Shown here: positions 1-64,000 of the stretch, piece by piece | Layout of the letters: every line of letters starts with the position of its first letter | How positions within the stretch are numbered: position 1 is the stretch's first letter | NCBI GenBank assembly: GCA_000002435.2 | Contig: CM018791.1 | Strand: one strand, 5' to 3' | Origin: Giardia intestinalis | Taxonomy: Eukaryota | DNA: 64,000 nt | Notes under the pieces: generated by a model | What the model was told of the DNA's origin: nothing | The model's database searches: none | What the model saw: only the letters and a program-made list of their open reading frames with translations | Made by a program: the position numbers and the translations under genes

Positions 1-1
1 T

Positions 2-3000
2 CAGTTTGAAATCACACTTAAGCCATTGGCTGCACCAAAGGAGCAAGACACACTCTGTACATATACCCCCATACAGCAGCTCCCGCTGACACCCTCAAGG
101 AACAAGCCTACCAGAACCATTGACTTAGTGTCTCTTCTGGGGATAACAACGCACACAGAGCTTATCAATGTGTTCCTGGAGTGTATAGATCACTTCACTC
201 TCAAAGACCGCTTTGCAATGGCTGTTCGCTATCTGTCTTCGGAAATTCTTCACCGCAAGGTCCAAAACCACCAGTATTTAAGTATATTTACCACTTCCAT
301 CATAGCAGCACTACTGGAGCTACGATTGCCCCACACAAGCCGTGCATCATATACGATAGACTGCGTTACGGATTACCGCGAGGCACAAATAAGATTGGAT
401 AAGGTGCGCTTCAAATGCAACGCCGATCGCCTCCAGGCACTTCAGAATCTTGCACACGAAAAAGAGCTGCTTTACAAAAAGCTCTGCCTCACCTTTCAAA
501 CTAAGAATCTGACTACCAGCTCTGCTGTCGAGTTGTGCTCCATCGGAATCAAATCTGCTCAACCTATCTTAAACCACATCAGAACGAGCAAGCTAACCCT
601 TCATCTGGAGTCACTAGATCCCCCTGCTTTCAACTTCCAGCAGACAATGGCAGATGCAGTCATGGACTACCTGGCCAATGCACAGACGACTGATCTTCAA
701 ATCCAGCTTATTCAAGAGGCCTCTATCAATACCTCTTCCCCTATTCACTGGTGTCACACATATCTTGCTAGCTTTTTATGGAACACATCCAAATATTACC
801 TCACTGCTCAAAACACTTCTATAGTCAACTACATGGCACAAACGGCTGCTGATCGTCGCTTGATGATGGAGCGGGGAATAGCTGCACTATCTAATATCTC
901 GTACCTGAGTGCAGATCGAGCGATGTTTCTACTTTTCCGACAACTTACAGCTACCATCGAAGACTATATCGGATATCTGACGCTTACGCCGGATCTCCTT
1001 TTGGTGACTGGGATTCCGTTTTACCCAAAGGTCTCGCCGGATATTTTAGGGTCCATTGTTTTCACAGAAGACTCTGAACAAAGGGAAAAGCGACTAGTAA
1101 CGGAAAATGGCGTCTCCCTTGATCCTGATCAAAAGGTAGTGATGTTCGACGGATACTCTCTCAAGAAAAGACTTGGCTACCGGTTTTTTCCCGAGGTGCA
1201 GATGGCAGCAAACAACACGGCCCACGGACATTCGGTTCCACTAACTAACATCATCAACGATACACCGGCGCGCTCGCTCTTCATCAGAATTGAAAAGGGC
1301 ATCAATTTCATGCAGAAACTAGACTTTTATCTAACAAACTCCTTCATTCTCCTCTTTGAGATCCTAATTCCATACATTCAAGAGACGCTGCTAAGTAATT
1401 ATGACCAGAAAATGCAAAGAAGTCTTGAGAAGATGATTAAGATGGAAAAGATTAACAGCAAGCGGCAAAAGCTGCCCGATGAGACCATTGAGAAATTGGC
1501 TATCCAGGCGCAGAGTTCCCTGAAACACGGATATGTAGAACTGGAAAAGCAAATAGAGGTATACATATATAGACTTTTCAACAAGGTTTTCGAGGATACA
1601 GTTTTTCCACTGTGGTTAGGGCTAATTCATAGCTTGTTGCACAGTATTGATGTACCAGAGAAATGTGATAGATATGCTCTTCATAGCGGTACAAGTGCAA
1701 TGTCAGAAGAGGTGGCATCAATACAACAGCACCACGAACATTGTAGTGCAGACGCGACCACCCTTGATGCTCTTACAAAGAACATGAAGGGCTCCACAGG
1801 GTCAGGAATCGACGAAAGCACTCTCCGTGCCACAGATCTTTGCACTGAGCGCACGGCATCATTTTTGCAGATGCCTGAATCAGTAGAACTGGATTCAGAC
1901 TCGGCGCCTTCTTCAGTACTGGTAAGTGGGATGAATGTGGACGCAGACAACCTCCTACTCTCACACGTTTCCGCAATGCGTGGATGCAATTTATCTTCCT
2001 CACTTCAAAGTGGGCCATTGGTGCTTACTAAGTTATTTACCCCAGAGATCGCCAACTTTTTTCTACAACTGCAGGAGAAGTTTGCTAATATAAAGCAGAA
2101 ATACCAGCAGGTGTCTAGCATACTATTCACCACTCCTTACACCCGGCCAATCTTCGAAAGCTTAGATTTGGATCTAAACTACTTTCAAGCAGATATGGCG
2201 CAAAACTCTTTGGACACGGCCAAGGAGTCAATAGAGCATATTCTTAACGTGCTTTCAACGCTGGTAATACATGTTATCTTTGAAACGAACAGCTATGGGC
2301 TCATCAGTAATATCGCTTTCGATCCATCTTCGGACTCTATTTATTCCGGTTTACTCTGCTTTATCTTTGATTTGGTGGACTTTTACTCGGCCACACCGAC
2401 CCTCGTGAACGTCCTCCTCAATCGCCGGGTCAATGCGCAGGTAGACATTGTTGACCTCATAGCAGACTCAGCTGGAATGGGTGTCAAGCGGCCTCATGTA
2501 AGGGGTGGCAGGGAACATGCAGTGTCAGAAGCAATCCAGGGACCAACGTACCTATATGATAACGAGCCTGCACTTGATAACGATCAGCTTGTCTCACGAA
2601 GTGTTATTGGCATGAACACGACACTGCTGAGACCGCTGGTGAGTCCCGACACGAAAGATATGTCTGCAAACTCCTATCTCGATGTGGCAAAAGATGTGGT
2701 AGACTCCTTTGTAATCGAAAACTGGAATATCTTCAAGCGAGAATCAGTCTATTCTGAATACATCAAAATGTTTTTTGATTTGGACATAACTTCTTGCACA
2801 CAGAGCTATCAGCTGCATTCCTCTCAGCCCCCATGCGCTTCAAAGAACCCCAAAAAGGCTCCTGTCCATGCACAAAATGCTTCTGCTATAGATCCTTTTG
2901 AAACTGCTGATCTAAAAATCCCTCATGCAATTACAAAACGAAAGCGGCAGCTATCTCGTGTAACCAGTCGATTGCGCAACGATCCGCCAGCTAGTGGCCT

Positions 3001-6000
3001 CAAGCTGATGAGCGTAGCAAAGCTAGCCCTCACAAACATGTCTATCTACTTAAAATCACTACAGAACGACTTCTCGACATTCTATCACGCCAATCTTTTG
3101 GCACTACGGGATCTATTTAATGAAGCCTATCTCTTTCCGCGCGAAGTCTACACAGGTTCTAAAACCATGCTGTCTCTCTATTCACTATTCAGATCTAAGC
3201 TCAAGGCTCTAAGGAAGAATCATACCAAACAGATCAATGGTAGGCTGGCCAAAGAACTAGGGCTGTCCACAGATGTCAAGGACGACGTCGAGAGTAGAAA
3301 AATACCAATAGAAGATATGGTTGCTTCTGCTGAGGTCGTCGTTTCGGAAACGGGTGCTGTCTCTCATCCCTCCATTGATTCCTCACACTTTTACCTCGAC
3401 GAAACCTCTTGTAGAGATTACTTTCTACCTATACACCACCCCATTGCTTCCTACCTACAGGGTGACATGATGGATAAGTTCCTATTTACAACAGAGCCTG
3501 CCGAGCACTCATCACGGAAATACGAGGAAGAGCTTCGTAAATCTGTCGCAGCGAACCGTACTGGGGCCTGCCATGCACGAAATCTTATCTTTGACGAACT
3601 TCTACTCTTCACTGGATACCTGCGGCAGCCTGCAGTTGTGACTGCTCTTTGCCAATTCTATATCCCAGGCGACAAGCCGCCAGAGCTTCTGTCTAAACAT
3701 ATTATCGATATTACCAATACATCCTCTATCATCACACGTATTCTAAGCAACATCTACGGCTTGTCTGAAAGCTATTATGCCGTGACTGCTTTGCCTCCGG
3801 TTTGTTTCTACGGTACCATTAAGATTGATTACAGCAATTATTTGGCAACGGTCGCCCGACAGGCTCATGAGCTCTATGTACTCTATCTAAATCGACTTGA
3901 CGACTATTGCAGACTAATACACGAATGTGGTGTAACATGTATAGAATATATTACAAAGAACTTAATGAACACGCATTTCGATTCGGCAGCTTCTCTTGGC
4001 GCGGTCTACTTTATTTTCAAGAACTTTGCCACATTCTATCCTAAATGGCGCGATTACTATGCATGGTTTAACGATGTCTCTGTCTGCCTGGGAAATATGA
4101 TAATTGATGGCAGGAGAGCTGCTCTTCTGAATGAGAAGCTCTTATACTATCGCACGCAAGGGTCACTTATGCTCATGAAGACATTTAAATCCATGGAAAA
4201 TCGGTCACAATCGATTTCACAGTGCTATCAGAAACTTATAAGCCAACTGACGCTCATAGATAACTGGGTTCTCAGTACTCAGGACGCCCTCTTTCAGAGA
4301 ATACGGGAGTACATACGCCTCAATACTCAGGCTATCGCCCTGTGTGATGAGGCACCCGCCAAGTTTGCGCAGCAGTACGAGACATTCACCAGAAACTTTG
4401 TCTTTCCACGCGCTGTCCGCAATCTTCACGACAAGGGCGACCTTCTGGATATAACAGCTGTCCTTAAGTCAATTGATTCCGCCACGTGCTTACCATTTTT
4501 ATCCAGCCTCTCGGACTGTTTAAGAAGACGCGAGCCCTCAATTCTGCAGCTCTTCCACAGGGATACCGACGCCTCTGGTATCCCTATTTTTCGCTCTGTT
4601 GACTTTCCGGCGGCGTTTACCGAGTGCGAGGACATAGCGCATCATTTAATTCTCCTGTGCGAAGCCCTAATTAGGACGAGGAAAGACGCCCTTGCTCTTA
4701 ACATGTATCCGTACAACGATAAGACTCTGTTTCCGACTGATAAGGCAATACTGGACGCAATAACGGAGGATAGAAATCTGTCGGCTATAGATGCAGTCAT
4801 ATTCTACGACAAAGACGTTGACACAGCAAAAACACGTACAGCACGACGGGACTACTTTCTCAAGCAGTTGCTGGACCCCGGGGAGTCTCTTAAACTTTCT
4901 TCGAGCACGGTGGATGCAATACTCCACCCCAGCACTCAGCAGGGGCCAGTACTTACTCGCTTAAGAAATCTCTTGCCTCTTCTCTTTCTTATCAACAAGC
5001 TTGTGGCTCTCTACTTCGACTTTCTGAGTAACTTTGAGCAATGGATGAATTGCACGATAGGCCGCCTTAGCCTGTCCGACGTCAAAAACTTTGTGGTGCA
5101 GGTAGTAATAACCGCCACGATTATTCTTGAAACTCTTAGGGATAGCGTGCCCATCTCTGAACTGGCCAGGACTCTCCTTCAATTCATCACTAAAAAGCGG
5201 TCTCAGCTCCAATTATTTTTCATACTGAAGTCGAGCCTTTACAAGATCAACTTTATTCAGTCACCTAACGCAGCTAGGAACGTTTGCCTTAGCTCCTTTG
5301 AGGCCATGGAGGTTGTCACCAACAGGCTGCTACTGCTCAGCGACCTGGAGCCCCTGCGGACAAACGAATTGGGTCAGCTCCTCGGTATTATTCAAGCAAA
5401 CATAGATGAGTTCCTTTGCATTGACCCGCGAGATCTACATGTAGTGGATTTTTACGTCCGAGATCTGTTGAAATATAATCGGTCTAAATATTCTGATGAA
5501 ACAAAGGTGAAAATATTTTTGGAGATAGTGAGCAATCACGAATGTTCCATTATGAGGTCCTACCGGATAGGCCTGCACCGAATTCGTGCGGAGCGATTTC
5601 AATACATCCAGTCCTCTTTGATTCAGCGAGCATTAGCAAACAAGGAAAATAGAGTCAATCCAGATGAAAGGCTCGAGTTTCCTTGCCACTTTCTCGTCTC
5701 CAGAACGGGAGGGTTCGTTTTGGAGACGACCGTTCTGCAACCACAAGTCCTAGAGGTTGTCAGTAAGTATGCATCCACCAGTGATCAAGGCACAACGCAG
5801 ACGGCCGAGAAGCTACCAGCAGCGAGTCGCAAGGCCCTCTATTCCTTTCACTCTGAAGAGCTGAGTGGGAAACTTCAGGACTTAACAAAAGTCAGTATGT
5901 CAGACACGCTCGACGCTAGTCTAGAGATGTATGAAGAGGGCAGAGATACTGACTCTGCCAAGACAGTGGAGCCCGATGAAAAGCTCACTATGACGGCAGC

Positions 6001-9000
6001 CCTGGCCCAGAAGGAGGGCATTGTGATACGGGGCCCGATACGCAACGCAGCCATCAACGCTTCTCAATGCTTCTCTACAGGAATATTTTATGAAGCTTGT
6101 ACTTTTGGATATCTAGCTTATCAATACTTTGGCCTTTTTGTCCTTGATCAGGATGAAAAAGACAACAAGCAGCCAAATGTGGATCTCGGTAAGTCATCTA
6201 GAAAGTGTGGTAATAACATAGCTGCAGAAACTCGCCGCTACAATTCGTCGCTGGACCGGATTAAGCTTCTAGGGTCTGACGAGCCAGTTATTTATTCACG
6301 CGTCAGTGCTGATTATTCGCCTCTTAATTCTGTGTACTTGAAGCAAAACTATCCGAGCTTTCTGGATAAGTCACACTTTCTATCCTTGTGCTACCATGCC
6401 GATTTCACTCTTGTGGGCGACAAACGCGGGAAGCTTCTCTTTCTTGAAAAGAAGCTTACCATTAAGGTGCCGCGTAAGCTCTTTGAGCTGGACTCACAGC
6501 TGCAGTATGACCTTTTAGGCCTCCAGGGACCGCTTAGTCACACGACTGAGCAGCGGCCTGCTGCCCCGACTTGCATGGCTTTAAAAAGGCTCACAATTAT
6601 TCCTGATATCAATCTGCACATCTTCACAATTCTCTGTGCTGTCCTTCAGAATTATGTGACGTTTGACTCTCTCGCATCCCATCTGTTCGATCTGGACGCA
6701 ATTCATCAGCTTGTGTCACTGCAGTGGCGGGTGTATCTTCTGATGAGCAGATGCATTTTTATTATCTCATATGTCAGGGCCCACGCAAATAAGCTTTTTT
6801 ACTATGTCGATATGCAGACCATTTGTCTGCAAGCTAGAGGCTTGCCCGTTCTAGTGCCAGCTGTGCACACTAGAGCAGTGACCCACAAATTCTTAACGTT
6901 ACTATACAAGACACAAACCCTGCTCAGTACAGCCCAATCCAATGGAGCGACGATGAGCAATATCGCCTCTCGAAAGGTACTCAGAGACACCATCTTTGCG
7001 CAGATAAAGGACCTTATTGAGTTTGAGGGCGAAATAGTCGCCGCAAACATGCCATTTCTACAGCATTCGGGGACCCTCCGAGACAGTGCTAATTTTCCAG
7101 ATAGCTACATGCTATCGCGTCAATTTCTTGTCAGCTCCTTTATTGAATCAATCATATATGATAACTTTTACTCTCCTGTCATATGCTCTGCAGATAAGCT
7201 CACAGAATGCAAGGGAGCCGTTGTTTGTTCGCTCCCCGCAAGAGTCATAACTGCATGCAGCACTGTTCTATCCAACTTCGGATTTCACAGGATGCAGTTT
7301 GTGATTTACAAGATTGTTTCCCTGACGAATAGTCGTTCATTCTACATTTTCGCTGGCGTTCTTTTCGGTATGGATTTGCATGAGGCCTCTGGGCGCCAGC
7401 AGGAATATCTTCGCTTTTGCATGCCAATCTTACTGGATAGGCTTCCACATTGTTTCACCATATTGACATACTCTATGCTGCAAACGACCATTTCTGCGTC
7501 TCTCTCCTGGTATGTGCAATACTACTCGGACATACTTGCCAATGACGCACTCAATTGCGACATAGCATTGTGCATTCTTCGGAGCATACCTTTGGCCACT
7601 GGAGTTCTGGCCATTCTCAGGCTTTTCCACGTCCTGGTCTCCGATTCAACTAAGCCGGGTGTCAATAGTTTGGAGAAGCTGAAAACTTTGAGGTCCGCTC
7701 TCGCAACTCTTACGTATGTCTTAAGCATCCTTCTTCGGTATCAGATTATCACTGTTCCCTCTACATACATGAGCCTTGTGCATCGCTCTGTTTGCATTAG
7801 CATTGATAAGTACCTTGATCCATCCACTAGCGTTTGCTGTCACACCCATTTCACTATAGACTTTGAGGCACTTGAGGAGCAGTTTCCATATAACCACCAG
7901 CGCCATGACATGCCGATAACCAAGGCGGTTACCTTTGAGCAGCATGCACCCACTGAGGACTCGTACACGATACCGTGTTTCGATATGCTCCACGGCTCCC
8001 TGTCCAAAGACTTCAAACGAGAGGCCCAGAAAGATTATATGGCTGCGCTTTTGCACTACAATAAGCACCACATAAAGCACGCAACTATTCTGGGACCATG
8101 CACAGTGCTTCCATTCAGCTACCTATACATTAAAGATACTTCTCCCCTCGAAGTGCAGATATCTTCTATTTTGCAGGAAACTTTCACTAGCGTTCGATAT
8201 AGGCTCTTTAGAGACATCCTTATTTCGCTTTCCAATACCTTATCTGATATAATTGAGGACTGTGTAGAGACTCCGCCAGTGCTAACTCTGCCACCTAGCG
8301 AGAAACAGATCCAACCACCTGACACTGCGTCTCCAACAGTTAATCCTTATGTATCACACGGCTTTGTCACGAGCATCTTTGTGTCTGGTGGTGATGAGTC
8401 TCTTTTTCGGCTTCTTGATGATTTTAATATTTTTGCTTTTCAATTGCTTGGAGACTACTTACACACGTACAACCGTGACTTTATCACTAGTATGCGCTTC
8501 TTCCAAACCCGTGCTTCATTTTTGGGAACTCAACAGGCGTTCACACCCATGCGTGTATACTCTGGGGTAACGCCTGTCTGTGCCTATAAAGGCCACGTTT
8601 TTCTGGATGCTTCCTTTCCAGACGGCATGTTTGCTGAGTTTTCAACACTACCAATCTACTCCGAAATATTGGACAAGCTTTTATTTTACAAGTTATTGTT
8701 TATTGTTTCTCCTATCAATGATGGCCCAGCGTGTAACTCACCTCTCAAGTCCTTTTTCAGCGCTTATGTACCACTTATTACTGGGCATCCTGTGGTATTC
8801 GACCAGCCATGCTTGGTAGATGAGTTCTCCATCGAATCAATGACAGATAAAGAGGCTACGTACTTTAGGTCGCTCCTATGCATGTTGGTGCTCGGTGCTA
8901 TCATAGTAATCACAAGTGAGGTTGCTACGAGACATAACTGGGCTACCTATATGCGCCTGCACGAAGAAAGGGTTCGGCAGGACCTTCCAGGCAGCCTAGT

Positions 9001-12000
9001 CTTCATTCTTCCTGGCCTGGTAAAAACATATCATGAACACAATATAGAGGAACCTATGTACGTGCTCGCCGAGAAGGCGCTTAGCATTTTAGCCCTTTAC
9101 GGGTTGGGTCAGGAGTCCAACCACTTAATTCGGTATCGAGACGGTTTTGTCGGCACAGACAAAGTTCAGCAATATGTGCATGACACAGATCTCTCTATCA
9201 AAATAGAACGGCTGGCTGCAAAGTTCTCTCAGCTGTCTGTTGGGAGTCAGAGCTTGTCAAACGCCATGCTCAGATCAGTTTTCTCTAACACACCTAACGT
9301 GTTGTCTGCAGCCCCTCTACCTTACTTACTGCGTAATTACTTGTTGCTTATTGCTGGCACTTTAGACGATTCTGAGGCTCGTATGGTTTTGACAGCCGTG
9401 TTTGTATCCACCTTTGGCACTTCTCTGCTTGACAAAGATGAGTCAGGGCAAGATGCGATGGCCTTCCTCACTGAGTTGACAGAGCGATATGCAGCTTCGA
9501 GTTATTACTTTTTGGACTCTGACATGAAAGAAGTACCTGCTTCTGCAAATCCACCCATGACCTATACTGTACCGTTTGCTCTAATGTTTTCCTATGCATT
9601 TTCAAGCTTGCAATATATTAGAGCCTCGCACACTGAGCTCCGATTCTTCTCGGAACCGGCATGTCTAACAGAATCAGAGAAGCGGCTTAATCAGGAGTTT
9701 CATCTGAGCACTTCTAATATGAGACTCTGCGGACTTCTTTCCGAGTTCTATCTACAGTTCTTTGGCAGAGATATTCTAGCAACTTTCCCCTTTTCGACTA
9801 CAGGCTTTTATTTTCTTTTCAATTTAGTTTACATTATTCTATTAATACTAACCCAATCTGTTTCTATTGGACCAATTGGTCTTCATGTTATAGACTTACC
9901 TCTTTGCAACACTCTTTATGGAATGGTTACTGCTGCGATTAGATACCTCGTCTCGGATATAATAATCATGGAATTAAGGTTTCAGAACCAGTGTAGGTTT
10001 GCTAGCAAGCGCCTCAACATTGCCGATCCGGTTGAGGGCGAGGAGTCTAGCATCTCCCATCCATCATTCGTGGAGGTAACCGATGTGTCTCAAATTACAG
10101 ATGTAGCGACAGGAAGGGTAACATATAGGCCTTACACAATATACTTTATGGCCTTAAAAGTGATTAATCCCACTCAAGATACAACAATGCTGTATGAAAT
10201 TTTGCTGTCAGCTCCACGACCCTCAACGACTGCCATTGTCATCATGTCACCATGTCTACGGCTATTGCAGTCCTTCACAGGGTATCACCTTCACTCTCAG
10301 CATTCTCTGCTCAATCCCAAACTTCTCCTCCAATATCAGACCCGCGAAATAAGATACTATCATACATTCAAGCTGTCTTCAATCAGTACTTCGGAGAGCA
10401 CAGACGTCTCCTATTCGCAATTCGAGGATCTGATCACGAGCTTTTCCATAACACAGTTGCAGCGGTTAATGCAGATGAAGGCGATGCGCTTCTTTATTCA
10501 GCTCTCCCCGCTCGTGCTTGCGTTCTGTGCTGACGCCTGTCTTCTAACCGAGCCTCGAGATTACTACGCTGCATACTGTAATTTTGTCTATCTCTGCTCT
10601 AAGTATTGTATTATTACCGTTGTACCAGTGATTCAAAATGGGTTTGAAACAGCAAGCCTTTATGGTCGCTGGGAGACATCCGATCCTTGCTCAAATTCGA
10701 TATCAGATCTTGAACGGCTTCTTGGCTCTAGAATGAAGGGAAAGGAGCAGGCTACACCGCAGGCTACCGTATATGAAGCCCAGACATCCACTAAAGACTT
10801 TGAGCAGCTTGCTTCTTCGATAGTCGGAAGTGCCGTCACAACCTTCCCTGGAGCGATGTCTACATGTGACAGTGCCATAGACAAATGTATGGCAACATCG
10901 TTCATGCACCACACTGCGCAGGGCTCTGTCACTGAGCAGGGACACGCCGACATCAAAAGGCCCAAAGAGAACAACGTCTTCGAGCTCTTCAACATTTCTC
11001 AGAACAAGCTCCTATGTACAATGCCCATCCCACATGATTCAGTTAGGCAGTGTCTTATATTTTCTCAGCTAGAAATAAGATGCAACCCTGCCTTCTTTAC
11101 ATGCTTCACTTACTGCAATCAGAACTACTCTGAGTTAGTGGCAAAGCTGGCGCTTATCATCTTTGGACTTGCATTCTCCGCTTGCAAGCTTAAGACTATA
11201 GTTCCAGCGGGATCTAATTCAGAGGTATTCAGACGGATGTCTGCGTTCTTAGCCTCGTCCCTGAACATTGATGACCTGTATAGCGACTCACAAGATGTTT
11301 TGTTCGACTTTCACGAGCAGGCCTATAAACAGTGCAGAGAAGCATTGCTTATGGATGGGCCTCAAACTGCATATTCCGTCTTCCTCTCGCGCTACTTCCT
11401 TAGCACAAATGACGAGGAATCACTCACCGACACAAACGAGGCATATAGCACGGCTTATAATGAAACTCACGGAGCCATTTCAGTAGACAGGTATGTCTAT
11501 GTCCGTATTCTTAACAGCATGCTTCCAACGGCACAGACCATCGCTGCAAAAGGTGATGCGTTCCTTTACAGCTTGCTTCTTCCTTCGTTTTCAATGGAAC
11601 CCATGACCTATGAGGGGCTTCGATTGGTTGAGGAGACTATTTCTCGGTTTTCGGACGGAGATTTCGACACTCTTCTCACACTGCTCAATTTTAGCACAGT
11701 GTATCTACACTTCACCCCAGCGCTCTACCCCAAACGGTATATCCTGCACCAAGGCACAACTAAGCGTCCATCTTCAACACTATACAGTCCTGTTGGAGTG
11801 CAAGAAGATCGTCCTGGTCCGTTCAATGAAATTGTGGATGTGGGATATCTGACTGCATATCCTATAAGTAGCTATGATGCTGAGTTAAGGATGCTAGCCT
11901 TATCCATCGTTGCAGCTATGTTTTGCAAGATACCTGTTGTTCTTTTCAGTGTCTTCTCACCAATATTTAACCAATCCGCGTTGCGTGCCGCCACTGCGCT

Positions 12001-15000
12001 ATTTGAAGAGGACACGTCTGTTCTCATACAGGATGATAAGTATAGAGAAAATATGCAACTCCAAACATCAGCAGACGAGCATATAAAATTTGGCACCTTT
12101 TCATATAACACGTATCTAATTCATAGTGTTTGCACTGATGCTGACCTGATCCAGCTTCTCGCTCGCCTACGGTCCATGTGCCAGTTTGTTTCATGTAACT
12201 CCCAGACCTATCTGGTTTCGCCATGTAGACTCATAGTCCTCATCAGAGCACATGCTTCTTTTCTATATTACCCAACCCTCCTCACACTACTTGGTCAGAA
12301 AGTTCAAATGATCGATAACACTGGAGTCATGCAACTAGTTACTCTGCGCAATATCCTCTTCTTGGTTGATGTTGCTCACGGGCCTCCAAAGGATATGTTA
12401 AGGATTTACCAGGTCTCACACCTATACACAGTTCGCACAGATGTGTCACTTCCCAGAACGCGGCGTGATAGACTCTGCACACAAGGAAAGCATTATGGGC
12501 ACTATCTCCTGGCAAAGATCTTTGGGTTCCGTGCTGTCAGTCGGCAGCTGGAGAACTTTCTCCTTGACCGAAACTTTATGTACACAGAGCGTATTTCTGC
12601 TTCGATAAGCACAATTTGGCTTATGGAACAATATTATGGTGTGTCACGAAGCAACGACCACACACTTAACGATACTATTTCTGCCATAATCTACAATTCA
12701 ATAGAACAAGCCGCCACTCAATATCATGAACAATATCCAGAAATTTATAGTGCACTCTATGGTGCCACGACTAAACAGAGGTTGATGTTAAAATTAGCTG
12801 ATGCGCCAGCTGCTTCCAGTACGCTAGAAGCGCTTACTTGCAGACAGCTTCTCACGCACACACCTGGTCAGGGCGTGCTCCTCAAGCAATTGATTGATGC
12901 CTTCAACATAAACCTCTTGAAGATCCTGATTAATCGAAGTCTTTATTCCCATTTCATGAACGAGTACGCTGAGCGAGTTGGCGGTCGAAAGAACCGAAAA
13001 AGTCGGCAACACACGACCGCCAGACAAGCTTCTGCAATCTCTAGAAAATCGGGTGCATCCCGTAGTTGCTGTGGCTCTCGGGCGTCATCGTTGACTGTTC
13101 TGGAAGAAACTATTGAAGAAGGAACTTTCTTCACACCAACAATCGATCTAAGTTACTATCAATCTGTGAAATCTAAGCGGTTAGAGGATAAGTCTGATGG
13201 ACCAAGCAGTAAAAACAGTGACTCGTTTGATACCACCTCCACATCGGCAGCTGCAATTTCACCTAGAGATCAGAGGGCCTCTGACATCAAATCATCTCAG
13301 GTTCCATCTCTTAGTGTTAAGTGGCTCAAGCCACCTATGGTGCAGCAGAACCCTGAGGTAGATGAGCACACAGAGAGCGCAGTAAAGCTGCCTGCTGTTG
13401 TATCGTCCCTTCTTAATAAGGACGTTGGTACCAAATACTTAGCCAAACTGAGTAGCCTCACAGGGCAAGACTATTTCGGAGTCCACACAATGGAGCTAAG
13501 GAACATTTTGGCAGAGGCTCACCTTTCTCCCATGCACATACCGACCACCCTGTTTGTCCCTTCAGGGCTTCTTAGCTACGCTGATTTTATCCTTCTAGCT
13601 AAGTCTTTACCTGGTGTTCTTGATGCTCTCCCGATAGACAGTCGTGTTCACCCAGTAGACAAAGACTCCATTTTATTGGTCGATATAGCTGCTGCTTGCG
13701 GATTAACAGATAGGGCACTTCCACCAGTACTCCAAACAATGAGCGTTACCGATAGATTTCTCACGGCCCTAAGGGCAGCTACGTGTGCGGCGATGGGTAT
13801 GCCTCCATCTGCGGCATATCCTCGAATCTTTGAACGCTTCAAGAAGCAAGCATTTTCGGGCATAGGATCCAGTTTGGAATCTCCGCTTTACCTACCTAGT
13901 GGACGCTTATCAGATACGACTATCATGCCGCAGCACATTCTGTCTACACACCCTCTCCTGGCTATACCGCGATGGCACTTTCACATAAACATCCAGACAC
14001 AAACCCTTATTCAGTATAAAACATCCATGCGAACAAGGACCGAATTTCACCCCGAATACGTCCCATATAACAAATATCCCCATCAATTTAATACCGTTAT
14101 TTTGGCAATCCCTCTCAGCCTTGCAGTGAGTTGCAATCTCCTCACTATGGTTGCTAACTTCCTTTATCCGGGGTCGGGAGAAAACAGCTGGATAAACAGG
14201 GAAGATCAAAGTGATTTTCTATCCGACTTCAGCTCCATTTCTAAACTCGGATTGGTCACCACAAGAACATATTTATGTTTTGTGAGCTGTACCATGCAAG
14301 TGATTATATTCGACAACTACTGTTTGCAAGCTGCTGTGCGCAAGGACATTCTTGCCATACTCCCACCTCATTTGGACGTAGTGCACTTTCATGCAGGCTT
14401 AAGCATGCACAAAGATATTGCTTCCATAACACAAAGTCCGTTGATGCAGCACAGGCTGTCAATTCCCATCCTGGCTTTGCCACCAACAGCCACTATAACA
14501 ACCCAGCAGAAAACGGTGGAGATATCGGAACAGTTGGCTGAAATGCGTGTATACATTGTAGCATATTATCTATATGACACGCTGGTGACACAGTTTTCAA
14601 GTTTCTCCATTCCATTCAGCAATAGCGTCGAATCTTCGGGTGAACTGGACACCGAACACGCCAACATGGATGTCAATCAAAGGACTCTGACAGCCTACTC
14701 TGCTCAGCGTAGCACCAAAGACTCAACATTGCACTCGGACGAGTCTTCAAATTACGTGGACTCGGAGATCAGAAGCCTGCGTTTACCTTCACTCTTGTCC
14801 TGTCCATCCTCTGCGAGGTCCAAGCGCTCTGTACACAATGATTTTCAAGATAAGTATAAGCACGCTGCTACTGTGTCTGGAATCCACGCTAGATCGATCA
14901 AATCTATTTCTAAGTTTATCCCATATTCAAACATTAACGATTTTATCCTGATAGTACGCCATGTATACCGAAACTTGAGAAGCTACTATGCTTCTAAGTT

Positions 15001-18000
15001 GCATGACATATCTCTCTTTCAGCAGCAATCTGTCAATTTAACAAAGCTAGCAAAGCATGGAAGCATACAAACACAGGAGACATTAACAAGAACTGCGGAA
15101 AATATCGCGCAATTTGCAGCAACTATTGTCCCAGAAGAAGACTTAGATGAGGAGAAATACAAGGAGTCAACAAAGGCACTCCACGAAGCAGAGAAAAGGC
15201 TTGCAACAATTACGCAAGAACTTACTGATGCTGAAGCGAAGGTGAAGACTCAAAAAGAGAAGCTGAAGAATAGCATAGAGGGAAGTTGCGCTGCTGTCAT
15301 GTACTTTGGAGACTCTAAGCTTGCCAGCTATGTGAAGGCGTTGCTGGCAGACCCGGCCAAATACCGCAACTTTGCTGAATTGCTACATAGAATCCCGGTC
15401 ATTTCTTCTGCAGTGGAGACTGTCAGTATTACTCCATGTGCTGCCTTACCCATTGCTGACTTTTGGAACATTGTTGCAGCTGAGGTTTTCAGCTCATGTG
15501 AGCGCCTCTATTCCCTCTTGGTTGGCTTCGACCAAGAAAGGGATGTGCTGGACCCCATAACCACGATAGATAGCTCTGCATTTAACGGCATTGAGACGAT
15601 CGTCTTCACTTGGTATATGGAAACCATAGAATACAGACGCTTTAAGGACGAATGTGTTGCTCAGTTCAAGCTGGAAGAGCTACGGAATAACCACGTTAAC
15701 CAGCAACACATCGTCTCAACCCTTGCAGCAGAAAATAGATTGCTTCAACAGACCTGCCAAAATACAGATAAAGCACGCAACATCAGCAGTTCTCAGTTGG
15801 ATCTTCTAGAAGCTCAGCTGTGCGACCTTAAGGAGTTGTTCCAAATAGAGAAGGATACCATAGGTATGGTTGTTAAGCACATTCCATCTATGGTCACTGA
15901 GGAGCGGCGGATGCGACAGATGCACAATCTCAGTTATGTTCACGGTGTCATTGTCGCTGCAACCGTGTATTTCGGAATTGGCTTAACCAGCATCTGCATT
16001 GATATTTTATCTAAAGCGAGTGGAACTTGCTCTTCAGAAGAGTGCTGTGCATTTTGTAGCATTCTCGATCTACCCCTCTGTTCGTGCTGCAATTGCTGTC
16101 TATGTTTTTGCGATTGCAAGTATGTGATGTCAGACACGGGTGCTACATTTCTGGTCAAAGCAGATGTTTTTAGTGAGCGTTCCATCTGTCGCCACATGAA
16201 ACGGAAAGACCAAGTTGTATCTCAGATGTTCCTTCTGCTGCGTAGCGAGTTCTCTCGCCAGCGTCTTTTGAAGTACAAGCTGCAGACAGACCAATTTCGC
16301 GTTCTGGAATTTGCGAGTCTCCTTATTCTCCACAAGGTCTTCAAGCGCCCGATCTTTGCTAGTAAGTATGCAATCCGTGATCTACCGCTTCTTGCAGATT
16401 GCATGGGTGCCTTAGATCCGTTTCTTTCCGTCCATACAGTCAGGGTGGCCCAGAATCTTTCTGCGTTTTGCTCTGCATTCCGAAAGGCTCTCCTAGACGT
16501 GCATACAAGAGTTATAGTCTTTGAGATAGCAGACACATGCCCTGCAATCCTGGATATTCTTGTCGCCTTCACGGTAGTTTATCCCTCTAAGGTTGAGACT
16601 GTGAATGAGGACACAACTTATAGCATACAAACTTTCTCCGTAAAGACTCCACGGCCCTTATCTCAGTATCGCTTCATAGTGACATTCGATATTGACGGTG
16701 CCAATCCTTTGGTGTATTGCATTGAGCCTGTAATTGTCAATCCATCTATTTTGCAAATGGATGTGTTAGAATTTCCATGGTATGCCTTGTTACAGAATGC
16801 TAGTATCTCTGCTGGCACCCTTTCTATGCACCGACCTTTTAGCTCCAAGGACGCTGAGGCCTCTATTCTTCTGCATAAGGATACAATACTTCAGCAGATT
16901 ATTTGTCACTACATTAATGGATACCACGACCGAGTTTTGGAGTATAGAACTGCTATTGTGGAGCTTGAAAGTGTAGTGGAGAGACAGCTACAGGTGTGCA
17001 TTGAGCAGTTGCATGAAGTGGAGAGTACCAGCTATACAGCAAAGGCATCAGTAGTCTATACGTGCTACAGGACATACCTTGACCAGGTGGACACACTATC
17101 TGCACTGTCCGATAAAAACAAGGCTATTCTCACAGAGCGGGCAAAGATGGAGAACGACGAACAGAGCAATCTCAATGTTGCCACCAGAATTATTATGGCC
17201 ATGAGCAACTATCTGCTCCGCTTGGCCCTGAGCTACCCTGCTGTACTTTATCCTCTGATATGTATACAATCCAAACCGTTCGCACATGACACAGATTATG
17301 TAGATTGCTCCCTTTTATTTTTACTCGAGATTGCTGATAACTTGTATAGAGCACTTCCACTATCAATCTTTCTCCCTGCCCTCATAATGGTTATAATAGT
17401 TTCTGAAATTACTCGGGGAACATTAACTCTGGATGACTATCAGCTCTTTAGCGCTGTTATGCTATCTGTAGGCAAGATACCCACTATCAACAGGGAAAAT
17501 ATTGATGTCGCCTCTCCATTCGGTCCCTACTATGCCGTTCAGTTTGATTCTTCTGGAAAGATTGTGCTTACATCAAAGGAGGCCTACTGCCTGGCTATGC
17601 TCCGAAAAGCTCATCCAAAAGTAGATTTTTCCATATTCACCACACCACTGGTGGGATCAGGAGAGGAGCCATTGAGTAGTGCACACACTACAAGGAACAA
17701 TCTCATGCTATACATCTTACGACAATACTCCGAAAAGAGCCCCAAACACATACACAATTTTCTTAGGACACTGGGAGAGTCCTTCTATTGCAAAATCATG
17801 GGTCTAGTATGTTATGGAACCGCCGGAGTGCAGACTACCACCAGTTCTAGACTAGCTTGTGCATTCAAGATTAAGCTTCCTGGGCCATCTATTGGACTAA
17901 TAACGAGAGTTGCTCAATCTGCCTCACCGTCCAGGGTCGTGCTTCTGCTCACTGCCAACACCGTACAGACTGCATATGCGCTATGGGCAACAGGCTTGTT

Positions 18001-19198
18001 TACTATGTCAGCTTCTGTGCTAGATGCAAGTACCCCCCAGGGGGCAGGATTGATTCTGTACCCATGTGTCCCGATACATGCTTTATCACGGCTTACAAAG
18101 GGATCTGTTGGAGTAGCTGATATTAGTTTGGGAATAACGACAATCTCGGACATATGTTGTCTGCTATCGCAATTGTCCGCGTTAAGCACAGCGCATCAAG
18201 CAGATAACCTATTAGTATGGTCTGATCGTCCGTTGGGGCTTCGTGCGCTGGTGGCCGCCATCACCGTGCCTCTGAGAATGCGCAAGAGGAGTTCATGGCT
18301 CTTGTCTCCATTGACACAGGTAGTGTGTACGGTTCATACCGACCAAGATCGCTTGATGGAGAGGCTTATAGTTGCTTCTATAGCAATATGCATGCGCTAC
18401 CCCCTTCTATTTAATAAGCTGTCGTTTTTCTTCAACCGTTCTGAAGCTATTCTCTCTTCAAACCAGTGGTATTTTCAATTAGTTCGAGCACGCTGCAATC
18501 ACGTGGTTACAAACATGAAGCAAATACAAAAACTCTGTATTAATGAAACAAACACACTAGAATGCATTGTGAGGTTTGCGCATGGGTTCTCATCAATTAT
18601 AGAAAAGGCAAGCCTGCATTCTTTCGTCTATGCTTTTGACAAGCTGACCCTAGGGCTACATGATGATGCTTATAGGCAACCCCTTGCCTCTCTCTTTACT
18701 TTCATGACCTTGCTACTGTTGCAGTTAAGCCCGAATAGTGATGAAGATGGTTTTGTTTCTGCTTCTGAAATGGAGCAATCAGTGACGTGTACTGGGCAAA
18801 GCCTTTCTGCCCCGATTCTGGATATGGCAATATTAAGCTCTAACGATGCTCTGATTAGTGATTCTGTTGGTGGAACAACCTCCGATGCCTACTCTTCTCG
18901 AGACGACTTTGCCACTTACTCTGATAGAATAATTCGATGTATGCTAACATTCACTACCCTTCCAGATGCGCGACTACTTACATCCTCAGTCCATCAGTTG
19001 CGCCAATCCCCTGTTCAAGCATCAACCCTGGCACATTCTCTCCTGGAGGAACTAGTTGCTTCATCACAACAAGATCAGCAGACTTCTCCAGAGAAACGTC
19101 TAGTTACACCTGTGCAGGCTCAAAACTGCGGTGTATACCTCTTACAAGACGATTGCGTGGTAGCTCCTCTGAATGAGAAAAACGCTGCCGATGCATAG
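2..19198 (+). CDS. Giant hypothetical protein, paralogue A (5'-partial; more than 6,390 codons inside the window)
   Basis: The track gives ORF 26..19198, but its first codon is TTG and the same frame is open back to nt 2 with no stop. The gene therefore starts upstream of the window. An uninterrupted reading frame of about 19 kb cannot occur by chance at ~50% GC. It has internal coiled-coil stretches and one predicted TM helix followed by a poly-Cys motif (nt ~15938-16125). I saw no P-loop or AAA motifs, so dynein and midasin are not supported. It is collinear with, and similar to, the ORF at 58080..64000. Confidence 0.8.
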   Translation, partial: QFEITLKPLAAPKEQDTLCTYTPIQQLPLTPSRNKPTRTIDLVSLLGITTHTELINVFLECIDHFTLKDRFAMAVRYLSSEILHRKVQNHQYLSIFTTSIIAALLELRLPHTSRASYTIDCVTDYREAQIRLDKVRFKCNADRLQALQNLAHEKELLYKKLCLTFQTKNLTTSSAVELCSIGIKSAQPILNHIRTSKLTLHLESLDPPAFNFQQTMADAVMDYLANAQTTDLQIQLIQEASINTSSPIHWCHTYLASFLWNTSKYYLTAQNTSIVNYMAQTAADRRLMMERGIAALSNISYLSADRAMFLLFRQLTATIEDYIGYLTLTPDLLLVTGIPFYPKVSPDILGSIVFTEDSEQREKRLVTENGVSLDPDQKVVMFDGYSLKKRLGYRFFPEVQMAANNTAHGHSVPLTNIINDTPARSLFIRIEKGINFMQKLDFYLTNSFILLFEILIPYIQETLLSNYDQKMQRSLEKMIKMEKINSKRQKLPDETIEKLAIQAQSSLKHGYVELEKQIEVYIYRLFNKVFEDTVFPLWLGLIHSLLHSIDVPEKCDRYALHSGTSAMSEEVASIQQHHEHCSADATTLDALTKNMKGSTGSGIDESTLRATDLCTERTASFLQMPESVELDSDSAPSSVLVSGMNVDADNLLLSHVSAMRGCNLSSSLQSGPLVLTKLFTPEIANFFLQLQEKFANIKQKYQQVSSILFTTPYTRPIFESLDLDLNYFQADMAQNSLDTAKESIEHILNVLSTLVIHVIFETNSYGLISNIAFDPSSDSIYSGLLCFIFDLVDFYSATPTLVNVLLNRRVNAQVDIVDLIADSAGMGVKRPHVRGGREHAVSEAIQGPTYLYDNEPALDNDQLVSRSVIGMNTTLLRPLVSPDTKDMSANSYLDVAKDVVDSFVIENWNIFKRESVYSEYIKMFFDLDITSCTQSYQLHSSQPPCASKNPKKAPVHAQNASAIDPFETADLKIPHAITKRKRQLSRVTSRLRNDPPASGLKLMSVAKLALTNMSIYLKSLQNDFSTFYHANLLALRDLFNEAYLFPREVYTGSKTMLSLYSLFRSKLKALRKNHTKQINGRLAKELGLSTDVKDDVESRKIPIEDMVASAEVVVSETGAVSHPSIDSSHFYLDETSCRDYFLPIHHPIASYLQGDMMDKFLFTTEPAEHSSRKYEEELRKSVAANRTGACHARNLIFDELLLFTGYLRQPAVVTALCQFYIPGDKPPELLSKHIIDITNTSSIITRILSNIYGLSESYYAVTALPPVCFYGTIKIDYSNYLATVARQAHELYVLYLNRLDDYCRLIHECGVTCIEYITKNLMNTHFDSAASLGAVYFIFKNFATFYPKWRDYYAWFNDVSVCLGNMIIDGRRAALLNEKLLYYRTQGSLMLMKTFKSMENRSQSISQCYQKLISQLTLIDNWVLSTQDALFQRIREYIRLNTQAIALCDEAPAKFAQQYETFTRNFVFPRAVRNLHDKGDLLDITAVLKSIDSATCLPFLSSLSDCLRRREPSILQLFHRDTDASGIPIFRSVDFPAAFTECEDIAHHLILLCEALIRTRKDALALNMYPYNDKTLFPTDKAILDAITEDRNLSAIDAVIFYDKDVDTAKTRTARRDYFLKQLLDPGESLKLSSSTVDAILHPSTQQGPVLTRLRNLLPLLFLINKLVALYFDFLSNFEQWMNCTIGRLSLSDVKNFVVQVVITATIILETLRDSVPISELARTLLQFITKKRSQLQLFFILKSSLYKINFIQSPNAARNVCLSSFEAMEVVTNRLLLLSDLEPLRTNELGQLLGIIQANIDEFLCIDPRDLHVVDFYVRDLLKYNRSKYSDETKVKIFLEIVSNHECSIMRSYRIGLHRIRAERFQYIQSSLIQRALANKENRVNPDERLEFPCHFLVSRTGGFVLETTVLQPQVLEVVSKYASTSDQGTTQTAEKLPAASRKALYSFHSEELSGKLQDLTKVSMSDTLDASLEMYEEGRDTDSAKTVEPDEKLTMTAALAQKEGIVIRGPIRNAAINASQCFSTGIFYEACTFGYLAYQYFGLFVLDQDEKDNKQPNVDLGKSSRKCGNNIAAETRRYNSSLDRIKLLGSDEPVIYSRVSADYSPLNSVYLKQNYPSFLDKSHFLSLCYHADFTLVGDKRGKLLFLEKKLTIKVPRKLFELDSQLQYDLLGLQGPLSHTTEQRPAAPTCMALKRLTIIPDINLHIFTILCAVLQNYVTFDSLASHLFDLDAIHQLVSLQWRVYLLMSRCIFIISYVRAHANKLFYYVDMQTICLQARGLPVLVPAVHTRAVTHKFLTLLYKTQTLLSTAQSNGATMSNIASRKVLRDTIFAQIKDLIEFEGEIVAANMPFLQHSGTLRDSANFPDSYMLSRQFLVSSFIESIIYDNFYSPVICSADKLTECKGAVVCSLPARVITACSTVLSNFGFHRMQFVIYKIVSLTNSRSFYIFAGVLFGMDLHEASGRQQEYLRFCMPILLDRLPHCFTILTYSMLQTTISASLSWYVQYYSDILANDALNCDIALCILRSIPLATGVLAILRLFHVLVSDSTKPGVNSLEKLKTLRSALATLTYVLSILLRYQIITVPSTYMSLVHRSVCISIDKYLDPSTSVCCHTHFTIDFEALEEQFPYNHQRHDMPITKAVTFEQHAPTEDSYTIPCFDMLHGSLSKDFKREAQKDYMAALLHYNKHHIKHATILGPCTVLPFSYLYIKDTSPLEVQISSILQETFTSVRYRLFRDILISLSNTLSDIIEDCVETPPVLTLPPSEKQIQPPDTASPTVNPYVSHGFVTSIFVSGGDESLFRLLDDFNIFAFQLLGDYLHTYNRDFITSMRFFQTRASFLGTQQAFTPMRVYSGVTPVCAYKGHVFLDASFPDGMFAEFSTLPIYSEILDKLLFYKLLFIVSPINDGPACNSPLKSFFSAYVPLITGHPVVFDQPCLVDEFSIESMTDKEATYFRSLLCMLVLGAIIVITSEVATRHNWATYMRLHEERVRQDLPGSLVFILPGLVKTYHEHNIEEPMYVLAEKALSILALYGLGQESNHLIRYRDGFVGTDKVQQYVHDTDLSIKIERLAAKFSQLSVGSQSLSNAMLRSVFSNTPNVLSAAPLPYLLRNYLLLIAGTLDDSEARMVLTAVFVSTFGTSLLDKDESGQDAMAFLTELTERYAASSYYFLDSDMKEVPASANPPMTYTVPFALMFSYAFSSLQYIRASHTELRFFSEPACLTESEKRLNQEFHLSTSNMRLCGLLSEFYLQFFGRDILATFPFSTTGFYFLFNLVYIILLILTQSVSIGPIGLHVIDLPLCNTLYGMVTAAIRYLVSDIIIMELRFQNQCRFASKRLNIADPVEGEESSISHPSFVEVTDVSQITDVATGRVTYRPYTIYFMALKVINPTQDTTMLYEILLSAPRPSTTAIVIMSPCLRLLQSFTGYHLHSQHSLLNPKLLLQYQTREIRYYHTFKLSSISTSESTDVSYSQFEDLITSFSITQLQRLMQMKAMRFFIQLSPLVLAFCADACLLTEPRDYYAAYCNFVYLCSKYCIITVVPVIQNGFETASLYGRWETSDPCSNSISDLERLLGSRMKGKEQATPQATVYEAQTSTKDFEQLASSIVGSAVTTFPGAMSTCDSAIDKCMATSFMHHTAQGSVTEQGHADIKRPKENNVFELFNISQNKLLCTMPIPHDSVRQCLIFSQLEIRCNPAFFTCFTYCNQNYSELVAKLALIIFGLAFSACKLKTIVPAGSNSEVFRRMSAFLASSLNIDDLYSDSQDVLFDFHEQAYKQCREALLMDGPQTAYSVFLSRYFLSTNDEESLTDTNEAYSTAYNETHGAISVDRYVYVRILNSMLPTAQTIAAKGDAFLYSLLLPSFSMEPMTYEGLRLVEETISRFSDGDFDTLLTLLNFSTVYLHFTPALYPKRYILHQGTTKRPSSTLYSPVGVQEDRPGPFNEIVDVGYLTAYPISSYDAELRMLALSIVAAMFCKIPVVLFSVFSPIFNQSALRAATALFEEDTSVLIQDDKYRENMQLQTSADEHIKFGTFSYNTYLIHSVCTDADLIQLLARLRSMCQFVSCNSQTYLVSPCRLIVLIRAHASFLYYPTLLTLLGQKVQMIDNTGVMQLVTLRNILFLVDVAHGPPKDMLRIYQVSHLYTVRTDVSLPRTRRDRLCTQGKHYGHYLLAKIFGFRAVSRQLENFLLDRNFMYTERISASISTIWLMEQYYGVSRSNDHTLNDTISAIIYNSIEQAATQYHEQYPEIYSALYGATTKQRLMLKLADAPAASSTLEALTCRQLLTHTPGQGVLLKQLIDAFNINLLKILINRSLYSHFMNEYAERVGGRKNRKSRQHTTARQASAISRKSGASRSCCGSRASSLTVLEETIEEGTFFTPTIDLSYYQSVKSKRLEDKSDGPSSKNSDSFDTTSTSAAAISPRDQRASDIKSSQVPSLSVKWLKPPMVQQNPEVDEHTESAVKLPAVVSSLLNKDVGTKYLAKLSSLTGQDYFGVHTMELRNILAEAHLSPMHIPTTLFVPSGLLSYADFILLAKSLPGVLDALPIDSRVHPVDKDSILLVDIAAACGLTDRALPPVLQTMSVTDRFLTALRAATCAAMGMPPSAAYPRIFERFKKQAFSGIGSSLESPLYLPSGRLSDTTIMPQHILSTHPLLAIPRWHFHINIQTQTLIQYKTSMRTRTEFHPEYVPYNKYPHQFNTVILAIPLSLAVSCNLLTMVANFLYPGSGENSWINREDQSDFLSDFSSISKLGLVTTRTYLCFVSCTMQVIIFDNYCLQAAVRKDILAILPPHLDVVHFHAGLSMHKDIASITQSPLMQHRLSIPILALPPTATITTQQKTVEISEQLAEMRVYIVAYYLYDTLVTQFSSFSIPFSNSVESSGELDTEHANMDVNQRTLTAYSAQRSTKDSTLHSDESSNYVDSEIRSLRLPSLLSCPSSARSKRSVHNDFQDKYKHAATVSGIHARSIKSISKFIPYSNINDFILIVRHVYRNLRSYYASKLHDISLFQQQSVNLTKLAKHGSIQTQETLTRTAENIAQFAATIVPEEDLDEEKYKESTKALHEAEKRLATITQELTDAEAKVKTQKEKLKNSIEGSCAAVMYFGDSKLASYVKALLADPAKYRNFAELLHRIPVISSAVETVSITPCAALPIADFWNIVAAEVFSSCERLYSLLVGFDQERDVLDPITTIDSSAFNGIETIVFTWYMETIEYRRFKDECVAQFKLEELRNNHVNQQHIVSTLAAENRLLQQTCQNTDKARNISSSQLDLLEAQLCDLKELFQIEKDTIGMVVKHIPSMVTEERRMRQMHNLSYVHGVIVAATVYFGIGLTSICIDILSKASGTCSSEECCAFCSILDLPLCSCCNCCLCFCDCKYVMSDTGATFLVKADVFSERSICRHMKRKDQVVSQMFLLLRSEFSRQRLLKYKLQTDQFRVLEFASLLILHKVFKRPIFASKYAIRDLPLLADCMGALDPFLSVHTVRVAQNLSAFCSAFRKALLDVHTRVIVFEIADTCPAILDILVAFTVVYPSKVETVNEDTTYSIQTFSVKTPRPLSQYRFIVTFDIDGANPLVYCIEPVIVNPSILQMDVLEFPWYALLQNASISAGTLSMHRPFSSKDAEASILLHKDTILQQIICHYINGYHDRVLEYRTAIVELESVVERQLQVCIEQLHEVESTSYTAKASVVYTCYRTYLDQVDTLSALSDKNKAILTERAKMENDEQSNLNVATRIIMAMSNYLLRLALSYPAVLYPLICIQSKPFAHDTDYVDCSLLFLLEIADNLYRALPLSIFLPALIMVIIVSEITRGTLTLDDYQLFSAVMLSVGKIPTINRENIDVASPFGPYYAVQFDSSGKIVLTSKEAYCLAMLRKAHPKVDFSIFTTPLVGSGEEPLSSAHTTRNNLMLYILRQYSEKSPKHIHNFLRTLGESFYCKIMGLVCYGTAGVQTTTSSRLACAFKIKLPGPSIGLITRVAQSASPSRVVLLLTANTVQTAYALWATGLFTMSASVLDASTPQGAGLILYPCVPIHALSRLTKGSVGVADISLGITTISDICCLLSQLSALSTAHQADNLLVWSDRPLGLRALVAAITVPLRMRKRSSWLLSPLTQVVCTVHTDQDRLMERLIVASIAICMRYPLLFNKLSFFFNRSEAILSSNQWYFQLVRARCNHVVTNMKQIQKLCINETNTLECIVRFAHGFSSIIEKASLHSFVYAFDKLTLGLHDDAYRQPLASLFTFMTLLLLQLSPNSDEDGFVSASEMEQSVTCTGQSLSAPILDMAILSSNDALISDSVGGTTSDAYSSRDDFATYSDRIIRCMLTFTTLPDARLLTSSVHQLRQSPVQASTLAHSLLEELVASSQQDQQTSPEKRLVTPVQAQNCGVYLLQDDCVVAPLNEKNAADA

Positions 19199-19754
19199 TA
19201 TGCACGCGCTTCTCAGAGTCTTCGATAGTATAAGCGAAGGCGGGCCTTCTTTATACAGAGAGTTCATCGACGCCACATCGCGTCAATTCTCAGAGAGCAG
19301 CCTTCCTGGAAGCGGGTCCCCGATCGTCGGAGCACCTTCATCTGGCTCCCACGAGCCCTACCGAAAACCAGTAACCCCAACAACACCATCTATCGGTATA
19401 AACACGGAATCGTCCAGTCCGCCCAAATGGAACCCTCTTCTTAGATGTGTCGCACCTCTGAGATTGCCGCGTCCACCCAAGCCTTGGCACCGAGGAACGT
19501 GGAGCGGCATGTGTACCGGTGACACAGGAATCTTGGCTATAGACCTTTTCAGCAGTCCGCAGGAGGTGGATCCTAGCTCTCTTGCCTTTGTTGTCGCCTC
19601 AGAAATGGCGGTGTATGATACCGTCTGCCTACTGATCCACGTCAGAAACAAGGGGATCTGCCACTTCGTTCCGCGGGGATGCACCGTCGGCGTGTGCGCA
19701 TCGATGGAGGAGGCAGAGACATTTCTGCGCTGCCTCTTTGGGGCTGTTGAGTGA
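19191..19754 (+). CDS. Hypothetical small protein (start ambiguous: 19173, 19191 or 19200)
   Basis: Track ORF 19173..19754 (193 aa). Its first ATGs overlap the stop codon of the giant ORF (ATGCATAGTATG). The middle is Pro/Ser-rich and low-complexity. The C-terminal ~80 aa (ILAIDLFSS...VVASEMAVYDTVCLLIHVRNKG...) look like a small alpha/beta domain. I recognise no family. Confidence 0.3.
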   Translation: MHSMHALLRVFDSISEGGPSLYREFIDATSRQFSESSLPGSGSPIVGAPSSGSHEPYRKPVTPTTPSIGINTESSSPPKWNPLLRCVAPLRLPRPPKPWHRGTWSGMCTGDTGILAIDLFSSPQEVDPSSLAFVVASEMAVYDTVCLLIHVRNKGICHFVPRGCTVGVCASMEEAETFLRCLFGAVE

Positions 19755-19879
19755 AGGGTCAGACGAAAGGCGGTTTCTTCCTCACGTTGGGCTCAGCGGT
19801 AGCTGATTTATCTCTCTTCATCTACGAACCCCTTTTCTGTGAGCTGCAAAGTGAATTTAAAATACAATCTATTTTTAAA

Positions 19880-19922
19880 GTATCTTTTCATCACATTATG
19901 GCGTAATACATTTCCTCGCCAG
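19880..19922 (+). promoter_or_regulatory. AT-rich initiator-like region immediately upstream of the proposed ATG of the Rpb7/Rpc25-like gene
   Basis: The sequence reads atttaaaatacaatctatttttaaagtatcttttcatcacattatggcgtaatac. Giardia promoters are short AT-rich elements within about 50 bp of the start codon (established knowledge). The functional call is an inference. Confidence 0.4.
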
Positions 19923-20495
19923 ATGCTCTTCCACATTGAGGCCACGGAGACGGTCCAGCTTCGCCCGTGCGACTTCCACGAGCACTACGCTACGGCAGTT
20001 ATTGCACTGATGAAGGAACAGCTTTTTAATGGGGTGTCTCACACGTTTGGAAAAGTCCTTCAAGTCATAATACACCCAGACTTGATCCCAAAAACGCCTC
20101 TCCTGCAGCCCCATACTGGTGTAGCGACATTCCAGGTGGCATACAAAGCTATAATAGAGCGTCCAATGCGTAATGAGCGAGCTGTGGCATATGTTGAGAG
20201 TATCGAGCGGAGCAATGATAACTTCTTTATACTGAAACTTCTGTTGGGCTCATATATTCTCGAAACTACGCTCTTAGACAAGCTGTACCGAGAAACATCA
20301 ATAGGGGGGCTGGAGCTGGTCGAAGAAAACTACAGCCCGAAGGAAGACAACGCCTTTCGTCTTGAGAAGATAAGCCAAGGGGACTTTGTGCGCATTATAG
20401 TCACCTCCTCAGACTCCTGTCAACTAATGGACGCCGCCCAAGAGGACGACGTCGAGTCGGACGACGAGGATAAGGGATACTATGGCGACGATTAA
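19923..20495 (+). CDS. DNA-directed RNA polymerase subunit of the Rpb7/Rpc25 (RNP + S1-like) family, Rpc25-like, with an acidic C-terminal tail
   Basis: Track ORF 19839..20495. The internal ATG at 19923 gives MLFHIEATETVQLRPCDFHEHYATAVIALMKEQL...GKVLQVIIHPDL...LQPHTGVATFQVAYKAIIERPMRNE. This aligns by eye with the yeast Rpb7 N-terminus (MFFIKDLSLNITLHPSFFG...GYILCVLDYDNI...[24 protein letters not shown]) and with Rpc25 (PPDQFH...AITHQL...[22 protein letters not shown]). There is an AT-rich initiator-like sequence just upstream of 19923. The tail is acidic: DDVESDDEDKGYYGDD. Confidence 0.6.
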   Translation: MLFHIEATETVQLRPCDFHEHYATAVIALMKEQLFNGVSHTFGKVLQVIIHPDLIPKTPLLQPHTGVATFQVAYKAIIERPMRNERAVAYVESIERSNDNFFILKLLLGSYILETTLLDKLYRETSIGGLELVEENYSPKEDNAFRLEKISQGDFVRIIVTSSDSCQLMDAAQEDDVESDDEDKGYYGDD

Positions 20496-20516
20496 AGCTC
20501 AATAAATTGAAAGATC

Positions 20517-22250
20517 ATGTCTGCGAGCGTGGGCGCAGGGGTTGGAACGCTTGGAAGGTCTCTCGGCGTCCGCTTGCCTGGCTCCAAGGAATCGCGCAAT
20601 GAACTTGCTCTTTCCGCTGGTCCAGCTAAATCTAGTGAACGACCCCTGGGTCTCGGACCTTCTGTGATTAGTCGCACCTCTCAGTATAAGAACCTTGAAG
20701 AGCAGTACAACATCTTGAAGAGCAAGTACATGTCTAACGTGGATCGAGTTGCCGAAACTGTGCAGCTCAGCAACGAGTACAAGCAACTTGAGAAGAAGTA
20801 TGCTAATGCAACACGATCAGCCAGTGAGCTTGCGGCTGAAAACGAAGCTTTACGCGGAGAACTTTCGGAAACAAAGGGAGCTCTTGATACGTACAAGGAG
20901 AAGCTGGCGGAAATTTCTGTGCAACCTCCGCCAATTCTGGACACTGACTTGTCCACTAATCACTTATATTCGGACCATAATTTGGCTACTTCTGCCTCGA
21001 TGTCTGCTGCTGCCAATGTCATACCCCTTGCTGCGCCCTCTTATGTAAGCCAGGAGGAGTACAACGAGATGCTCAAGTCCCGAACATCTCCCGCGTCTGT
21101 GGTTCCATCTGTCCCGTTTGAGGCCTCTAATGCATCCGTGGATAGCACAGCGCAAGTCTGCGAAGCACTTGATAGCCTTCAAAAGGACAACATTGAGCTT
21201 AGAACAGATATTAAGGAAACCCTCCTAGAGGTCACGGGAAACCTCCAGACAACCATGGTTGACTTCAGAGATCTTCGGTCGAAGTGCGAGGACATGCGTG
21301 TAGTTTTGAATCAGCGTGAATTGCATCTTCGGGATTTGGTGCACACCTTGGAAGATAGGGACAAAGAAATATCAAGGCTTCAGCGTGCTATAGAGGCTGC
21401 AGAAAAGCACCGAACGCACCGCGAAGAGGAAATACAACGCTTCACTACTGAGTGCGAAGAGGTGGCTAAACACAATGAAGAAGTGATGAAGGAGAAAACA
21501 GCGTTACTTTCAAAGCTCAAAGGTGATAATATTGACCTTAAGGCGGAACTGCATATTAAAGCAGCTGAGCTGACTGAGCTCAAAGATAAGTTAGTAGATG
21601 CACAAAAGCAGTTAAGCTCTCATGCTAGCGAGAACGCGTCGCTTCTTGCCAGGCTTGGCACAGTAAAAAACAATGCAGAACGCCTCCTATTGCAACGAGA
21701 TGAAGACGTTGAAAGACTGACAAATGAGTTAACTAAGCTCAAAGAGGAACATACACAGCACATTGAGCAAAAGGACGAAGTGATCTCGCGACTGACAGGC
21801 GAATGTGAACGACTGAAGGTCGAGCTTGCACATTTAGCAGCAGAAAAAGACACGGAACTAAGTCGGGTCAGCGCTGATTTAGCAACTCTGCAGCAAACAT
21901 TTACCCAATCAACACGAAAGAAAAACGAAGAGGCCACAAAGCTAGCTCAGGATATCGTTGAAAATAAGCTGGAAGCTGCACAAGCGCTTGAAGAAAGAAA
22001 CAAAATAATTACACAGTTGAATGCTCGCATTACAGAATTAGAACTAGAACTAAAACAACGTCCGCTGGCCAGGGAATATACCACAGTTGATATGACAATA
22101 ACACAAAAACAGCGCCCACTGTCTGCAATCGATTCTAGAAAGACACACGAGGATGAGGCAAATTCTATACGGTTCTCAAAGTCTGTGGCAGGATCTTCAT
22201 CAAATAAGCTTGTTGTTCCCATCGAATATTTGGTCATCTCTAAGCAGTAA
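20517..22250 (+). CDS. Coiled-coil protein (577 aa)
   Basis: Track ORF with an ATG start preceded by AT-rich caataaattgaaagatc. Most of the protein is heptad-like and charged (LEKKY..., ELRGELSETKGALDTYKEKLAEI, EIQRFTTECEEVAKHNEEVMKEK...). I could assign no specific family. Confidence 0.7.
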   Translation: MSASVGAGVGTLGRSLGVRLPGSKESRNELALSAGPAKSSERPLGLGPSVISRTSQYKNLEEQYNILKSKYMSNVDRVAETVQLSNEYKQLEKKYANATRSASELAAENEALRGELSETKGALDTYKEKLAEISVQPPPILDTDLSTNHLYSDHNLATSASMSAAANVIPLAAPSYVSQEEYNEMLKSRTSPASVVPSVPFEASNASVDSTAQVCEALDSLQKDNIELRTDIKETLLEVTGNLQTTMVDFRDLRSKCEDMRVVLNQRELHLRDLVHTLEDRDKEISRLQRAIEAAEKHRTHREEEIQRFTTECEEVAKHNEEVMKEKTALLSKLKGDNIDLKAELHIKAAELTELKDKLVDAQKQLSSHASENASLLARLGTVKNNAERLLLQRDEDVERLTNELTKLKEEHTQHIEQKDEVISRLTGECERLKVELAHLAAEKDTELSRVSADLATLQQTFTQSTRKKNEEATKLAQDIVENKLEAAQALEERNKIITQLNARITELELELKQRPLAREYTTVDMTITQKQRPLSAIDSRKTHEDEANSIRFSKSVAGSSSNKLVVPIEYLVISKQ

Positions 22251-22254
22251 CGGA

Positions 22255-22570
22255 ATGTATTTTGGTAATTGGCTTTGTGTTTCTATTGCTTAGTAGGATT
22301 TCTATACTCTTTTACATTCCTGCAACGCTTGCGAAAGCATAATAATCACATATAATAAGCTTAATATATTTTTATTGGTCAAACCGTCCTCAGTACTTAA
22401 TACTAGAAATGTGGACGCATTAATGGATATGTATTGTGAGTAAACGTGCTTATTTTAATGAGTATCATTTTAACCATTGATGATTAGAATCGTTGGCTAC
22501 ACTTATAGAATATGCTATTACATACAAAAGATATGCATAGGGCACTGGCCAATTAATAGTTCTCTTCTAC
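22255..22570. other. AT-rich island (about 300 bp) downstream of the coiled-coil gene
   Basis: The sequence is visibly far more A/T-rich than the rest of the window (tattttaatgagtatcattttaacc, ttaatatatttttattgg) and has no long ORF. Composition was judged by eye, not computed. Confidence 0.5.
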
Positions 22571-24528
22571 TGCGCTAGTTTGGCGTCTGTTGTGATCTTG
22601 TGTCCTGTCTCGTCATCAATAAACTTTTCTGTTATGGATAGCATCATCGATGGCTGGTCATTCGATAGCTACAGTTGCGACAATCATCGTCAGTTATTCT
22701 TGCTGGCGGAGACAGGCCTCAGGAAGATACTTGTTCGGAGATCCCGTTTGCGTCCACTACGGCGCCTATCCTGAGAAGACAATGCTAACTTGCGTAAGGT
22801 ACTTCCACTGCTCATTCCCGCTGGTCCAGATAAACGCCTTGCATACTTCGGATTGCCCTCTGCTGGCAACAGAGCAGCCACTGCCCTTTGTGTTTCCTTC
22901 AGACACATGCCCATCTATGACGGCGCTTCTTGTCTCTTCTCTGGTGAGGCATAACCGCACCAATCCAGACACCTTGCTCTCAGCACGCATCTCGTATCCA
23001 GCAGAAGCCAGGTGTTCGTCAGCCATATCCCGTGAGCATCAGCACTGTGCCACTATGTTACTTCCTGTCCTTCTTGAGGGGCGTGCTCTAATCATCCCAG
23101 TGTCTCTATGATAGGAGAGCTGTGGATCCGGAGGCTGCTGTGGCTTTCTGGCCCTCTCTGCTGTCCAGGAGAATCCAAACTCGCCCTTCGGGAGTCGGTC
23201 CCCTAACCTTCTGTTCTCTCGGGGAAGTGGTCCTTGGATAGTGCTACCCAGAGGGCTCCCGAAGCCTCACTATATGGGTGCTGCTTCTAAGAACTCCTGG
23301 AGTATCCTTAGAGAGTCTCCCAGTGGCGCAAATCCTACCCATTGTCAGCGGAGGTCTCGGCTCTCAAGGACATCTCAGGGACAGCACGCCGGTGCCACTT
23401 CCTGACGGGGGCCAGGCGGGGGCCGCTCACCCTTGTGGATCCATCATTGGCATCGAGAGCACTAAGCCTGCCATCTTCGCTGGAGGTGTCAGCAGACGGT
23501 ACTCCGCATCCACCTATGGAAGGGCTGAGTCGTGTGCTGTCGTCATAATATTCCATATTAATGCAGATAAATCTCCCGGTGGCACTTGGGGATACCCAGC
23601 ACAGCACGCTAATATGTTGCTTGCTCGAGCTATCGCTCAGATCTGCGATCCCCGTGGTCTGGGCCAGGTGCCTTGAATGGCCTCCAGCCCTAGTAGGAGC
23701 ACAGGTCGGTGCTCCTTGTTCCAAACAAGCATTCCGTCTATTGTGCCCAGCCCTGAAAGACTCGCTCCTTCGCAGGTGCCCGAGCCAAGCGCTGTCTGCC
23801 GCCCAGGAGGCGTGCTGGCATTCAACAGAGAGGCTTGCAGATACCACAGACCTCGTTGGTAAAGCGCCTGGGCCCCTGCCCTGGGCACGAGTAAGAAGCC
23901 CCAGCAGTACTTCGCTGCGGACTATGACACGGCTCCTGTGTGCACCAGGCGATGCACAGCAGCCACGAGTGTGCAGTCCTCTGCGCCTGCCCACCGATGA
24001 CGCAGCTGGGGCCTGTGGGGCAGCAGGGCCGAGACATACATATGGGAGGCGCCAACGGGCATTGGGCTATTGGCCGTCAAATGGTGGGTATGACTTGAGA
24101 GGTGGCTCGCGGCAAGTAGTTTACTCGACCGCAGCAGACAGGATCGCCTTTGGCCTAAAACCGCCATGTGTCGGTAGATGCACCTGTGTCTTCCACCATT
24201 GTTCTGTGTGCTATTATTATATTCTGGCTTCTCTAGATTTAGCAGAGGCATCTAACAAGGAATTCACAACTAGAGGCTGGCCCAACAGCCAGAGAGGCGT
24301 CTATTGGGCTGTACACCCATGCACCGGATTGTCTCGAAGGCGTCGTTCCCTCTCTAATTACGTGCCCTGTCCCCGGTCCGTACCAGCGAAAGTCTTACTG
24401 AGACACCCACTGTCCAGGATACTGACCAGACCACCAGGCAGCGATTGGCCGGAATAAGGGAGAGCCGCTCTCCTTGGCATACTCTACTATGTGCGTGCAA
24501 GAATGGATGGACCATAAAGTGAGGCCAC

Positions 24529-26949
24529 TCAGTTTTTCTTTCGGAAGACGAAAAACCAAACCAGCACACCCGCCACACCGCCGACGACGAGGACCACGCT
24601 GATGGCGATGCCAGAGATGGCACTAGACGAGAGGGCGGACTTTTTGGAGGTGCTGTCGTACTCCAGACATACGGGTGTGGCTGCACCCTCTGGAACCACG
24701 CAGAGGCTGCACTTGGAGATCGCCTTGTGACACGCCTTGCACGTGCTCTCGGAGAAGTAGTACCCGGCCAGGCAGTCAAAGCATACCTCCCCATGGGGGC
24801 AGGTGGCGCAGCCCTTGGAGCACGCCTTGCACGCCCCCTTCTCCAGGTAGAACCCGCTGTTGCAGGCGTTGCAGACCCCACTGCTACACATTGCGCAGTT
24901 CGTCGGGCATGTAAGGAGCGTTCCGTTGTACGTTATCCCGTACCCGGTCACGGTGCTGTCACACCAGCCGTTACTCTCCTTCGTGCAGACAGTCTTCCCG
25001 GGGAGGAGCGTGGAGGTGTAGCACCCCCCGTTGAGGCTGAAGGAGTTTGAGCTGCAAGCAGCACATCTACCGGCAGCGACATTCGCGCACGCGATGCCAG
25101 CCGCCCGCAAGCTGGAGAAGGTGCACGCCCCGTTGTTGGGGTACTCCGTGCTCTTGGCGCAGCGCGAGCAGTAGCTGGTCCCGCCCACCGTGAGCCCGCA
25201 CTCTGCACAGCTGCTGTCCTGCACGCACTGCGGGACGCACGATCCCTTGGCACCGTCGCTGTACTGCAGCCGCTTCCTGGCAGGGCAGGAGGTGCAGTCA
25301 CCGGACGCCGGTCCGCTGCACGTGGCACACTCAGAGCTGCACGGCTTGCATCCTCCCGAGCCCTCGACGTAGAACCCGTCCCTGCAGGTCTTGCACTTGG
25401 ATTCCGACTCGCAGACTGCGCAGTTGCCGAGCGTGCACGCCACGCACCTCGAGACGCCCCCCACGGTGGCCTTGTAGTACCCGGCGGAGCCCAGGCAGTC
25501 CTTCACGCACAGACCGTGGGGGTCGAGGCTGTTGCCACCGGCACACTTTGTGCATACGTTTCTGTCCTCGCACGTGTCGCAGTTGGGGTCCTTGCACTTG
25601 GTCGCCACGCACTGACTGCCGGAGAGTGTGTAGCCATACTTGCACTTCTTACAGCTCGACTCGTCACACTCAGCGCAGTTCTCCACCGCGCACCCGACGC
25701 ACTTCCCGTCCTTCAGATATGACCCGTCATCGCACGCGCAGCTGTGGACCGAGGATGAGGACCCCTTTATGCCCTTCTGCCCCTTGGGACAGCTGGCCAG
25801 GCAGCTCCTCTTATCCAGGCTCAGGTAGAGGTCGCGGCACTCCAGACACTGAAGACTACTGTCCTTCATCTCACACCTTTGGCATCCCTCTATTCCCCCG
25901 TTGGCTGAGTCCCCGCAGCGCCAGCATCCGTTGTTCTTGGTGAACACTTCATTGATTGAACTGTTGCATGCAGTACACACATTGTTTTGCACTGTCTGAC
26001 AAATCTGAGACCCTACTTGACCTGGAGCATAACTAAATAAGTAGCATCCACCATAAAACAAGAAGTATTGCCTGTTGCTATCATTCTTACAAGATGTGCA
26101 TTTTCCCGTTTCAGAATCTTTCGTACAAACATTATCAAATCCGCTAATTGACCCACAGAGGCCATTCTGAGGCACTTCTGATGAATTGGCACATTGTGTG
26201 CACAACGATTGTCCCTGTATATCTATAGTATTTCTTGGTAAACAGATACTGTTGCCAATTACACTATCTGTGGTATAACACCCAAACTGACTCCAGACGT
26301 AACCCCTAGGACAAAAGTAACAATAGCCGAGCTCGAGTCCCTTAACAGACCTACATCGAAAATCAAAAGGGCACATAAATCGTTCTGAGCATTCGCTACA
26401 GCTGGGTATAGTGTTCCCTGGCAACCTATGTTGGTTACAGTACTGACACCTATATACACCACTACTCCCGCCAAAGCCTACTATATCTCCGCAGTAGATA
26501 CAGCGTTCAGGAGAGGTCGCATTAGGGTTGGTAAAAGTTATTGGAGTATAGTACGTACTACCCTTTCCGCACTCTTGACAAATCCCATTTTCTGCACGAT
26601 CGCAAATACTTGCTTTCCATCTGCCAGACAATTCATAGCAGCCACCGTAAAATAAGAAGTAACCATTTTTACATCCTGTGCACCATCCACCTTTCGGCGA
26701 TTTAACACAACCGGCTTTATTAACTTTTTCGTCTGTAGTAGCAACACATGTGCCGTTGATGGGAACATAATCCTGGCTACACTCTGTGCAAAAAAAAGCA
26801 CCTAAGTCCACTAGGCATCTATCCTGAAGACACTGTGAGATCTTGCCTTCACAAGAATACCCAAAGCCATTGTAGTATACAAACGTTTCCTCAGAGAAAG
26901 ACCCTGCCAGAAAACAAGTCAGAATCACGATCAGCGAAGCCAAAGTCAT
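24529..26949 (-). CDS. High-cysteine membrane protein (HCMP; VSP-like Cys-rich type I membrane protein without the CRGKA tail)
   Basis: 806 aa starting with ATG. The N-terminus MTLASLIVILTCFLAGSFS looks like a signal peptide. The protein has dozens of CxxC/CxC motifs and GGCY motifs (LFYGGCYELSG, LFYGGCYLFSY). The C-terminus has a hydrophobic helix IAISVVLVVGGVAGVLVWFFVF followed by the short tail RKKN. An AT-rich stretch (aataaagaataatagcttc) lies just upstream of the ATG on the minus strand. Confidence 0.8.
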   Translation of the reverse strand: MTLASLIVILTCFLAGSFSEETFVYYNGFGYSCEGKISQCLQDRCLVDLGAFFCTECSQDYVPINGTCVATTDEKVNKAGCVKSPKGGWCTGCKNGYFLFYGGCYELSGRWKASICDRAENGICQECGKGSTYYTPITFTNPNATSPERCIYCGDIVGFGGSSGVYRCQYCNQHRLPGNTIPSCSECSERFMCPFDFRCRSVKGLELGYCYFCPRGYVWSQFGCYTTDSVIGNSICLPRNTIDIQGQSLCTQCANSSEVPQNGLCGSISGFDNVCTKDSETGKCTSCKNDSNRQYFLFYGGCYLFSYAPGQVGSQICQTVQNNVCTACNSSINEVFTKNNGCWRCGDSANGGIEGCQRCEMKDSSLQCLECRDLYLSLDKRSCLASCPKGQKGIKGSSSSVHSCACDDGSYLKDGKCVGCAVENCAECDESSCKKCKYGYTLSGSQCVATKCKDPNCDTCEDRNVCTKCAGGNSLDPHGLCVKDCLGSAGYYKATVGGVSRCVACTLGNCAVCESESKCKTCRDGFYVEGSGGCKPCSSECATCSGPASGDCTSCPARKRLQYSDGAKGSCVPQCVQDSSCAECGLTVGGTSYCSRCAKSTEYPNNGACTFSSLRAAGIACANVAAGRCAACSSNSFSLNGGCYTSTLLPGKTVCTKESNGWCDSTVTGYGITYNGTLLTCPTNCAMCSSGVCNACNSGFYLEKGACKACSKGCATCPHGEVCFDCLAGYYFSESTCKACHKAISKCSLCVVPEGAATPVCLEYDSTSKKSALSSSAISGIAISVVLVVGGVAGVLVWFFVFRKKN

Positions 26950-28039
26950 GAAGCTATTATTCTTTATTGGATACCTATGAAAGTTACACGCACTAATCCG
27001 AGTCAGCCACTGAAAGCCTTGGCTTAGAATTACAACTGTCAGAGTAATACCCCTTGTACTTCTTACAGACAGACTACAGCCGGCAGACCCATAGAAGGGC
27101 CCGCTCTACTTATACTAGTCATCGACTCACACGGCGACCTGAGCAGCCTGTAATCTGGCTCTGCAATGAAACAGTTAGGCGATCTGTTTGTCCCCACTCT
27201 CAAGCGGAATTGCCTAATTCAAAATTACTAACATACGCTTCAAAGTTTCGCAGGACTTACAGTACAGAAAACTCATTGAGAACCTATTCCGAGCAAACAC
27301 GTCCGGTACACAACCACCTCGCAAAGGACTCTCTGCTGTCAAGGAGATCCTCTCGAGGTCTATGAGTGGGGTGACTGTAAGCGAGCTTCTTGAAGAATGG
27401 CCGTTTTCAGGCGCCTGTCCATCCCCTTACCCCGATGTTCCGGGAACCAGCATCAGTCATATCTTCGTTGAGCAAGGGCACTGTGGAGGGGACTCTGCAG
27501 GGCCTAACGAGCGTTCGAAGGTGCAGCAGAACAACGACGAGACACGGTATGCCGTCGCATAGGCACTAAGATCTTGCTGACCTGTGCACTGAAGGATGCA
27601 GGCCATCCGAGTCCTTCTCTGTATGCAATCGTAGCCTGCTGCTTTCGTCGGTGTTTGTCATCCACGAGGGCCCTTATTACCCGAAGCCCTAGAGCCCTGA
27701 GGTCGTACTGCGGCAAGCATCTGCTCTACAGGTGCTGACGTACAGGCCACTTTACTTTATTACTGGCAGTCGGAGAATACTTCGACGTGGTTTGTTCAGA
27801 GACGCCAGGAGTACAGCCAAGTACCTTGCCGATAAGCACAACATCCAGCCCCAGAAGAACATCTAGTCCTCCTGACGCACGATGCGGCCATGTTTGTCTT
27901 CTGCTGGTACCGGGCCCAAACGGACAGCCTGCTTACTGAAGAAGAACGTATGCAGTTAGACACCTTTGAAGGCCTGGCCTGCCTTAGCAACCCAATTCAC
28001 TGCAGAGTGCCCTTTGCTGCTCCCCGCCCCCAATGCACG

Positions 28040-28400
28040 GAGATTTAATCAAGCGTGATGATTCATTGCACCCGCCGGCCACGCCCAGCCCTGCCCGCGG
28101 GCGTCTCACTCAAGTCCCGGCCGTCCTGGTGGGCGCGGGTCTCCGCAACCCTTTTCAACAAAGCTCCCACCTGTCGCGGCGGCGGCTGTCGGCCTCTGGC
28201 TCACCGGCTGGGGCCGCCCCTCCGCGAGGAGCTCTGCGACGTCCCTGTTCCCCGCCTGCGCAGCGAGCAGCAGGGCCCTGCGGCCGTCGGCGCCCTCCCT
28301 CTCGTGCTCTGCGGGGCGGGGATCCGGGCCACCCTGGGGCGGTTCCCGTGGGCGGCGTGCATGAGGCCGTCACCCCCTACTCGTCACGTTTGCTGATGCC
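28040..28400. other. Very GC-rich island (about 350 bp) in the HCMP/kinase spacer
   Basis: It contains runs such as gcccgcgggcg, ggtgggcgcgggtctccgc, cggcggcggctgtcggcc, gcggggcggggatccgggcc. Its ORFs overlap on both strands (28033..28557 +, 28155..28373 -) and encode Arg/Pro/Ala/Gly-rich low-complexity peptides, which is typical of non-coding GC-rich DNA. Confidence 0.5.
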
Positions 28401-28529
28401 AATCCCTCTTCAAGTAGTGTCCGGACGGTCTCTGTGTTGTTTGTGTGCAGCGCGCATCAGCCTGAGGAAGACTGTGGGTACCGGCCGCTCCATCCTGTCA
28501 CTAAGCTGCATGACCTTGGCCTCTAGCCT

Positions 28530-29684
28530 TCACGTGGCCAGATGCCCTTTACCCTGATCCTCGAGAGTGCCCTTAAGAGAGGCAGTCTCAGCAGACCTGG
28601 CGTCGAGGGCCGCCTCAAGAGTAGTAATCCTGTCCAGCTTGGTCTTGGCATCCTCCTCCAGAAGTGTAATCCTGGCGTTAGCACTGTTCAGAGTAGTCTC
28701 CAAGGCGCCGCACTTGTACCTCAGCATCACGCACTGACCCCCCAGCTCACTAACTGGGATGTCGAATGTAGCGAGCGTCTCGTGCAGCTCCCTGGCCGTC
28801 GGCCTCCTCTCTGGCTCCAGCACGAATATCCTCTCCAGAACATTCTGCATGAAGCCATCAGTGACATCGCTCAGGTCCGGCCTCCACCCATCGACGAAGA
28901 CCTCTGCTGGGACTTTACCTTCTAGGAAGTCCGGTTTCCTTAGAGTAGTAAGCTCGTAGAGGATGACCCCGAGGCTCCACACGTCGGAGGCGGGGCTGGC
29001 CTCGTTGCGAAGGAGCACCTCGGGGGCCACGTATGCCATTATTCCCATGAGAGTGCTCCCACTCCACAGGGCGTCCTTGCAGAGGCCGAAGTCGGCGATG
29101 ATGAAGCGCTCTCCGTCTGCGCTGACGAGGATGCTGGCAGGCCTGAGGTCGCGGTGGACGAGCCCCCTAGTACCTATCCCACTGAGGCCGTAGAGATAGG
29201 CGAGGGCGGCAGCGACCTGCCTCAGGACGGAGAGGATCACAGCGATAGGGATGAGAGTCTTCCTTCGTTTGTGCTCGGTGAGGAGGCGCTCGAGGGTCTT
29301 GTCGTGCCGGTCTATGACGACATAGATGAGACCTTCGTCCTCGACTACTTGGTGGTGCCTGAGGACCCCCGGATGGGAGAGGTCGAGAAGGGCGGTCAGC
29401 TCTAGTCTGATGGCATCTGCACTGTTCTTATCTAAGCCGTCGAGGAGGATCTCCTTCAGGGCAAGGCTCGGATATCCCTTGAGGGAGTAGACTACACCTG
29501 CGACGCTTTCATTAGGCACGCTATCCAGTCGCTCGTGGAGTTCCCTGAGGGCGAAGTGCAGGGGGCTGGACGCGCGACTGCCACCGCCGCCCACGAATTC
29601 CGTTTTTGGACGCCCGGGCGATCGATCGGACGGCCCGCGGAGAGGCCGCTCCTGCCGGCCCTGTGGCAGCGAGCGATGCCGCAC
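28530..29684 (-). CDS. NEK-like Ser/Thr protein kinase with a C-terminal coiled coil (possible pseudogene or non-canonical start)
   Basis: Kinase motifs are present: LALKEI (VAIK-like Lys), HRDLRPASIL, DFGLCKD, YVAPE, DVWSLGVILYEL. The C-terminal tail is heptad-rich. The Gly-loop is degenerate (VAGVVYSL). The ORF begins at GTG and has no in-frame ATG before the kinase domain; the first Met is in subdomain VII-VIII. Confidence 0.6.
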   Translation of the reverse strand: MRHRSLPQGRQERPLRGPSDRSPGRPKTEFVGGGGSRASSPLHFALRELHERLDSVPNESVAGVVYSLKGYPSLALKEILLDGLDKNSADAIRLELTALLDLSHPGVLRHHQVVEDEGLIYVVIDRHDKTLERLLTEHKRRKTLIPIAVILSVLRQVAAALAYLYGLSGIGTRGLVHRDLRPASILVSADGERFIIADFGLCKDALWSGSTLMGIMAYVAPEVLLRNEASPASDVWSLGVILYELTTLRKPDFLEGKVPAEVFVDGWRPDLSDVTDGFMQNVLERIFVLEPERRPTARELHETLATFDIPVSELGGQCVMLRYKCGALETTLNSANARITLLEEDAKTKLDRITTLEAALDARSAETASLKGTLEDQGKGHLAT

Positions 29685-29805
29685 CTGTCCACCCGTAGGG
29701 CCGAGGTCAGTAAACGGCCGGTGGCTGCCTGCACCAAATATTTACTGGGCTGACAGGACAGCACTGCTTTTAAAACTATAACAAGTTTCAAAATAAGAAA
29801 CCTTG

Positions 29806-30348
29806 ATGAAGGTTGTGATTCAGAGGGTTCACTCTGGTTCTGTCACTATTAATAAGGGCAAAGATACAGAGTATGTTAGCGGAAGCATTGGAAGGGGGTA
29901 CGTAGTTCTAGTTGGAATCAGTCGCGAGGATGTCATTGAAGACATGCACTATATAATAGGAAAGCTCCTAGCCGCAAGACTTTTCCCAGACGAAACTGGA
30001 AAGGAGTGGGCGCGGAACATTATTGAAGTAGAGGGAGAGATTTTGCTTGTTTCTCAGTTTACTCTATATGGATTTCTAAACGGAAACAAACCAGACTTCC
30101 ACGAGGCAATGAAGAGTGAAGAAGCTGGCCCGCTGTTTGACAAGTTTGTTCAGCATGTGAAAGAGAAGTATGTTTCAGATCGCGTGCACACAGGGGTCTT
30201 TGGGGGTGACATGGTCGTATCAATTGAAAACGATGGTCCTACTACGTTAACAATAGATAGCCGTGTGAGTGCATACGCGAAAGATGCCGCTGGGATGGCT
30301 AAAATAGGGGGGAACAAAACGTGGAAGAAATACAACCCCGATAAATAA
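29806..30348 (+). CDS. DTD: D-aminoacyl-tRNA deacylase (D-Tyr-tRNA(Tyr) deacylase)
   Basis: Track ORF 29803..30348 starts with a double ATG. The sequence MKVVIQRVHSGSV...IGRGYVVLVGI...ILLVSQFTLYG...NKPDF...LFDKF...HTGVFGGDMVVSIENDGPTTL matches the conserved DTD pattern (IQRV, SQFTL and NDGP(V)T motifs). An AT-rich initiator (tttaaaactataacaagtttcaaaataagaaa) lies upstream. Confidence 0.85.
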   Translation: MKVVIQRVHSGSVTINKGKDTEYVSGSIGRGYVVLVGISREDVIEDMHYIIGKLLAARLFPDETGKEWARNIIEVEGEILLVSQFTLYGFLNGNKPDFHEAMKSEEAGPLFDKFVQHVKEKYVSDRVHTGVFGGDMVVSIENDGPTTLTIDSRVSAYAKDAAGMAKIGGNKTWKKYNPDK

Positions 30349-30383
30349 TAGAAACTGATCTCGGCGCTACATTGTATTTTCAG

Positions 30384-33300
30384 TTAGTTATTCTGTGTGA
30401 ACTCGTTCTTTGCAACCTCTGATTTGGCATACTCAGCCGCACTTCGGCCCTTTTTATCGCGTAAATCCTGTTCGTATGGGAGCAACAAGCGGATGGCATT
30501 GATGTGTCCCTTGTTTGCTGCGACCATCAATGCAGTGTATCCCAATCCCGAACCATCTTCTTTTATTGCTTTTCTTCCAGACTCGTGAGGAGCAAGAGCT
30601 TTCAAACAATCCAGACTGTTGTGTGCGGCTGCATACATAAGCGCAGTCTTTCCATCATTGCTCTGCATCCCAGCCTCGCTAGGTAGCAAGCATAAAGCGG
30701 CGTCTACCTGATTGTTGGCAGCAGCTATCATTAGGGCTGTGCGACCGGATGTATCGCGCATTTGGCACTCATGAGTACACAGAAGCTTAACTAGTGATAT
30801 GTTCCCCGCGTCTGCTGCAAGCATTAGAGAAGTACGCCCAGTTGCATCTGTCATACGCTTCTGATAGGGGAGGAGAGACCACACCTTGACTATGTCTCCG
30901 TCCGATGCCGCGTTAAGTATTTCAGGTGGCCTATTCTCTCCTTCCATACCCTGATAGGATGTGCCAGTAATACGTACCCCTTCATCATCTGTTAATAGCT
31001 CGGCAAGCTTAAGTTCGCCTAAGCGAAGACACCTGAGCAATGCACTATCTCCATTGGAACAAACATGCCCGGCTTCTAGGCCAATCAGCATATGAATTAT
31101 TTCTTCGTTACGGGTAGGTATTGCCAGCATTAATGCTGTTTCGCCTTTATTGTTTATTTGCCGAGCATAGTGGAGAAGCCCACGCACAGCAGTGATATTT
31201 TCTGCCAAGACTGCGTTCATCAAAGGAGTATTGTTATCGTGATTGAGGTAAAAGTAGTCTGCATTTTCTTGTCTGATGAAACTCTCTGTGATGAGATGGG
31301 AATCAGGAGAATGAGGTCTGCGACCGACAACCGGTAATGATGTGGGTTCAATCGCATCATTTTCTAATTCCTGAGATATAATTTCGCAAAGAAATGGCGC
31401 ATCCTGGACAGATCTATCCGTTACAGAAGGAATCAAATCGAGAAGCGGCTTGAGAGAAGTTTGGAGCACAGTTGAACACTCAGACATCTTAAGAAGGTTT
31501 TTACTGATAAGTAGTTTTGCAAGTTCAGCACTTAAGGAAGAGGCGTCCGGGATTACTGCAGAGTTAAATGCGAGGCTGGCTCTAAAGGATACAGACGGAT
31601 CAGAAACTAACAAATGGAGCATATATTCATAGGCCAATTGCCTATACTCCAGTTTTATCAAAGATGTGCTAAGATCATTGCTTTTGGCTAGCTGTTTCTC
31701 TAATTCTCTATTCTTTTCAAGTTGTCGTTGTAAGTCCTCACCAAGAGTCTTAATTTTCTCCTCTAATTTTGAACAAATTGTATTATCGGTGTTTGACAAT
31801 TGCACTATAAGTGCCTCTCGCTCAGCAAGCTCATCGGATAGCTTATTTATCAGTGAAGTCTTGTCTTTCAGATCGCTTAGCAGAGCTTCGGTTTGATGAG
31901 CAAGTGATGGGTGATCTGAATGCTGAGAGGCGAGCAAGCTATGGGTATCGGAAAACGTTTCAAAGGAAGGAACAATGCCATCGCTAGTTTCTTCTGATCG
32001 CGAATCTCCTGTGGGGCTTAATACATGCGCTGATGGAGCTCGTGGCAAAGGTGCCACGACCTCTGGTATCCCATTCATATGCGTTTCGCTTGACGATTGG
32101 TAAGTACGTGCTTGGAGTTGGGGGTGCTCAAAATTGGCATGAGGATCACTCGCACTGCTATGATCGCTTAATTTGCTTTGAGAGCTGGAGCTAAGGACTC
32201 CGGGTAAGAGCTTATTTTCTGCGCGCTTCATCAGGTCGTAAAGCCTTTCTATGTGATGCATAACGTCTCCCTCAAGATTTCCATCTGTAAGATGGTTTGG
32301 TACAGTCTCCACGTCATATGAACTAGTAACACTATCTGCATCAGATGTGATTGTTTCGGACTGTATAAAAATGCGCTTCGCCAGTTTTACCAAGGATTTC
32401 ATCTTTAGTTCTACTGTAATAAGGTATGCCTCCATATTGGTTAGCGTCTTTTCATAGAACGCTTGCTTGTATCTATCAAGGGCTATGAAGTCTTCAAGAA
32501 CAGAATGAGCTGGTTGGTTGGCAAGAGTTATAACGGATGAGACGGCTTCTTTTATGATTGTTTTCTCTGGCATTTTGGTTCCCTCAGAGTCCAGTTCTGG
32601 AGCTTCACTGATCGTAGTAATTGCCCTAGGAGGTTTCTTTACGTGTTGCATCCTTTCCTTCAGGTGTTCTATCTTCGACTTCAGCGCAGAAGCGGACACA
32701 GAAGTGTGCTCTCTGGTAAGGGAATCGGTGAACGACCCTGAATCCATATTATCAATTGCCTGATTGATAACATTCTCTGTTGCTACAGGGTCGTAGTTAA
32801 TTCCCGACAACACGCTGATAGATAATCTGCGCTCTTTGGGCTTAGAAGTGGGTTGATATGACCTTGCCCGTCCGTCAAAAAGCCCAGGAGACATGGTCTT
32901 TCTGAGGGATTCAGCCAGGCGAAAAGATTGAGGGTCTCCCAGTACAGAATTAGCAAGAAGGTCTGTAGCTGGCGATCCATGAACAAATGACTTTGCCAAG
33001 CGATCTGTTTCATACTTTTCAAGAATGGAACGCAAATCCACGACTTCCTGCTGTAAAATACCAATATCTGACTCATCGGCTTGTCTTGACTGTGTAGTAG
33101 TATAATTGGGCTCTTCTGAACATGACTTTTTTCTTCTCATTTGGGTAGTAAACGCATCTGGATCTTTTTGGCGTGAAAACCGCAGAGGAGAGTCCTGAGT
33201 CCTTTGCAAAGTCTTTCCTTTGGCAGCACGTTCCCGAACGCTGTCGAGAAACTCTATTATTGAGTTGGACTCAACAGACTTAAGGTCATCTGGAGGAACG

Positions 33301-34406
33301 CGTGCGGTAGAATTAGGTCGAGATCCCGGAATAGAGATGTCAGAAATACTGTCATCCATATCACTTAATTGATAATTGTTCCTTTGAGGACAATTAAAAT
33401 CATCAACGTAGTAATCAGCTAAGTTATCCAAAAGACTTGAATTCTTTACCTCAACCGGATTATCAATTGATTTGGAAAGATTAGCCTTCAAGCACCGTAT
33501 CTCTGCTTCGCGAAGGCGAACTGCAGACATATCTAATTCATAGTCACCCAGCTCAGGGGATATGACAAGGAGCCCTTCACGCATCTGGGCAATCCGTGTT
33601 TCAAGGGCGCAGATCTTGTTGCTTTGCCTTAGGATGCAGTGTTTGAGTTCAGTAACAGTAGTATCTAATGGCAAGGCATCTGAGTTAGTTGGGGTAGTTG
33701 ATGAGATATCAGGACGCTGCAACTTGAGCCAATCGGCTGTGGCTTTAAGAGAAGCGTTTTCAGCTTGAAGACGTACAAGTACTGCGGCTTGATTGACAAA
33801 TTTGCTCAAGATTTCAACCAGTTCGTCATCCTTTTGTCTCTTGCTATACTTTAAACGCAGTGCATTTGTGATAACACGGATTGTTTCGGAGTATTCACCG
33901 GCACTAGCGGATAGTAACGACTTTTCTATCTCTGCTATGGTGAAGCGGTTGGTCGATAGTAAGGCTAGAGCACACTTCGAATAGTTTCTCTGAACGGCGT
34001 AATCCAAAGCAGTAAGCCCATCCACATCAGCCAAGGACGCATCAATATGCTTTGTGAGCACCCGTACTGAAGCCAGTGCACCATGCTTTGCTGCGACAAT
34101 CAGAGCGTTGGAGCCGTGTGGTAGCTTGTGTTCGGCTTCAAAACACACCAAGGCTTCGCACACCAAGGCGCTGTTAGCGGCTGCAGCTAATGATAAGGCT
34201 GAGTATCCTTCTGGAGAAAGGTGTCCGGATTCAATGCTTGCCAGGAGCTTAACACAGTCCAAATTTCCAGATCGAACTGCTACCATTAAGCCCGTCTCTC
34301 CGTTGTCCGTGACCGTCCCAGAATGCGTATCAATAAGTTCTCTGACTTTCTGGACATCCCCCTTGCTTATTGCAGTGAACCAAGTGTCTGAGCCGTCACT
34401 GGACAT
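30384..34406 (-). CDS. Ankyrin-repeat plus coiled-coil protein (Giardia 'Protein 21.1' family)
   Basis: Track ORF 30384..34532. I propose the internal start M43 at nt 34406 (MSSDGSDTWFTAISKGDVQKV...). It matches the M..WF.AA..G start seen in the neighbouring paralogues and is preceded by taacaaaaaagagt on the coding strand. Ankyrin-like repeats (GETGLMVAV, GRTSLMLAADAGN, GRTALMIAAANN, GKTALMYAAAHN) flank a central coiled coil. Confidence 0.8.
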   Translation of the reverse strand: MSSDGSDTWFTAISKGDVQKVRELIDTHSGTVTDNGETGLMVAVRSGNLDCVKLLASIESGHLSPEGYSALSLAAAANSALVCEALVCFEAEHKLPHGSNALIVAAKHGALASVRVLTKHIDASLADVDGLTALDYAVQRNYSKCALALLSTNRFTIAEIEKSLLSASAGEYSETIRVITNALRLKYSKRQKDDELVEILSKFVNQAAVLVRLQAENASLKATADWLKLQRPDISSTTPTNSDALPLDTTVTELKHCILRQSNKICALETRIAQMREGLLVISPELGDYELDMSAVRLREAEIRCLKANLSKSIDNPVEVKNSSLLDNLADYYVDDFNCPQRNNYQLSDMDDSISDISIPGSRPNSTARVPPDDLKSVESNSIIEFLDSVRERAAKGKTLQRTQDSPLRFSRQKDPDAFTTQMRRKKSCSEEPNYTTTQSRQADESDIGILQQEVVDLRSILEKYETDRLAKSFVHGSPATDLLANSVLGDPQSFRLAESLRKTMSPGLFDGRARSYQPTSKPKERRLSISVLSGINYDPVATENVINQAIDNMDSGSFTDSLTREHTSVSASALKSKIEHLKERMQHVKKPPRAITTISEAPELDSEGTKMPEKTIIKEAVSSVITLANQPAHSVLEDFIALDRYKQAFYEKTLTNMEAYLITVELKMKSLVKLAKRIFIQSETITSDADSVTSSYDVETVPNHLTDGNLEGDVMHHIERLYDLMKRAENKLLPGVLSSSSQSKLSDHSSASDPHANFEHPQLQARTYQSSSETHMNGIPEVVAPLPRAPSAHVLSPTGDSRSEETSDGIVPSFETFSDTHSLLASQHSDHPSLAHQTEALLSDLKDKTSLINKLSDELAEREALIVQLSNTDNTICSKLEEKIKTLGEDLQRQLEKNRELEKQLAKSNDLSTSLIKLEYRQLAYEYMLHLLVSDPSVSFRASLAFNSAVIPDASSLSAELAKLLISKNLLKMSECSTVLQTSLKPLLDLIPSVTDRSVQDAPFLCEIISQELENDAIEPTSLPVVGRRPHSPDSHLITESFIRQENADYFYLNHDNNTPLMNAVLAENITAVRGLLHYARQINNKGETALMLAIPTRNEEIIHMLIGLEAGHVCSNGDSALLRCLRLGELKLAELLTDDEGVRITGTSYQGMEGENRPPEILNAASDGDIVKVWSLLPYQKRMTDATGRTSLMLAADAGNISLVKLLCTHECQMRDTSGRTALMIAAANNQVDAALCLLPSEAGMQSNDGKTALMYAAAHNSLDCLKALAPHESGRKAIKEDGSGLGYTALMVAANKGHINAIRLLLPYEQDLRDKKGRSAAEYAKSEVAKNEFTQNN

Positions 34407-34440
34407 ACTCTTTTTTGTTACACCCTTATCTGTACAAAGG
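34407..34440 (-). promoter_or_regulatory. A-tract initiator-like region upstream of the proposed ATG (34406) of the minus-strand 21.1 gene, inside the divergent spacer with the gene at 34554
   Basis: The coding-strand sequence is gggtgtaacaaaaaagagt followed by ATG. The two divergent starts are about 148 bp apart. Confidence 0.35.
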
Positions 34441-34553
34441 ACTCTAAAATTGAGAGAGGAAGACACCAATTCATAAGGTAGAAGTGAGCATAAAGAAATC
34501 GGTTCAGAATCAGTATCCCCAAATGCGCGCAATTGTGCCTCTTTTAACTTTAA

Positions 34554-37500
34554 ATGGACGACCTGGAAACTTGGTTTGGGGCTGCACGGTCAGGTGACGT
34601 TTCCTTACTAGCTTCATATGCTCTCGCATATGCTAGAACAACCTCTGCTCTTGGGAGGACTGCCCTTATGCTTGCTGCAGAGAATAACCATGCAGACGCC
34701 TGTACCATTCTAATGGACCTGGAAGGCGGAACTCTGGATAACGATGGGCATAGTGCCCTCTTCTATGCAGCACAGGCTGGAGCACACAAGGCCTGCTCCG
34801 TCCTTTTGCAAAATGACCAAGAACGTGGTGCAGAATCTCCCTTCTCTTTTTATACTGCGGCTCTGGCCTCTCGTTCACAAGAGATACTTGTAGACCTTCT
34901 AAATACTTTCCCACTAGACCAGGGCCCCGGTAATATTGCAGTTTTATCCGTTGCAGCTAGTAATGGCTCTATTGAACTCGTTAGGTTGCTGCTGGATTCA
35001 GGCCATGTGAAATTTCGAGAAATATGTCAGGCACTCTGTTACGTGAAGGAGCCTACCGATGCCGTTGCAGCCCTTCTTCGAGAGCACCTCCGAGCTTTCC
35101 ATGATATCGTCAATAGTTCACATCCCAAAGAGGATTACTTTACTGAGTTCTTTACCGAGTTGCAGGAAGAAGTTTATGCAGTAACAAAGCTGTTGATAAA
35201 TGCAGGACTTATAAAGTTATCGACGCAGGACCGTTTTGCTGCGACAGACTCATCTGCATGCTCTCTGGGAGTTTCTCATGGGGCCATAAAAAAGGCCCAG
35301 CCGCCGCTGATCTCTCAATTATCATATCTCGGTGTTGTTAAGGATGCAATAGCTAATGCAGAAGCCAAGTATGCTGCTCTCAAGAGCGCCATGGATCAGG
35401 CAATGCACGATGCTCCAGAGTATCAAGGTCAATATGAGGCTTTTATGGTTGATTTGTGGCGCTTGGTGCATCTGCAGGATAACCATTTGACAAACATTCA
35501 AGCGAATACGTCCCATGTATGCGAGGTGTGCGGAATATATGATGCAGAGTTTCATAAGCTTCGCTGTGAAAACTTGCAATTGCTCCATGAGATTGTTAAG
35601 CTGAAGAAAGAGATTTACAAGAAGGATAAACAGATACTCGACTTGACTACAGAGAGGGAGAACGCTAAGAGCTCTGTAGACAGCGAACTAGACGCAATTG
35701 TCACTAGAGTCTTTAGCGATATTGCTGACTTTAGGGATAAGTTAGCCTATCTCAAGGCAGTAAGTTTAGCAAAGGACGAGATCATTGAAGAGATGCGGGT
35801 GGAGCTTGATAAAGTCAAGATAGGGACGTTATTGTACCCCAAGCCAATCACCAGCATTGAGCAGGAGAGAGAGGACATCTGCTTGGGTCTTTCTCCGACC
35901 ATACAGAACAAGGCAGTGCTGAGCCCGCAGCAGGGACCAGGCCAGCATTCTATTATGAGGGCTCCCCTAATATCACGGGTCGTAGAAACAGATGAAGCAT
36001 CTACCTCTACGCAGGCTGCACTAGAGCTGAAGATTCAGGAGCAGGATGCTACCATAAGCAACTTGAATGCAGAGCTGAATACCATACTTGAGGCGTTCAA
36101 TGCTGCCAAGCACCTGTCCACAGACAAGCTGAAGAAAGTCACTGCTAACGTCGATTTACTCATCGGCGAAATCAATCGGATTGCAAAGCTCTTTGATATC
36201 AAAAGTCCTGACGGTTCTGTGAACACTCTTCCCAGCGCAATTGTTAGTCATGTGGTTAGCCTACAATCTCAATTAAGCAAGGAAAAAGATGATAACAAGC
36301 GCTGCAGGGAGCTTTTGAAGCAGCAAGACAATGATATCCAGTATTTGATGAGTAAGATCACTTCCAGTGGCCGGAAAGATGCTGACTTATCATCAATTAT
36401 TGCAAAGTATGAATTGCTGGCAGAAAAAATTGAGACAACTAATCAGCTCGTTGAGTCTCTTTCTCGTGAGGGCTCTCCTGTAATATGCAGGGCCACGAGT
36501 CCTCTCCGAATAAGCCGCTCTCTTACTCCTGCTGTCTACTCTGCCACGATGTCTCCAGGAACAACGGGGGCAGAAAACTTATGCTCGTCTCCTAGCGGCA
36601 ATCAAACCATTCACGCCGAGGCCGAGATCGAGAAGCTCAGAGAGACAATTTCGGAACTAACGCAACTCTTAGTCAACAAGGACGAGAAGATCAAAAGCCT
36701 GTTAGAGTCGATATCACTTCTTCAAGCAGAGCTTATTACAGACGACTTTAGTAAGGATCGGCCCGGTATTGCACATCCCTCTGGGGCGGTTGCAAATCTC
36801 ACACGGTCTCGGTTAGAAGCAGCAACATCCTCAACGGCAGAATATCAATCTGTAATACGTACCTTGACAGAAGACCGTGATAACCTTCGTGAGCAACTTC
36901 ACCTCACCGTGGCCGAAAACAAGGAGCTCCAGATGATGAACTTCTCCTTGCAGAACTCCCTCAGCCGAACGAAATCTATTCTAGAAAAGAGCAGTGTTCT
37001 GGTGGAGAGCCTAGCAGGTAGCAACTCTCCGAGGAAGGAGCCTCGTGCTCAGAGGAGCCCCCTTCACGAGGCCACCATGCACAACGACATTGAGAGGGTG
37101 AAGGAGCTAATTGCACATGCAGGAGAAGTGGATGAACGAGGAAATACATCACTGATGGCTGCATCCAGGCTGGGGTATTTCGAAATAGCGTCGGTCTTAG
37201 TATCCCATGAGTCTAGGTATAGAAACCAGTTTGGAGACACCGCGCTGATGTTTGCCGCCGTCTCAGGCCACTGCTCTATCGTGGAGCTATTGGTGCCGTA
37301 CGAAGCAACAATCCAAAACGAATCGGGACTCACAGCACTGATGCTTGCAGCAGAGGCCGGACATATAGGCTGCGTGCAGCTGCTCATTGGGTTTGAAGTG
37401 AGATTGGTGAACAAGCAGTACGAGACTGCACTTGTGCTAGCAGCTGCAAATGATCGCCCAGAGTGCGTACGTGTTCTAGCTGAGTATGAATCTGGGCACA

Positions 37501-37682
37501 GATGCATTTCTGTAGATGAGAAGGATGGCACTGGAGAAACCGCACTGATGCGTGCTTGCAAAGCTGGTGCCAAAGAGTGTGTAGAAATTCTCATAGGATG
37601 GGAGCACGACATTCCAGATAAAGCCGGGAATATGCCTGTTCACTATGCCTCAGATCCTTGCATTCTTTCCTATTTTGACTAG
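34554..37682 (+). CDS. Ankyrin-repeat plus coiled-coil protein (Giardia 'Protein 21.1' family)
   Basis: 1,042 aa with an ATG start and an AT-rich upstream sequence (ctcttttaactttaa). The N-terminus is MDDLETWFGAARSGD...GRTALMLAAENNH. It has a long central coiled coil and C-terminal repeats (GNTSLMAASRLGY, GDTALMFAAVSGH, GLTALMLAAEAGH, GETALMRACKAGA). Confidence 0.8.
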   Translation: MDDLETWFGAARSGDVSLLASYALAYARTTSALGRTALMLAAENNHADACTILMDLEGGTLDNDGHSALFYAAQAGAHKACSVLLQNDQERGAESPFSFYTAALASRSQEILVDLLNTFPLDQGPGNIAVLSVAASNGSIELVRLLLDSGHVKFREICQALCYVKEPTDAVAALLREHLRAFHDIVNSSHPKEDYFTEFFTELQEEVYAVTKLLINAGLIKLSTQDRFAATDSSACSLGVSHGAIKKAQPPLISQLSYLGVVKDAIANAEAKYAALKSAMDQAMHDAPEYQGQYEAFMVDLWRLVHLQDNHLTNIQANTSHVCEVCGIYDAEFHKLRCENLQLLHEIVKLKKEIYKKDKQILDLTTERENAKSSVDSELDAIVTRVFSDIADFRDKLAYLKAVSLAKDEIIEEMRVELDKVKIGTLLYPKPITSIEQEREDICLGLSPTIQNKAVLSPQQGPGQHSIMRAPLISRVVETDEASTSTQAALELKIQEQDATISNLNAELNTILEAFNAAKHLSTDKLKKVTANVDLLIGEINRIAKLFDIKSPDGSVNTLPSAIVSHVVSLQSQLSKEKDDNKRCRELLKQQDNDIQYLMSKITSSGRKDADLSSIIAKYELLAEKIETTNQLVESLSREGSPVICRATSPLRISRSLTPAVYSATMSPGTTGAENLCSSPSGNQTIHAEAEIEKLRETISELTQLLVNKDEKIKSLLESISLLQAELITDDFSKDRPGIAHPSGAVANLTRSRLEAATSSTAEYQSVIRTLTEDRDNLREQLHLTVAENKELQMMNFSLQNSLSRTKSILEKSSVLVESLAGSNSPRKEPRAQRSPLHEATMHNDIERVKELIAHAGEVDERGNTSLMAASRLGYFEIASVLVSHESRYRNQFGDTALMFAAVSGHCSIVELLVPYEATIQNESGLTALMLAAEAGHIGCVQLLIGFEVRLVNKQYETALVLAAANDRPECVRVLAEYESGHRCISVDEKDGTGETALMRACKAGAKECVEILIGWEHDIPDKAGNMPVHYASDPCILSYFD

Positions 37683-37693
37683 TAACAGATGGA

Positions 37694-40600
37694 TCAGTGT
37701 AAATTGTTTCCGTCCTGGTCATTTGTATCCAGGATACCAGGGCAATCCTTAGCAGTGGCATCTGCTTGATCTTCAGTCAGCCGTGCGTAGATAAGAGGAA
37801 GACAGCGGCGCCTGATTGCATAAAGATGTTCTTCTGGTAAATCTTCATGCTCTAGCTCATTCTCACATAACGAGATAACGTCGTCTCCATTCACCTTTCG
37901 CATATAGACCTCCGAAAGCAACTGCGCAACACAATCGGATTGGCCAGCAAGGGCTGCAAACATCAGAGAGCTGGTTCCATCCAGCATGGCCATCTGTTGC
38001 TCATACGGCCGGAGATGCAAGAGGCAATCTACGTGCCCATCCTTAGCCGCTAGCATCAAGGCAGTGCAACCCTTTCTGGTCCGAATGCAGGACTCATGGG
38101 GAGCCAAGATCTCCACGATCTCTACATATCCATATGTAGCGGCATACATGAGTGCAGTGTACCCTTGGTAGGCCTTGAAGACCTGATCCAAGTGTTGGAC
38201 AACCCTTGATCTATCGTTTGCAAGAACTGCACTAATAAGTTCTGTTCTGGCAGAGGTAGAGATAGCGCGCTTTGGTATCTGCAGTGCTATGTTATTATCG
38301 ACAATGTACTCTACAAGGAGATCATAAATAGCAGATCTCTCGTAAACAGCAGCAAGTGATAGTGCCGTTTCACCGAGGTGAGTTTTAAGTGGAAGCTCGG
38401 CTAGAAGTTCGCGAACAAGGACCATATTGTTATCTATGACAGCATACATCAGGGCGCTGTATCCATTGCAGTCCTGCAAATAGAGCTCTTCAGCAATAAG
38501 GGTGCTGATTTGCTGAGCATTTGAGATTCGCCCCAGGCACATTAGAGCACTCACACCTCGATGATCGCAAAGTCTTGCTTCTTGCTCTACTAACAACGCT
38601 ATACAGTCTTCTTTGGCATAAGCAGACGCAAGCATAAGGGCTGTTCGGCCAGCAGTCGTTTTCATTTTGGTCTCAAAGGGCAGCAAAAGCTTAACAACCT
38701 CTGAGTGGCCACCGATAGCGGCGAGCATAAGGGCTGTATAACCCTCCTTGGTTTGGGCCCCTGCTTCCGGGAGGAGCAATCTGGCGCTTTCTAATAAACC
38801 CATATGAGCAGCTTGCATAAGTGCAGTTTCAGAGCCTGGAACATACACTCCTATTTCTGATAAAAGCAACTTAGTACAATCTAGATGATTCAGCCGTACA
38901 GACAGTTGAAGAGCAGTACAGATGACGTCCTTTCCTAATGCTGTTTTGCTGAGAGAGTATCCGTACCCCATGAACCCTAAGTTTGTCACGACATCGTCAA
39001 TTCTATTGGAGAGGACAGCTGCTAAAAGCGGTGTCCTACCACTTATCACTGGACTTCGCTGGGTAAGGGGAATGGAGATACAGTTCTCTGACATATAATT
39101 GGCAAGAGCTGCAACGCAGTTTGCATGACCTAATGAAACAGCCAGATCAATCACAGACTCATTCTTTCTTACAGAAATGCTAGCCTCATATGGAGCAAGA
39201 ATGGTAACTACTTCTGGAAGATCTAGTTCCACGGCAAGACCCAGAGCTGTCATGTACTGATTGTTCCGTAGAGACGCCTCTCGAGGAGCAAGAATATGAA
39301 TGCATCTGCTATAGCCAGATCTAACGGCAAGCATTAGTGCAGTTTCGCCGTTAGTATTCTGTAGCTTCTCTTCCTTATCTAGAAGGATTGTCATTACATC
39401 CAGTGAACATACCTCTGTGGCATACATGAGGGCCGTGCGTCCCAATCCATCTTGCATGCCTGCTTCTATAGGAGCTAGTAGCTTAACAATATCCGTAGCA
39501 CTTAGACTGGCGGCAATCATAGTCACTGTCTGCCCGTTATCATTGTGAAGTCCGGCTGACGCTATTATCATGTCGGTAGTAAATATTTCCTGACAGTGTT
39601 CCACTCCATATTTCAATAACACGTGGATAAGAGGAGAATTGCCACCTATTCCTGGAAAAAGTAGCTCTGAAGAAAGAGCATGGACACAGCCTGAGTGTCT
39701 ATTTGCAACTGCATGCAGAAAAGCTGTTCTCCCCATAGTATCCTGCATTCCATCTTCGTATGTGGCTAACAAAGAAACCAACTGCACATGCCCACACTGG
39801 CTTGCATGCATCAAGGCAGACATTCCTGCCTGATCGGTCAAGCGTGCCTCGTAAGGTAAAAGCTCCTTTGCAGCATCCAAAGAATTATGTCGTGCAGCCA
39901 TCATCAAAGCTGTAAAGCCATTACGCGTGTGCATCCTCATCTCCCTCATAATGAGCATCCGAATAGCAGCATGATTGTTAGAAACAGCTGCGTACATCAG
40001 AGCGGTACTACCATCTGTTGCCCGACAGCAGATATCGTGCTCATGAAGCTTGTTCGGCTGCTCAGCTAAAAGGCAAATTCGCATGAGCTCTGTTGCCTTC
40101 GATAGAAACGATTCGTACTTCCAAAGAATTTCGACTGCTCGCATGCTTTGCGCTTGCATGCCAAGCAACAACGCTGTTTCACCAACCGGAGTACTCATCC
40201 CTGCTTCCGGAAGCAAAAACTGGACGTATTGGGCAGAGTTCTTCTGTGCAGCCAACATCAGTGCGGTCCTTCCACAAGGAAGAACAGCATACAAGTCCTC
40301 TTCTGTTATTTCTGTATGTTCGCTTGCAGCTGTACCTATATTTCCCTCTACTAATAGCATAGTTTTTGTTTTCTGGTCCACATATTTGGGGCTGCCTGAT
40401 AGGCTCACAGCGCGTGGATAGCATTTGTGGTGCTTAAGGAGGTAGTCTGTCAACATCTGCCACGGCATTGTGTTGTGGAGAAGCAAGCAACTCCAGGCGA
40501 CGTCTAAAGCCATTAGAGTATTGTCAGACTTGAGAAGTAACTCATACGGAAGCAGTAGCTCAATAGCAGGTAGATCGTTGCAGCGAATAGCGATGCATAG

Positions 40601-41899
40601 AGCAGTGTTGCCGGAGGCGTCTAAGCTCCCTGCGCAATGTTGTGCAAGTTCGGAAAGAAGCTCTATTTTACCACTCTTGAGCGCGTAAATTAGGGGCGAG
40701 TCACCATTGGGGTGGTTTATGTAAAACTCAAGTGCTGCAAGAAGCTGGACGCAAGGCAAACTATCAACCTCTATCGCATACAGAAGGGCACTGAATCCTT
40801 CGCTATCGACCTTTTTTGCGTGCATAAGAAGGTTCTGTGCAGAAACGTGGTCTCCTTTGCTAACAGCAGCCATAAGTGGGGTCTGGCACTGGTCAGTGTG
40901 TGTCGATAGAACAACGCTGCACTCTTGGAGTGTAGACGTAGCTCGCCGAAAGCTGCTTGCGAGAATAGATTCTTTAGCAGGGGAATAGGGCCCGCAGTGG
41001 TTAACAGTACCCTCCTCATACAGTGCAATCAAGTCTTGTGGAGGATAGATGTCATAATACTCACCGTCGTCAATGCGCTTAAGAGCGTTCACCACATTCT
41101 CGTCAGATAAAAGTTGCTCGGCAGTAGGACGCGCCTTAGGATCTGGTTGCAAAAGCAAACGGACAAACTTGCGCAACGGAGTTGTGTAGCCAAGAAAGTC
41201 GACCACCGGGCCCTCCAACAGATCACGCCGGCTGAAGCGTGGGTGTTTGAGGGTGCATATCGCCCAAATTGTACAGCCAAGGGACCAGATATCCGATATT
41301 GTGGTTACAGCCCCTAGTGCTTGTATCTCTGGGGCCATATAGCTCGTTGTCCCGGATCGCTTTGCTGCAGCAGGTGGATTGCCGGCCTGCAAGGCCATAG
41401 ATAGGCCAAAGTCACAAAGCCGTATTAACCCTCTAGTATCGATGAGGAGATTCTCCGGCTTGATATCTCTGTGCACAATCCCTAAATAGCCCTTTTGACA
41501 CCAGGAGTGTAAATACTGCAAGGCCTTAAGTACCTGGGCAACTATTTCCCAGACAGCACTTTCCGGGAGCTTAGAGCGTGCGGAGCGTATGCGCTGAATG
41601 AGTTGCTGCACCGACCCGCCAGAGCAGTACTCCATCTCGATATGGTATATCGACCCATTATCATGGGTCCTGACAGCATAATAGTTGACTATATATGGCG
41701 AAGACAGACGCATAACTATATTGAACTCGTTACGTGCGGACTTAATGGCCTTTGCGTCGTCATCCTGCGAAGCGGATGCCTCCTTAACAACTACAAGCAC
41801 TCTGTCCTGTGCACGTCGTACTAAAAACAGCGATGCGAAACCCCCCTCAGCAAGCTTCTTGCAGTCGGTGTATAGTGAAGAGACATTTTTCGCCAACAT
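37694..41899 (-). CDS. NEK-family Ser/Thr protein kinase with a long C-terminal ankyrin-repeat array
   Basis: 1,401 aa with an ATG start. The N-terminal kinase domain has VVVKEAS, HRDIKPENLLID, DFGLSMA, YMAPE and DIWSLGCTIW. It is followed by more than 25 repeats of the G-x-TALM-x-AA-x-x-GH type. Its stop lies tail-to-tail about 9 bp from the stop of the preceding gene. Confidence 0.85.
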   Translation of the reverse strand: MLAKNVSSLYTDCKKLAEGGFASLFLVRRAQDRVLVVVKEASASQDDDAKAIKSARNEFNIVMRLSSPYIVNYYAVRTHDNGSIYHIEMEYCSGGSVQQLIQRIRSARSKLPESAVWEIVAQVLKALQYLHSWCQKGYLGIVHRDIKPENLLIDTRGLIRLCDFGLSMALQAGNPPAAAKRSGTTSYMAPEIQALGAVTTISDIWSLGCTIWAICTLKHPRFSRRDLLEGPVVDFLGYTTPLRKFVRLLLQPDPKARPTAEQLLSDENVVNALKRIDDGEYYDIYPPQDLIALYEEGTVNHCGPYSPAKESILASSFRRATSTLQECSVVLSTHTDQCQTPLMAAVSKGDHVSAQNLLMHAKKVDSEGFSALLYAIEVDSLPCVQLLAALEFYINHPNGDSPLIYALKSGKIELLSELAQHCAGSLDASGNTALCIAIRCNDLPAIELLLPYELLLKSDNTLMALDVAWSCLLLHNTMPWQMLTDYLLKHHKCYPRAVSLSGSPKYVDQKTKTMLLVEGNIGTAASEHTEITEEDLYAVLPCGRTALMLAAQKNSAQYVQFLLPEAGMSTPVGETALLLGMQAQSMRAVEILWKYESFLSKATELMRICLLAEQPNKLHEHDICCRATDGSTALMYAAVSNNHAAIRMLIMREMRMHTRNGFTALMMAARHNSLDAAKELLPYEARLTDQAGMSALMHASQCGHVQLVSLLATYEDGMQDTMGRTAFLHAVANRHSGCVHALSSELLFPGIGGNSPLIHVLLKYGVEHCQEIFTTDMIIASAGLHNDNGQTVTMIAASLSATDIVKLLAPIEAGMQDGLGRTALMYATEVCSLDVMTILLDKEEKLQNTNGETALMLAVRSGYSRCIHILAPREASLRNNQYMTALGLAVELDLPEVVTILAPYEASISVRKNESVIDLAVSLGHANCVAALANYMSENCISIPLTQRSPVISGRTPLLAAVLSNRIDDVVTNLGFMGYGYSLSKTALGKDVICTALQLSVRLNHLDCTKLLLSEIGVYVPGSETALMQAAHMGLLESARLLLPEAGAQTKEGYTALMLAAIGGHSEVVKLLLPFETKMKTTAGRTALMLASAYAKEDCIALLVEQEARLCDHRGVSALMCLGRISNAQQISTLIAEELYLQDCNGYSALMYAVIDNNMVLVRELLAELPLKTHLGETALSLAAVYERSAIYDLLVEYIVDNNIALQIPKRAISTSARTELISAVLANDRSRVVQHLDQVFKAYQGYTALMYAATYGYVEIVEILAPHESCIRTRKGCTALMLAAKDGHVDCLLHLRPYEQQMAMLDGTSSLMFAALAGQSDCVAQLLSEVYMRKVNGDDVISLCENELEHEDLPEEHLYAIRRRCLPLIYARLTEDQADATAKDCPGILDTNDQDGNNLH

Positions 41900-42034
41900 G
41901 TGTGTTTCCTACCCGCAGAAACTAAGTGTCGACACCTACGAGGTGATTAGTAGCAATCTAGAGGGCACAGCGCTTGACCTAAAGACCAATATGGCTTTGT
42001 GCCAGTAATTTTATTGACCGCTCTTGATTGGCGG

Positions 42035-45000
42035 ATGGCCGAGAACTGGTTTGATGCCGCCCGTCAAGGACAGTTCAACCGTCTCTGTTCGCTATCTGCG
42101 TCCTGTATTAAGTCCAGAGACTCTAGCGGAAACACCGCGCTGATGCTTGTGGTACAGAGCGGACACACTGAGTGTCTCAAGCTTCTCGAGGAAGAGGCCA
42201 CAATGACAAACAATTCTGGGCTTACAGCGCTTGCCATTGCCATAATGTGTGGAAACAATACGGCGTGTGCCTTCTTGGCGCCGATGGAGGCACACATAGT
42301 TTTGCCGTCAAAGCTCTCCATGCTGATGCTGGCAGCAAAGTTGGGAAACTGCGATGCGGTGAATTGTGTGGTCCCCTATGCACAAGAGGAGACTAGTACT
42401 TGCTCTGAGACAGCATTGGGCCTTGCCGTTCAAGGAAACCATCTTGAGTGTGTCCGAACCCTTTTGAACAGGATGCCGTACACTGTCTCAGACATATATA
42501 CTGTGCTAAGCACCTCTAATACTGATATTAAGGTCTTACTGCTGGAGCGATGTGACTCGTTGCTGGAGTATGACATGAGTGCCTCAAGGAAGTCTATTGA
42601 GCATGTGCCCTTCCTCCGTGAGCAATACGATCAGCGAATAGCATTCCTTAAGGATATTATCTACTGTCTGAAAATGCGTTCACAAGAGCAGAGCAACCCT
42701 TATAACACAGCAACAGATTGCATTGACATGTCTCAACTACATGAACTTAATAGACACATAAAGGATTGTCACGCGTATATTCAAACTCTTAAGTGTGACT
42801 TTTCTAAATTACAACAGGATAAGAAATCTATGCAGGATGGCTATGAAGAAAAGCTTCAACGTATGCAAAAGATATACGCCAGTTCAATTGGTTCACTGCA
42901 AGCGAAGCTTCATACTAAGGATCTCAGTAGCTTTCATACTAGCGATTCCACCAGAGAGTGCAGCAAAGTCAATACTGTGTCCCACGAATCTGTGACACAG
43001 ACATCTCAGTCTTTCCTGGTGGAAGGAACTACTCAAACAGAGAGTCACTCATGTAGAGAAATTGCCATCGGTGATGTGCATGGTCCTGTAGGGGCAGTCT
43101 CTTGGGGAGGAGGGCCTGCATTTTTGGCAGAGGCTGCGCCTTTTCATTCACAATTTATGGATGCGTGTATCCAGACTAGTCCACTAGAACGTTCATTGAG
43201 TAGCGATGTTCCTCGTTCTGACCTATCTGAAGCTGATCACGTTTCTCCTGACGCCTCATTAGCCCAAGATGATAGTAGCCTTCAACAGCAACTGCTTGAA
43301 AAGACGGCAGAAGTGCAAGCCCTCTCAAATGAGCTCGCTATTATGCAGAGCACAATTGAGCACATATTTGTCACCCAGTCGCGCGAATTGTCCGCAAAGG
43401 ATCTTGAACTGGAGCAGGAGATAGAAATATTTACCGAGCGCATTTCGACGCTCAGTGAGGACAATCTTAGGTTGGAAAAGCAAAATAGAACCCTTCAGGA
43501 AGAAAACACCTTACTCTCTGAGAGAATCAAGAAAGTGGAGAACACAAACGAGGATTCTAGCGCTATCCCTGCAGATTCTGTTACTCGTTTGCCATCACCT
43601 TCTGTTAATGACGACCTTGGTATTGCTTTTCCGCACAGAGACGAAGCAGGAATACAAACAGATCCTTCTTACTGTCTTGTATCTGTTAAGATAGGAGACG
43701 ACAGAGCAATAACAGAGCCTTTGCTCCCTCTGCAACAAGCCTGGCTGGTAATCCCTGGTCAAAGAAAAAGCCCAGCCGACTCCCTAACTCCACTTCCTGT
43801 TCTAGATGTTACGCATCGCTCCTGCCAATCTTGTATGGACACCAATGAGGCCTGCTGCCAGGCGGTTGTAATAGATAACACCACGGTGGCTTTGCGTCAA
43901 GAGATTGAGCTTGCATGCCAGCAAGTTGAGGAGTTTACCGATAGAAGAGCTTCCAGGACATCAATGTTTGTAGAGTCAGCAGAGAAGATGCTGAGCACAG
44001 AAGACCCCGGAGAGGTCATTACTTGCAATCAGTCTGATGACAGCGCGCTCGTGTATAGGATAGAAAAGCTTGAACAAGCGCTGAGAGACAAAGACGCTGA
44101 ACTCTCACTTGCCAACGATAAAATTGCACGATTAGAAACCATTGAGACAAAGTGTACTACTCACTCACACTCTAAAAAAGATGAGGCTGCCTTAGTTCTA
44201 CCATCTAGTCAAGCACGGAGCGATACAGAGTGCGCGCAGCTTCTTTCAGCTGTATGTGTTCCCTCACCACAAGCCAATCTCCTATCGATTTCTCCCTCAT
44301 CTATTGAAGAAGAAAATCGAGAGCTGCGGAATCAGGTTGAGTCACTGCGCAGACGAATGATTCAACTCACACATTCGTCACGCAAGTCCATAGCACCCAT
44401 CATAATGGCGTCAAACACACTTACATCGGCATCTTCTAAGCTGTGTCAACTTGCACAAAGGTTGAAGGAGCTTCTAGATAACCCCCACAACACGGCACCC
44501 AAAGTTGATGACAAGACACTTAGCTTTATCGAAGAACTTACTACCGAAATTTTGGAGTATTCTACGTCTATACAGTCTGCTCTGCAAGACAGTGCCGCAG
44601 CTGGACCTATGCAAACACCTTCAGTACATCAGGATCTTCTTCTGAGCGACGCTGTAACTCTATCTCAAGACAGTACCAATACAGATTTAATGGAGGCTGC
44701 CATACTAGACAATGTAGACGTGGCCTCACTTTTCCTGAACCAAGTGGGCAGAAGAAACGTGGACGGTGAAACGGCACTCATGATTGCGGCGAAGCACAAC
44801 AGCCTTGAAGTGGCTAAGCTTCTTGCACAGCACGAGGCAAACTGTGTTCGAAAAGACGGCATGACAGCCTTAGCCATTGCACTGTACAACAAGAACCTGG
44901 ATATGGCTATGCTACTAAGTGATTATGAAGGTCCAAGTAACAACCTAACGAGTGACTCTCCAGGCAGCACTGCGAGACCCATCGATGCACTGATTCTTGC

Positions 45001-45574
45001 AGCTAGACACAATGATGTCATCTCAACGTGGACCCTACTTAAGACTCACGCCCGTTACCAGGATGATCAGGGAAGGACTGCTCTTATGCATGCAGCCGAA
45101 CATGGGTTTGACATTATTGTGCACCTGCTGGCCGGGTCTGAGGCAGGGATGCAAGATGTTGATGGATACACAGGGCTTATGATTGCAGCAAATTTGGGGT
45201 ACACCCTAGTCGTAACCGAACTCCGTAACTGTGAGGCAGGAATGCAATGTGCACGTGGATATACAGCACTGATGTATGCTGCAGCTGCAGGACATAAGGC
45301 TGCAGTGGCTGCCCTAGCGCCTTTTGAGGCTGGTATTCAAACAAGTGTATCGAAAAGAAATACCACCACCAGCCCCACTACGGGCTACTCTGCAGATGAG
45401 ATAAGTGATACTACTGGAATAACCGCGCTTATGTTGGCCGTGGAGGCAGGGTCAGTTGATTGTGTGAATGTACTCTGGCCGCTCGAACACCATATCACTG
45501 ACGCCCAGGGGATGGCAGCCATTCACTATGCTTGCTCTGAACCTATGAGGAACTTGCTTCGCAGCTACCAATGA
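42035..45574 (+). CDS. Ankyrin-repeat plus coiled-coil protein (Giardia 'Protein 21.1' family)
   Basis: Track ORF 41999..45574 begins at GTG. The first ATG gives MAENWFDAARQGQF...GNTALMLVVQSGH and is preceded by the AT-rich sequence taattttattg. It has a long central coiled coil and C-terminal ankyrin repeats (GETALMIAAKHNS, GRTALMHAAEHGF, GYTGLMIAANLGY, GYTALMYAAAAGH). Confidence 0.8.
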   Translation: MAENWFDAARQGQFNRLCSLSASCIKSRDSSGNTALMLVVQSGHTECLKLLEEEATMTNNSGLTALAIAIMCGNNTACAFLAPMEAHIVLPSKLSMLMLAAKLGNCDAVNCVVPYAQEETSTCSETALGLAVQGNHLECVRTLLNRMPYTVSDIYTVLSTSNTDIKVLLLERCDSLLEYDMSASRKSIEHVPFLREQYDQRIAFLKDIIYCLKMRSQEQSNPYNTATDCIDMSQLHELNRHIKDCHAYIQTLKCDFSKLQQDKKSMQDGYEEKLQRMQKIYASSIGSLQAKLHTKDLSSFHTSDSTRECSKVNTVSHESVTQTSQSFLVEGTTQTESHSCREIAIGDVHGPVGAVSWGGGPAFLAEAAPFHSQFMDACIQTSPLERSLSSDVPRSDLSEADHVSPDASLAQDDSSLQQQLLEKTAEVQALSNELAIMQSTIEHIFVTQSRELSAKDLELEQEIEIFTERISTLSEDNLRLEKQNRTLQEENTLLSERIKKVENTNEDSSAIPADSVTRLPSPSVNDDLGIAFPHRDEAGIQTDPSYCLVSVKIGDDRAITEPLLPLQQAWLVIPGQRKSPADSLTPLPVLDVTHRSCQSCMDTNEACCQAVVIDNTTVALRQEIELACQQVEEFTDRRASRTSMFVESAEKMLSTEDPGEVITCNQSDDSALVYRIEKLEQALRDKDAELSLANDKIARLETIETKCTTHSHSKKDEAALVLPSSQARSDTECAQLLSAVCVPSPQANLLSISPSSIEEENRELRNQVESLRRRMIQLTHSSRKSIAPIIMASNTLTSASSKLCQLAQRLKELLDNPHNTAPKVDDKTLSFIEELTTEILEYSTSIQSALQDSAAAGPMQTPSVHQDLLLSDAVTLSQDSTNTDLMEAAILDNVDVASLFLNQVGRRNVDGETALMIAAKHNSLEVAKLLAQHEANCVRKDGMTALAIALYNKNLDMAMLLSDYEGPSNNLTSDSPGSTARPIDALILAARHNDVISTWTLLKTHARYQDDQGRTALMHAAEHGFDIIVHLLAGSEAGMQDVDGYTGLMIAANLGYTLVVTELRNCEAGMQCARGYTALMYAAAAGHKAAVAALAPFEAGIQTSVSKRNTTTSPTTGYSADEISDTTGITALMLAVEAGSVDCVNVLWPLEHHITDAQGMAAIHYACSEPMRNLLRSYQ

Positions 45575-45754
45575 CCTCTTACATAGATATGAATTAATAC
45601 AGATCATTGTACTAGCAATCTGTCTATAGAGCAGTGCAGGGGACTCTGCCAGAACTATTATATACACTAGTAAATCAAGGTGTACCATAGTCGAAGGGTG
45701 CCATAGCTCTGTCAGTTTAACAACAAAATTCTTGGGCGAAGATTTACTCTGAAT

Positions 45755-48700
45755 ATGGGGGATTCTTGTGCGTTTTCCTGGTTCCAGGCTGCGGCAACAG
45801 GAAATCTGGAAGTGATCCAGGCGCTGAAGGAGCAGTGCTCTGGTCTCCGCAATGAGGATGGCGAGACAGCACTCATGCTTGCTGTGCGCAATAACGCAAT
45901 GAATGTCGTGGAAGTTCTTTTGAACAGCGAAGCTAAGCTCACCAACGAGGATGGGTATACCGCCCTACTCATCGCAGCAGAGGAAAACAATTCGTTTGCA
46001 TGTTCTATCCTTCTAGCAGCGGAAAGGGACATATGTCTCAATGATAACTCAGATGCGCTAATTTTAGCCACCGAGGCAGGAGCTATGGATGCTATCTGCA
46101 TTTTGGCGCCTGGATGGCCTGTGCGGAGAACAACTGAAGGCATTGCTGCTATCGATATAGCATCCAACGAATCCAATCTCAAGGCGGTCAACCTGCTGCT
46201 ACAGGGGCAAGACCTCACTTGCGAAGACGTAGAAAGGGCTATGCTGCATGCAAATGAGGATGATGATAACTACGACAGTATCTGTTCCGCATTGCAAGGA
46301 TACTTAGTGTCCCTCGGCGCCCGGTCTTCTACCCCGGGTCGTGACGTTCCACTAGAGCTGTCAGACTATGATGCTGTGCCCGATGCTATTCAGTATTGTC
46401 CATCACTGCCGCAGGATAGCCTTCCCCTCGCCTACTCTGCTCTTGACAATACAGATGTGGCTATGACGAAGATATCCTTGGAGGAGAGTGATGATATTTC
46501 CAAGGCGATATTAATGCCGGGCGCTGTTACACCGATTAGCCAGCAACTTAATGCAGATCTGCAGGAAGTAACCCCAACAGAGCAGAGATGTAAGCCTATT
46601 ATCGACGAACTTGAAGGAGAAGCGTCGTCTGATGAAATACAGCCAGATCCCACGGAGTTTTATGAAGAAAAACGTCTGTCAGAAGGCCTGGCTTCATCCA
46701 CAGTTTTTCAGTTAACCAACATGATCCAGGAGCATAATCCAATGAGTGAGCTTGTTAAAATTATAGATTGTAAGGATGCAGAAATTCAGGAGCTTAGATT
46801 GCTGATTGATACACTACAAAATAGAAAACCTATCTCAGATGACGCTCGATTCTATTCTACAGGTCAGTCTGCATCTCAGGAAGCCCCTAATTTCCCAGAA
46901 GAGCCCCCTATAGTTATCTCAGCTACTACCAGCATAGCCCTTAGCACCATAGATACACTGCGATCGCGCATTGCTGAATTAGAAGGCAAATTGGCAGAGC
47001 ACCCGCCTACTCATGAGCTTGTCGATACAGAGACACAGTATTCTGTCAACACAATTGTATTTAGTGCTACGGCGGATCAAGCCGATAAGTGCTTAGGCTG
47101 CAATGTAGAAACGACTACACCAAAGGAAATAGAGCAGATACTCCTTGAAAACTCTCATCTATCTGCCAAACTACAACAGGCAGAAAACGAGGTTATGGCG
47201 TTGGGTAGATGCCTCACTGATGCCATTGCTGCAAGCGATAACGTCGAAGCCAATTTGATCCTTCAGGACTTTGCACACCGAGAACGGATACTTATTGACT
47301 CATATGTGTCTCGGATTGAAAACCTGCAAACCAGTATGGACATGTTCATAGGTATACAGAAGAGGAAGGCGAAAGAGTCGGAGGCGTACTTCCATGCGCA
47401 GTTAGAGGAGATAACAGAACAGAACACGCTAGCTAATAAGGCAATACGGAATCTAACCTTACAGATAGAAACATCTAACTCGGAGTTGCAGGAGCTGAGA
47501 GGGACTATTGCATACTTAAACGAGGAAAATGCGTCTTTGAGCGATGCGCTTAAACTGGCAAAAGCCGTACAAGAACAAGTTTCCAATGAGATTGCTGGCT
47601 CTGCCATTAATATCACAACAACGTCTGTTACAGTCCAGACTGAACCCACTTGTGACTCTGTGCCTGGTCCTGACCTCAGCCCTGACAATGTCACAACTAT
47701 GCATGATTTGCCCAAATGCACTACTCAGAAAGAGCTTGATGAAGCTATGCTTAACGCTATCTTGAATCAAGCTCTTTGTACTACAGATTATTCGGGTCTC
47801 TTGTCAGATACCGTGCTGTTTGCTATTGCCCCTGATTTGGAAATCACAGTGAGCAACGTTTTTCAAGCAGTCACCTGGTTTTATAATGAGTCTGAGCAGA
47901 AGGAGCGGCGTCTTTCAGAAGCGGAAGAAAAACTCGAAGTGATGGCTAATCTTTGCGAAAACCTCTCTGCAGAGTTGAAAGAGAAGTATAGCCTGATACT
48001 AGATATTTCACCGGATGGCACCGGTGAGTACACAATATCCTGTGCAGAGCCTCTTGGCAATCCAAGGGGGCACCAGGGCGAGATATCTGATCATCCAGAT
48101 AGCCTTGTTTTGCAGCCCATCATCCCAATAGAGCAATCAAATTCTTCAGATGTATCTCTGAAACCCCTGCAGTCGCATAGTGATGTACATAGTTTACTAC
48201 AGGTTGAAGACCTGGAGCTCCCTAGTCTACCTAAAGCTGGGAGTCCATCTAAGAGCATTGAGATATCCTTCGACAAAGATCTATCGGCATCACCTCCAGT
48301 TCATCTGCAAGTTCCTCTCATCTCTATAAACAAACCGGAGAAAAAGACAACCTCTAAGCCAAAGCCAGTTAACAATATTCCCATGTTAGTGGAAGACGAA
48401 ACATCTTCTCTTATGCTTCCATCGATCCACGCTGGCGAGTTTCGAGCAACGAAGCTAAAGCAAATTGGGAACGATATTTCCCCAACGACCACGCATGCTG
48501 ACCGCACCGACATGCAGCGAGCTCATGATTTGCAAGAAAGAGCGTTGCAGCTCTCTCACGACGCAGTTAGCCCATACCTGACTCATAAAGAAGAGCCTGC
48601 TCCTATCCTAGAGCAAAACAGCAACCAGGGAGATGATACCCCACTGATAGCCGCTGTCCTAAAGGGTCAGAATTCTGAAATACGAAGATACTTACAATAT

Positions 48701-49582
48701 GCAGGAAGGTTCAACGGAGATGGTGTGACAGCTCTGATGATAGCAGCCATGCGTAACAATCTTGAGGCCGCTCAGCTACTTGTGGAGTACGAGAAGGGAC
48801 TAACAACTGCCGACGGTTCGACTGCCCTGTGCCTGGCTTTGCTCAAAGGAAACATGCCAGTTGCAAAGTTCCTCACTCCATATGAAGGTTTGGACTTTTC
48901 ACATGTCTCTTCAAAGGGTCGTCGTTTCACAGAGTTAATGCAGGCAGCGGATGAAGATAATATAGTGGCTGTTTGGTGCCTTATCCCTCACCAAGGTGGC
49001 CTTAGGGACGAAGAGGGCTTCACTGCTCTCATGTACGCCGTACAGGCAGGCCACTATGAAGTGGCACGTATTCTTTATGAGCTCGAGGGACGTGTGCGAA
49101 ACGTCAATGGGGAAACGGCTCTGATGCTTGCAGCTGCCTCTGGGTTTACCCGCATTGCTAACATGCTAGTGATAAAGGAGGCAGGAGAACGAGATAATCA
49201 AGGAAGAACAGCCTTGATGCGTGCGGCGATTTATAATCATTGTGATGTGATTCGATTATTGCTGCAAAAAGAAGGCGGTATCCAAGATAGCCGGGGCGAA
49301 ACAGCCCTAATGTTTGCTGCAAAGGCTAATAACCCCGAAGCAGTACGGCTCCTTTTAGATAAGGAAGGCGGAAAGAGAATGCTTGTGAAACAGCCTGGCC
49401 GCAATGGAACACAATTGCGAGGGCCAGGATATACGGCGTTAATACAAGCCGTCAGAAAGAACAGTATTGCATGCATTCCTCTACTCTTGAGTAGAGAGGC
49501 CGGCTTCAAAGACGCAGAGGGACGGGCACCAATTCTTTTTGCAAAGACAAAGGAGACAAGAGACTTGCTTCTCAGGGAATAG
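45755..49582 (+). CDS. Ankyrin-repeat plus coiled-coil protein (Giardia 'Protein 21.1' family)
   Basis: 1,275 aa with an ATG start. The N-terminus is MGDSCAFSWFQAAATGN...GETALMLAVRNNA...GYTALLIAAEENN. It has a central coiled coil and a C-terminal ankyrin array (GVTALMIAAMRNN, GFTALMYAVQAGH, GETALMLAAASGF, GRTALMRAAIYNH, GETALMFAAKANN). Confidence 0.8.
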   Translation: MGDSCAFSWFQAAATGNLEVIQALKEQCSGLRNEDGETALMLAVRNNAMNVVEVLLNSEAKLTNEDGYTALLIAAEENNSFACSILLAAERDICLNDNSDALILATEAGAMDAICILAPGWPVRRTTEGIAAIDIASNESNLKAVNLLLQGQDLTCEDVERAMLHANEDDDNYDSICSALQGYLVSLGARSSTPGRDVPLELSDYDAVPDAIQYCPSLPQDSLPLAYSALDNTDVAMTKISLEESDDISKAILMPGAVTPISQQLNADLQEVTPTEQRCKPIIDELEGEASSDEIQPDPTEFYEEKRLSEGLASSTVFQLTNMIQEHNPMSELVKIIDCKDAEIQELRLLIDTLQNRKPISDDARFYSTGQSASQEAPNFPEEPPIVISATTSIALSTIDTLRSRIAELEGKLAEHPPTHELVDTETQYSVNTIVFSATADQADKCLGCNVETTTPKEIEQILLENSHLSAKLQQAENEVMALGRCLTDAIAASDNVEANLILQDFAHRERILIDSYVSRIENLQTSMDMFIGIQKRKAKESEAYFHAQLEEITEQNTLANKAIRNLTLQIETSNSELQELRGTIAYLNEENASLSDALKLAKAVQEQVSNEIAGSAINITTTSVTVQTEPTCDSVPGPDLSPDNVTTMHDLPKCTTQKELDEAMLNAILNQALCTTDYSGLLSDTVLFAIAPDLEITVSNVFQAVTWFYNESEQKERRLSEAEEKLEVMANLCENLSAELKEKYSLILDISPDGTGEYTISCAEPLGNPRGHQGEISDHPDSLVLQPIIPIEQSNSSDVSLKPLQSHSDVHSLLQVEDLELPSLPKAGSPSKSIEISFDKDLSASPPVHLQVPLISINKPEKKTTSKPKPVNNIPMLVEDETSSLMLPSIHAGEFRATKLKQIGNDISPTTTHADRTDMQRAHDLQERALQLSHDAVSPYLTHKEEPAPILEQNSNQGDDTPLIAAVLKGQNSEIRRYLQYAGRFNGDGVTALMIAAMRNNLEAAQLLVEYEKGLTTADGSTALCLALLKGNMPVAKFLTPYEGLDFSHVSSKGRRFTELMQAADEDNIVAVWCLIPHQGGLRDEEGFTALMYAVQAGHYEVARILYELEGRVRNVNGETALMLAAASGFTRIANMLVIKEAGERDNQGRTALMRAAIYNHCDVIRLLLQKEGGIQDSRGETALMFAAKANNPEAVRLLLDKEGGKRMLVKQPGRNGTQLRGPGYTALIQAVRKNSIACIPLLLSREAGFKDAEGRAPILFAKTKETRDLLLRE

Positions 49583-49735
49583 GTGAGGCACTTACCATCA
49601 AGTCCCTAGCCCGTAGCAGTCTTCACAAACAAATCACTAATACACTGTAAGAATTAGGCATACATTTACTAGAAACTATGGGCGTTATTCTGCTTGGGAG
49701 GAAGGAAGGCATACAGATGCTACCTGTGGAATCAA

Positions 49736-52700
49736 TTATACGTGACACTTCAGTATCGAGCGAATTATCTTTACCAGGTTTCCAGTTGCTTGGCTATCAG
49801 ATTCAGTTACTGTAAGCATAATGTGTTCAAGCTTGTTACTCATGTCAACATACCCAACATTAGGGCGAGACACAACGTCCCCACTATATGCTTTATCAAT
49901 GATTAATTGGTACTCCGGTTGAAGTAACACAAGAAGGATGTATTCAATACGCTCTATGCACTGAAGACAATTATTTTCATCCAGGGTGTCATTACTACTA
50001 AAGCTCGTAAGCGCAAACAAAATGCCATCGAAAAGAGGAATTACAGAGCTACCAATGTCACGAGTAACTGTTAGAAGCTGGGAAGTGACAGCGCCTCCCA
50101 CACCCACAGTTGCTCCGGTAACGCCAGAAAGAGAGTAAATTATATACTCAAGCAAGCAACTGACGGCAGAAGAGATAGGAGGGATGAAGGCCGCGGTAGG
50201 TAAAGGATAGTAGGATATCCCCTGCTGCATTGAGGATTGAATTGGGGGAACGGTCTGGCCGAGTATGTCCGAAGTCACGCAAAGAAAATTGCAAAGGCTC
50301 CTCACAATTTCGTTACTGTGGACACCATCAGCGAAGACAATGGCTAAGCACTTGTCCACCTCTCCTAACACCAGAGTCAGTATGAGTGGCAATGGGCTTT
50401 CTCTGCAAAACTTTATTCCAGGTTGGACTGAGGCCTTCAGAGACATTAGTATGTGAATATTGGAAATGATATTGGGGACAATAGCCGTGTAGAAGTGAGA
50501 GGGGACAAGGCTCTTGGTGTTTTTCTGGGTGAGACCGCTTTTCTGATGTCTATCAGGAGTAACAGACACAATAGTGGCAAGCATCGACAAAAACGCATAG
50601 CCCACGGAATGGATACGAAACAGAAAGCTGGACATAAGGGCATTGTATTGGCTGGTTGTGATAATCTCGCCAACGGCGCTCTTGCCAGCGGCCAGTTCAT
50701 AGATCTCCTCGAGTGAATTTGTACCATCTACAAAGAAACTACGAAATGTCTGATCGATTGAATCTGTCCCATCAGCCATTCTCTCTCTTAAAGTATTGAA
50801 GGAAAGAAGCTTAAGCAGCTCATTCCAACCAGATCCTTCCTCAACTAGACGGCCCACATAGGACTCAATAAGCAATTGGTCTCTACACCAATTCGCAAGC
50901 CTGGCAACCAGAAGTAATAGCCCGCGAACAAACAGAGTGCCGGCTGGGGTGATGTTGTAAGGCAAGATACCTGCAGCCATTCCTGTTGATATGTGATCGG
51001 GCGCATTCGTCTGCTGGAAAGCTCCAGCAAGTTCTGGCACATCTGCTAGTGATCCTAGTTTATCCACTGTTGCTGTTCCCAGTGGAGCCACTGCCAATGC
51101 TTTGAAGTGAGACTTAGCGGTATCAATCCTGCGGCTCATGGCCACAGATTGCGTTACGAGCGATGTAGTTTTGAGAGGCGCAACTAAACTAAACAGCGTT
51201 CGCCCAATTCCTAATACTGTTTCAAACAGGTCTGTCATTGTCCCCTGATTAACAAGTCTGTGCAAGAATTCGGTGAACAGAGTAGATACCTCTTCTGTGA
51301 CAGACGAAAATGCAAGCAAAATGTCAATCAGCTCAATGGTGCTTTGAATCATTGTAAGCGCAGCATGCCCTGTATATTCTTTGATCTCTGGGCTTAGGAC
51401 TTTGCTGCTGCATGTTCCAACGGTAGACATTGCAATTCTGAAGGCGTCTGAAAAGTAGGACTGAACATTCAACTCTGAAGACAGCTTTTCAAGAAAACTG
51501 ATCATGAAGGCTCCACGCTCTGATGCAACGTTTGCAATGTGACAAATGGTTTGCATTACACTTGCCGTCGCACTGAAAGCATGCTGCAATGAACACTCGT
51601 TATGATCGGGGACGATGTTGGCCAGAACACGGACCGAAAGCTTTAGCCAATTGAAGCAGGATGCACTCAAGAAAAATATATCGCCGGAATCAGCGCTGCA
51701 TATCTGCTGCTTGATAAGAACAGCTGCTTGCTGGATTGCAAATAGCATCTCGTCGAGAATTTCCGGGACTATATTTGTGAGGATACGATCTTTAACGTAG
51801 ACATAGCAATTCAAGGGCACGATAGACGAGACTAGATATGTGTTCATGAGAGCAGACAAGGGAATGACTTTACCACAGTTGGAGAGGAGGCCTGCTCGAA
51901 TGGAGTCACAGATAGTCCTGTAGGCTCCTGACTGAAGATTGTTAAGAGCACGGAGAAAGGCAGTGAATCCTTCCATTAAACAGGCGTTGTTGTTGATGAG
52001 AACTGAGTCACGCATTACCTTTTCCCTTTGATCCTGAGTAAGTGGCGATAAAATAAGCTGAGTCCGAAGCTTTGTTTGACTTACGAGTGGAGCGTATCGC
52101 AGCCCTTGGCCTGTCAAATTGGAAACCGCTGGTAAAATGGCGTGTTGAGACACGTCAGAAAGCTCTGGCTTAGGCGTGTCGGAGAGTATTTGCATACACT
52201 CGATGATGATTTCGTAGAGATTAAGATAGTCTGTGCCTGTGTTTGCTGAGAAGGCTTCAGCAGCTGCCATTGTAATTACTTGAATTGCGTCGTGTGAGAA
52301 CGAATCGAATTTGGCAGGAGTCCTTGGTGGGCGCATTTTCTCCCTATCTGCTGGAGGAAGCGTTTCAAGAAGTCTATCTAGGCTATCCTCATTACATTGT
52401 GGATAACAGAGGGTGCCAATTACAAGCCCAAAAAGGCCACTGATAAGTTCAGAAACCGTTATGTCACGTACAAGATTGCTAGAGTTAAAGATAATATGAA
52501 GGTATATCGTCATCAATCGCAGGCATGAAGCAGTGGCAAACAGCACAGCAGTAGTTTTGTTCATAAGCTGCAAGTCTGTCTCGTCTCTCACAGGGTCCCC
52601 CATAGCCCCGTTATTCAAAGCCGCGTCTTGAAGCCGTCGTGCTCGCCTTGCGATCAAGCCTGTCTTTATGAACAGATCAGTGAAGAATTCGCCTCCGAGA

Positions 52701-55700
52701 TCAGTAAGGACGTGCATTGCATCTTGTGACTGTGGTGCTTGGGGCCCTACAAAGGTGTATTCCAGAAATTGTGAGAGAAGATTGTAACCATGCTCAGCAA
52801 CCCCTGGGTAAAGCCAAAGGCTATCATCATTGCGCTTCAGGAGGGTTTGAAGGGCATGATATAAAGATGTTGTGCGGTCCAATCTGAGCATGCTTCGGTG
52901 CTCTACGACGCGACGGGACTCCTCACCCAGAAAGAACAGCTTAAGAAGCCGGGGCGATGGCGTCCAAAGAATCCTGCTTGAAAGCAAGCTAGTTTCCGAT
53001 GGTAGCTCGCATGACACAGCCACCAGGAGAGCCTCAGCACAAGTTGGGCTGTGTAGGAAGCTATGTCGAGCACGAATAAGCATCTCCCTAAATGAGCATG
53101 ACCCTTCTATTTCACGCGCAAGTGCATCCGAGCCCATAGACTTGCGCAGCTCCAAGAGAAGCACTTTCGCTGCGTTGTGGAGGCTGCTCGTACAGAAGTG
53201 GTCCAGAAGACAGAAAAGCAGTAGAATGAATGATGATGTCCCCATTCTAACTGAGACTTGCTCTCTGTAGACAGTGACTCGGTTAGCCGTAGCATACTTT
53301 CCAGTGGTATCCTGAGCAGCGTAACGACCTGGTAGATCCCCGTCATATGGACATGTGGCTCGAGAGTTTATCAAAAGGTTTATCGCGTTGGTGACGTTAG
53401 GAATAAGGAACGTCGGATGCCTTGCTAAAACAAGAAGTCGTGCAATGAAGAGAAGGCTGCTGATCACAGACTGCTCTGATGACTCTGGGGGTGTCTGAAT
53501 AAGGGGCTGAGTATTCACCAGAGTATAGATGTGCTGTGAATGCAGCGCAGCAATCGCAGAGTTGGAGACAAACATTGCTGTGGTAGAGAGAAATTCGTGA
53601 TCGGAGAGGAGAATATCCATCATTGATTCAGCGAGAATTGAAAAGTGATCAAGAATGAGAACTTCTGAAATCCCTATGAGAAGATCCTCGTCGGTAGATG
53701 TCAAGGATGAACGCAGACAGATATTAAAGAGCTTAAGGATGCTATCAAAGAGGTGCAGGAGACTACTATGCTTGTTCAGGGTGCGAAGTACCGCAAGAAG
53801 ATTGGTAGACTCGTTATAATTCCGATCGCTCGAGGATAAGTCGCTTAGAACTATCAGTGATATCTCCCTGGCGACTGTGCAAACAGAACGATGCATGTAC
53901 TCAACTCGGACCTTTGCATGGATGCACAGGGACGACGACAAGTATGACTGAAGAAGATCAATCAGTGCAGATTTCCCCCCGATAAAAGATGAATATATGA
54001 TAGAAGTTATCATGTCTTCCAGCGCATGCAGTGGGGTCGCCAACTCCACACTACTAAAACCACCTGCTTCATAGAGGGGTCCTGTTTGGAACGTTATTTC
54101 TGTTAAAGAACTACATATGGTAGCTATGTCTGGTGTGAGGGGGGTGCTAGCCAAGCCTCTAAGAAATATAATAGACTCCGTGGAGTTGGCGCTGGCCAGA
54201 AGAGAGAGTGCCGCCTCCAAGAGTCGTAAATATCGCAGGTTTGTTTGAGCTTCCAAAATGTTATTGTATTTGGGATGTCTGGTAGCAGGGTCGATCGTTA
54301 TGGTGAGAGTCACGGCCAAGCGCAAAAGGACGGAGAAAGCAATCTGAGATACAATCTCTGGATTTATGTCGTAAAGAGCCAGGGTTCGAACGGATTGTTC
54401 CAAGATAAGAAGATCGAAATCGGAGGTGCTCGTCAATGGTGTAAGGTTCGTAGTCAGAGTCTTGAGAAGCTGGTTTCTCGTTGTCTTTAATGTTTGAGGA
54501 ACATAGTCAGACTCGTTCTCAAAAGAGATGACGTCCCTTGCAGTCAGAATTGCAGTAACATCATCAGGTCTTACAAGACCTGGAGCCGATCCTCCTCGGC
54601 CCTCGTAGTTCACGTGCACGCCAGACACGCTGATATGCTGGATCCCAAAAGCAGTCTCCCTAACCATTTCTACTGGCGCATGTTTAGCATTAGACCTCGG
54701 AGCAGGTGAGAATTCATCTTTTATAAACAGGTCTGCACCACCGATTGTGATGATAAGCTTATTGATAAGGTAAATGCTGAATGGTGCAGCGTAAGAGGTC
54801 ACAGCATTGTATATCTTACTATTTAATTTGGTAGACACCATGCTAATATCAAATCCGCCGTACCCTACAGTTTCCTGGCCATATGCGCCAATGTGAGCAG
54901 CCTTCTGCGAGTTAACAAGATCAGCCAATGGTTTGGTGAGGGTTGTGTCTGCTGTATTTCTTAACAGCGTCTTCATGCAATTAACTCCGTAAGCAGGACA
55001 GTGAGCAAGACCCTGGGTAATAGAGATAGCCCCTAGGATTTGGCCAGGAGTGTCCAGCTCTGAAAAAATCCATCCCAGTATAAGGGAGACGATATTATCG
55101 CTATTGAGACCTCGAAATGCGTGATCTCCGCCAACGGCAAGCATGCATCCGACGCAGGCCATAAGTCGAGAGCAATACATGTGCATGTTTGGGAGCTCAA
55201 CAGCTCCAAGTGTCATCCCCAAATGCCCAGCACTGTGAGCGCCTCCCCCAAGCATTGGCTCTAGGCTTCCTGCAGCAGTGGCAAAGTTGTGCCTATCGTA
55301 GCGACTTATTCCAACGTTAGCGATACTTTTCCGTTGACCGTGGGAGCTCTGAAGTGCATCAATCTCAGACCGCTCGTAATCCAGGCACTTATCCATCAAA
55401 AAGCCTACAAGTTCATAGTACGTCCGTGCCTCCTCGAATCTGCACTGCTTAACGATAGGATCCATCCAGCTGAATGTTGTTCCGAAAAGAGCCCCCAGCG
55501 TGTTATACAAAGATGGCAAAATCGCCAGAAAATCGTCATGAACAAGTGTGCACAAACCGTCGGTAACCTTGCCTAGGCTCACAGTTATAGGTGGAACAAA
55601 GCGGAGAGTTCGATCTGTCTCTAGATAAAGAGAAACACCGGCCATTGCCAGACGCAGGACCACATCTGTGAATTCCGTCAAGGAGATCTGATCCAGTAGG

Positions 55701-57028
55701 TAATCCCTATATTCCGCTTCGTTGGAGGCATTTATGCCGGTCATTGGGTTGTTATTACCAGGGTCATCCATATGTTTCACGTGGTAACAGATCCTCGCAA
55801 AGTTAATAAATACCCCAAAAGATGGCGCTGGAAACTCTGCAATGTGAAGAATAGGCTTTACGGATGTATAGTCCAACAGGGAGCTTATAACGTTGTCATC
55901 CATCAAATGGCGGGAGAGGTACGTTCTAACGAGGCTCAGCTTTTCCTCAAATTCAATTACTGAAGGGTATTCTTTAGCGCCCGGCTGACGATGAACGGGC
56001 TGGGCAATACTGGTGGCCACGCGGCCAAAGGCAGTCTGCTTCTCCTGTTCTGCAAAGAGCTGGTTTCTGCTCAAAGACCCTAACTTCATAGTCTCTTTCC
56101 GTGCACGTAGCGCAGGATCAAGTTCTTGCTGGCACAGTTCGGTAAATGTAAGTTGAACTATCTCTGCAAGACTCTCCTGCGAATATGACGGCTTGAACGT
56201 AGAGAACACACAATACAGCCAGAAGAATGCAGTACGTGCAGCGCTGCTCGTGGCGGCAGTGGACATAATGGGAATCAGGTCACAAGCATAGAGGTTCCGA
56301 GCACTCTGTACAGCTTGGTCAGGCCCGGGTAGCTCAGCACAGTTAACGTAGGCCGAGACATACGTCACAGAAAGGATATGCGTAGCCATCGTAACGTTGC
56401 TCATCACTCTCTGAAGGACTACCGGAAGTGCATAGAAGCATTTGTGTAGCTGCTCTAGGACGGCCTCACTAGTCTGAGCAAGACGGCAGCACATTGCCAC
56501 GAATTGCGCAGACGGTCTTTTGGCCGTGGACAAGCAATACAGAACGATTGATGCGTGCCTCAGATCTTCGGCTACTAGCTGGGCAGTCAGAAGTTGTACT
56601 GGGGAAGGTTGGGCAAGGACAGCTGGTGTAAGGACTGTACCCTGTCCCGTTACTAGACTGGTAACAGAATCGACTAGCCGAGTGGGAAGGTTGCTTTGCC
56701 AGATCTCTGTCAAACAGGTAGCTAAGTGGGTGTTGGAAGGAGATCCTTGAAGAGCATGGCAGAGAGATATAAGGGCTCTATATGCATGGGCACGTAGTGA
56801 GAATTTTGCTGCTACAGAAATGGCTTCGTCTGAAAGGCCGGCCTCTCTCCCCTGTTCCTTTACTTCGTCAGATATTTGTGGAGAAAGGCCGAGATCGATG
56901 TGTCCCAGAAGCGTCTGCGGCAACCTCTGCAGTGAGGGTACGTGGGCCTCGATGTCCTCTGGGTCCAGCTCTCTAATACTCTTGAATAGTGCACAGCATT
57001 CTGAGTAATACACTAGATCTCCGTCCAT
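49736..57028 (-). CDS. Large hypothetical protein (2,430 aa), alpha-helical and Leu-rich, with no family recognised
   Basis: The 7.3 kb uninterrupted frame has an ATG start. The antisense and off-frame ORFs inside it are all under 135 aa. I saw no kinase, P-loop, ankyrin or Cys-rich motifs. Confidence 0.75.
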   Translation of the reverse strand: MDGDLVYYSECCALFKSIRELDPEDIEAHVPSLQRLPQTLLGHIDLGLSPQISDEVKEQGREAGLSDEAISVAAKFSLRAHAYRALISLCHALQGSPSNTHLATCLTEIWQSNLPTRLVDSVTSLVTGQGTVLTPAVLAQPSPVQLLTAQLVAEDLRHASIVLYCLSTAKRPSAQFVAMCCRLAQTSEAVLEQLHKCFYALPVVLQRVMSNVTMATHILSVTYVSAYVNCAELPGPDQAVQSARNLYACDLIPIMSTAATSSAARTAFFWLYCVFSTFKPSYSQESLAEIVQLTFTELCQQELDPALRARKETMKLGSLSRNQLFAEQEKQTAFGRVATSIAQPVHRQPGAKEYPSVIEFEEKLSLVRTYLSRHLMDDNVISSLLDYTSVKPILHIAEFPAPSFGVFINFARICYHVKHMDDPGNNNPMTGINASNEAEYRDYLLDQISLTEFTDVVLRLAMAGVSLYLETDRTLRFVPPITVSLGKVTDGLCTLVHDDFLAILPSLYNTLGALFGTTFSWMDPIVKQCRFEEARTYYELVGFLMDKCLDYERSEIDALQSSHGQRKSIANVGISRYDRHNFATAAGSLEPMLGGGAHSAGHLGMTLGAVELPNMHMYCSRLMACVGCMLAVGGDHAFRGLNSDNIVSLILGWIFSELDTPGQILGAISITQGLAHCPAYGVNCMKTLLRNTADTTLTKPLADLVNSQKAAHIGAYGQETVGYGGFDISMVSTKLNSKIYNAVTSYAAPFSIYLINKLIITIGGADLFIKDEFSPAPRSNAKHAPVEMVRETAFGIQHISVSGVHVNYEGRGGSAPGLVRPDDVTAILTARDVISFENESDYVPQTLKTTRNQLLKTLTTNLTPLTSTSDFDLLILEQSVRTLALYDINPEIVSQIAFSVLLRLAVTLTITIDPATRHPKYNNILEAQTNLRYLRLLEAALSLLASANSTESIIFLRGLASTPLTPDIATICSSLTEITFQTGPLYEAGGFSSVELATPLHALEDMITSIIYSSFIGGKSALIDLLQSYLSSSLCIHAKVRVEYMHRSVCTVAREISLIVLSDLSSSDRNYNESTNLLAVLRTLNKHSSLLHLFDSILKLFNICLRSSLTSTDEDLLIGISEVLILDHFSILAESMMDILLSDHEFLSTTAMFVSNSAIAALHSQHIYTLVNTQPLIQTPPESSEQSVISSLLFIARLLVLARHPTFLIPNVTNAINLLINSRATCPYDGDLPGRYAAQDTTGKYATANRVTVYREQVSVRMGTSSFILLLFCLLDHFCTSSLHNAAKVLLLELRKSMGSDALAREIEGSCSFREMLIRARHSFLHSPTCAEALLVAVSCELPSETSLLSSRILWTPSPRLLKLFFLGEESRRVVEHRSMLRLDRTTSLYHALQTLLKRNDDSLWLYPGVAEHGYNLLSQFLEYTFVGPQAPQSQDAMHVLTDLGGEFFTDLFIKTGLIARRARRLQDAALNNGAMGDPVRDETDLQLMNKTTAVLFATASCLRLMTIYLHIIFNSSNLVRDITVSELISGLFGLVIGTLCYPQCNEDSLDRLLETLPPADREKMRPPRTPAKFDSFSHDAIQVITMAAAEAFSANTGTDYLNLYEIIIECMQILSDTPKPELSDVSQHAILPAVSNLTGQGLRYAPLVSQTKLRTQLILSPLTQDQREKVMRDSVLINNNACLMEGFTAFLRALNNLQSGAYRTICDSIRAGLLSNCGKVIPLSALMNTYLVSSIVPLNCYVYVKDRILTNIVPEILDEMLFAIQQAAVLIKQQICSADSGDIFFLSASCFNWLKLSVRVLANIVPDHNECSLQHAFSATASVMQTICHIANVASERGAFMISFLEKLSSELNVQSYFSDAFRIAMSTVGTCSSKVLSPEIKEYTGHAALTMIQSTIELIDILLAFSSVTEEVSTLFTEFLHRLVNQGTMTDLFETVLGIGRTLFSLVAPLKTTSLVTQSVAMSRRIDTAKSHFKALAVAPLGTATVDKLGSLADVPELAGAFQQTNAPDHISTGMAAGILPYNITPAGTLFVRGLLLLVARLANWCRDQLLIESYVGRLVEEGSGWNELLKLLSFNTLRERMADGTDSIDQTFRSFFVDGTNSLEEIYELAAGKSAVGEIITTSQYNALMSSFLFRIHSVGYAFLSMLATIVSVTPDRHQKSGLTQKNTKSLVPSHFYTAIVPNIISNIHILMSLKASVQPGIKFCRESPLPLILTLVLGEVDKCLAIVFADGVHSNEIVRSLCNFLCVTSDILGQTVPPIQSSMQQGISYYPLPTAAFIPPISSAVSCLLEYIIYSLSGVTGATVGVGGAVTSQLLTVTRDIGSSVIPLFDGILFALTSFSSNDTLDENNCLQCIERIEYILLVLLQPEYQLIIDKAYSGDVVSRPNVGYVDMSNKLEHIMLTVTESDSQATGNLVKIIRSILKCHV

Positions 57029-57096
57029 TTCTACTCAGCGCAATCGGGGGAGAGACGGAAGAGGCCTAAGGTCTCGAATTTTTAATTTACACCAAA

Positions 57097-57798
57097 TTAC
57101 TGAACCAGGTCCGTTGTCTTGATGGTGATGATATCTGGATAGCTCCTGATCAAGTCCTCGATCCCTTCCTGAGAAATGCGCGCAGCAGGCGGCTGACCAC
57201 TCTGTTGTGGTGGCTCCGGAGGCATGCTGAGACGTTGCTGGCGTCTTATCTGCTGCTCCATGGTAAGAGGCTTCAAGGCCGGTGGGAAGATAAGCGCCGC
57301 AATTGGGCGGTAAATGCGACTAAGAAGAACCTGCACCACGGTCGTTGAGACGTTTCCGGGCTTGTAGGATGCCCCACTGAAAATATTGAGAGCCCTGGCA
57401 ACGATAGAATCGGGTATGTTGACACGGCAAAGAATGCTGTTTTCTCTGAAGATGCTGAAGAAAAGTCGCACTGCAAAGCTGGGGATAAATGCGAGCCATT
57501 TTGCATGAGAGGGCTGCTCTACGGGTTTGAGTAGAAGATCAAAGAGCTCATTTTCCTGGGCTATATAGTAGGTGTTCAGGACTCTATGACGGTACGTGCC
57601 TCGCTCCTCCTTGTTCATATCCTTCTTTATCTGCTCAAGTTTCTCCTGGTGAGCGGATACTTCCGTTTTATGTGTATGCCGTGTATAGGCCATGGCCAAC
57701 TCTATAACAAAGACAAGCGGGCCGATGAACATGATGTTTTGCTTATGCTCCTTTGTCTGCATAGACCACCAAGCCTGTATGGAACCCACGATCCCCAT
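57097..57798 (-). CDS. Hypothetical small protein (233 aa from the proposed ATG) with one predicted TM helix near the N-terminus
   Basis: Track ORF 57097..57867 begins at TTG. The internal ATG at about 57798 (MGIVGSIQAWWSMQTKEHKQNIMFIGPLVFVIELAMAYT...) is preceded by atttttaaa on the coding strand. The C-terminus is Gln/Pro-rich. Confidence 0.5.
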   Translation of the reverse strand: MGIVGSIQAWWSMQTKEHKQNIMFIGPLVFVIELAMAYTRHTHKTEVSAHQEKLEQIKKDMNKEERGTYRHRVLNTYYIAQENELFDLLLKPVEQPSHAKWLAFIPSFAVRLFFSIFRENSILCRVNIPDSIVARALNIFSGASYKPGNVSTTVVQVLLSRIYRPIAALIFPPALKPLTMEQQIRRQQRLSMPPEPPQQSGQPPAARISQEGIEDLIRSYPDIITIKTTDLVQ

Positions 57799-57830
57799 TT
57801 TAAAAATCGTTTTTAGGCCAGAGCTAAGAC
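57799..57830 (-). promoter_or_regulatory. AT-rich initiator-like region upstream of the proposed ATG (57798) of the small minus-strand gene
   Basis: The coding-strand sequence is cctaaaaacgatttttaaa followed by ATGGGGATCGTG. Confidence 0.35.
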
Positions 57831-58079
57831 CTAAAGACTGGGTGTATGGCGTCTCTTCTTGTTCCAAAAGCTTTCTCTCACCTTACCAAGGGGCAAGATG
57901 GAACGTCCACTTTCAAAAGGGTTTCTTCTCCCATCAGATCAAAGTCAATCTCATCATACCTAGCCGCTAATACACGTTATTTAAAAGTCGCGCCAGCCTC
58001 TCTTCCCAAGAAGCTGGATCTTGATAGCTTTATTAACCAGGAAAAGGTTCGCACTAGTAATGTGCGAGATCTGGAGACC

Positions 58080-61000
58080 ATGGCCGAGCTGATGAACCTG
58101 GCCCCGAGTGCAACGGTGGATCCAAAGGAGGTGAGAGCAAACTTCGTTTTAGAACAGATACTGGAGCAAAACCTGGAGGTATGTTCTGGGAAGGGATATA
58201 TGAAGCCCGGAATTACCGAGCATGCTGATCAGTGGCACGAAGTAGACATTGTTGGAGTTTCCAACGATGCGTTTCGCGTTCTGTTTCCACAGCTCGAGAT
58301 GTTTCGGCAGGCAAAAATACATAATATTATTATTGAGGGTCTTCAAGTGAAGCAAACCCCCTTGACTCTGGACACAGATATGGAAGGCACAGTGGAAAGT
58401 TCAGGGATTTCATTAGATTGTCTCACAGGAGATGACTTGATGGAGCTTTTTAAGCTATCCTTTCGGTCAGAAGACAAAACTTTCTTCAGGTCTCCTACTG
58501 GGGTTTACCATATTCGTAACGACAAAGCCGTATCAGCGTTTTTGGAATCTAGAAAACGAGACCGTGAAGCCGTGCTGGCTGCTTCTAGAACTGCAGTGGA
58601 ATCCCAACACTTCCCAGAGCACACGTATCCAAGTACCCTGGACCTATCGGGCACCGATGAGACAATGGACATGCAGTTAAAAGATTTGGAGGTAACTGCC
58701 ACAAGAGCTACTGGCGTTAATCCAGAAGATACCTCCGATCTATCAGTCTTTACCATCACGTCTAACCCTAGAGATGAACTACAGCGTTCTAAGCCACATG
58801 AGTTTCAGTTCCGGCAATTCCTTAAGGAAGACACACCTTTAATATCTCTTCCCACGGGAGAGCCTCACAGTTACAAGAGCAATCTCAGGGGTTATTTGGA
58901 AGCCTCAGAAACGGAAATATCATCTTCCCAACTGCAAAACAGACAGTATGGAGCTACCAAAGGATACCACGCATCTGTCCTTCTATCATCCACAGCAAAT
59001 CAGACTAATATCACAAGTGCACTTGTGCCTGCAACTAGTGATCGCAAAAAAGATCAGATACCAGCTGATGACTCAAGCAGACTTGTCAGCGAAAGCTTCG
59101 ACATCCTAAGCACCCTCGATATCCTAGAAAGACGAGACAAGGAGGCCGTGGCAATAGCATCCCCACCAAAGTTGGCCCACACAGAATGTGCACCAATAAT
59201 AAACACAACAAACAGCGCATACGCATACGCACACGCACACGCACACGAGTCATCAGAAAAGGTAGCCTTTCAGTATATCGACCGCAACAATCAAGTGATT
59301 GTGCGCGACATCAACGAGCAATTCCTTCAGAAGTTCTCCAGGATACACATCTATCAACGGATGAAGGAGAGCTTTGAGGCGGCGCTTAAAAGGCTAAACC
59401 AGCTTGTCGAAGAAAAGAGCACTGCTAATAGACCGTACTTGGACTTTCTTTCCACTGCATACATTGGGCACACTCTCTTCTATAATCTCAAAACGCGCTT
59501 GAGTGAAGACTACTGCATCGATTGCGTAGCTGAGATCGAGGAGCGTCGACTGCGTGTGAAAAATCGCGAACGAGACTATAATTTATTCATATCCACACTC
59601 CAGGCCATTAAAGACAAATCAGAGCAGCTTCAAGATATACGTAGCAAGTCTGTTTGCGGATTCACAACAGTGGTCACGGCCCCTCCTCTCCCCATCCTGC
59701 CGTCCATTTACAAGGAAGACCAAAAAGAGGACAAATCCGTTGCTAAAAGAGCCACTTTCTGTGCTGCATCTGCGCTGGAGGATGAGGCATCGGAAGAGTA
59801 CGTATTAACTTTAATGCAGCTTCGCCAAAGGCGGGAACGCGTATATGATCATTTTGAGAACATGATAGCGGGGCACAAGCAGGTGCGTTCTGCCGCAGTC
59901 GAGCTATGCTTGAGTGCCATTAATACTAGTCGTGTCAAGCTAGAAAGTCTTGTTAATCCTGCGCTTAAGCGTACAGCTCAGTTTGATGGCTTTGATGCTC
60001 TCGATAACCTGTACAAAAGCTACATCGATCATGCGCTGAGGACCGATTTTGCCACTGAAATTATTGAGCAAGCAGATAGAGACCCAAGCCACGAACTGTA
60101 CTGGTGTGCACGGCAACTCCTCCGACTCAAGCATTCCAGCTACAAGAACTATCAGAAGTACAAGTATCCTAGCTTCTGTCCTCATCGCCGGGAAGCCTTT
60201 GAAAATGCTCGTACGGCCTTGATGGAGAACAAGATATTTTGGGGGGCATCTGAGTACAAGCGTGTGTTCAGTGATCTCATGTCCACGGTGCAGGAGCATC
60301 TGCAATACCTTATACTCACCCCAGAGCTGCTTACACATCTTCAGGACACATTCATCCCGAAAATAAGTGATTATCTCTTTGCGAATATGGTTTTCCAGAC
60401 AGACATAGACAAGGACACTAAAGCTCTTCTCTCTAGACCAAGTACTGGAAGGGTCAATCTGCAGAATGCACTACAGACGCTCCCCGGCGGGGCCAGCCCC
60501 GATAAAATTTCCTATGCATCAGAAAGCTCTGTGCGAGCAGATAACGGCCATCAGAAAAGACCAAGAGAGGACCCCGAGGACCGTGATGTTAACGTCCAGG
60601 CCACCAATCAAACACTAAATCCTGTTCTCAAAAGACCAGTCAATCAAGAACTAACAAGTGGGGCAGACCTACCGATTCTCAACGCTGCCTACAAACCCAA
60701 GAATGCCTACGAATGGATTCAGCGTAGATACTGGCAGATTCAAAGCAACCGTGAGCAAGATATCTTCCGACGCAAAGAAGAACTGGCACGCCGAGACGCT
60801 GAAGAGGCTGCTAAGACCGCGTCCGCCCTGATGACCAAAGACTTCAGCTATAAGCCTGGAGGGCGCACGCAAGCTGAGGAAATATACGAGAAGATCTTCA
60901 AGTTTCCTGCTCCAGGCGAGACGAACTTCATGGAGAAACTCAGCGTTTATCTGGCTAACTGTTTTATCTTGCTTTATGAAGTCCTCTTTCCATTTATTCA

Positions 61001-64000
61001 AGAGTCCCTCATGCTAAACTTTTCGGACCTTGCCTTTGAGCAGATGACCAGGAAGGTGAAAGCATACTGCAACTTAACGGGGATTTCACGGGACTCTCTC
61101 GCTGCAGATATTGCGTTTGAATTTCAGTGCCAAGCTCTTGAAGAAAATAGGCTCCTACTTCGTAAGGTACAGAAGAAATTTGAGATTCTTCTCTTTAAAC
61201 TACTATACACCTACGTAATGGAGGACATTTACCCCCAATGGTCCGTCTTTATCCTCCTCCTCTTTCATGGAGCTGACCGGGACATGCGCTACATTGCTCA
61301 ATCCAAGGCCCTAACCTCGTTTAGCCACGTTCTAAATACTTCGCGGTTTAATGACGAGTACATGGGCATTCTTAAAAAGGCGCACGATCTGAACATCACA
61401 ATGGGGTACGCAAAGCTTTACACTGACGTTGAGAAGCTTGACAGCCTATCTATGAGCTCTCTTGGCGGATTTGTGGCTCCTAACTGTACAGCTGACTTCA
61501 CGCAGAACTCCCCACTGGCCATTCAATTGAATAGAACACTTGCAGACGCAATGATGAAAAATATCAGTCTTATCAGTGATATAAATAGAACCAATGGCAA
61601 AGCACCTCAAGCAATGGTACTTGACGCACGTGGAGCTAACGCTCACTCTACTATCTGTTCAACACATCCCACGGCAGTTGTGCAAGATGTTCCTGAAACA
61701 ACCACAGGTGATGCTTACCTCTTCACGTCTGCAGATGTCCTCACCATTTCTGTCCAGCGAATCCAGAACATCACAGAGATGCATGACTTTATCTACTCTC
61801 AACCTACTCAGTGGTACTTCTCTGAGAGAATTATAACAGACATTAGGTACCTAAACAAAGAAGAGGAAGTTCAGTTCTCGTTGGCTGAGTCACGGATGAA
61901 GGAAATTATCTCTTTATTTGCCAATACCGAATGCGTACTCTCTGCCGTTAGAAATCAACGCGGGCTTTTGACTAATCTACTCTTCACGCCGTCTCCAAAT
62001 GATATTTTCTCCAGTTTACCTATGTTTGTCTACGACCTTGTGGATTTTTATTCCTCGTGTCCAGTTTTTGCTGACAACCTATTTCCAGAACCAGGATCAT
62101 CAAGCAAGGATCCTGCCACACGCCCCTTTGGTGCCAAGTACAATATACCTACTACAACCGATAATATGAACAACTTTACGTTTGAGGCTATTGCCCGGTT
62201 GGGAAACGACGAGCCCCTCCAAAGGGTTATCCACGAAGTCATCACTACAGACAATAGTCTACCTATACGGAGCGGATCTGATCTCATGGTGACCCTAGGC
62301 AACAACTCATCGTTGCTTGCCGGTATCAGTCGTCGGTCCATGAAGAAGACAAACGCTAAGAAGGACATATTACGGCGTACGTTGCTTAGGAGCACAAGCC
62401 ATCAGGTTTCCTCACGAGCTGCCGTTCGCGCTAGCGGAAGAAGCATCAACTTTGGTTACTCGTCGCAGGAAAGTCCGGGAGAATCTCGACGGCGTGCACG
62501 TAGCAAGCTCACACAGTACAGAACTCGCAATGCCAGCCCACCCACTGTGCCCATTCGCACGTCCCAAGTCGTTCCAGAAGGAGACGTCCCCTTTATGGAC
62601 ATGACGGGGAAATCAGACCTTACTACCGTCGCCAACATCTCTTTTAATATCAAAACTAGAAATACTACATATTCACAGCAGGTCGCATCGTTCTTTGACA
62701 CCCATGGTCGGATTGGAACCTACATGGAGGCAAGAAAGTGTAACCGCTTGCACTATGAGCCACCAACCATCCTCTATAGACTAGCAAATCTCACCAAGCA
62801 TGCAGCACTCAATCTCAAAAACTACTTAGATATGGTTCTTGCTTTCTTGATGCGATATGCTAAAGAGAGTCTCAAATTTGCAGAGCGGCTGTTGAACGCG
62901 CAAGAACTGGTTCCCAGCTTCATAATTGAAAGAAATTGGCAGGTGCAGAGCTTACTGAACAAAACGCAAACTCGCATAAAGGAGTACTATAAAGCAGCGC
63001 GCATGTCGCTCCATGCAACATTCAAAGACAGGCACTGTGAGGAAAAGACGAAGGCCTCTGGGAAGGAGGCTTTACAAGAGCAAAGGCTATTATCAGAGCA
63101 TGCCCACGACCACGGAGCGCCTTCGCTTCCCCCAAGAAGGCCCTCATGTGGTGACAGTACGACTGAGCCAAACAGTATATTCGGTGACACCTTTATAGAC
63201 AGAGAGCTTCCGTTCGTTTATGAAGCTGAGCTTCTGTCCCAGTTCTTGCGGTCTGATGTCCTTCTAACAGCATTCACGGCTGATTATGTCACTGGCTCAG
63301 CTCCTCCAGAAATTCTTTTGTCCCAGATAATGTCACTAACAAATAAGTCGAGCTACGTTTCCAGAGCACTTCTAGCTGCATATCATTTATACGATGGCTT
63401 CTGGTGCTTAACCGTTATGCCCACAGAGTGCTTTTTCGGAACGCTCAAACTAGACCTTAAGCAAGTACTTGTTCGGCTACGGCATATTTACGAGAACATT
63501 TTCTTGTTAGCAGCGTCGCGTATCGATGATTATATATACTTAGCCTCACGGGTTGCCCAGACATGTGTACAGGCAATGCAGCTCTCCTTTGGCTCCGCCA
63601 AGTTTTCTACTCTGGAGGAGATAGGGATGTCCTTTAGCCTCTTTAGGACATTCATGCACAACATTCCTGTCTGGGGTGAATACCTCAGTACCATGCAAGG
63701 TGTGGAGAATCATCTCTCAGAGGTCGCGTACGGAACGAAAATAAGCTCAGTCTATGCAAATTTGCTTCGATATCGCATCCAGGTGTCTAGGATGCTCTTT
63801 GCCAATCAAGGATTACTCCCCAAGATAGGCAGCTCTCTGCACACTGTGCATCACATAGCCAGAGGTGTAATTAGTCAGATTGAGAGCTGGGTCTATTCTG
63901 CCTCTGAATCCATTTTCCCACGAATCGTTGAGATGCTCTCACTCACGGCACACGACAAATTAAACTGCAACAGAAACGTCTCTGACTTCAGGCGACGCTT
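58080..64000 (+). CDS. Giant hypothetical protein, paralogue B (3'-partial; about 1,970 or more codons inside the window). It is NOT in the supplied ORF track.
   Basis: I translated this frame by hand from an ATG at about 58080 (MAELMNLAPSATVDPKEV...) to the window end and found no stop. It is missing from the track because it has no in-window stop. The other two + frames in this region hold only short track ORFs (59186..59377, 61594..61836, 63013..63198). Four blocks are collinear with paralogue A: YLILTPELL...FIPKISDYL against YLTLTPDLL...FYPKVSPDIL; KLSVYLANCFILLYEVLFPFIQESL against KLDFYLTNSFILLFEILIPYIQETL; MFVYDLVDFYSSCP against CFIFDLVDFYSATP; VMPTECFFGTLKLDLKQVL...ASRIDDYIYLA against ALPPVCFYGTIKIDYSNYL...LNRLDDYCRLI. 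Start is accurate to +/-1-2 nt. Confidence 0.7.
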   Translation, partial: MAELMNLAPSATVDPKEVRANFVLEQILEQNLEVCSGKGYMKPGITEHADQWHEVDIVGVSNDAFRVLFPQLEMFRQAKIHNIIIEGLQVKQTPLTLDTDMEGTVESSGISLDCLTGDDLMELFKLSFRSEDKTFFRSPTGVYHIRNDKAVSAFLESRKRDREAVLAASRTAVESQHFPEHTYPSTLDLSGTDETMDMQLKDLEVTATRATGVNPEDTSDLSVFTITSNPRDELQRSKPHEFQFRQFLKEDTPLISLPTGEPHSYKSNLRGYLEASETEISSSQLQNRQYGATKGYHASVLLSSTANQTNITSALVPATSDRKKDQIPADDSSRLVSESFDILSTLDILERRDKEAVAIASPPKLAHTECAPIINTTNSAYAYAHAHAHESSEKVAFQYIDRNNQVIVRDINEQFLQKFSRIHIYQRMKESFEAALKRLNQLVEEKSTANRPYLDFLSTAYIGHTLFYNLKTRLSEDYCIDCVAEIEERRLRVKNRERDYNLFISTLQAIKDKSEQLQDIRSKSVCGFTTVVTAPPLPILPSIYKEDQKEDKSVAKRATFCAASALEDEASEEYVLTLMQLRQRRERVYDHFENMIAGHKQVRSAAVELCLSAINTSRVKLESLVNPALKRTAQFDGFDALDNLYKSYIDHALRTDFATEIIEQADRDPSHELYWCARQLLRLKHSSYKNYQKYKYPSFCPHRREAFENARTALMENKIFWGASEYKRVFSDLMSTVQEHLQYLILTPELLTHLQDTFIPKISDYLFANMVFQTDIDKDTKALLSRPSTGRVNLQNALQTLPGGASPDKISYASESSVRADNGHQKRPREDPEDRDVNVQATNQTLNPVLKRPVNQELTSGADLPILNAAYKPKNAYEWIQRRYWQIQSNREQDIFRRKEELARRDAEEAAKTASALMTKDFSYKPGGRTQAEEIYEKIFKFPAPGETNFMEKLSVYLANCFILLYEVLFPFIQESLMLNFSDLAFEQMTRKVKAYCNLTGISRDSLAADIAFEFQCQALEENRLLLRKVQKKFEILLFKLLYTYVMEDIYPQWSVFILLLFHGADRDMRYIAQSKALTSFSHVLNTSRFNDEYMGILKKAHDLNITMGYAKLYTDVEKLDSLSMSSLGGFVAPNCTADFTQNSPLAIQLNRTLADAMMKNISLISDINRTNGKAPQAMVLDARGANAHSTICSTHPTAVVQDVPETTTGDAYLFTSADVLTISVQRIQNITEMHDFIYSQPTQWYFSERIITDIRYLNKEEEVQFSLAESRMKEIISLFANTECVLSAVRNQRGLLTNLLFTPSPNDIFSSLPMFVYDLVDFYSSCPVFADNLFPEPGSSSKDPATRPFGAKYNIPTTTDNMNNFTFEAIARLGNDEPLQRVIHEVITTDNSLPIRSGSDLMVTLGNNSSLLAGISRRSMKKTNAKKDILRRTLLRSTSHQVSSRAAVRASGRSINFGYSSQESPGESRRRARSKLTQYRTRNASPPTVPIRTSQVVPEGDVPFMDMTGKSDLTTVANISFNIKTRNTTYSQQVASFFDTHGRIGTYMEARKCNRLHYEPPTILYRLANLTKHAALNLKNYLDMVLAFLMRYAKESLKFAERLLNAQELVPSFIIERNWQVQSLLNKTQTRIKEYYKAARMSLHATFKDRHCEEKTKASGKEALQEQRLLSEHAHDHGAPSLPPRRPSCGDSTTEPNSIFGDTFIDRELPFVYEAELLSQFLRSDVLLTAFTADYVTGSAPPEILLSQIMSLTNKSSYVSRALLAAYHLYDGFWCLTVMPTECFFGTLKLDLKQVLVRLRHIYENIFLLAASRIDDYIYLASRVAQTCVQAMQLSFGSAKFSTLEEIGMSFSLFRTFMHNIPVWGEYLSTMQGVENHLSEVAYGTKISSVYANLLRYRIQVSRMLFANQGLLPKIGSSLHTVHHIARGVISQIESWVYSASESIFPRIVEMLSLTAHDKLNCNRNVSDFRRR
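59217..59246 (+). repeat. Hexanucleotide microsatellite (GCATAC)2(GCACAC)3 inside giant ORF B
   Basis: I read gcatacgcatacgcacacgcacacgcacac directly. In the long ORF frame it encodes AYAYAHAHAH. Unit-number changes would preserve the reading frame. Confidence 0.6.

Follow-up and report, generated by a model that had tools for sequence, protein, structure and literature searches.

Two paralogous giant genes of Giardia intestinalis and the putative scaffold nature of their products

The stretch of Giardia intestinalis DNA analysed here (64,000 bp; hereafter the window) begins and ends within a very long open reading frame, both frames running on the same strand. Their size raises the question of whether they are genuine genes, how they are related to each other and what proteins of such a length could do in the cell.

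Two intact giant genes at the edges of the window

The upstream frame, gene A (2–19198, plus strand), is truncated at its 5′ end by the window. It is free of stop codons in frame 2 from nucleotide 2 to the TAG at 19196–19198, a run of 6,398 codons that represents codons 578–6975, followed by the stop codon, of a 6,975-codon gene. The length of the complete protein (6,975 aa) comes from the gene call on a public contig (L008) that is 100% identical to the window. The preliminary description of the locus had recognized that the 5′ part of A is missing but put the deficit at about 430 residues; the N-terminal 577 residues (1.73 kb) fall outside the window. The downstream frame, gene B (57846–64000, plus strand), is truncated at its 3′ end and comprises codons 1–2051 of a 6,973-codon gene. 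It had been noticed as open to the window edge although unlisted among the ORFs, and frame 3 indeed carries no in-frame stop from 57828 to 64000 (2,057 codons); the gene is absent from the ORF list because the tool used omits ORFs that run off the window. Its initiation codon, first placed near 58080, is the ATG at 57846 according to the gene call and to the alignment with the G. muris orthologue, which begins at residue 1. The full-length product of 6,973 aa was obtained from the gene call on a public contig that shares 24,265 nt with the window at 100% identity, the extension on both sides having been proposed beforehand as a way to reach the complete lengths. A and B are intact, intronless genes of ~20.9 kb each, encoded on the same strand and separated by 38.6 kb between the end of A (19198) and the start of B (57846), in agreement with the early estimate of two ~20 kb genes about 39 kb apart. 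The region upstream of B is a divergent intergenic segment of only 83 bp (57763–57845) with an AT-rich TAAAAAT sequence at 57801–57807, as read directly from the DNA. It is adjoined by a minus-strand gene coding for 221 aa whose call ends at 57762.

That these frames might be spurious ORFs, pseudogenes or the assembly duplication of a single gene has one observation in its favour, namely that gene A is split by frameshifts in two public assemblies. These stem from the loss of one base within homopolymers (C6 and C5), and A is intact in other assemblies. Gene calling recovered both genes from many independent public assemblies, at 99.98–100% identity to the window. Stop codons are expected at a frequency of ~5% from the base composition of the window, so that neither the 6,398-codon nor the 2,057-codon stop-free run can have arisen by chance (the probability for A is ~e^-348). 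The two proteins share only 25% identity and so are not an assembly duplicate, and they pair with different proteins of other Giardia lineages, B with G. muris GMRT_10929 and A with a protein designated P0003 (see below). The artefact reading is refuted by these data and retains a negligible probability; that A and B are real genes and paralogues is, taken as one claim, virtually certain.

Paralogy, age of the duplication and family members

The translations of A and B align collinearly at ~25% identity. A BLASTP comparison limited to the sequence present in the window yielded collinear high-scoring pairs with E values of 5e-29, 2e-20, 6e-12 and 4e-4. With B extended to 3,061 aa on the identical public contig, five collinear pairs were found (6e-44, 2e-20, 8e-12, 2e-5 and 6e-4), so that the alignment suggested as a check of the paralogy is significant well beyond short motifs. 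Residues 1027–2051 of B (60924–63998, plus strand) are the counterpart of residues 435–1458 of A (1304–4375, plus strand; residues of A are numbered within the window throughout), with 25% identity. The four conserved blocks seen by eye in the preliminary description are all present and aligned in the same order, three of them inside this segment. The best-conserved block of the two paralogues spans A residues 1199–1900 (3596–5701, plus strand; E 6e-44). The initial claim that two collinear paralogous giant genes bracket the window is thus borne out by the open frames and by the BLASTP pairs.

Relatives of similar size were found in other Giardia lineages. Collinear homology connects A over its entire length to B, to G. 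muris GMRT_10929 (P0002) and to P0003 (BLASTP and four-way MAFFT alignment), the four proteins forming a family of ~6,200–7,100 residues. Scored per 100 residues, identity in the four-way alignment stays at 15–30% over the full 6,398 residues of A; A 4500–5000 and 5300–5800 are C-terminal blocks of better conservation. Quartet sites favour the grouping of A with P0003 and of B with P0002 (92 sites, versus 19 and 28 for the two other arrangements). The orthologue of B, GMRT_10929 (TNJ30450.1, UniProt A0A4Z1SY71; 6,207 aa), is 33% identical to it over 3,085 residues (1,589 bits) while A and GMRT_10929 are only 20–24% identical. Since B pairs with GMRT_10929 and A with P0003, the duplication predates the separation of G. 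intestinalis and G. muris. A and B are full-length collinear paralogues which originated in the duplication of a single gene before that split. The duplication had been described as old and segmental; its age is supported by the 25% identity and by the quartet analysis, but its segmental character is not, because none of the 16 other ORFs of the window was duplicated alongside the giant genes. No paired similarity tracking A and B was detected among these ORFs, whose cross-matches occur only within the ankyrin and kinase families, and a neighbouring orphan ORF of 2,430 aa showed no relatedness to A or B.

GMRT_10929 aligns with B from residue 1 of both proteins. It is ~770 residues shorter, in line with the generally shorter genes of G. 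muris (PMC7641422), and, being annotated as “hypothetical protein” and equally uncharacterised, adds no functional information. The two proteins have in common an N-terminal basic/serine motif, IRSKSISSYL in B (57933–57962, plus strand), whose conservation was recognized by comparing the N-termini side by side: it reads RARSTASYL in GMRT_10929 and RARSTASYI in P0003. The pattern R-x-(R/K)-S-x-x-S-Y is present in all three proteins (the N-terminus of A lies outside the window) and is a possible phospho-regulated site. P0003 (7,055 aa) derives from a public read-archive assembly, presumably of another Giardia species. It is collinear with A over A residues 5–5353 in six high-scoring pairs of 152–322 bits, at an identity of only 23–27%, and differs from A by long low-complexity insertions. 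The giant family also has a relative of 1,800–1,970 residues, represented by G. muris GMRT_14402 (1,806 aa) and P0006 (1,972 aa), which shares only N-terminal blocks. These proteins, a quarter of the length of the giants, lack the C-terminal 5,000 residues and any Pfam domain, and their similarity is confined to scattered blocks of the N-terminal third (A 405–539 and B 706–1410; E 1e-9 to 1e-12).

The search for further members, also suggested at the outset, was therefore productive within Giardia (GMRT_10929 and GMRT_14402) but not outside it. In a HMMER profile search of 1.84 billion representative proteins, with the N-terminal conserved block as the only query, just seven matched, GMRT_10929 and P0003 among them. 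A source species is given for two of the seven, in each case a G. muris hypothetical protein, and nothing was found outside the genus. The family is seen only in Giardia, a restriction that may merely reflect fast divergence given that identity between A and P0003 has already dropped to 26%. A word-indexed protein search with A residues 1–1500 had no match, and a profile of the four sequences recovered only fragments of A itself from the same database, which seems not to hold the giant proteins. No paper naming the A or B genes was found in the literature, and searches there for localisation, interaction or expression results came back empty.

Predicted architecture of the giant proteins and competing interpretations

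Pfam searches with A, B, the short paralogues and the family consensus gave only chance-level matches up to E 10 (V-ATPase_C, E 0.006–0.02, below the cutoff of that model; ARA70, E 0.07). The PDB was searched by sequence and with two family profiles, with no match. A motif scan of A found no Walker A, HExxH or DEAD motif. Pfam detected neither ankyrin repeats nor a kinase domain in A or B, unlike in the neighbouring genes that match Ank_2 and Pkinase strongly, and the only cross-match to those neighbours is marginal (E 0.003). The impression that the pair is uncharacterised and devoid of recognised domains, P-loops included, was thereby confirmed. In favour of a helical scaffold, the composition is rich in Leu, Ser and Ala and poor in Gly and Trp, and the N-termini, judged by eye, do not resemble signal peptides. 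A membrane protein or ion channel was considered and rejected: hydrophobic stretches recur at intervals of a few hundred residues and are only partly conserved, and there is neither a terminal anchor nor a conserved transmembrane bundle.

The AlphaFold2 model of the best-conserved block (A 1199–1900; m309e6f5fe781), a prediction recommended in the preliminary description, is mostly helical (69% helix with a single beta hairpin, helices of 36–68 residues) at a mean pLDDT of 53, residues 40–220 reaching 70–84. A second model (A 4640–5839; pLDDT 33) has 51% helix and 4% strand. It predicts beta-alpha-beta modules at A 4699–4796 and 5477–5575, each followed by helices of 53–63 residues. The low confidence of both models makes statements at the level of the fold weak. 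The one charge-rich, coiled-coil-like window of A found in a composition scan (residues 5041–5100; 15122–15301, plus strand) opens a set of predicted long helices (53–63 residues). Further downstream lies a conserved cysteine cluster, CxFC...CxxCxxCxCxCxC (A 5348–5372; 16043–16117, plus strand), identified by motif scan and in the alignments. Its eight cysteines (C710, C713, C721, C724, C727, C729, C731 and C733 of the alignment) are invariant in the three proteins aligned over this part (A, P0003 and GMRT_10929), and they come directly after a conserved hydrophobic helix (A 5313–5336). Foldseek searches of the PDB with the two models returned no significant match. Generic scaffolds of the helical-bundle and solenoid type (exocyst Sec6/CATCHR, spectrin repeats, NUP205/192, exportins and FANCD2) are among the closest known systems for comparison.

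The explanation that we favour, with a probability of roughly 0.55 for the gene pair, its old paralogy and the nature of its products taken together, is that A and B encode predominantly alpha-helical, non-enzymatic scaffold or rod proteins of ~780 kDa. They would consist of numerous helical bundles that do not repeat one another and are connected by linkers of low conservation, the C-terminal quarter contributing long coiled-coil-like helices and an eight-cysteine cluster that could bind zinc or be S-acylated. Their most likely role would be that of a structural platform or molecular ruler in the Giardia cytoskeleton or at the membrane–cytoskeleton interface, and the two paralogues would have long since specialised. 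The assignment of the products as non-enzymatic megadalton helical scaffolds, considered by itself, is tentative and stands slightly below an even chance. It has against it that internal repeats, the usual hallmark of solenoid scaffolds, are absent from the giants: self-BLAST gave only the identity match and an all-versus-all hhalign comparison of 300-residue segments nothing at ≥50% probability. In addition, a catalytic or nucleotide-binding core could still be hidden in the giants, given the two predicted beta-alpha-beta modules and the cysteine cluster.

The same features lend themselves to other interpretations. A and B could be orthologues, diverged beyond recognition, of a giant helical protein found across eukaryotes (for example UBR4/BIG-like, of HEAT/ARM type, or from a tethering complex), duplicated in the Giardia lineage rather than invented there. 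Giardia proteins are notoriously divergent, mean similarity between one-to-one orthologues from G. muris and G. intestinalis being only 44.7% (PMC7641422), with A and P0003 at 26% identity, and the conserved cysteines could represent a degenerate zinc finger like those of giant E3 ligases. This origin is nevertheless unlikely: no Pfam, PDB-sequence or profile match to such families was obtained, the HMMER search with the N-terminal block as query found nothing outside Giardia, and the tandem helical repeats characteristic of HEAT/ARM alpha-solenoids were undetected by Pfam, self-BLAST and hhalign alike. The cysteine string might instead carry several S-acyl groups and hold a very long helical arm to a membrane, making the giants peripheral membrane tethers. 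The position of the eight invariant cysteines directly behind the hydrophobic helix agrees with such an anchor, and the CxxCxCxC spacing presumably resembles that of the palmitoylated clusters of SNAP-25 and cysteine-string protein. It fits two zinc sites equally well, though, and in the G. muris protein the helix is broken by a Lys. We consider a tether improbable as a separate explanation; it is compatible with the scaffold reading and does not exclude it.

A descent from dynein heavy chains or another AAA+-ring mechanoenzyme, with extreme divergence and loss of all P-loops, is very improbable. Dynein heavy chains are likewise multi-thousand-residue proteins (~4,000–4,800 aa), and the predicted order of alpha/beta modules and coiled-coil hairpins in A is similar; the layout retained would be alpha/beta module, coiled-coil stalk, alpha/beta module and coiled-coil strut. 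This order is read from the low-confidence A 4640–5839 model, where long helices follow each beta-alpha-beta module, and strand-like motifs (VIIFDN/VYIFDD/VIIFED and VIVFEI...FIVTFD) are conserved. The three best PDB matches of the model are dynein motor domains (E 0.17–0.54) and dyneins make up ~10 of its top 30 matches and ~12 of the top 50 of the A 1199–1900 model. Giardia is moreover reported to lack cytoplasmic dynein-1 and to possess an unalignable “orphan diplomonad dynein” (PMC5100056). One GTSHEGKS sequence, present in the G. muris protein, falls at a strand–helix junction in the alignment. This single copy is, however, at chance level and no Walker A motif (GxxxxGK[ST]) is found in A, B (3,061 aa) or P0003. 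The dynein Foldseek matches are non-significant (E 0.17–3), dyneins collecting chance matches because they are numerous, large and helix-rich chains. When an HMM was built from 18 near-full-length dynein heavy chains (3,975–4,823 aa, from metagenome and metatranscriptome contigs), A, B, P0002 and P0003 all scored negatively. Comparison by hhalign of 41 family segments with the dynein alignment peaked at 0.7% probability versus 2.6% for reversed-sequence controls, and an AAA1-core profile at 0.6% versus 0.9%. The Pfam dynein models (DHC_N1/N2, AAA_6-9, MT, Dynein_heavy) and AAA had no match on A, B or the family consensus even at E≤10, and no six-fold internal repeat was seen by hhalign. Dynein/AAA+ ancestry was thus rejected at the level of sequence profiles against reversed controls. 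A and B are also ~2,400 residues longer than dynein heavy chains. If they were nonetheless such relics, they would be two 780-kDa “pseudo-motors” repurposed as static cytoskeletal struts. This outcome and that of a wholly new class of genus-specific megadalton cytoskeletal protein, for instance a part of the ventral disc, are improbable even when counted jointly.

Significance and genomic context

At ~780 kDa each, A and B greatly exceed the size of the 18 dynein heavy chains used for comparison. They must rank with the largest proteins that this very compact genome encodes, so that maintaining both without damage across species comes at a high cost to the cell. Their ~7,000 residues have no recognisable domain and no detectable relative outside Giardia. 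The finding is correct but descriptive, and at least the G. muris member was already publicly annotated as a hypothetical protein. Should the giants be structural parts of Giardia-specific machinery (the attachment disc, the median body or the flagellar exit sites), they would offer targets specific to the parasite and shed light on how the Giardia cytoskeleton is measured and assembled. Should they be degenerate motors or diverged pan-eukaryotic giants, they would show where homology detection currently reaches its limits. The other content of the window marks the locus as Giardia: a VSP gene, ankyrin genes of the “Protein 21.1” type, NEK kinases and the GlsR8 snoRNA. No tandem repeats or tRNAs were found in the window.

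Gene models of the giant pair

The upstream giant gene (gene A) lies in a + strand frame starting at nt 2 that is free of stops for 6,398 codons and ends with a TAG at 19196-19198; its entry in the ORF list is 26..19198. The frame of the downstream giant gene (gene B), which contains nt 57828, is open for 2,057 codons to the window end, and no stop had been missed between 58080 and 64000. The preliminary description called this copy invisible in the ORF track, as it indeed is because the ORF lister drops ORFs running off the window. Public read-archive assemblies supplied contigs 99.98-100% identical to the window, on which gene calls give 6,975 residues for A and 6,973 residues for B. The first 577 codons of A (1.73 kb) are therefore outside the window: its start was correctly placed upstream, while the deficit exceeds the about 430 residues claimed. 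Likewise, the open frame of B is real and its called start is the ATG at 57846, not a position about 58080. This start is supported by the Giardia muris orthologue, since the two proteins align from residue 1 of each. The genes are on the same strand and separated by 38.6 kb, in line with the original reading of two genes of roughly 20 kb about 39 kb apart. In the SRR13990248 and SRR13990249 assemblies, gene A is broken where a single base is missing from C6 and C5 homopolymer runs (window positions 18033 and 18400). The breaks are most likely sequencing errors and less probably a heterozygous or strain-specific truncation removing the last 300-380 residues of A.

Full-length homology and age of the duplication

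BLASTP of the A and B translations available in the window identified four collinear HSPs (E 5e-29, 2e-20, 6e-12 and 4e-4; 24-26% identity), a similarity that is significant well beyond the motifs initially matched by eye. When B was lengthened to 3,061 residues with the public contig L001, the HSPs had E values of 6e-44, 2e-20, 8e-12, 2e-5 and 6e-4 and were collinear as far as the available sequence reaches. The conserved blocks occur in the same order in both proteins, as proposed, and the motif pairs FILLFEILIPYIQETL (A) / FILLYEVLFPFIQESL (B), FDLVDFYSATP (A) / YDLVDFYSSCP (B) and ALPPVCFYGTIKIDYSNYL...LNRLDDYCRLI (A) / VMPTECFFGTLKLDLKQVL...ASRIDDYIYLA (B) fall column-for-column in the MAFFT alignment. 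Open frames, collinear HSPs and aligned motifs establish that the giant pair is real, far beyond chance, and the probability that it is an artefact is negligible.

An HMM built on the block where A and B align was searched exhaustively against 1.84 billion representative proteins and matched only seven, three of them pieces of A or B. P0002 (G. muris GMRT_10929; 6,207 aa) is 33% identical to B over 3,085 residues (1,589 bits) and is the B orthologue; at least the G. muris member is already publicly annotated, as “hypothetical protein”. The 7,055-aa relative P0003 aligns collinearly to A residues 5-5353. In the four-way alignment of A, B, P0002 and P0003 identity is 15-30% per 100 residues along the entire length of A, so that the homology is full-length and does not reduce to a shared domain. 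In their 1,860 ungapped columns, informative sites favour the grouping (A,P0003)|(B,P0002) by 92 versus 19 and 28, and identities are 25% for A-B, 26% for A-P0003 and 43% for B-P0002. G. intestinalis and G. muris, whose one-to-one orthologues have a mean similarity of 44.7% (PMC7641422), therefore diverged after the duplication had occurred. The “old segmental duplication” of the preliminary description is thus old, but “segmental” is unsupported because no flanking gene was duplicated along with the giants. We conclude, with a probability of about 0.97, that A and B are both intact, that they are paralogues of ancient origin over their full length, and that the family of about 7,000-residue proteins to which they belong is restricted to Giardia.

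The short relatives P0006 (1,972 aa) and P0007 (G. muris GMRT_14402; 1,806 aa) are orthologues of each other; what they share with the giants is limited to scattered blocks within the N-terminal third. The P0006 gene (1051-6969) is found in a 7,575 nt contig of ERR3333383 (locus L009) whose GC content of 47% is like that of the window, suggesting that the short paralogue occurs in the G. intestinalis complex as well as in G. muris. Literature searches found no paper naming the giant genes. Orphan genes are common in Giardia; what is mildly surprising here is how large the two genes are and that they have been conserved together.

Sequence features and possible role of the giant proteins

The initial view that no domain family is recognizable in the giants held: Pfam gave no significant family, even at E<=10, for A, B, the short paralogues or the family consensus, and the gene calls of A and B carry no precomputed Pfam match. 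PDB chains were matched neither by sequence nor by family profile, a motif scan of A found no Walker A, HExxH or DEAD motif, and neither self-BLAST nor hhalign of 300-residue family segments revealed internal repeats. Leu, Ser and Ala are abundant in the proteins, whereas Gly and Trp are scarce. Hydrophobic 19-mers, scattered at one every few hundred residues and partially conserved, are in keeping with buried helices or strands and not with a bundle that spans the membrane, and the N-termini do not resemble signal peptides. A basic, serine-rich motif, R-x-(R/K)-S-x-x-S-Y-(L/I), is present near the N-terminus of B (residues 30-39; window 57933-57962), P0002 and P0003, hence common to both paralogue lineages, and looks like a putative basophilic-kinase or 14-3-3-type site. 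An eight-cysteine cluster, CxFC...CxxCxxCxCxCxC (A residues 5348-5372; window 16043-16117), is invariant in A, P0002 and P0003. It directly follows a conserved hydrophobic helix, matches no Pfam family and could either bind zinc or, as a “cysteine string”, be S-acylated at several positions.

AlphaFold2 models were built on shallow alignments. The model of A 1199-1900 (mean pLDDT 53; 70-84 at residues 40-220) has 69% helix, one hairpin and helices of 36-68 residues. That of A 4640-5839 (mean pLDDT 33; 51% helix, 4% strand) has a pair of beta-alpha-beta modules, and helices of 53-63 residues come after each of them. Foldseek found nothing significant in the PDB for either model. At this non-significant level dynein motor domains top both lists, the predicted order (alpha/beta module, coiled coil, alpha/beta module, coiled coil) is dynein-motor-like, and several strand motifs are reminiscent of Walker B and sensor strands, as in a degenerate, P-loop-less motor relic. 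However, dynein heavy chains recovered nearly full-length from metagenome and metatranscriptome contigs (18 sequences, 3,975-4,823 aa) yielded an HMM with which A, B, P0002 and P0003 all scored negative. In hhalign, 41 family segments reached at most 0.7% probability against the dynein alignment, with 2.6% for reversed segments, and an AAA1-core profile (92 fragments) at most 0.6% versus 0.9% for controls. The sole Walker-A-like string of the family, GTSHEGKS in P0002, occurs at chance frequency. The dynein reading is therefore unsupported; the structure models are too poor to refute it strictly, and we regard it as very improbable.

No test run placed the giants in a known family; among known broad kinds of protein, they most resemble giant helical scaffolds. 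We tentatively favour, at somewhat less than even odds, helical scaffold proteins. The A and B products would be non-enzymatic, mostly helical scaffolds or rods made of many unique helical bundles with variable linkers between them, a region of long coiled-coil-like helices and, in the last quarter, a metal-binding or acylated cysteine cluster. They would probably serve as structural platforms of the Giardia cytoskeleton or of the membrane-cytoskeleton interface. A diverged pan-eukaryotic giant is unlikely. An acylated membrane tether, a reading compatible with a scaffold, is less likely still.

Genes between the giants

The genes described here, the GlsR8 snoRNA and the near-identical public contigs identify the window as chromosomal DNA of G. 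intestinalis (syn. lamblia, duodenalis). A variant-specific surface protein (VSP) gene (24529-26949, - strand; PF03302, E 1.5e-84) and a second, small protein kinase gene (28530-29684, - strand) coincide, respectively, with GC-rich islands at 24001-26000 and 28001-30000 (about 60% GC versus 45-48% elsewhere). Five large ankyrin-repeat genes are clustered at 30384-49582: four of “Protein 21.1” type (1,382, 1,042, 1,191 and 1,275 aa) and one of 1,401 aa that encodes a NEK-like kinase with ankyrin repeats. Their ankyrin regions are mutually 28-37% identical, which suggests a local expansion. A D-Tyr-tRNA deacylase gene is also found between A and B. Third among the large orphan genes is an ORF of 2,430 aa (49736-57028, - strand) without a Pfam match; neither A, B nor any other ORF of the window resembles it, and at least 15 public contigs encode an identical product. 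The Giardia box C/D snoRNA GlsR8 (19757-19826, - strand; Rfam RF02337, GlsR8_miR10; full-length match, 104 bits) follows shortly downstream of A, where it occupies a short gap between two small ORFs. The next small gene after A, a 187-aa ORF (19191-19754), has a called start overlapping the A stop (ATGCATAGTATG, 19191-19198), an illustration of the extreme gene packing in the Giardia genome.

Follow-up and report, generated by a model that had tools for sequence, protein, structure and literature searches.

Giant ORF A of Giardia intestinalis WB encodes an orphan, largely helical protein in which a hydrophobic helix is followed by two Cys clusters, about 1,000 residues before the C-terminal end. 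The Cys motif is not a chance feature; purifying selection preserves it, and in composition it resembles cysteine strings. We propose that the helix and the two Cys clusters may form one conserved module, which would anchor protein A to a membrane from mid-chain. An internal lipid anchor like that of cysteine-string protein (CSP), with both flanks in the cytosol, is our main but tentative reading, to which we assign a probability of about 0.4; in proposing it, we infer membrane contact, cytosolic orientation, acylation, and a tethering role for the module.

The window (the whole stretch of 64,000 nucleotides that was analyzed) makes 6,398 of the approximately 6,975 codons of ORF A visible. The features are as follows.

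2..19198, + strand: giant ORF A, truncated 5′ by the window; the reading frame runs from position 2 of the window to a stop codon at 19196–19198.
15881..15922, + strand: conserved charged motif IPSMVTEERRMRQM, which ends a coiled-coil-like stretch just upstream of the helix.
15938..16009, + strand: hydrophobic helix VHGVIVAATVYFGIGLTSICIDIL with core GVIVAATVYFGIGLTSICI; a conserved Cys is located at its C-terminal end.
16010..16042, + strand: polar linker SKASGTCSSEE, the one Cys of which is conserved only within G. intestinalis.
16043..16057, + strand: Cys cluster 1, CCAFC, with the invariant core C-x-F-C and an acidic residue before it.
16058..16078, + strand: hydrophobic spacer SILDLPL, 7 residues long in WB and 23 residues long (AATINNEITNGRIFQKKPSVYYV) in the homologue P0069.
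16079..16117, + strand: Cys cluster 2, CSCCNCCLCFCDC, with the invariant pattern C-x-CC-xx-C-x-C-x-C-x-C.
57846..64000, + strand: paralogue B, with ATG at 57846 and the 3′ end cut by the window; the called product has 6,973 aa.

The helix and the Cys segment lie exactly at nucleotides 15938–16123 in the frame of ORF A, which confirms the location and the hydrophobic stretch quoted in the initial annotation. The position of about residue 5,300 given there counts from the window start; because the called product of this gene is 6,975 aa in the closely related isolate DH (6,960 aa in P15), the module occupies residues ~5,890–5,951 of the full protein, provided that the WB protein is equally long. 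Fourteen Cys in 33 residues had been reported, but the 33-residue string TCSSEECCAFCSILDLPLCSCCNCCLCFCDCKY contains 12, with one further Cys at the helix end. In addition, the Cys stretch had been placed immediately after the helix, which omits SKASG: the first CC pair (cluster 1) begins 14 residues, and the main cluster (cluster 2) 26 residues, from the hydrophobic core in WB. Within about 10 residues of the helix end, only the helix-end Cys and C5342 are found, and both clusters are farther out. Because the main cluster is 26 residues (WB) or ~43 residues (P0069) from the helix, "juxtamembrane" is a loose label; the description of a poly-Cys motif beside the helix stands in that the motif is far beyond chance, but not in its strictly juxtamembrane placement.

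At the background Cys frequency of A, the probability of at least 12 Cys in 33 residues is ~1e-12 (~6e-9 over all windows of the protein), and the next-richest window contains 5 Cys. The cluster 2 pattern is found once in A and once in P0069. Across five G. intestinalis lineages, down to 62% identity, 11–12 of the 12 string Cys are retained, and synonymous switching between TGT and TGC is seen in 11 of the 13 Cys codon columns, with a single non-synonymous change (C to Y). P0069 is a collinear homologue of 7,055 aa with 22% identity to A, and it keeps 9 of the 13 motif Cys compared with 1 of the 14 Cys elsewhere in the same 700-residue block (one-sided hypergeometric p ~0.001, our own calculation from these counts). 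Columns invariant in all six sequences of alignment A2 include C249, F251, and C252 in cluster 1; C260, C262, C263, C266, C268, C270, and C272 in cluster 2; and H214, A219, A220, F224, G225, and S230 in the helix. IPSMVTEERRMRQM is among the two most conserved peptides of this alignment and was used as a search pattern. By these comparisons, the Cys motif is under purifying selection in every orthologue reached, including the one at 22% identity. Absence of the motif in orthologues had been named as grounds for dismissing it, and this refutation fails because the motif is kept in all orthologues reached. That the motif is an inserted low-complexity segment, a product of faulty assembly, or the translation of a wrong frame is extremely improbable: its odd composition is the only argument in favour, whereas the sequence is identical in independent assemblies (L013), the motif occurs in every orthologue with a codon pattern of purifying selection, and neither a tandem repeat nor a competing long ORF is present. 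Likewise, a tandem-repeat or low-complexity artefact is ruled out by codon-level conservation and by the lack of any DNA tandem repeat at the module.

Hydrophobicity was scored as the 19-residue sum of the Hessa scale, by which the helix of A ranks third (0.67 kcal/mol, compared with −0.11 at window residue 3265 and 0.36 at 2957) and is weaker than both the control TM of the window, that of a VSP-like protein (−1.35 kcal/mol), and the control signal peptide. Shuffles of the composition of A contain a mean of 1.74 segments that are equally or more hydrophobic, and 84% of shuffles contain at least one. The hydrophobicity of the helix is borderline and by itself not beyond chance, and the earlier description of a lone TM helix is not supported in that form, as two segments of A are more TM-like and shuffling reproduces the hydrophobicity. 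In P0069, the Hessa sum of the helix is −0.16, which makes it the most hydrophobic 19-mer of all 7,055 aa. The hydrophobic core spans 19–20 residues, and its hydrophobicity is conserved at all positions, without helical periodicity. Flanking K+R residues number 3 on the N-side and 1 on the C-side in WB, compared with 4 and 4 in P0069. Of the other five TM-like segments of A, only one stays hydrophobic in P0069, and a multi-pass membrane protein was rejected on this basis. A single-sequence AlphaFold model was uninformative (mean pLDDT 39), and its helix break at FGIG was set aside. The helix is not clearly membrane-spanning.

S-acylated cysteine-string anchors combine dense Cys (~40% or more over 10–25 residues) with intrinsic hydrophobicity. 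A 25-residue stretch of the string in A has 11 Cys (44%), the non-Cys residues of the string are 57–60% hydrophobic with two aromatics, and the adjacent 19-mer contributes the sums given above (0.67; −0.16 in P0069). In the reference sequences used for this comparison, the non-Cys residues of the CSP-alpha string are 50% hydrophobic with two aromatics, whereas those of metallothioneins are 0–22% hydrophobic and ~30% charged, with no aromatics. The string composition therefore resembles that of S-acylated cysteine strings, unlike that of metallothioneins.

In the lipid-anchor reading, the helix and the hydrophobic residues between the Cys would confer a weak, reversible affinity for the cytosolic leaflet, with the helix lying in-plane or kinked at the invariant FG, such that spanning of the bilayer would not be required. 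Up to 12–13 Cys could thereby become reachable by one of the membrane-bound DHHC acyltransferases of Giardia, and multiple S-acylation would then fix a scaffold of ~7,000 residues, otherwise cytosolic, on the membrane, both giant flanks remaining in the cytosol. In CSP-alpha, which has 14 Cys in 24 residues, the string is hydrophobic enough in itself to bind membranes transiently, and DHHC-dependent palmitoylation follows (PMC3481330). Nine DHHC proteins are present in Giardia, in which S-acylated substrates are also known (PMC4109852); the searched literature contained no Giardia palmitoyl-proteome. Both flanks of the Cys module contain coiled coils, with a Cys content of ~2% and without the CXXC repeats of VSPs, and the C-terminal 1,040 residues (also ~2% Cys) are helical and Leu-rich in composition, features suggestive of a cytosolic location on both sides of the module.

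DHHC active sites face the cytosol, and lumenal or exoplasmic Cys are not acylated by them; given the ~5,890 cytosolic-looking residues on the N-side, a single span would therefore leave the Cys string exoplasmic and beyond DHHC reach. The initial picture of a TM helix with palmitoylated Cys agrees with the hydrophobic and aromatic residues among the Cys, but raises a problem of topology, in that a single span would put the Cys on the wrong side. The helix might instead be a true single-span signal-anchor with ~5,890 cytosolic residues before it and ~1,040 lumenal or extracellular residues after it, the exoplasmic Cys forming disulfides or binding metal with no S-acylation. The core length of 19–20 residues and the conservation of hydrophobicity without periodicity are as expected for such a span, and the K+R bias in WB would put the N-side in the cytosol by the positive-inside rule; however, this bias is gone in P0069, the Hessa sum falls short of both controls from this window, the TM and the signal peptide, and the C-terminal 1,040 residues do not resemble the surface proteins of Giardia, for example the nearby VSP-like protein, so that a signal-anchor is unlikely. 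The string would be cytosolic if the segment at window residue 3963 served as a partner TM, and this second segment, MLALSIVAAMFCKIPVVLF, does stay hydrophobic in P0069 (1.36 and 1.21). However, the segment has a mid-helix Lys and Pro, and the resulting 1,330-residue lumenal loop with coiled coils is implausible.

A possible, though rather less probable, alternative to the lipid anchor is that the Cys of both clusters together coordinate metal as thiolates (Zn, Cu(I), or Fe-S) in a soluble domain, with a structural, redox, or metal-buffering role, and that the helix is buried in the core of a helical repeat protein. Cysteine strings that are not acylated can bind metals or Fe-S clusters; CxC, CC, and CxxC spacings typify metal-thiolate proteins, in which CxCxCxC spacing is also found. 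At 22% identity, seven to nine Cys remain invariant with strict spacing, as a defined coordination geometry would require, whereas acylated strings usually tolerate positional drift. Many equally hydrophobic helices of A are clearly not conserved as TM-like, and buried hydrophobic helices are therefore normal in this protein; in addition, the small residues conserved in the helix (AA, G, S) share one face, which suggests helix–helix packing. On the other hand, the clusters contain no His partners, hydrophobic and aromatic residues stand between the Cys, unlike in metallothioneins, the spacer between the clusters varies from 7 to 23 residues, and no metallothionein, zinc-finger, or Fe-S family of Pfam is matched at E-values up to 10. 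It is improbable that the module is neither an anchor nor a metal site but a redox-sensitive or disulfide oligomerisation patch or a protein–protein interface. Such a role is compatible with the self-association of cysteine strings, exemplified by the multimerisation of CSP-alpha via its string region (PMC3481330), and nothing in the data fixes the thiol chemistry; however, dense free thiols seldom give stable disulfides in the reducing cytosol, and the adjacent conserved hydrophobic helix would be left without a specific account.

When the whole of A was compared in overlapping pieces with Pfam, zero families were matched at E-values up to 10, and hmmscan of 37-aa and 109-aa segments of the module at the same threshold likewise returned no families, including metallothionein; nor did the WB module match CYSTM/Sprouty-type modules. 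For the P0069 module, the only Pfam match was at chance level (Plasmod_dom_1, E 0.05). Sequence searches of the PDB, for which the queries were A, the isolated module, and the profiles A2 and A3, returned only coiled-coil noise and one chance match. A pattern search found no Walker A motif in A, and a cryptic dynein or AAA protein was ruled out because of this. Literature searches with neighbouring gene identifiers and for Giardia giant proteins and Giardia cysteine strings returned nothing relevant. To find homologues, a word-indexed search was run with the 900 aa surrounding the motif and later with alignment A2, and both runs returned nothing; an exhaustive representative search returned P0069 as the sole homologue, and a metagenome scan with A2 matched 600 patterns, of which 0 were confirmed. 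The absence of further homologues is weak evidence, because the searches failed to return even the G. intestinalis protein, which the contig collection contains as a called gene.

The same-strand ORF B is a paralogue of A, as the initial annotation had it, with ~25% identity to the N-terminal part of A. Proteins A and B might represent a family of giant cytosolic scaffolds from the Giardia lineage, in which each member is attached to a membrane through an internal hairpin/cysteine-string module with multiple S-acylation rather than through a terminal anchor; this extension is doubtful. If true of both proteins, it would define a new architectural class of lipid-anchored membrane–cytoskeleton tether, in an organism with unusual membrane systems (peripheral endocytic compartments, the ventral disc, and cytoplasmic axonemes). 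If acylated, the module of A would carry far more lipid than any other site proposed in Giardia, with a protein of ~780 kDa anchored via an internal cysteine string; if it binds metal instead, it would represent a hydrophobic thiolate cluster of an unusual kind. In both cases, nothing known is overturned, and the value of the module is that of a specific, testable lead. The largest proteins of Giardia are unannotated orphans, and this conserved module of ~60 residues offers a first handle on one of them because it lends itself to tagging, to Cys-to-Ser mutation, and to assays of acylation, metal content, and membrane binding.

The VSPs and high-cysteine membrane proteins (HCMPs) are Cys-rich proteins of the same organism and are membrane-anchored, as is proposed for A, and palmitoylation of the VSP tail is known in Giardia (PMC4109852). 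However, A differs from VSPs and HCMPs, which carry their CXXC repeats outside the cell and have a TM at the C-terminal end with a CRGKA-type tail. A VSP-like surface protein was rejected for A, which has no PF03302 match, whereas the neighbouring VSP-like ORF at 24529–26949 matches this family at 1.5e-84. In synaptotagmin-1 and the coronavirus spike endodomain, as in A, CC and CxC clusters come after a hydrophobic helix, on its C-terminal side; in these two proteins the clusters are multiply S-acylated. Their clusters begin at the membrane boundary, whereas those of A are 14–26 residues away, and their cytosolic orientation is achieved via a signal peptide or a short lumenal N-terminus, whereas A has ~5,890 residues on the N-side. 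As in A, the Cys of metallothioneins are spaced as CxC, CC, and CxxC and keep their positions strictly, but the motif of A has few Lys, Ser, and Gly residues and includes two aromatics, and it is located inside a giant protein beside a hydrophobic helix.

CSP differs from A in its host protein, a 200-aa chaperone compared with an orphan of ~7,000 aa; A has neither a J-domain nor sequence homology to CSP, and no DnaJ or other Pfam match at E-values up to 10. In addition, the Cys of A are divided into two clusters with a variable spacer, and a separate 20-residue helix is located 14 residues upstream. CSP and A nevertheless share an internal, very dense Cys run (14 in 24 residues and 11 in 25 residues, respectively), Leu, Phe, and Tyr among the Cys, a hydrophobic stretch alongside, and flanks that are cytosolic on both sides in CSP and are proposed to be so in A.

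Translation of window positions 15800–16300 in the frame of giant A, an orphan open reading frame (ORF), gives ...EERRMRQMHNLSY-VHGVIVAATVYFGIGLTSICIDIL-SKASG-TCSSEECCAFCSILDLPLCSCCNCCLCFCDCKY-VMSD.... The hydrophobic stretch quoted in the initial annotation is correct and starts at nucleotide 15938. The Cys-rich part was said to follow it immediately, but five residues (SKASG) had been left out, and the 33-residue string contains 12 Cys rather than the 14 counted earlier, with one extra Cys at the helix end, outside the string. Cys accounts for 2.2% of the whole visible A protein and the runner-up 33-residue window holds only 5; the binomial probability of at least 12 Cys in 33 residues is ~1e-12 (~6e-9 across all windows of A). 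At the motif there is no DNA-level tandem repeat, and no competing ORF of >85 aa overlaps the motif itself.

The module, consisting of the helix, the linker and two Cys clusters, lies in the following setting:

2–19198, + strand: giant A, frame already open at the window's first base
19173–19754, + strand: 193-aa ORF, overlapping the final 26 nt of giant A
19757–19826, − strand: C/D-box snoRNA GlsR8 (RF02337; full-length Rfam match, 104 bits, E = 4e-24)
24529–26949, − strand: VSP-like high-cysteine membrane protein gene
28530–29684, − strand: protein kinase gene
30384–49582, alternating strands: five large 21.1-type ankyrin-repeat genes, one a NEK kinase
49736–57028, − strand: orphan ORF of 2,430 aa, after the ankyrin-gene run
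57846–64000, + strand: paralogue B, called as 6,973 aa
adjoining the window: gene GL50803_0016543 (G. intestinalis WB C6), by exact matches of six neighbouring proteins

The gene call for the A orthologue gives 6,975 aa in isolate DH (6,960 aa in P15), so that ~577 residues of A fall before the window starts; the module then lies near A residues 5,890–5,951, ~1,020 residues before the C-terminus. A has no Walker A motif and, at E up to 10, no Pfam family except one chance-level match; no PDB relatives were found. B is ~25% identical to A over the N-terminal 2,000 residues. The two are same-strand paralogous orphan giants of near-equal length (6,975 and 6,973 aa), 38 kb apart, neither with Pfam or PDB relatives. 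Directly downstream of A, GlsR8 lies between two closely spaced small ORFs. One of them, the 193-aa ORF, has no Pfam match and is a called gene (187–193 aa) in all assemblages examined. Positions 24000–30000 contain two ~60% GC islands against a ~46% GC background, matching the positions of the VSP-like and kinase genes. In one Logan contig (SRR13990249_228, locus 1–8682), gene calling splits giant A into a 6,593-aa product and a further one of 300 aa. The locus positions are shifted relative to the window, implying an indel, and either a genuine truncating variant or an assembly error could lie behind the split. A contig of a different run has the same sequence as the window.

Orthologous DNA was reached via the conserved 577-aa neighbour downstream of A, in isolate DH (assemblage A2), P15 (assemblage E) and two more divergent Logan assemblies (67% and 62% identity across the last 1,600 residues). 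Helix and string are present in all four, with 12/12 string Cys kept in three and 11/12 in the most divergent (one C-to-Y change). In the codon alignment, 11 of 13 Cys columns show synonymous TGT/TGC switches, a sequence-level signature of selection on the residue and not on the DNA. Within G. intestinalis, module conservation is only moderately above average (66th percentile of 63-residue windows). Searching 1.84 billion representatives exhaustively with HMMER yielded a single further relative, P0069 (7,055 aa, Logan assembly, E = 1.3e-13, 23% identity), which is collinear with A over its full length and nearer to A than to B. Its module reads AVVIAAFLLFGSSTFSLVC, then ERICMFC, a spacer 16 residues longer than that of WB, and CPCCSSCYCLCNCC. 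Nine Cys are invariant in the six-sequence alignment, as are H, AA, FG and S of the helix, giving the consensus H-x4-AA-x3-FG-x4-S ... E-x-C-x-F-C-(7 to 23)-C-x-CC-xx-C-x-C-x-C-x-C. Between WB and P0069, 9/13 module Cys are conserved versus 1/14 of the other Cys of the same block (hypergeometric test, one-sided p ~0.001). A word-indexed homologue search and a search with the six-sequence alignment did not return A's family. The word-indexed and exhaustive representative searches missed even the G. intestinalis giant protein and its assemblage orthologues, although gene calls for them exist in the contig collection and neighbouring proteins came up as usual. Empty homology results for this family therefore call for caution.

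The helix was scored with the Hessa biological scale, summed across 19-residue stretches. Its core, GVIVAATVYFGIGLTSICI, reaches 0.67 kcal/mol; for the VSP-like protein of the same window, the C-terminal TM scores −1.35 and the signal peptide −0.06 kcal/mol. The helix had been described as a lone TM helix, yet two other A segments score better and three more come close. Shuffles of A's Leu/Ile/Val/Phe-rich composition yield a mean of 1.74 segments at or below 0.67, so hydrophobicity by itself is no evidence. On the Wimley–White octanol scale the helix sum is favourable (~ −4.1 kcal/mol), yet 24 A segments are better. In P0069 the aligned helix scores −0.16 (Hessa sum), the top 19-mer among 7,055 residues, and the counterparts of A segments 2520, 2957, 3265 and 4698 (window residues) gain charges and score 5.9–16.7. 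Of the other TM-like segments of A, only one also remains hydrophobic:

11891–11947, + strand: second hydrophobic segment MLALSIVAAMFCKIPVVLF, residues 3963–3981 of the window translation

This segment is invariant or almost so across assemblages, and its counterpart in the 22%-identical P0069, VIATAVAISVFSNVCTCLF, keeps TM-grade hydrophobicity; the segment is a candidate partner for the helix in the membrane, or alternatively a conserved core helix. On these alignments, conservation is what sets the helix apart from other hydrophobic A segments: it is conserved, hydrophobic and borderline-TM, with putative membrane insertion. A single-sequence AlphaFold model was uninformative (mean pLDDT 39).

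A TM helix with juxtamembrane palmitoylation, as initially proposed, would be internally inconsistent here. The N-terminal side of the helix comprises ~5,890 cytosol-like, helical, low-Cys residues, so that a single span would leave the string, along with the final 1,040 residues, lumenal or exoplasmic, beyond the DHHC enzymes. Nor is the placement juxtamembrane: the clusters begin 14 and 26 residues past the core in A, the main one ~43 in P0069, whereas in the bitopic class the Cys lie no more than about 10 residues from the TM, and the module probably also lacks that class's cytosolic location of Cys. The textbook reading would work only with segment 3963 as partner TM, which is implausible because of its mid-helix Lys and Pro and a 1,330-residue lumenal loop with coiled coils; the alternative would be a helix that does not span. 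A true bitopic or two-TM arrangement is improbable, and the C-terminal 1,040 residues look nothing like Giardia surface proteins.

The favoured reading, at a probability of about 0.4, is that the module may serve as a lipid anchor of the cysteine-string type, internal to the chain. Its conserved helix and greasy string would provide a first affinity for a cytosolic leaflet, and multiple S-acylation would then make the attachment stable, with both giant flanks staying cytosolic and a ~780 kDa scaffold tethered to the membrane. A metal-thiolate cluster, the helix being buried, is unlikely. The strict conserved spacing and CxCxCxC rhythm are expected of such a site; the hydrophobic, aromatic-containing string is unlike MT2A and CUP1, and the isolated module matched none of the metallothionein, Sprouty, CYSTM or zinc-finger profiles at E up to 10. 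Another thiol-based role, for example oligomerisation, is about as improbable as the bitopic arrangement. The initial annotation had allowed for an artefact should orthologues lack the motif; it is present in all those reached, including P0069, and that negligible prospect is effectively refuted.

No description of the module was found in the searched literature. Set in an orphan giant protein, it is worth more as a concrete experimental handle than as a surprise. Nine DHHC proteins occur in Giardia, and S-acylated substrates are documented there (PMC4109852). CSP-alpha carries 14 Cys in 24 residues, and the hydrophobicity of its string leads to transient membrane contact before DHHC palmitoylation (PMC3481330). 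Of the non-Cys residues in A's string, 57–60% are hydrophobic and two are aromatic; this composition is close to that of the CSP-alpha string, whereas human MT2A and yeast CUP1 differ (0–22% hydrophobic, no aromatics, ~30% charged). By sequence, the module belongs to none of the CSP-alpha, synaptotagmin-1 and coronavirus spike families. The TM-proximal clusters of synaptotagmin-1 and coronavirus spike resemble it in layout, and in its putative function the closest likeness would be to the CSP-alpha cysteine-string domain.

Follow-up and report, generated by a model that had tools for sequence, protein, structure and literature searches.

Few genes lie around the VSP genes of Giardia, and duplications make up 6.9% of its genome (Xu et al. 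2020, PMC7000408). The median intergenic distance has been given as 79 nt genome-wide, 1280 nt beside VSPs and 363 nt beside HCMP-type genes, and the 3'UTRs of HCMP genes range from 7 to 2000 nt (bioRxiv 10.1101/2022.03.07.483299). The members of vsp pairs stand 2-4 kb apart, with non-coding DNA between them (Adam et al. 2010, PMC2996952). Long, gene-poor and duplicated flanks of cysteine-rich protein genes are already described in this organism.

We analysed a window of 64,000 nt from the 1.97 Mb chromosome of Giardia intestinalis WB (assembly GCA_000002435.2), in which 2278 nt (22251-24528) separate two convergent genes, GL50803_16543 and a VSP-like HCMP gene. This gap shares several traits with the VSP and cysteine-rich flanks (PMC7000408, PMC2996952, bioRxiv 10.1101/2022.03.07.483299). 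Non-coding DNA on the kilobase scale flanks a VSP-like gene in a genome that is otherwise compact, gene and flank were duplicated together as far as an abrupt point of divergence, sequence variation between isolates is raised and a NEK kinase gene takes part in the duplication. Unlike in the inverted vsp pairs, the other neighbour of the gap is an ordinary single-copy gene. The flanks of vsp pairs are identical and adjacent, whereas the copies described here are dispersed and about 90% identical. Moreover, and in contrast to some vsp-pair spacers, no retrotransposon or pseudogene remnant is detectable here. We think that the gap is quite likely ordinary, made of two long 3'UTRs and of non-coding DNA without constraint, copies of which have spread through the genome together with the HCMP gene. 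Its main value would then be as a clear negative result, in which a striking hole in a compact genome amounts to two 3'UTRs and the drifting flank of a duplicated surface-protein gene.

The gap, its limits and its parts

On one side the gap is limited by the stop of a 577-aa ORF at 22250 and on the other by the stop of an 806-aa HCMP ORF, on the minus strand, at 24529. The 2.3 kb between these stops in the first-pass annotation of this DNA thus hold, at 2278 nt. The two ORFs are KAE8302611.1, which is GL50803_0016543, and KAE8302612.1. Since these accessions are consecutive, no annotated gene lies inside the gap. Its length is similar in assemblages A and E, with 2290 nt in the second assemblage-A genome (GCA_000498715.1) and 2371 nt in P15, from assemblage E.

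The first-pass annotation took the remaining spacers of the window to be short. They indeed measure from -26 to 180 nt, with one exception that it missed, the second flank of the HCMP gene (26950-28529, 1580 nt). This flank is likewise without a gene, because the ORF at 28033-28557 looks spurious. Another apparent gap, 57868-64000, was rejected, being a long ORF that runs past the window edge. The AT-rich island followed by GC-rich DNA is also confirmed, with a GC content of 33.8% at 22251-22640 and 57.9% at 22841-24110, against 47.5% in the whole window. The following features were delimited.

22251-22451, plus strand: 3'UTR of GL50803_16543, AT-rich (32.8% GC), 201 nt in PMC9014877 Supplemental Table 1
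22434-22461, plus strand: block TTGTGAGTRAAYGTRYTTAYTYTAATG, conserved in the comparison across assemblages, with the poly(A) hexamer AGTAAA at 22439-22444
22452-22839, no strand: single-copy spacer, AT-rich to about 22640; 64% identity between WB and P15, with 8 indel events
22840-24109, no strand: distal tail, unconstrained GC-rich non-coding DNA; 63.8% identity between WB and P15, with 32 indel events
24110-24528, minus strand: probable HCMP 3'UTR; hexamers AGTAAG (24393-24398) and AGTAAA (24120-24125)
24529-26949, minus strand: HCMP, VSP-like gene (context); exact match to KAE8302612.1 / XP_001706947.1, Pfam VSP domain with E = 1.5e-84
22840-29497, no strand: dispersed duplicated block, GC-rich, 6.7 kb; 90% identical to 14125-7483 of contig L012, in another gene context

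We propose that the gap would be composed of four non-coding pieces: a 3'UTR, a single-copy spacer, the distal part of the tail of a duplicated block and the HCMP 3'UTR. The boundaries between them, at 22451, 22840 and about 24110, could aid the annotation of the locus.

Transcript ends, mapped and probable

The first 201 nt of the gap are the 3'UTR of GL50803_16543, as shown by the published mapping of UTR lengths (PMC9014877, Supplemental Table 1) and by the sequence. AGTAAA at 22439-22444 is the sole AGTRAA on the plus strand of the gap, and AGTRAAY is kept in P15, in GCA_000498715.1 and in two more distant Giardia contigs (L002 and L003). The hexamer ends 7 nt before the published cleavage position, 22451, in agreement with an AGURAA placed about 10 nt upstream. 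This 3'UTR, which is about half of the AT-rich island, resembles the long Giardia 3'UTRs with AGURAA signals (Bilodeau et al. 2022, PMC9014877; Franzen et al. 2013, PMC3610916) both in its AU-rich composition and in the AGUAAA just before cleavage. It is much longer than the typical one, with 201 nt against a published median of 59 nt (PMC9014877, PMC3610916). GL50803_16543 was not found in the main texts of the literature searched. The AT-rich 3'UTR ends just past the conserved AGUAAA signal and, in our model, is followed by about 390 nt of single-copy spacer (22452-22839). This spacer has no Rfam match, and its identity between WB and P15 is lower than that of 4-fold sites (76%).

On the opposite side, no other part of the gap is as well conserved in P15 as 24110-24528. 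AGTAAA at 24120-24125 is the sole AGTRAA on the minus strand of the gap. Every assemblage-A copy has both minus-strand hexamers at the homologous positions, and so has P15, where they read AGTAAA and AGTGAA. PMC9014877 gives no validated cleavage site for HCMP. As in other AGURAA-ended 3'UTRs, conserved hexamers of this type are present on the HCMP side, two in number, and its 3' end is predicted from them. We infer that about 24110-24528 is most likely the HCMP mRNA's own 3'UTR, probably with two tandem poly(A) signals. The first-pass annotation had foreseen neither the mapped 3'UTR in the first 201 nt nor conserved poly(A) hexamers in the 420 nt next to HCMP.

A dispersed block and the drift of its tail

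The GC-rich part of the gap belongs to the block that begins at 22840 and consists of a 1.69 kb tail, the HCMP gene with 1.58 kb of spacer upstream of it, and the 3' portion of a gene for a NEK kinase. Contig L012 matches it at 90% over 6.7 kb and adjoins KAP and NEK genes, while L018 matches window positions 22760-26968 at 88% (4.2 kb) and adjoins a CCDC39-like gene. The gap itself recurs in L013, the true orthologue. All three belong to one genome, GCA_000498715.1, which thus holds at least two high-identity copies in different contexts with abrupt boundaries, as in a segmental duplication. A further copy, L019, has no tail at all; in the other two of the three extra copies the tail was duplicated too, and its distal end is nearly the same. 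No break in colinearity is seen in P15 at the 22840 boundary, and the WB-type short-read contigs from five runs all stop at 22875. Taken together, these comparisons of copies establish the duplication and its boundary at 22840. WB also has an HCMP paralogue (KAE8305772.1), 91% identical, on the 4.0 Mb chromosome, chromosome 5, and this paralogue presumably carries the same tail. Within the window itself, the search for repeats found only one 35-nt chance pair in the gap.

The piece from 22840 to about 24110 would therefore be the distal part of the copied tail. Identity between copies is mosaic, since from 23277 on the two GCA_000498715.1 copies are 96-100% alike, whereas WB is 83-98% identical to either of them. 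This pattern is probably caused by gene conversion, by which copies of the block would exchange sequence. GC-biased gene conversion was considered as the source of GC-richness and rejected, as GC content and inter-copy identity are uncorrelated (rho 0.05). Among the first-pass candidates, a recombination scar beside a surface-antigen-like gene comes nearest to these data: from about 22840 on, the gap lies in a dispersed HCMP block that appears to undergo gene conversion. Of the other two candidates, a structured ncRNA is not supported and a decayed gene is at best hinted at.

As a neutral yardstick we used the 4-fold sites of GL50803_16543, which are 75.9% identical between WB and P15 and 92.2% between WB and GCA_000498715.1. 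In the latter comparison, identity of the distal tail is 90.3%. By this measure divergence of the tail is neutral-like, its identity being at or below that of synonymous sites. The comparison of copies also revealed a tolerated deletion of 50 nt at about 24400. We hypothesize that the tail would drift at or above the neutral rate and that its long ORFs would be by-products of high GC.

Open frames, hairpins and rival readings

The ORFs listed in the first-pass annotation, 22650-23111 (plus), 23335-23994 (minus), 23561-24457 (plus) and 23922-24251 (minus), are all present at those coordinates. Three of them, and one structural element, need to be described.

22650-23111, plus strand: 153-aa ORF, judged spurious; spans the duplication boundary at 22840, with a frameshift and stops in the orthologous copies L013 and L014
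23561-24457, plus strand: 298-aa ORF, judged spurious; open frame 23552-24457, GC1/2/3 0.59/0.59/0.54
23335-23994, minus strand: 219-aa GTG-start ORF, judged spurious; stops in L012 and L013, GC1/2/3 0.58/0.62/0.58
23655-23720, minus strand: two adjacent hairpins on the HCMP-sense strand, possibly due to chance; z = -3.48 for 23601-23750 (minus)

One rival reading is a real lineage-specific protein gene missed by annotation, either at 23561-24457 or at 22650-23111 on the plus strand. The 302-codon open frame is longer than expected by chance (P<0.001 against dinucleotide shuffles; P=0.013 under a second-order Markov model), the frame 23552-24457 is still open in the paralogous copy L012 and ORFs of the region have been called on other Giardia contigs. 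However, the ATG of the 298-aa ORF is absent in three other copies and its frame is broken by frameshifts or stops in two (L013, L018), while in P15 an equivalent ORF is lacking and the longest open frame, of 180 codons, stays below expectation. The dN/dS of this ORF, 0.52-0.61, is no lower than in the stop-filled frames (0.46-0.91 in the other five), whereas the HCMP control gave 0.35 in frame and 0.94-1.22 out of frame. The substitution phase test is weak, as even the HCMP CDS reached only P=0.04. A phmmer search of the 298-aa ORF against 1.84 billion representatives returned no homologue other than two unnamed Giardia contig ORFs. The 153-aa ORF, in which the first-pass annotation had seen no recognisable features, has indeed no Pfam match, its exact sequence is absent from a collection of 15 billion proteins and its ATG is missing in P15. 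Scoring of its codons agrees, as its GC1/2/3 is flat (0.53/0.51/0.53), unlike in real genes.

The same holds more broadly. Gap ORFs show flat codon-position GC, whereas real Giardia genes have a GC2 of 0.35-0.45 with higher GC1 and GC3; against the frame-specific codon log-likelihood of real genes, the candidate frames score negative. When the gap ORFs, including the four named above, were mapped onto other copies, each had a lost start, a frameshift or stops in at least one copy. Pfam found no domain in the eight largest ORFs (the single match of the 219-aa ORF had E=0.17) or in the six-frame translations of the gap, and exact gap ORFs are absent from the 15-billion-protein collection. For the Giardia intron 3' motif CTRACMCACAG there was one match with one mismatch and without the branch A, which is chance level. 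Coding signal is absent from the gap as far as these sequence tests reach, and a missed gene is extremely improbable.

A somewhat different proposal is that the tail derives from a gene whose decay preceded the A/E split and has left it unrecognisable. A VSP/HCMP, a NEK kinase, an ankyrin protein and a retrotransposon are among the candidates. Pseudogenes and reverse-transcriptase remnants have been reported between vsp pairs (PMC7000408; bioRxiv 10.1101/2022.03.07.483299), and the excess open-frame length is accompanied by a depletion of stop codons (94 observed vs 130 +/- 8 expected). Nevertheless, P15 has no such excess, and the six frames contain no Pfam domain, including VSP, Pkinase, Ank and RT. 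When the 129 ORFs of 120 codons or more in the window and in five related loci, all real genes among them, were used as tblastn queries, only syntenic copies of the gap were matched. Neither a VSP/HCMP pseudogene (six-frame Pfam, and tblastn queries from the VSP/HCMP ORFs in the window and the related loci) nor a retrotransposon remnant of GilM/GilT/GilD type (no RT domain in six frames by Pfam) was found. The decayed gene of the first-pass annotation thus has no Pfam domain, tblastn match or homologue behind it, with the over-long open frame as its one hint, and we regard it as unlikely. Its reading of the overlapping ORFs as non-coding GC-rich DNA fares better: the ORFs are spurious in our judgement, though composition is not the whole explanation, given the over-long 302-codon frame.

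The GC-rich part could also hold a structured ncRNA gene, with the UUCG-type hairpins at about 23190 and 23255 as its mark. Both hairpin-forming motifs exist (CTTCGG at 23186-23191 and its reverse complement at 23259-23264), and the gap has 3 CTTCGG sites where about 0.8 would be expected at the window-wide density, the motif not being enriched in the window as a whole (22 found vs 23.3 expected). The first-pass annotation took them for candidate stable hairpins, but in neither orientation is the region 23100-23350 more stable than its shuffled versions (z +0.38 and -0.36). Over the gap, the mean fold z against dinucleotide shuffles is 0.09 and 0.06 (43 windows per strand). In other copies, hairpin 1 loses its outer stem and hairpin 2 two of its pairs, without compensation, and against P15 no stretch is less conserved than the hairpin region, at 49% identity. 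The Rfam scan of the window at gathering thresholds recovered only GlsR8 (19757-19826), and so nothing in the gap; an E-value scan of 22100-24700 gave a best match of 17 bits (E = 1.2), far under threshold, and no tRNA or tmRNA was found in the gap. Small ncRNA genes such as GlsR8 (Rfam RF02337) also lie in spacers between protein genes, but GlsR8, the true snoRNA of this window, scores 104 bits, whereas the gap matches no Rfam family, shows no excess of folding and does not conserve the proposed hairpins. RNA-structure signal is absent from the gap by these predictions, and an ncRNA gene is close to refuted. Overlapping long ORFs and UUCG-like hairpins in GC-rich DNA thus need comparative support before gene or RNA calls are made.

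Finally, since the tail-side ends of two independent copies, L012 and L018, lie at most 80 nt apart (the opposite ends are 2.5 kb apart) and gap lengths are similar between assemblages A and E, the 1.7 kb tail could be a functional non-coding unit. It might be a long 3'UTR or read-through, for which HCMP 3'UTRs of up to 2000 nt offer a precedent (bioRxiv 10.1101/2022.03.07.483299), an lncRNA or a source of small RNAs controlling HCMP, with the hairpin pair at 23655-23720 (minus) as a conserved element. None of 200 shuffles of 23601-23750 (minus) was as stable, and P15 keeps 11 of the 12 pairs of helix 2, with one compensatory and four one-sided changes. This outlier is, however, one among 86 windows tested. 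In the shuffle control (94/500) the covariation is not significant, on five sequences that are effectively two lineages, and the RNAalifold covariation term is unfavourable (+0.88). A covariance model of the pair (R1) matched only homologous copies and none near other VSP genes. The neutral-like divergence with its indels, the tolerated deletion and the tail-less copy L019 likewise argue against constraint. We therefore consider a functional tail quite improbable, and drifting DNA remains the preferred reading. More specifically, a tail travelling with HCMP as a long or alternative 3'UTR or as an independent minus-strand RNA, its hairpins perhaps processed to small RNAs, for example by Giardia Dicer, is very doubtful; if true, small RNAs from the hairpin pair could act in silencing of, or choice among, VSP-like genes. 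The pair is the one small lead remaining at this locus, with the over-long open frame as a second loose end.

Setting of the gap

The gap between the stops of GL50803_16543 and the convergent high-cysteine membrane protein (HCMP) gene (22251-24528) is an instance of a published pattern, the gene-poor duplicated DNA found around Giardia VSP/HCMP-type genes. Coding sequence makes up 81% of the Giardia genome and intergenic stretches average 477 bp; 6.9% of the genome is duplicated, often with multigene families involved, and the surroundings of VSPs tend towards few genes and higher variability (Xu et al. 2020, PMC7000408). Intergenic medians are 79 nt genome-wide, 1280 nt beside VSPs and 363 nt beside HCMP-type genes, and HCMP 3'UTRs measure 7-2000 nt (bioRxiv 10.1101/2022.03.07.483299). 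Paired vsp genes have 2-4 kb of non-coding DNA between them, and their flanks are identical up to an abrupt divergence point (Adam et al. 2010, PMC2996952). The gap is an ordinary feature, already covered by published descriptions. A hairpin pair, an over-long open frame and near-coincident tail ends are residual leads that leave this verdict unchanged.

The ORF at 20517-22250 (577 aa) matches GL50803_0016543 / KAE8302611.1 exactly, and the minus-strand ORF at 24529-26949 (806 aa) matches KAE8302612.1, 'High cysteine membrane protein VSP-like', exactly; both proteins are on a 1,973,847-bp record of Giardia intestinalis WB C6. Since the two accessions are consecutive, no annotated feature lies between both genes. 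The gap, the composition contrast and the ORFs listed in the first-pass annotation are all present, and its observation is confirmed, its interpretation being supported in part. The gap is 2278 nt long, with 33.8% GC in 22251-22640 vs 57.9% in 22841-24110 (whole window, 47.5%). The remaining spacers between long ORFs of the window measure -26 to 180 nt, except for 26950-28529, the upstream HCMP flank, which is gene-less, 1580 nt long and inside the duplicated block (22840-29497). The sole ORF of that flank (28033-28557, 174 aa) has no Pfam match, scores negative for codon usage and is flat in GC1/2/3 (0.69/0.66/0.65). As both flanks are gene-less, the HCMP gene lies inside a ~3.9 kb island of gene-less DNA.

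Two further observations concern the window. A box C/D snoRNA, GlsR8, at 19757-19826(-) (Rfam RF02337 'GlsR8_miR10', 104 bits) occupies most of an 84-nt spacer; the genes on either side are both on the + strand, and the VSP-like gene is 4.7 kb away. The seeming absence of ORFs at ~57830-64000 is an artefact of the ORF-listing rule, and an ORF of at least 2057 codons on the + strand there runs past the right window end.

Transcript ends

The validated 3'UTR of GL50803_16543 is 201 nt long (Supplemental Table 1, Bilodeau et al. 2022, PMC9014877), which places cleavage at ~22451; the same study gives 59 nt as its median 3'UTR length and AGURAA as the poly(A) signal. Three hexamers are relevant to the ends of the two convergent genes:

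22439-22444, +, AGTAAA within the ~28-nt block TTGTGAGTRAAYGTRYTTAYTYTAATG, conserved across genomes
24393-24398, HCMP strand, AGTAAG, 130 nt beyond the HCMP stop
24120-24125, HCMP strand, AGTAAA, 404 nt beyond the HCMP stop

The + strand of the entire gap has no AGTRAA other than the AGTAAA at 22439-22444. When WB is compared with a second assemblage-A genome, with P15 (assemblage E) and with two Giardia contigs of more distant origin, TTGTGAGTRAAYGTRYTTAYTYTAATG is the one clearly conserved spacer element. The spacer after the orthologous stop codon is AT-rich (37-40% GC) in every one of them. Given the published length and the conserved AGTAAA block, we assign the first half of the AT-rich island to the 3'UTR of GL50803_16543.

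On the opposite strand, the AGTAAA at 24120-24125 is the only canonical hexamer in the gap. Every assemblage-A copy that has the tail carries both HCMP-strand hexamers in homologous places, and their P15 counterparts read AGTAAA and AGTGAA; the copy without a tail (L019) has AGTGAA 57 nt beyond its stop. BLAST conservation with P15 starts at 24063, just past the distal hexamer. The HCMP 3'UTR, absent from the published UTR-length table (PMC9014877), would putatively be ~145 and/or ~415 nt long.

Protein-gene and structured-RNA readings

The gap holds no protein gene. In real genes of the window, GC2 is 0.35-0.45 and the codon log-likelihood is specific to the frame; unlike them, the gap ORFs have flat codon-position GC (e.g. 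0.59/0.59/0.54). A clean protein match was likewise lacking in a six-frame Pfam search of the gap. The ORFs of the GC-rich part, broken in other copies, indeed lack gene character, as had been noted, and P15 has no equivalents of the gap ORFs. As individual candidates, the 22650..23111(+) ORF was rejected because it lies across the duplication boundary, has a frameshift in the orthologue and lacks its ATG in P15; the 23561..24457(+) ORF (ORF298), because its ATG is missing in three other copies and it is frameshifted in two; and the minus-strand ORFs, because of stops in other copies. The dN/dS of ORF298 (0.52-0.61) is indistinguishable from that of stop-filled frames; the HCMP control gave 0.35 in its own frame against 0.94-1.22 in the others. 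The tblastn queries were ORFs of 120 codons or more, real genes among them, taken from the window and from five related loci; they hit nothing but homologous gap copies. Among 1.84 billion representatives ORF298 has no relatives except two unnamed Giardia contig ORFs. Its 302-codon open frame exceeds the composition expectation (P<0.001 and P=0.013), with no such excess in the GCA_000498715.1 orthologue or P15.

A structured RNA in the gap is likewise not supported. UUCG-type hairpins had been put forward as a candidate structured ncRNA, with an Rfam scan and folding of 23100-23350 as checks; Rfam has no match in the gap, the folding gave z = +0.38 and -0.36, and a fold scan of the whole gap gave a mean z of ~0.07. 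Both named hairpins lose pairs without compensation in other copies and sit within the stretch least conserved vs P15 (49%), and CTTCGG occurs in the window at chance level. The only fold outlier is 23601-23750(-) (z = -3.48), where 11/12 pairs of one helix persist in P15, the changes being one compensatory and four one-sided. This hairpin lead is weak: it involves five sequences from two lineages, its shuffle control lacks significance (94/500), and for the hairpin pair a covariance model retrieves homologous copies only.

Duplicated block and divergence

We compared four related loci in GCA_000498715.1 (AHGT01), which we take to be the assemblage A2 isolate DH:

L013, true orthologue, with the VSP-like gene and the GL50803_16543 orthologue 2290 nt apart
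L012, window 22840-29497 at 90% identity, among quite different neighbours, with KAP and NEK kinase genes adjoining
L018, window 22760-26968 at 88% identity
L019, gene alone in common, homology stopping 16 nt beyond the stop codon

The 4.0 Mb chromosome of WB also carries an HCMP paralogue, 91% identical. For each of five independent WB-type sequencing runs, the short-read contigs break off at window 22875. At its other end, 29497, the duplication stops within the NEK kinase gene (28530-29684(-)). P15 has the same layout (orthologue, 2371-nt gap, minus-strand VSP gene) and is colinear with WB across 22840; consequently, the WB locus is the older site. The copies form a mosaic in their identity: from 23277 onwards the two GCA_000498715.1 copies are 96-100% alike and WB is 83-98% identical to either, and elsewhere along the block WB is nearest to L018. 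From this mosaic we infer gene conversion. The GC-rich DNA of the gap is the edge of the duplicated block's GC-rich composition. Of the readings first suggested for the gap, the recombination scar comes nearest: from ~22840 on, the gap belongs to the duplicated block, and gene conversion would be the process behind the mosaic.

At L012, the copy retains just a truncated kinase ORF (7398-8018, 206 aa), beside which another NEK gene, 77% identical, lies in inverted orientation. Beyond its tail copy lie 2.7 kb more without a called gene (14126-16799), with no ORF >100 codons and no similarity among the sequences compared. The tail ends of two block copies nearly coincide.

As a neutral yardstick we used the 4-fold degenerate sites of GL50803_16543 (identity 75.9% for WB vs P15, 92.2% for WB vs GCA_000498715.1).

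Identity of gap segments (WB vs P15; WB vs GCA_000498715.1)
22251-22451, 3'UTR: 73.0%; 89.6%
22452-22840, single-copy spacer: 64.1%; 94.3%
22841-24110, tail core: 63.8%, with 436 gap columns and 32 indel events; 90.3%
24111-24528, HCMP-proximal part: 68.7%; 94.7%

No gap segment is conserved above synonymous sites between WB and P15. At ~24400, loss of 50 nt between ACTGAGAC direct repeats is tolerated: the 50 nt are absent from the WB and GCA_000498715.1 copies and kept in locus L011 and P15 (L001). The position between direct repeats is the signature of slippage or microhomology deletion.

Between WB and L013 (20517-22840), the 4-fold sites of GL50803_16543 diverge by 7.8% and the spacer differs by 6-10%. 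For two genomes of assemblage-A type this divergence seems high, and it points to either a deep haplotype or a zone next to the HCMP block that evolves fast. In the more distant Giardia contigs L003 and L004, the gene that follows the GL50803_16543 orthologue differs:

L003 12139-12504, -, ankyrin-repeat protein, 425 nt from the orthologue
L004 8613-8810, +, VSP-like N-terminus, 735 nt from the orthologue

The site is therefore a synteny breakpoint filled by variable gene families.
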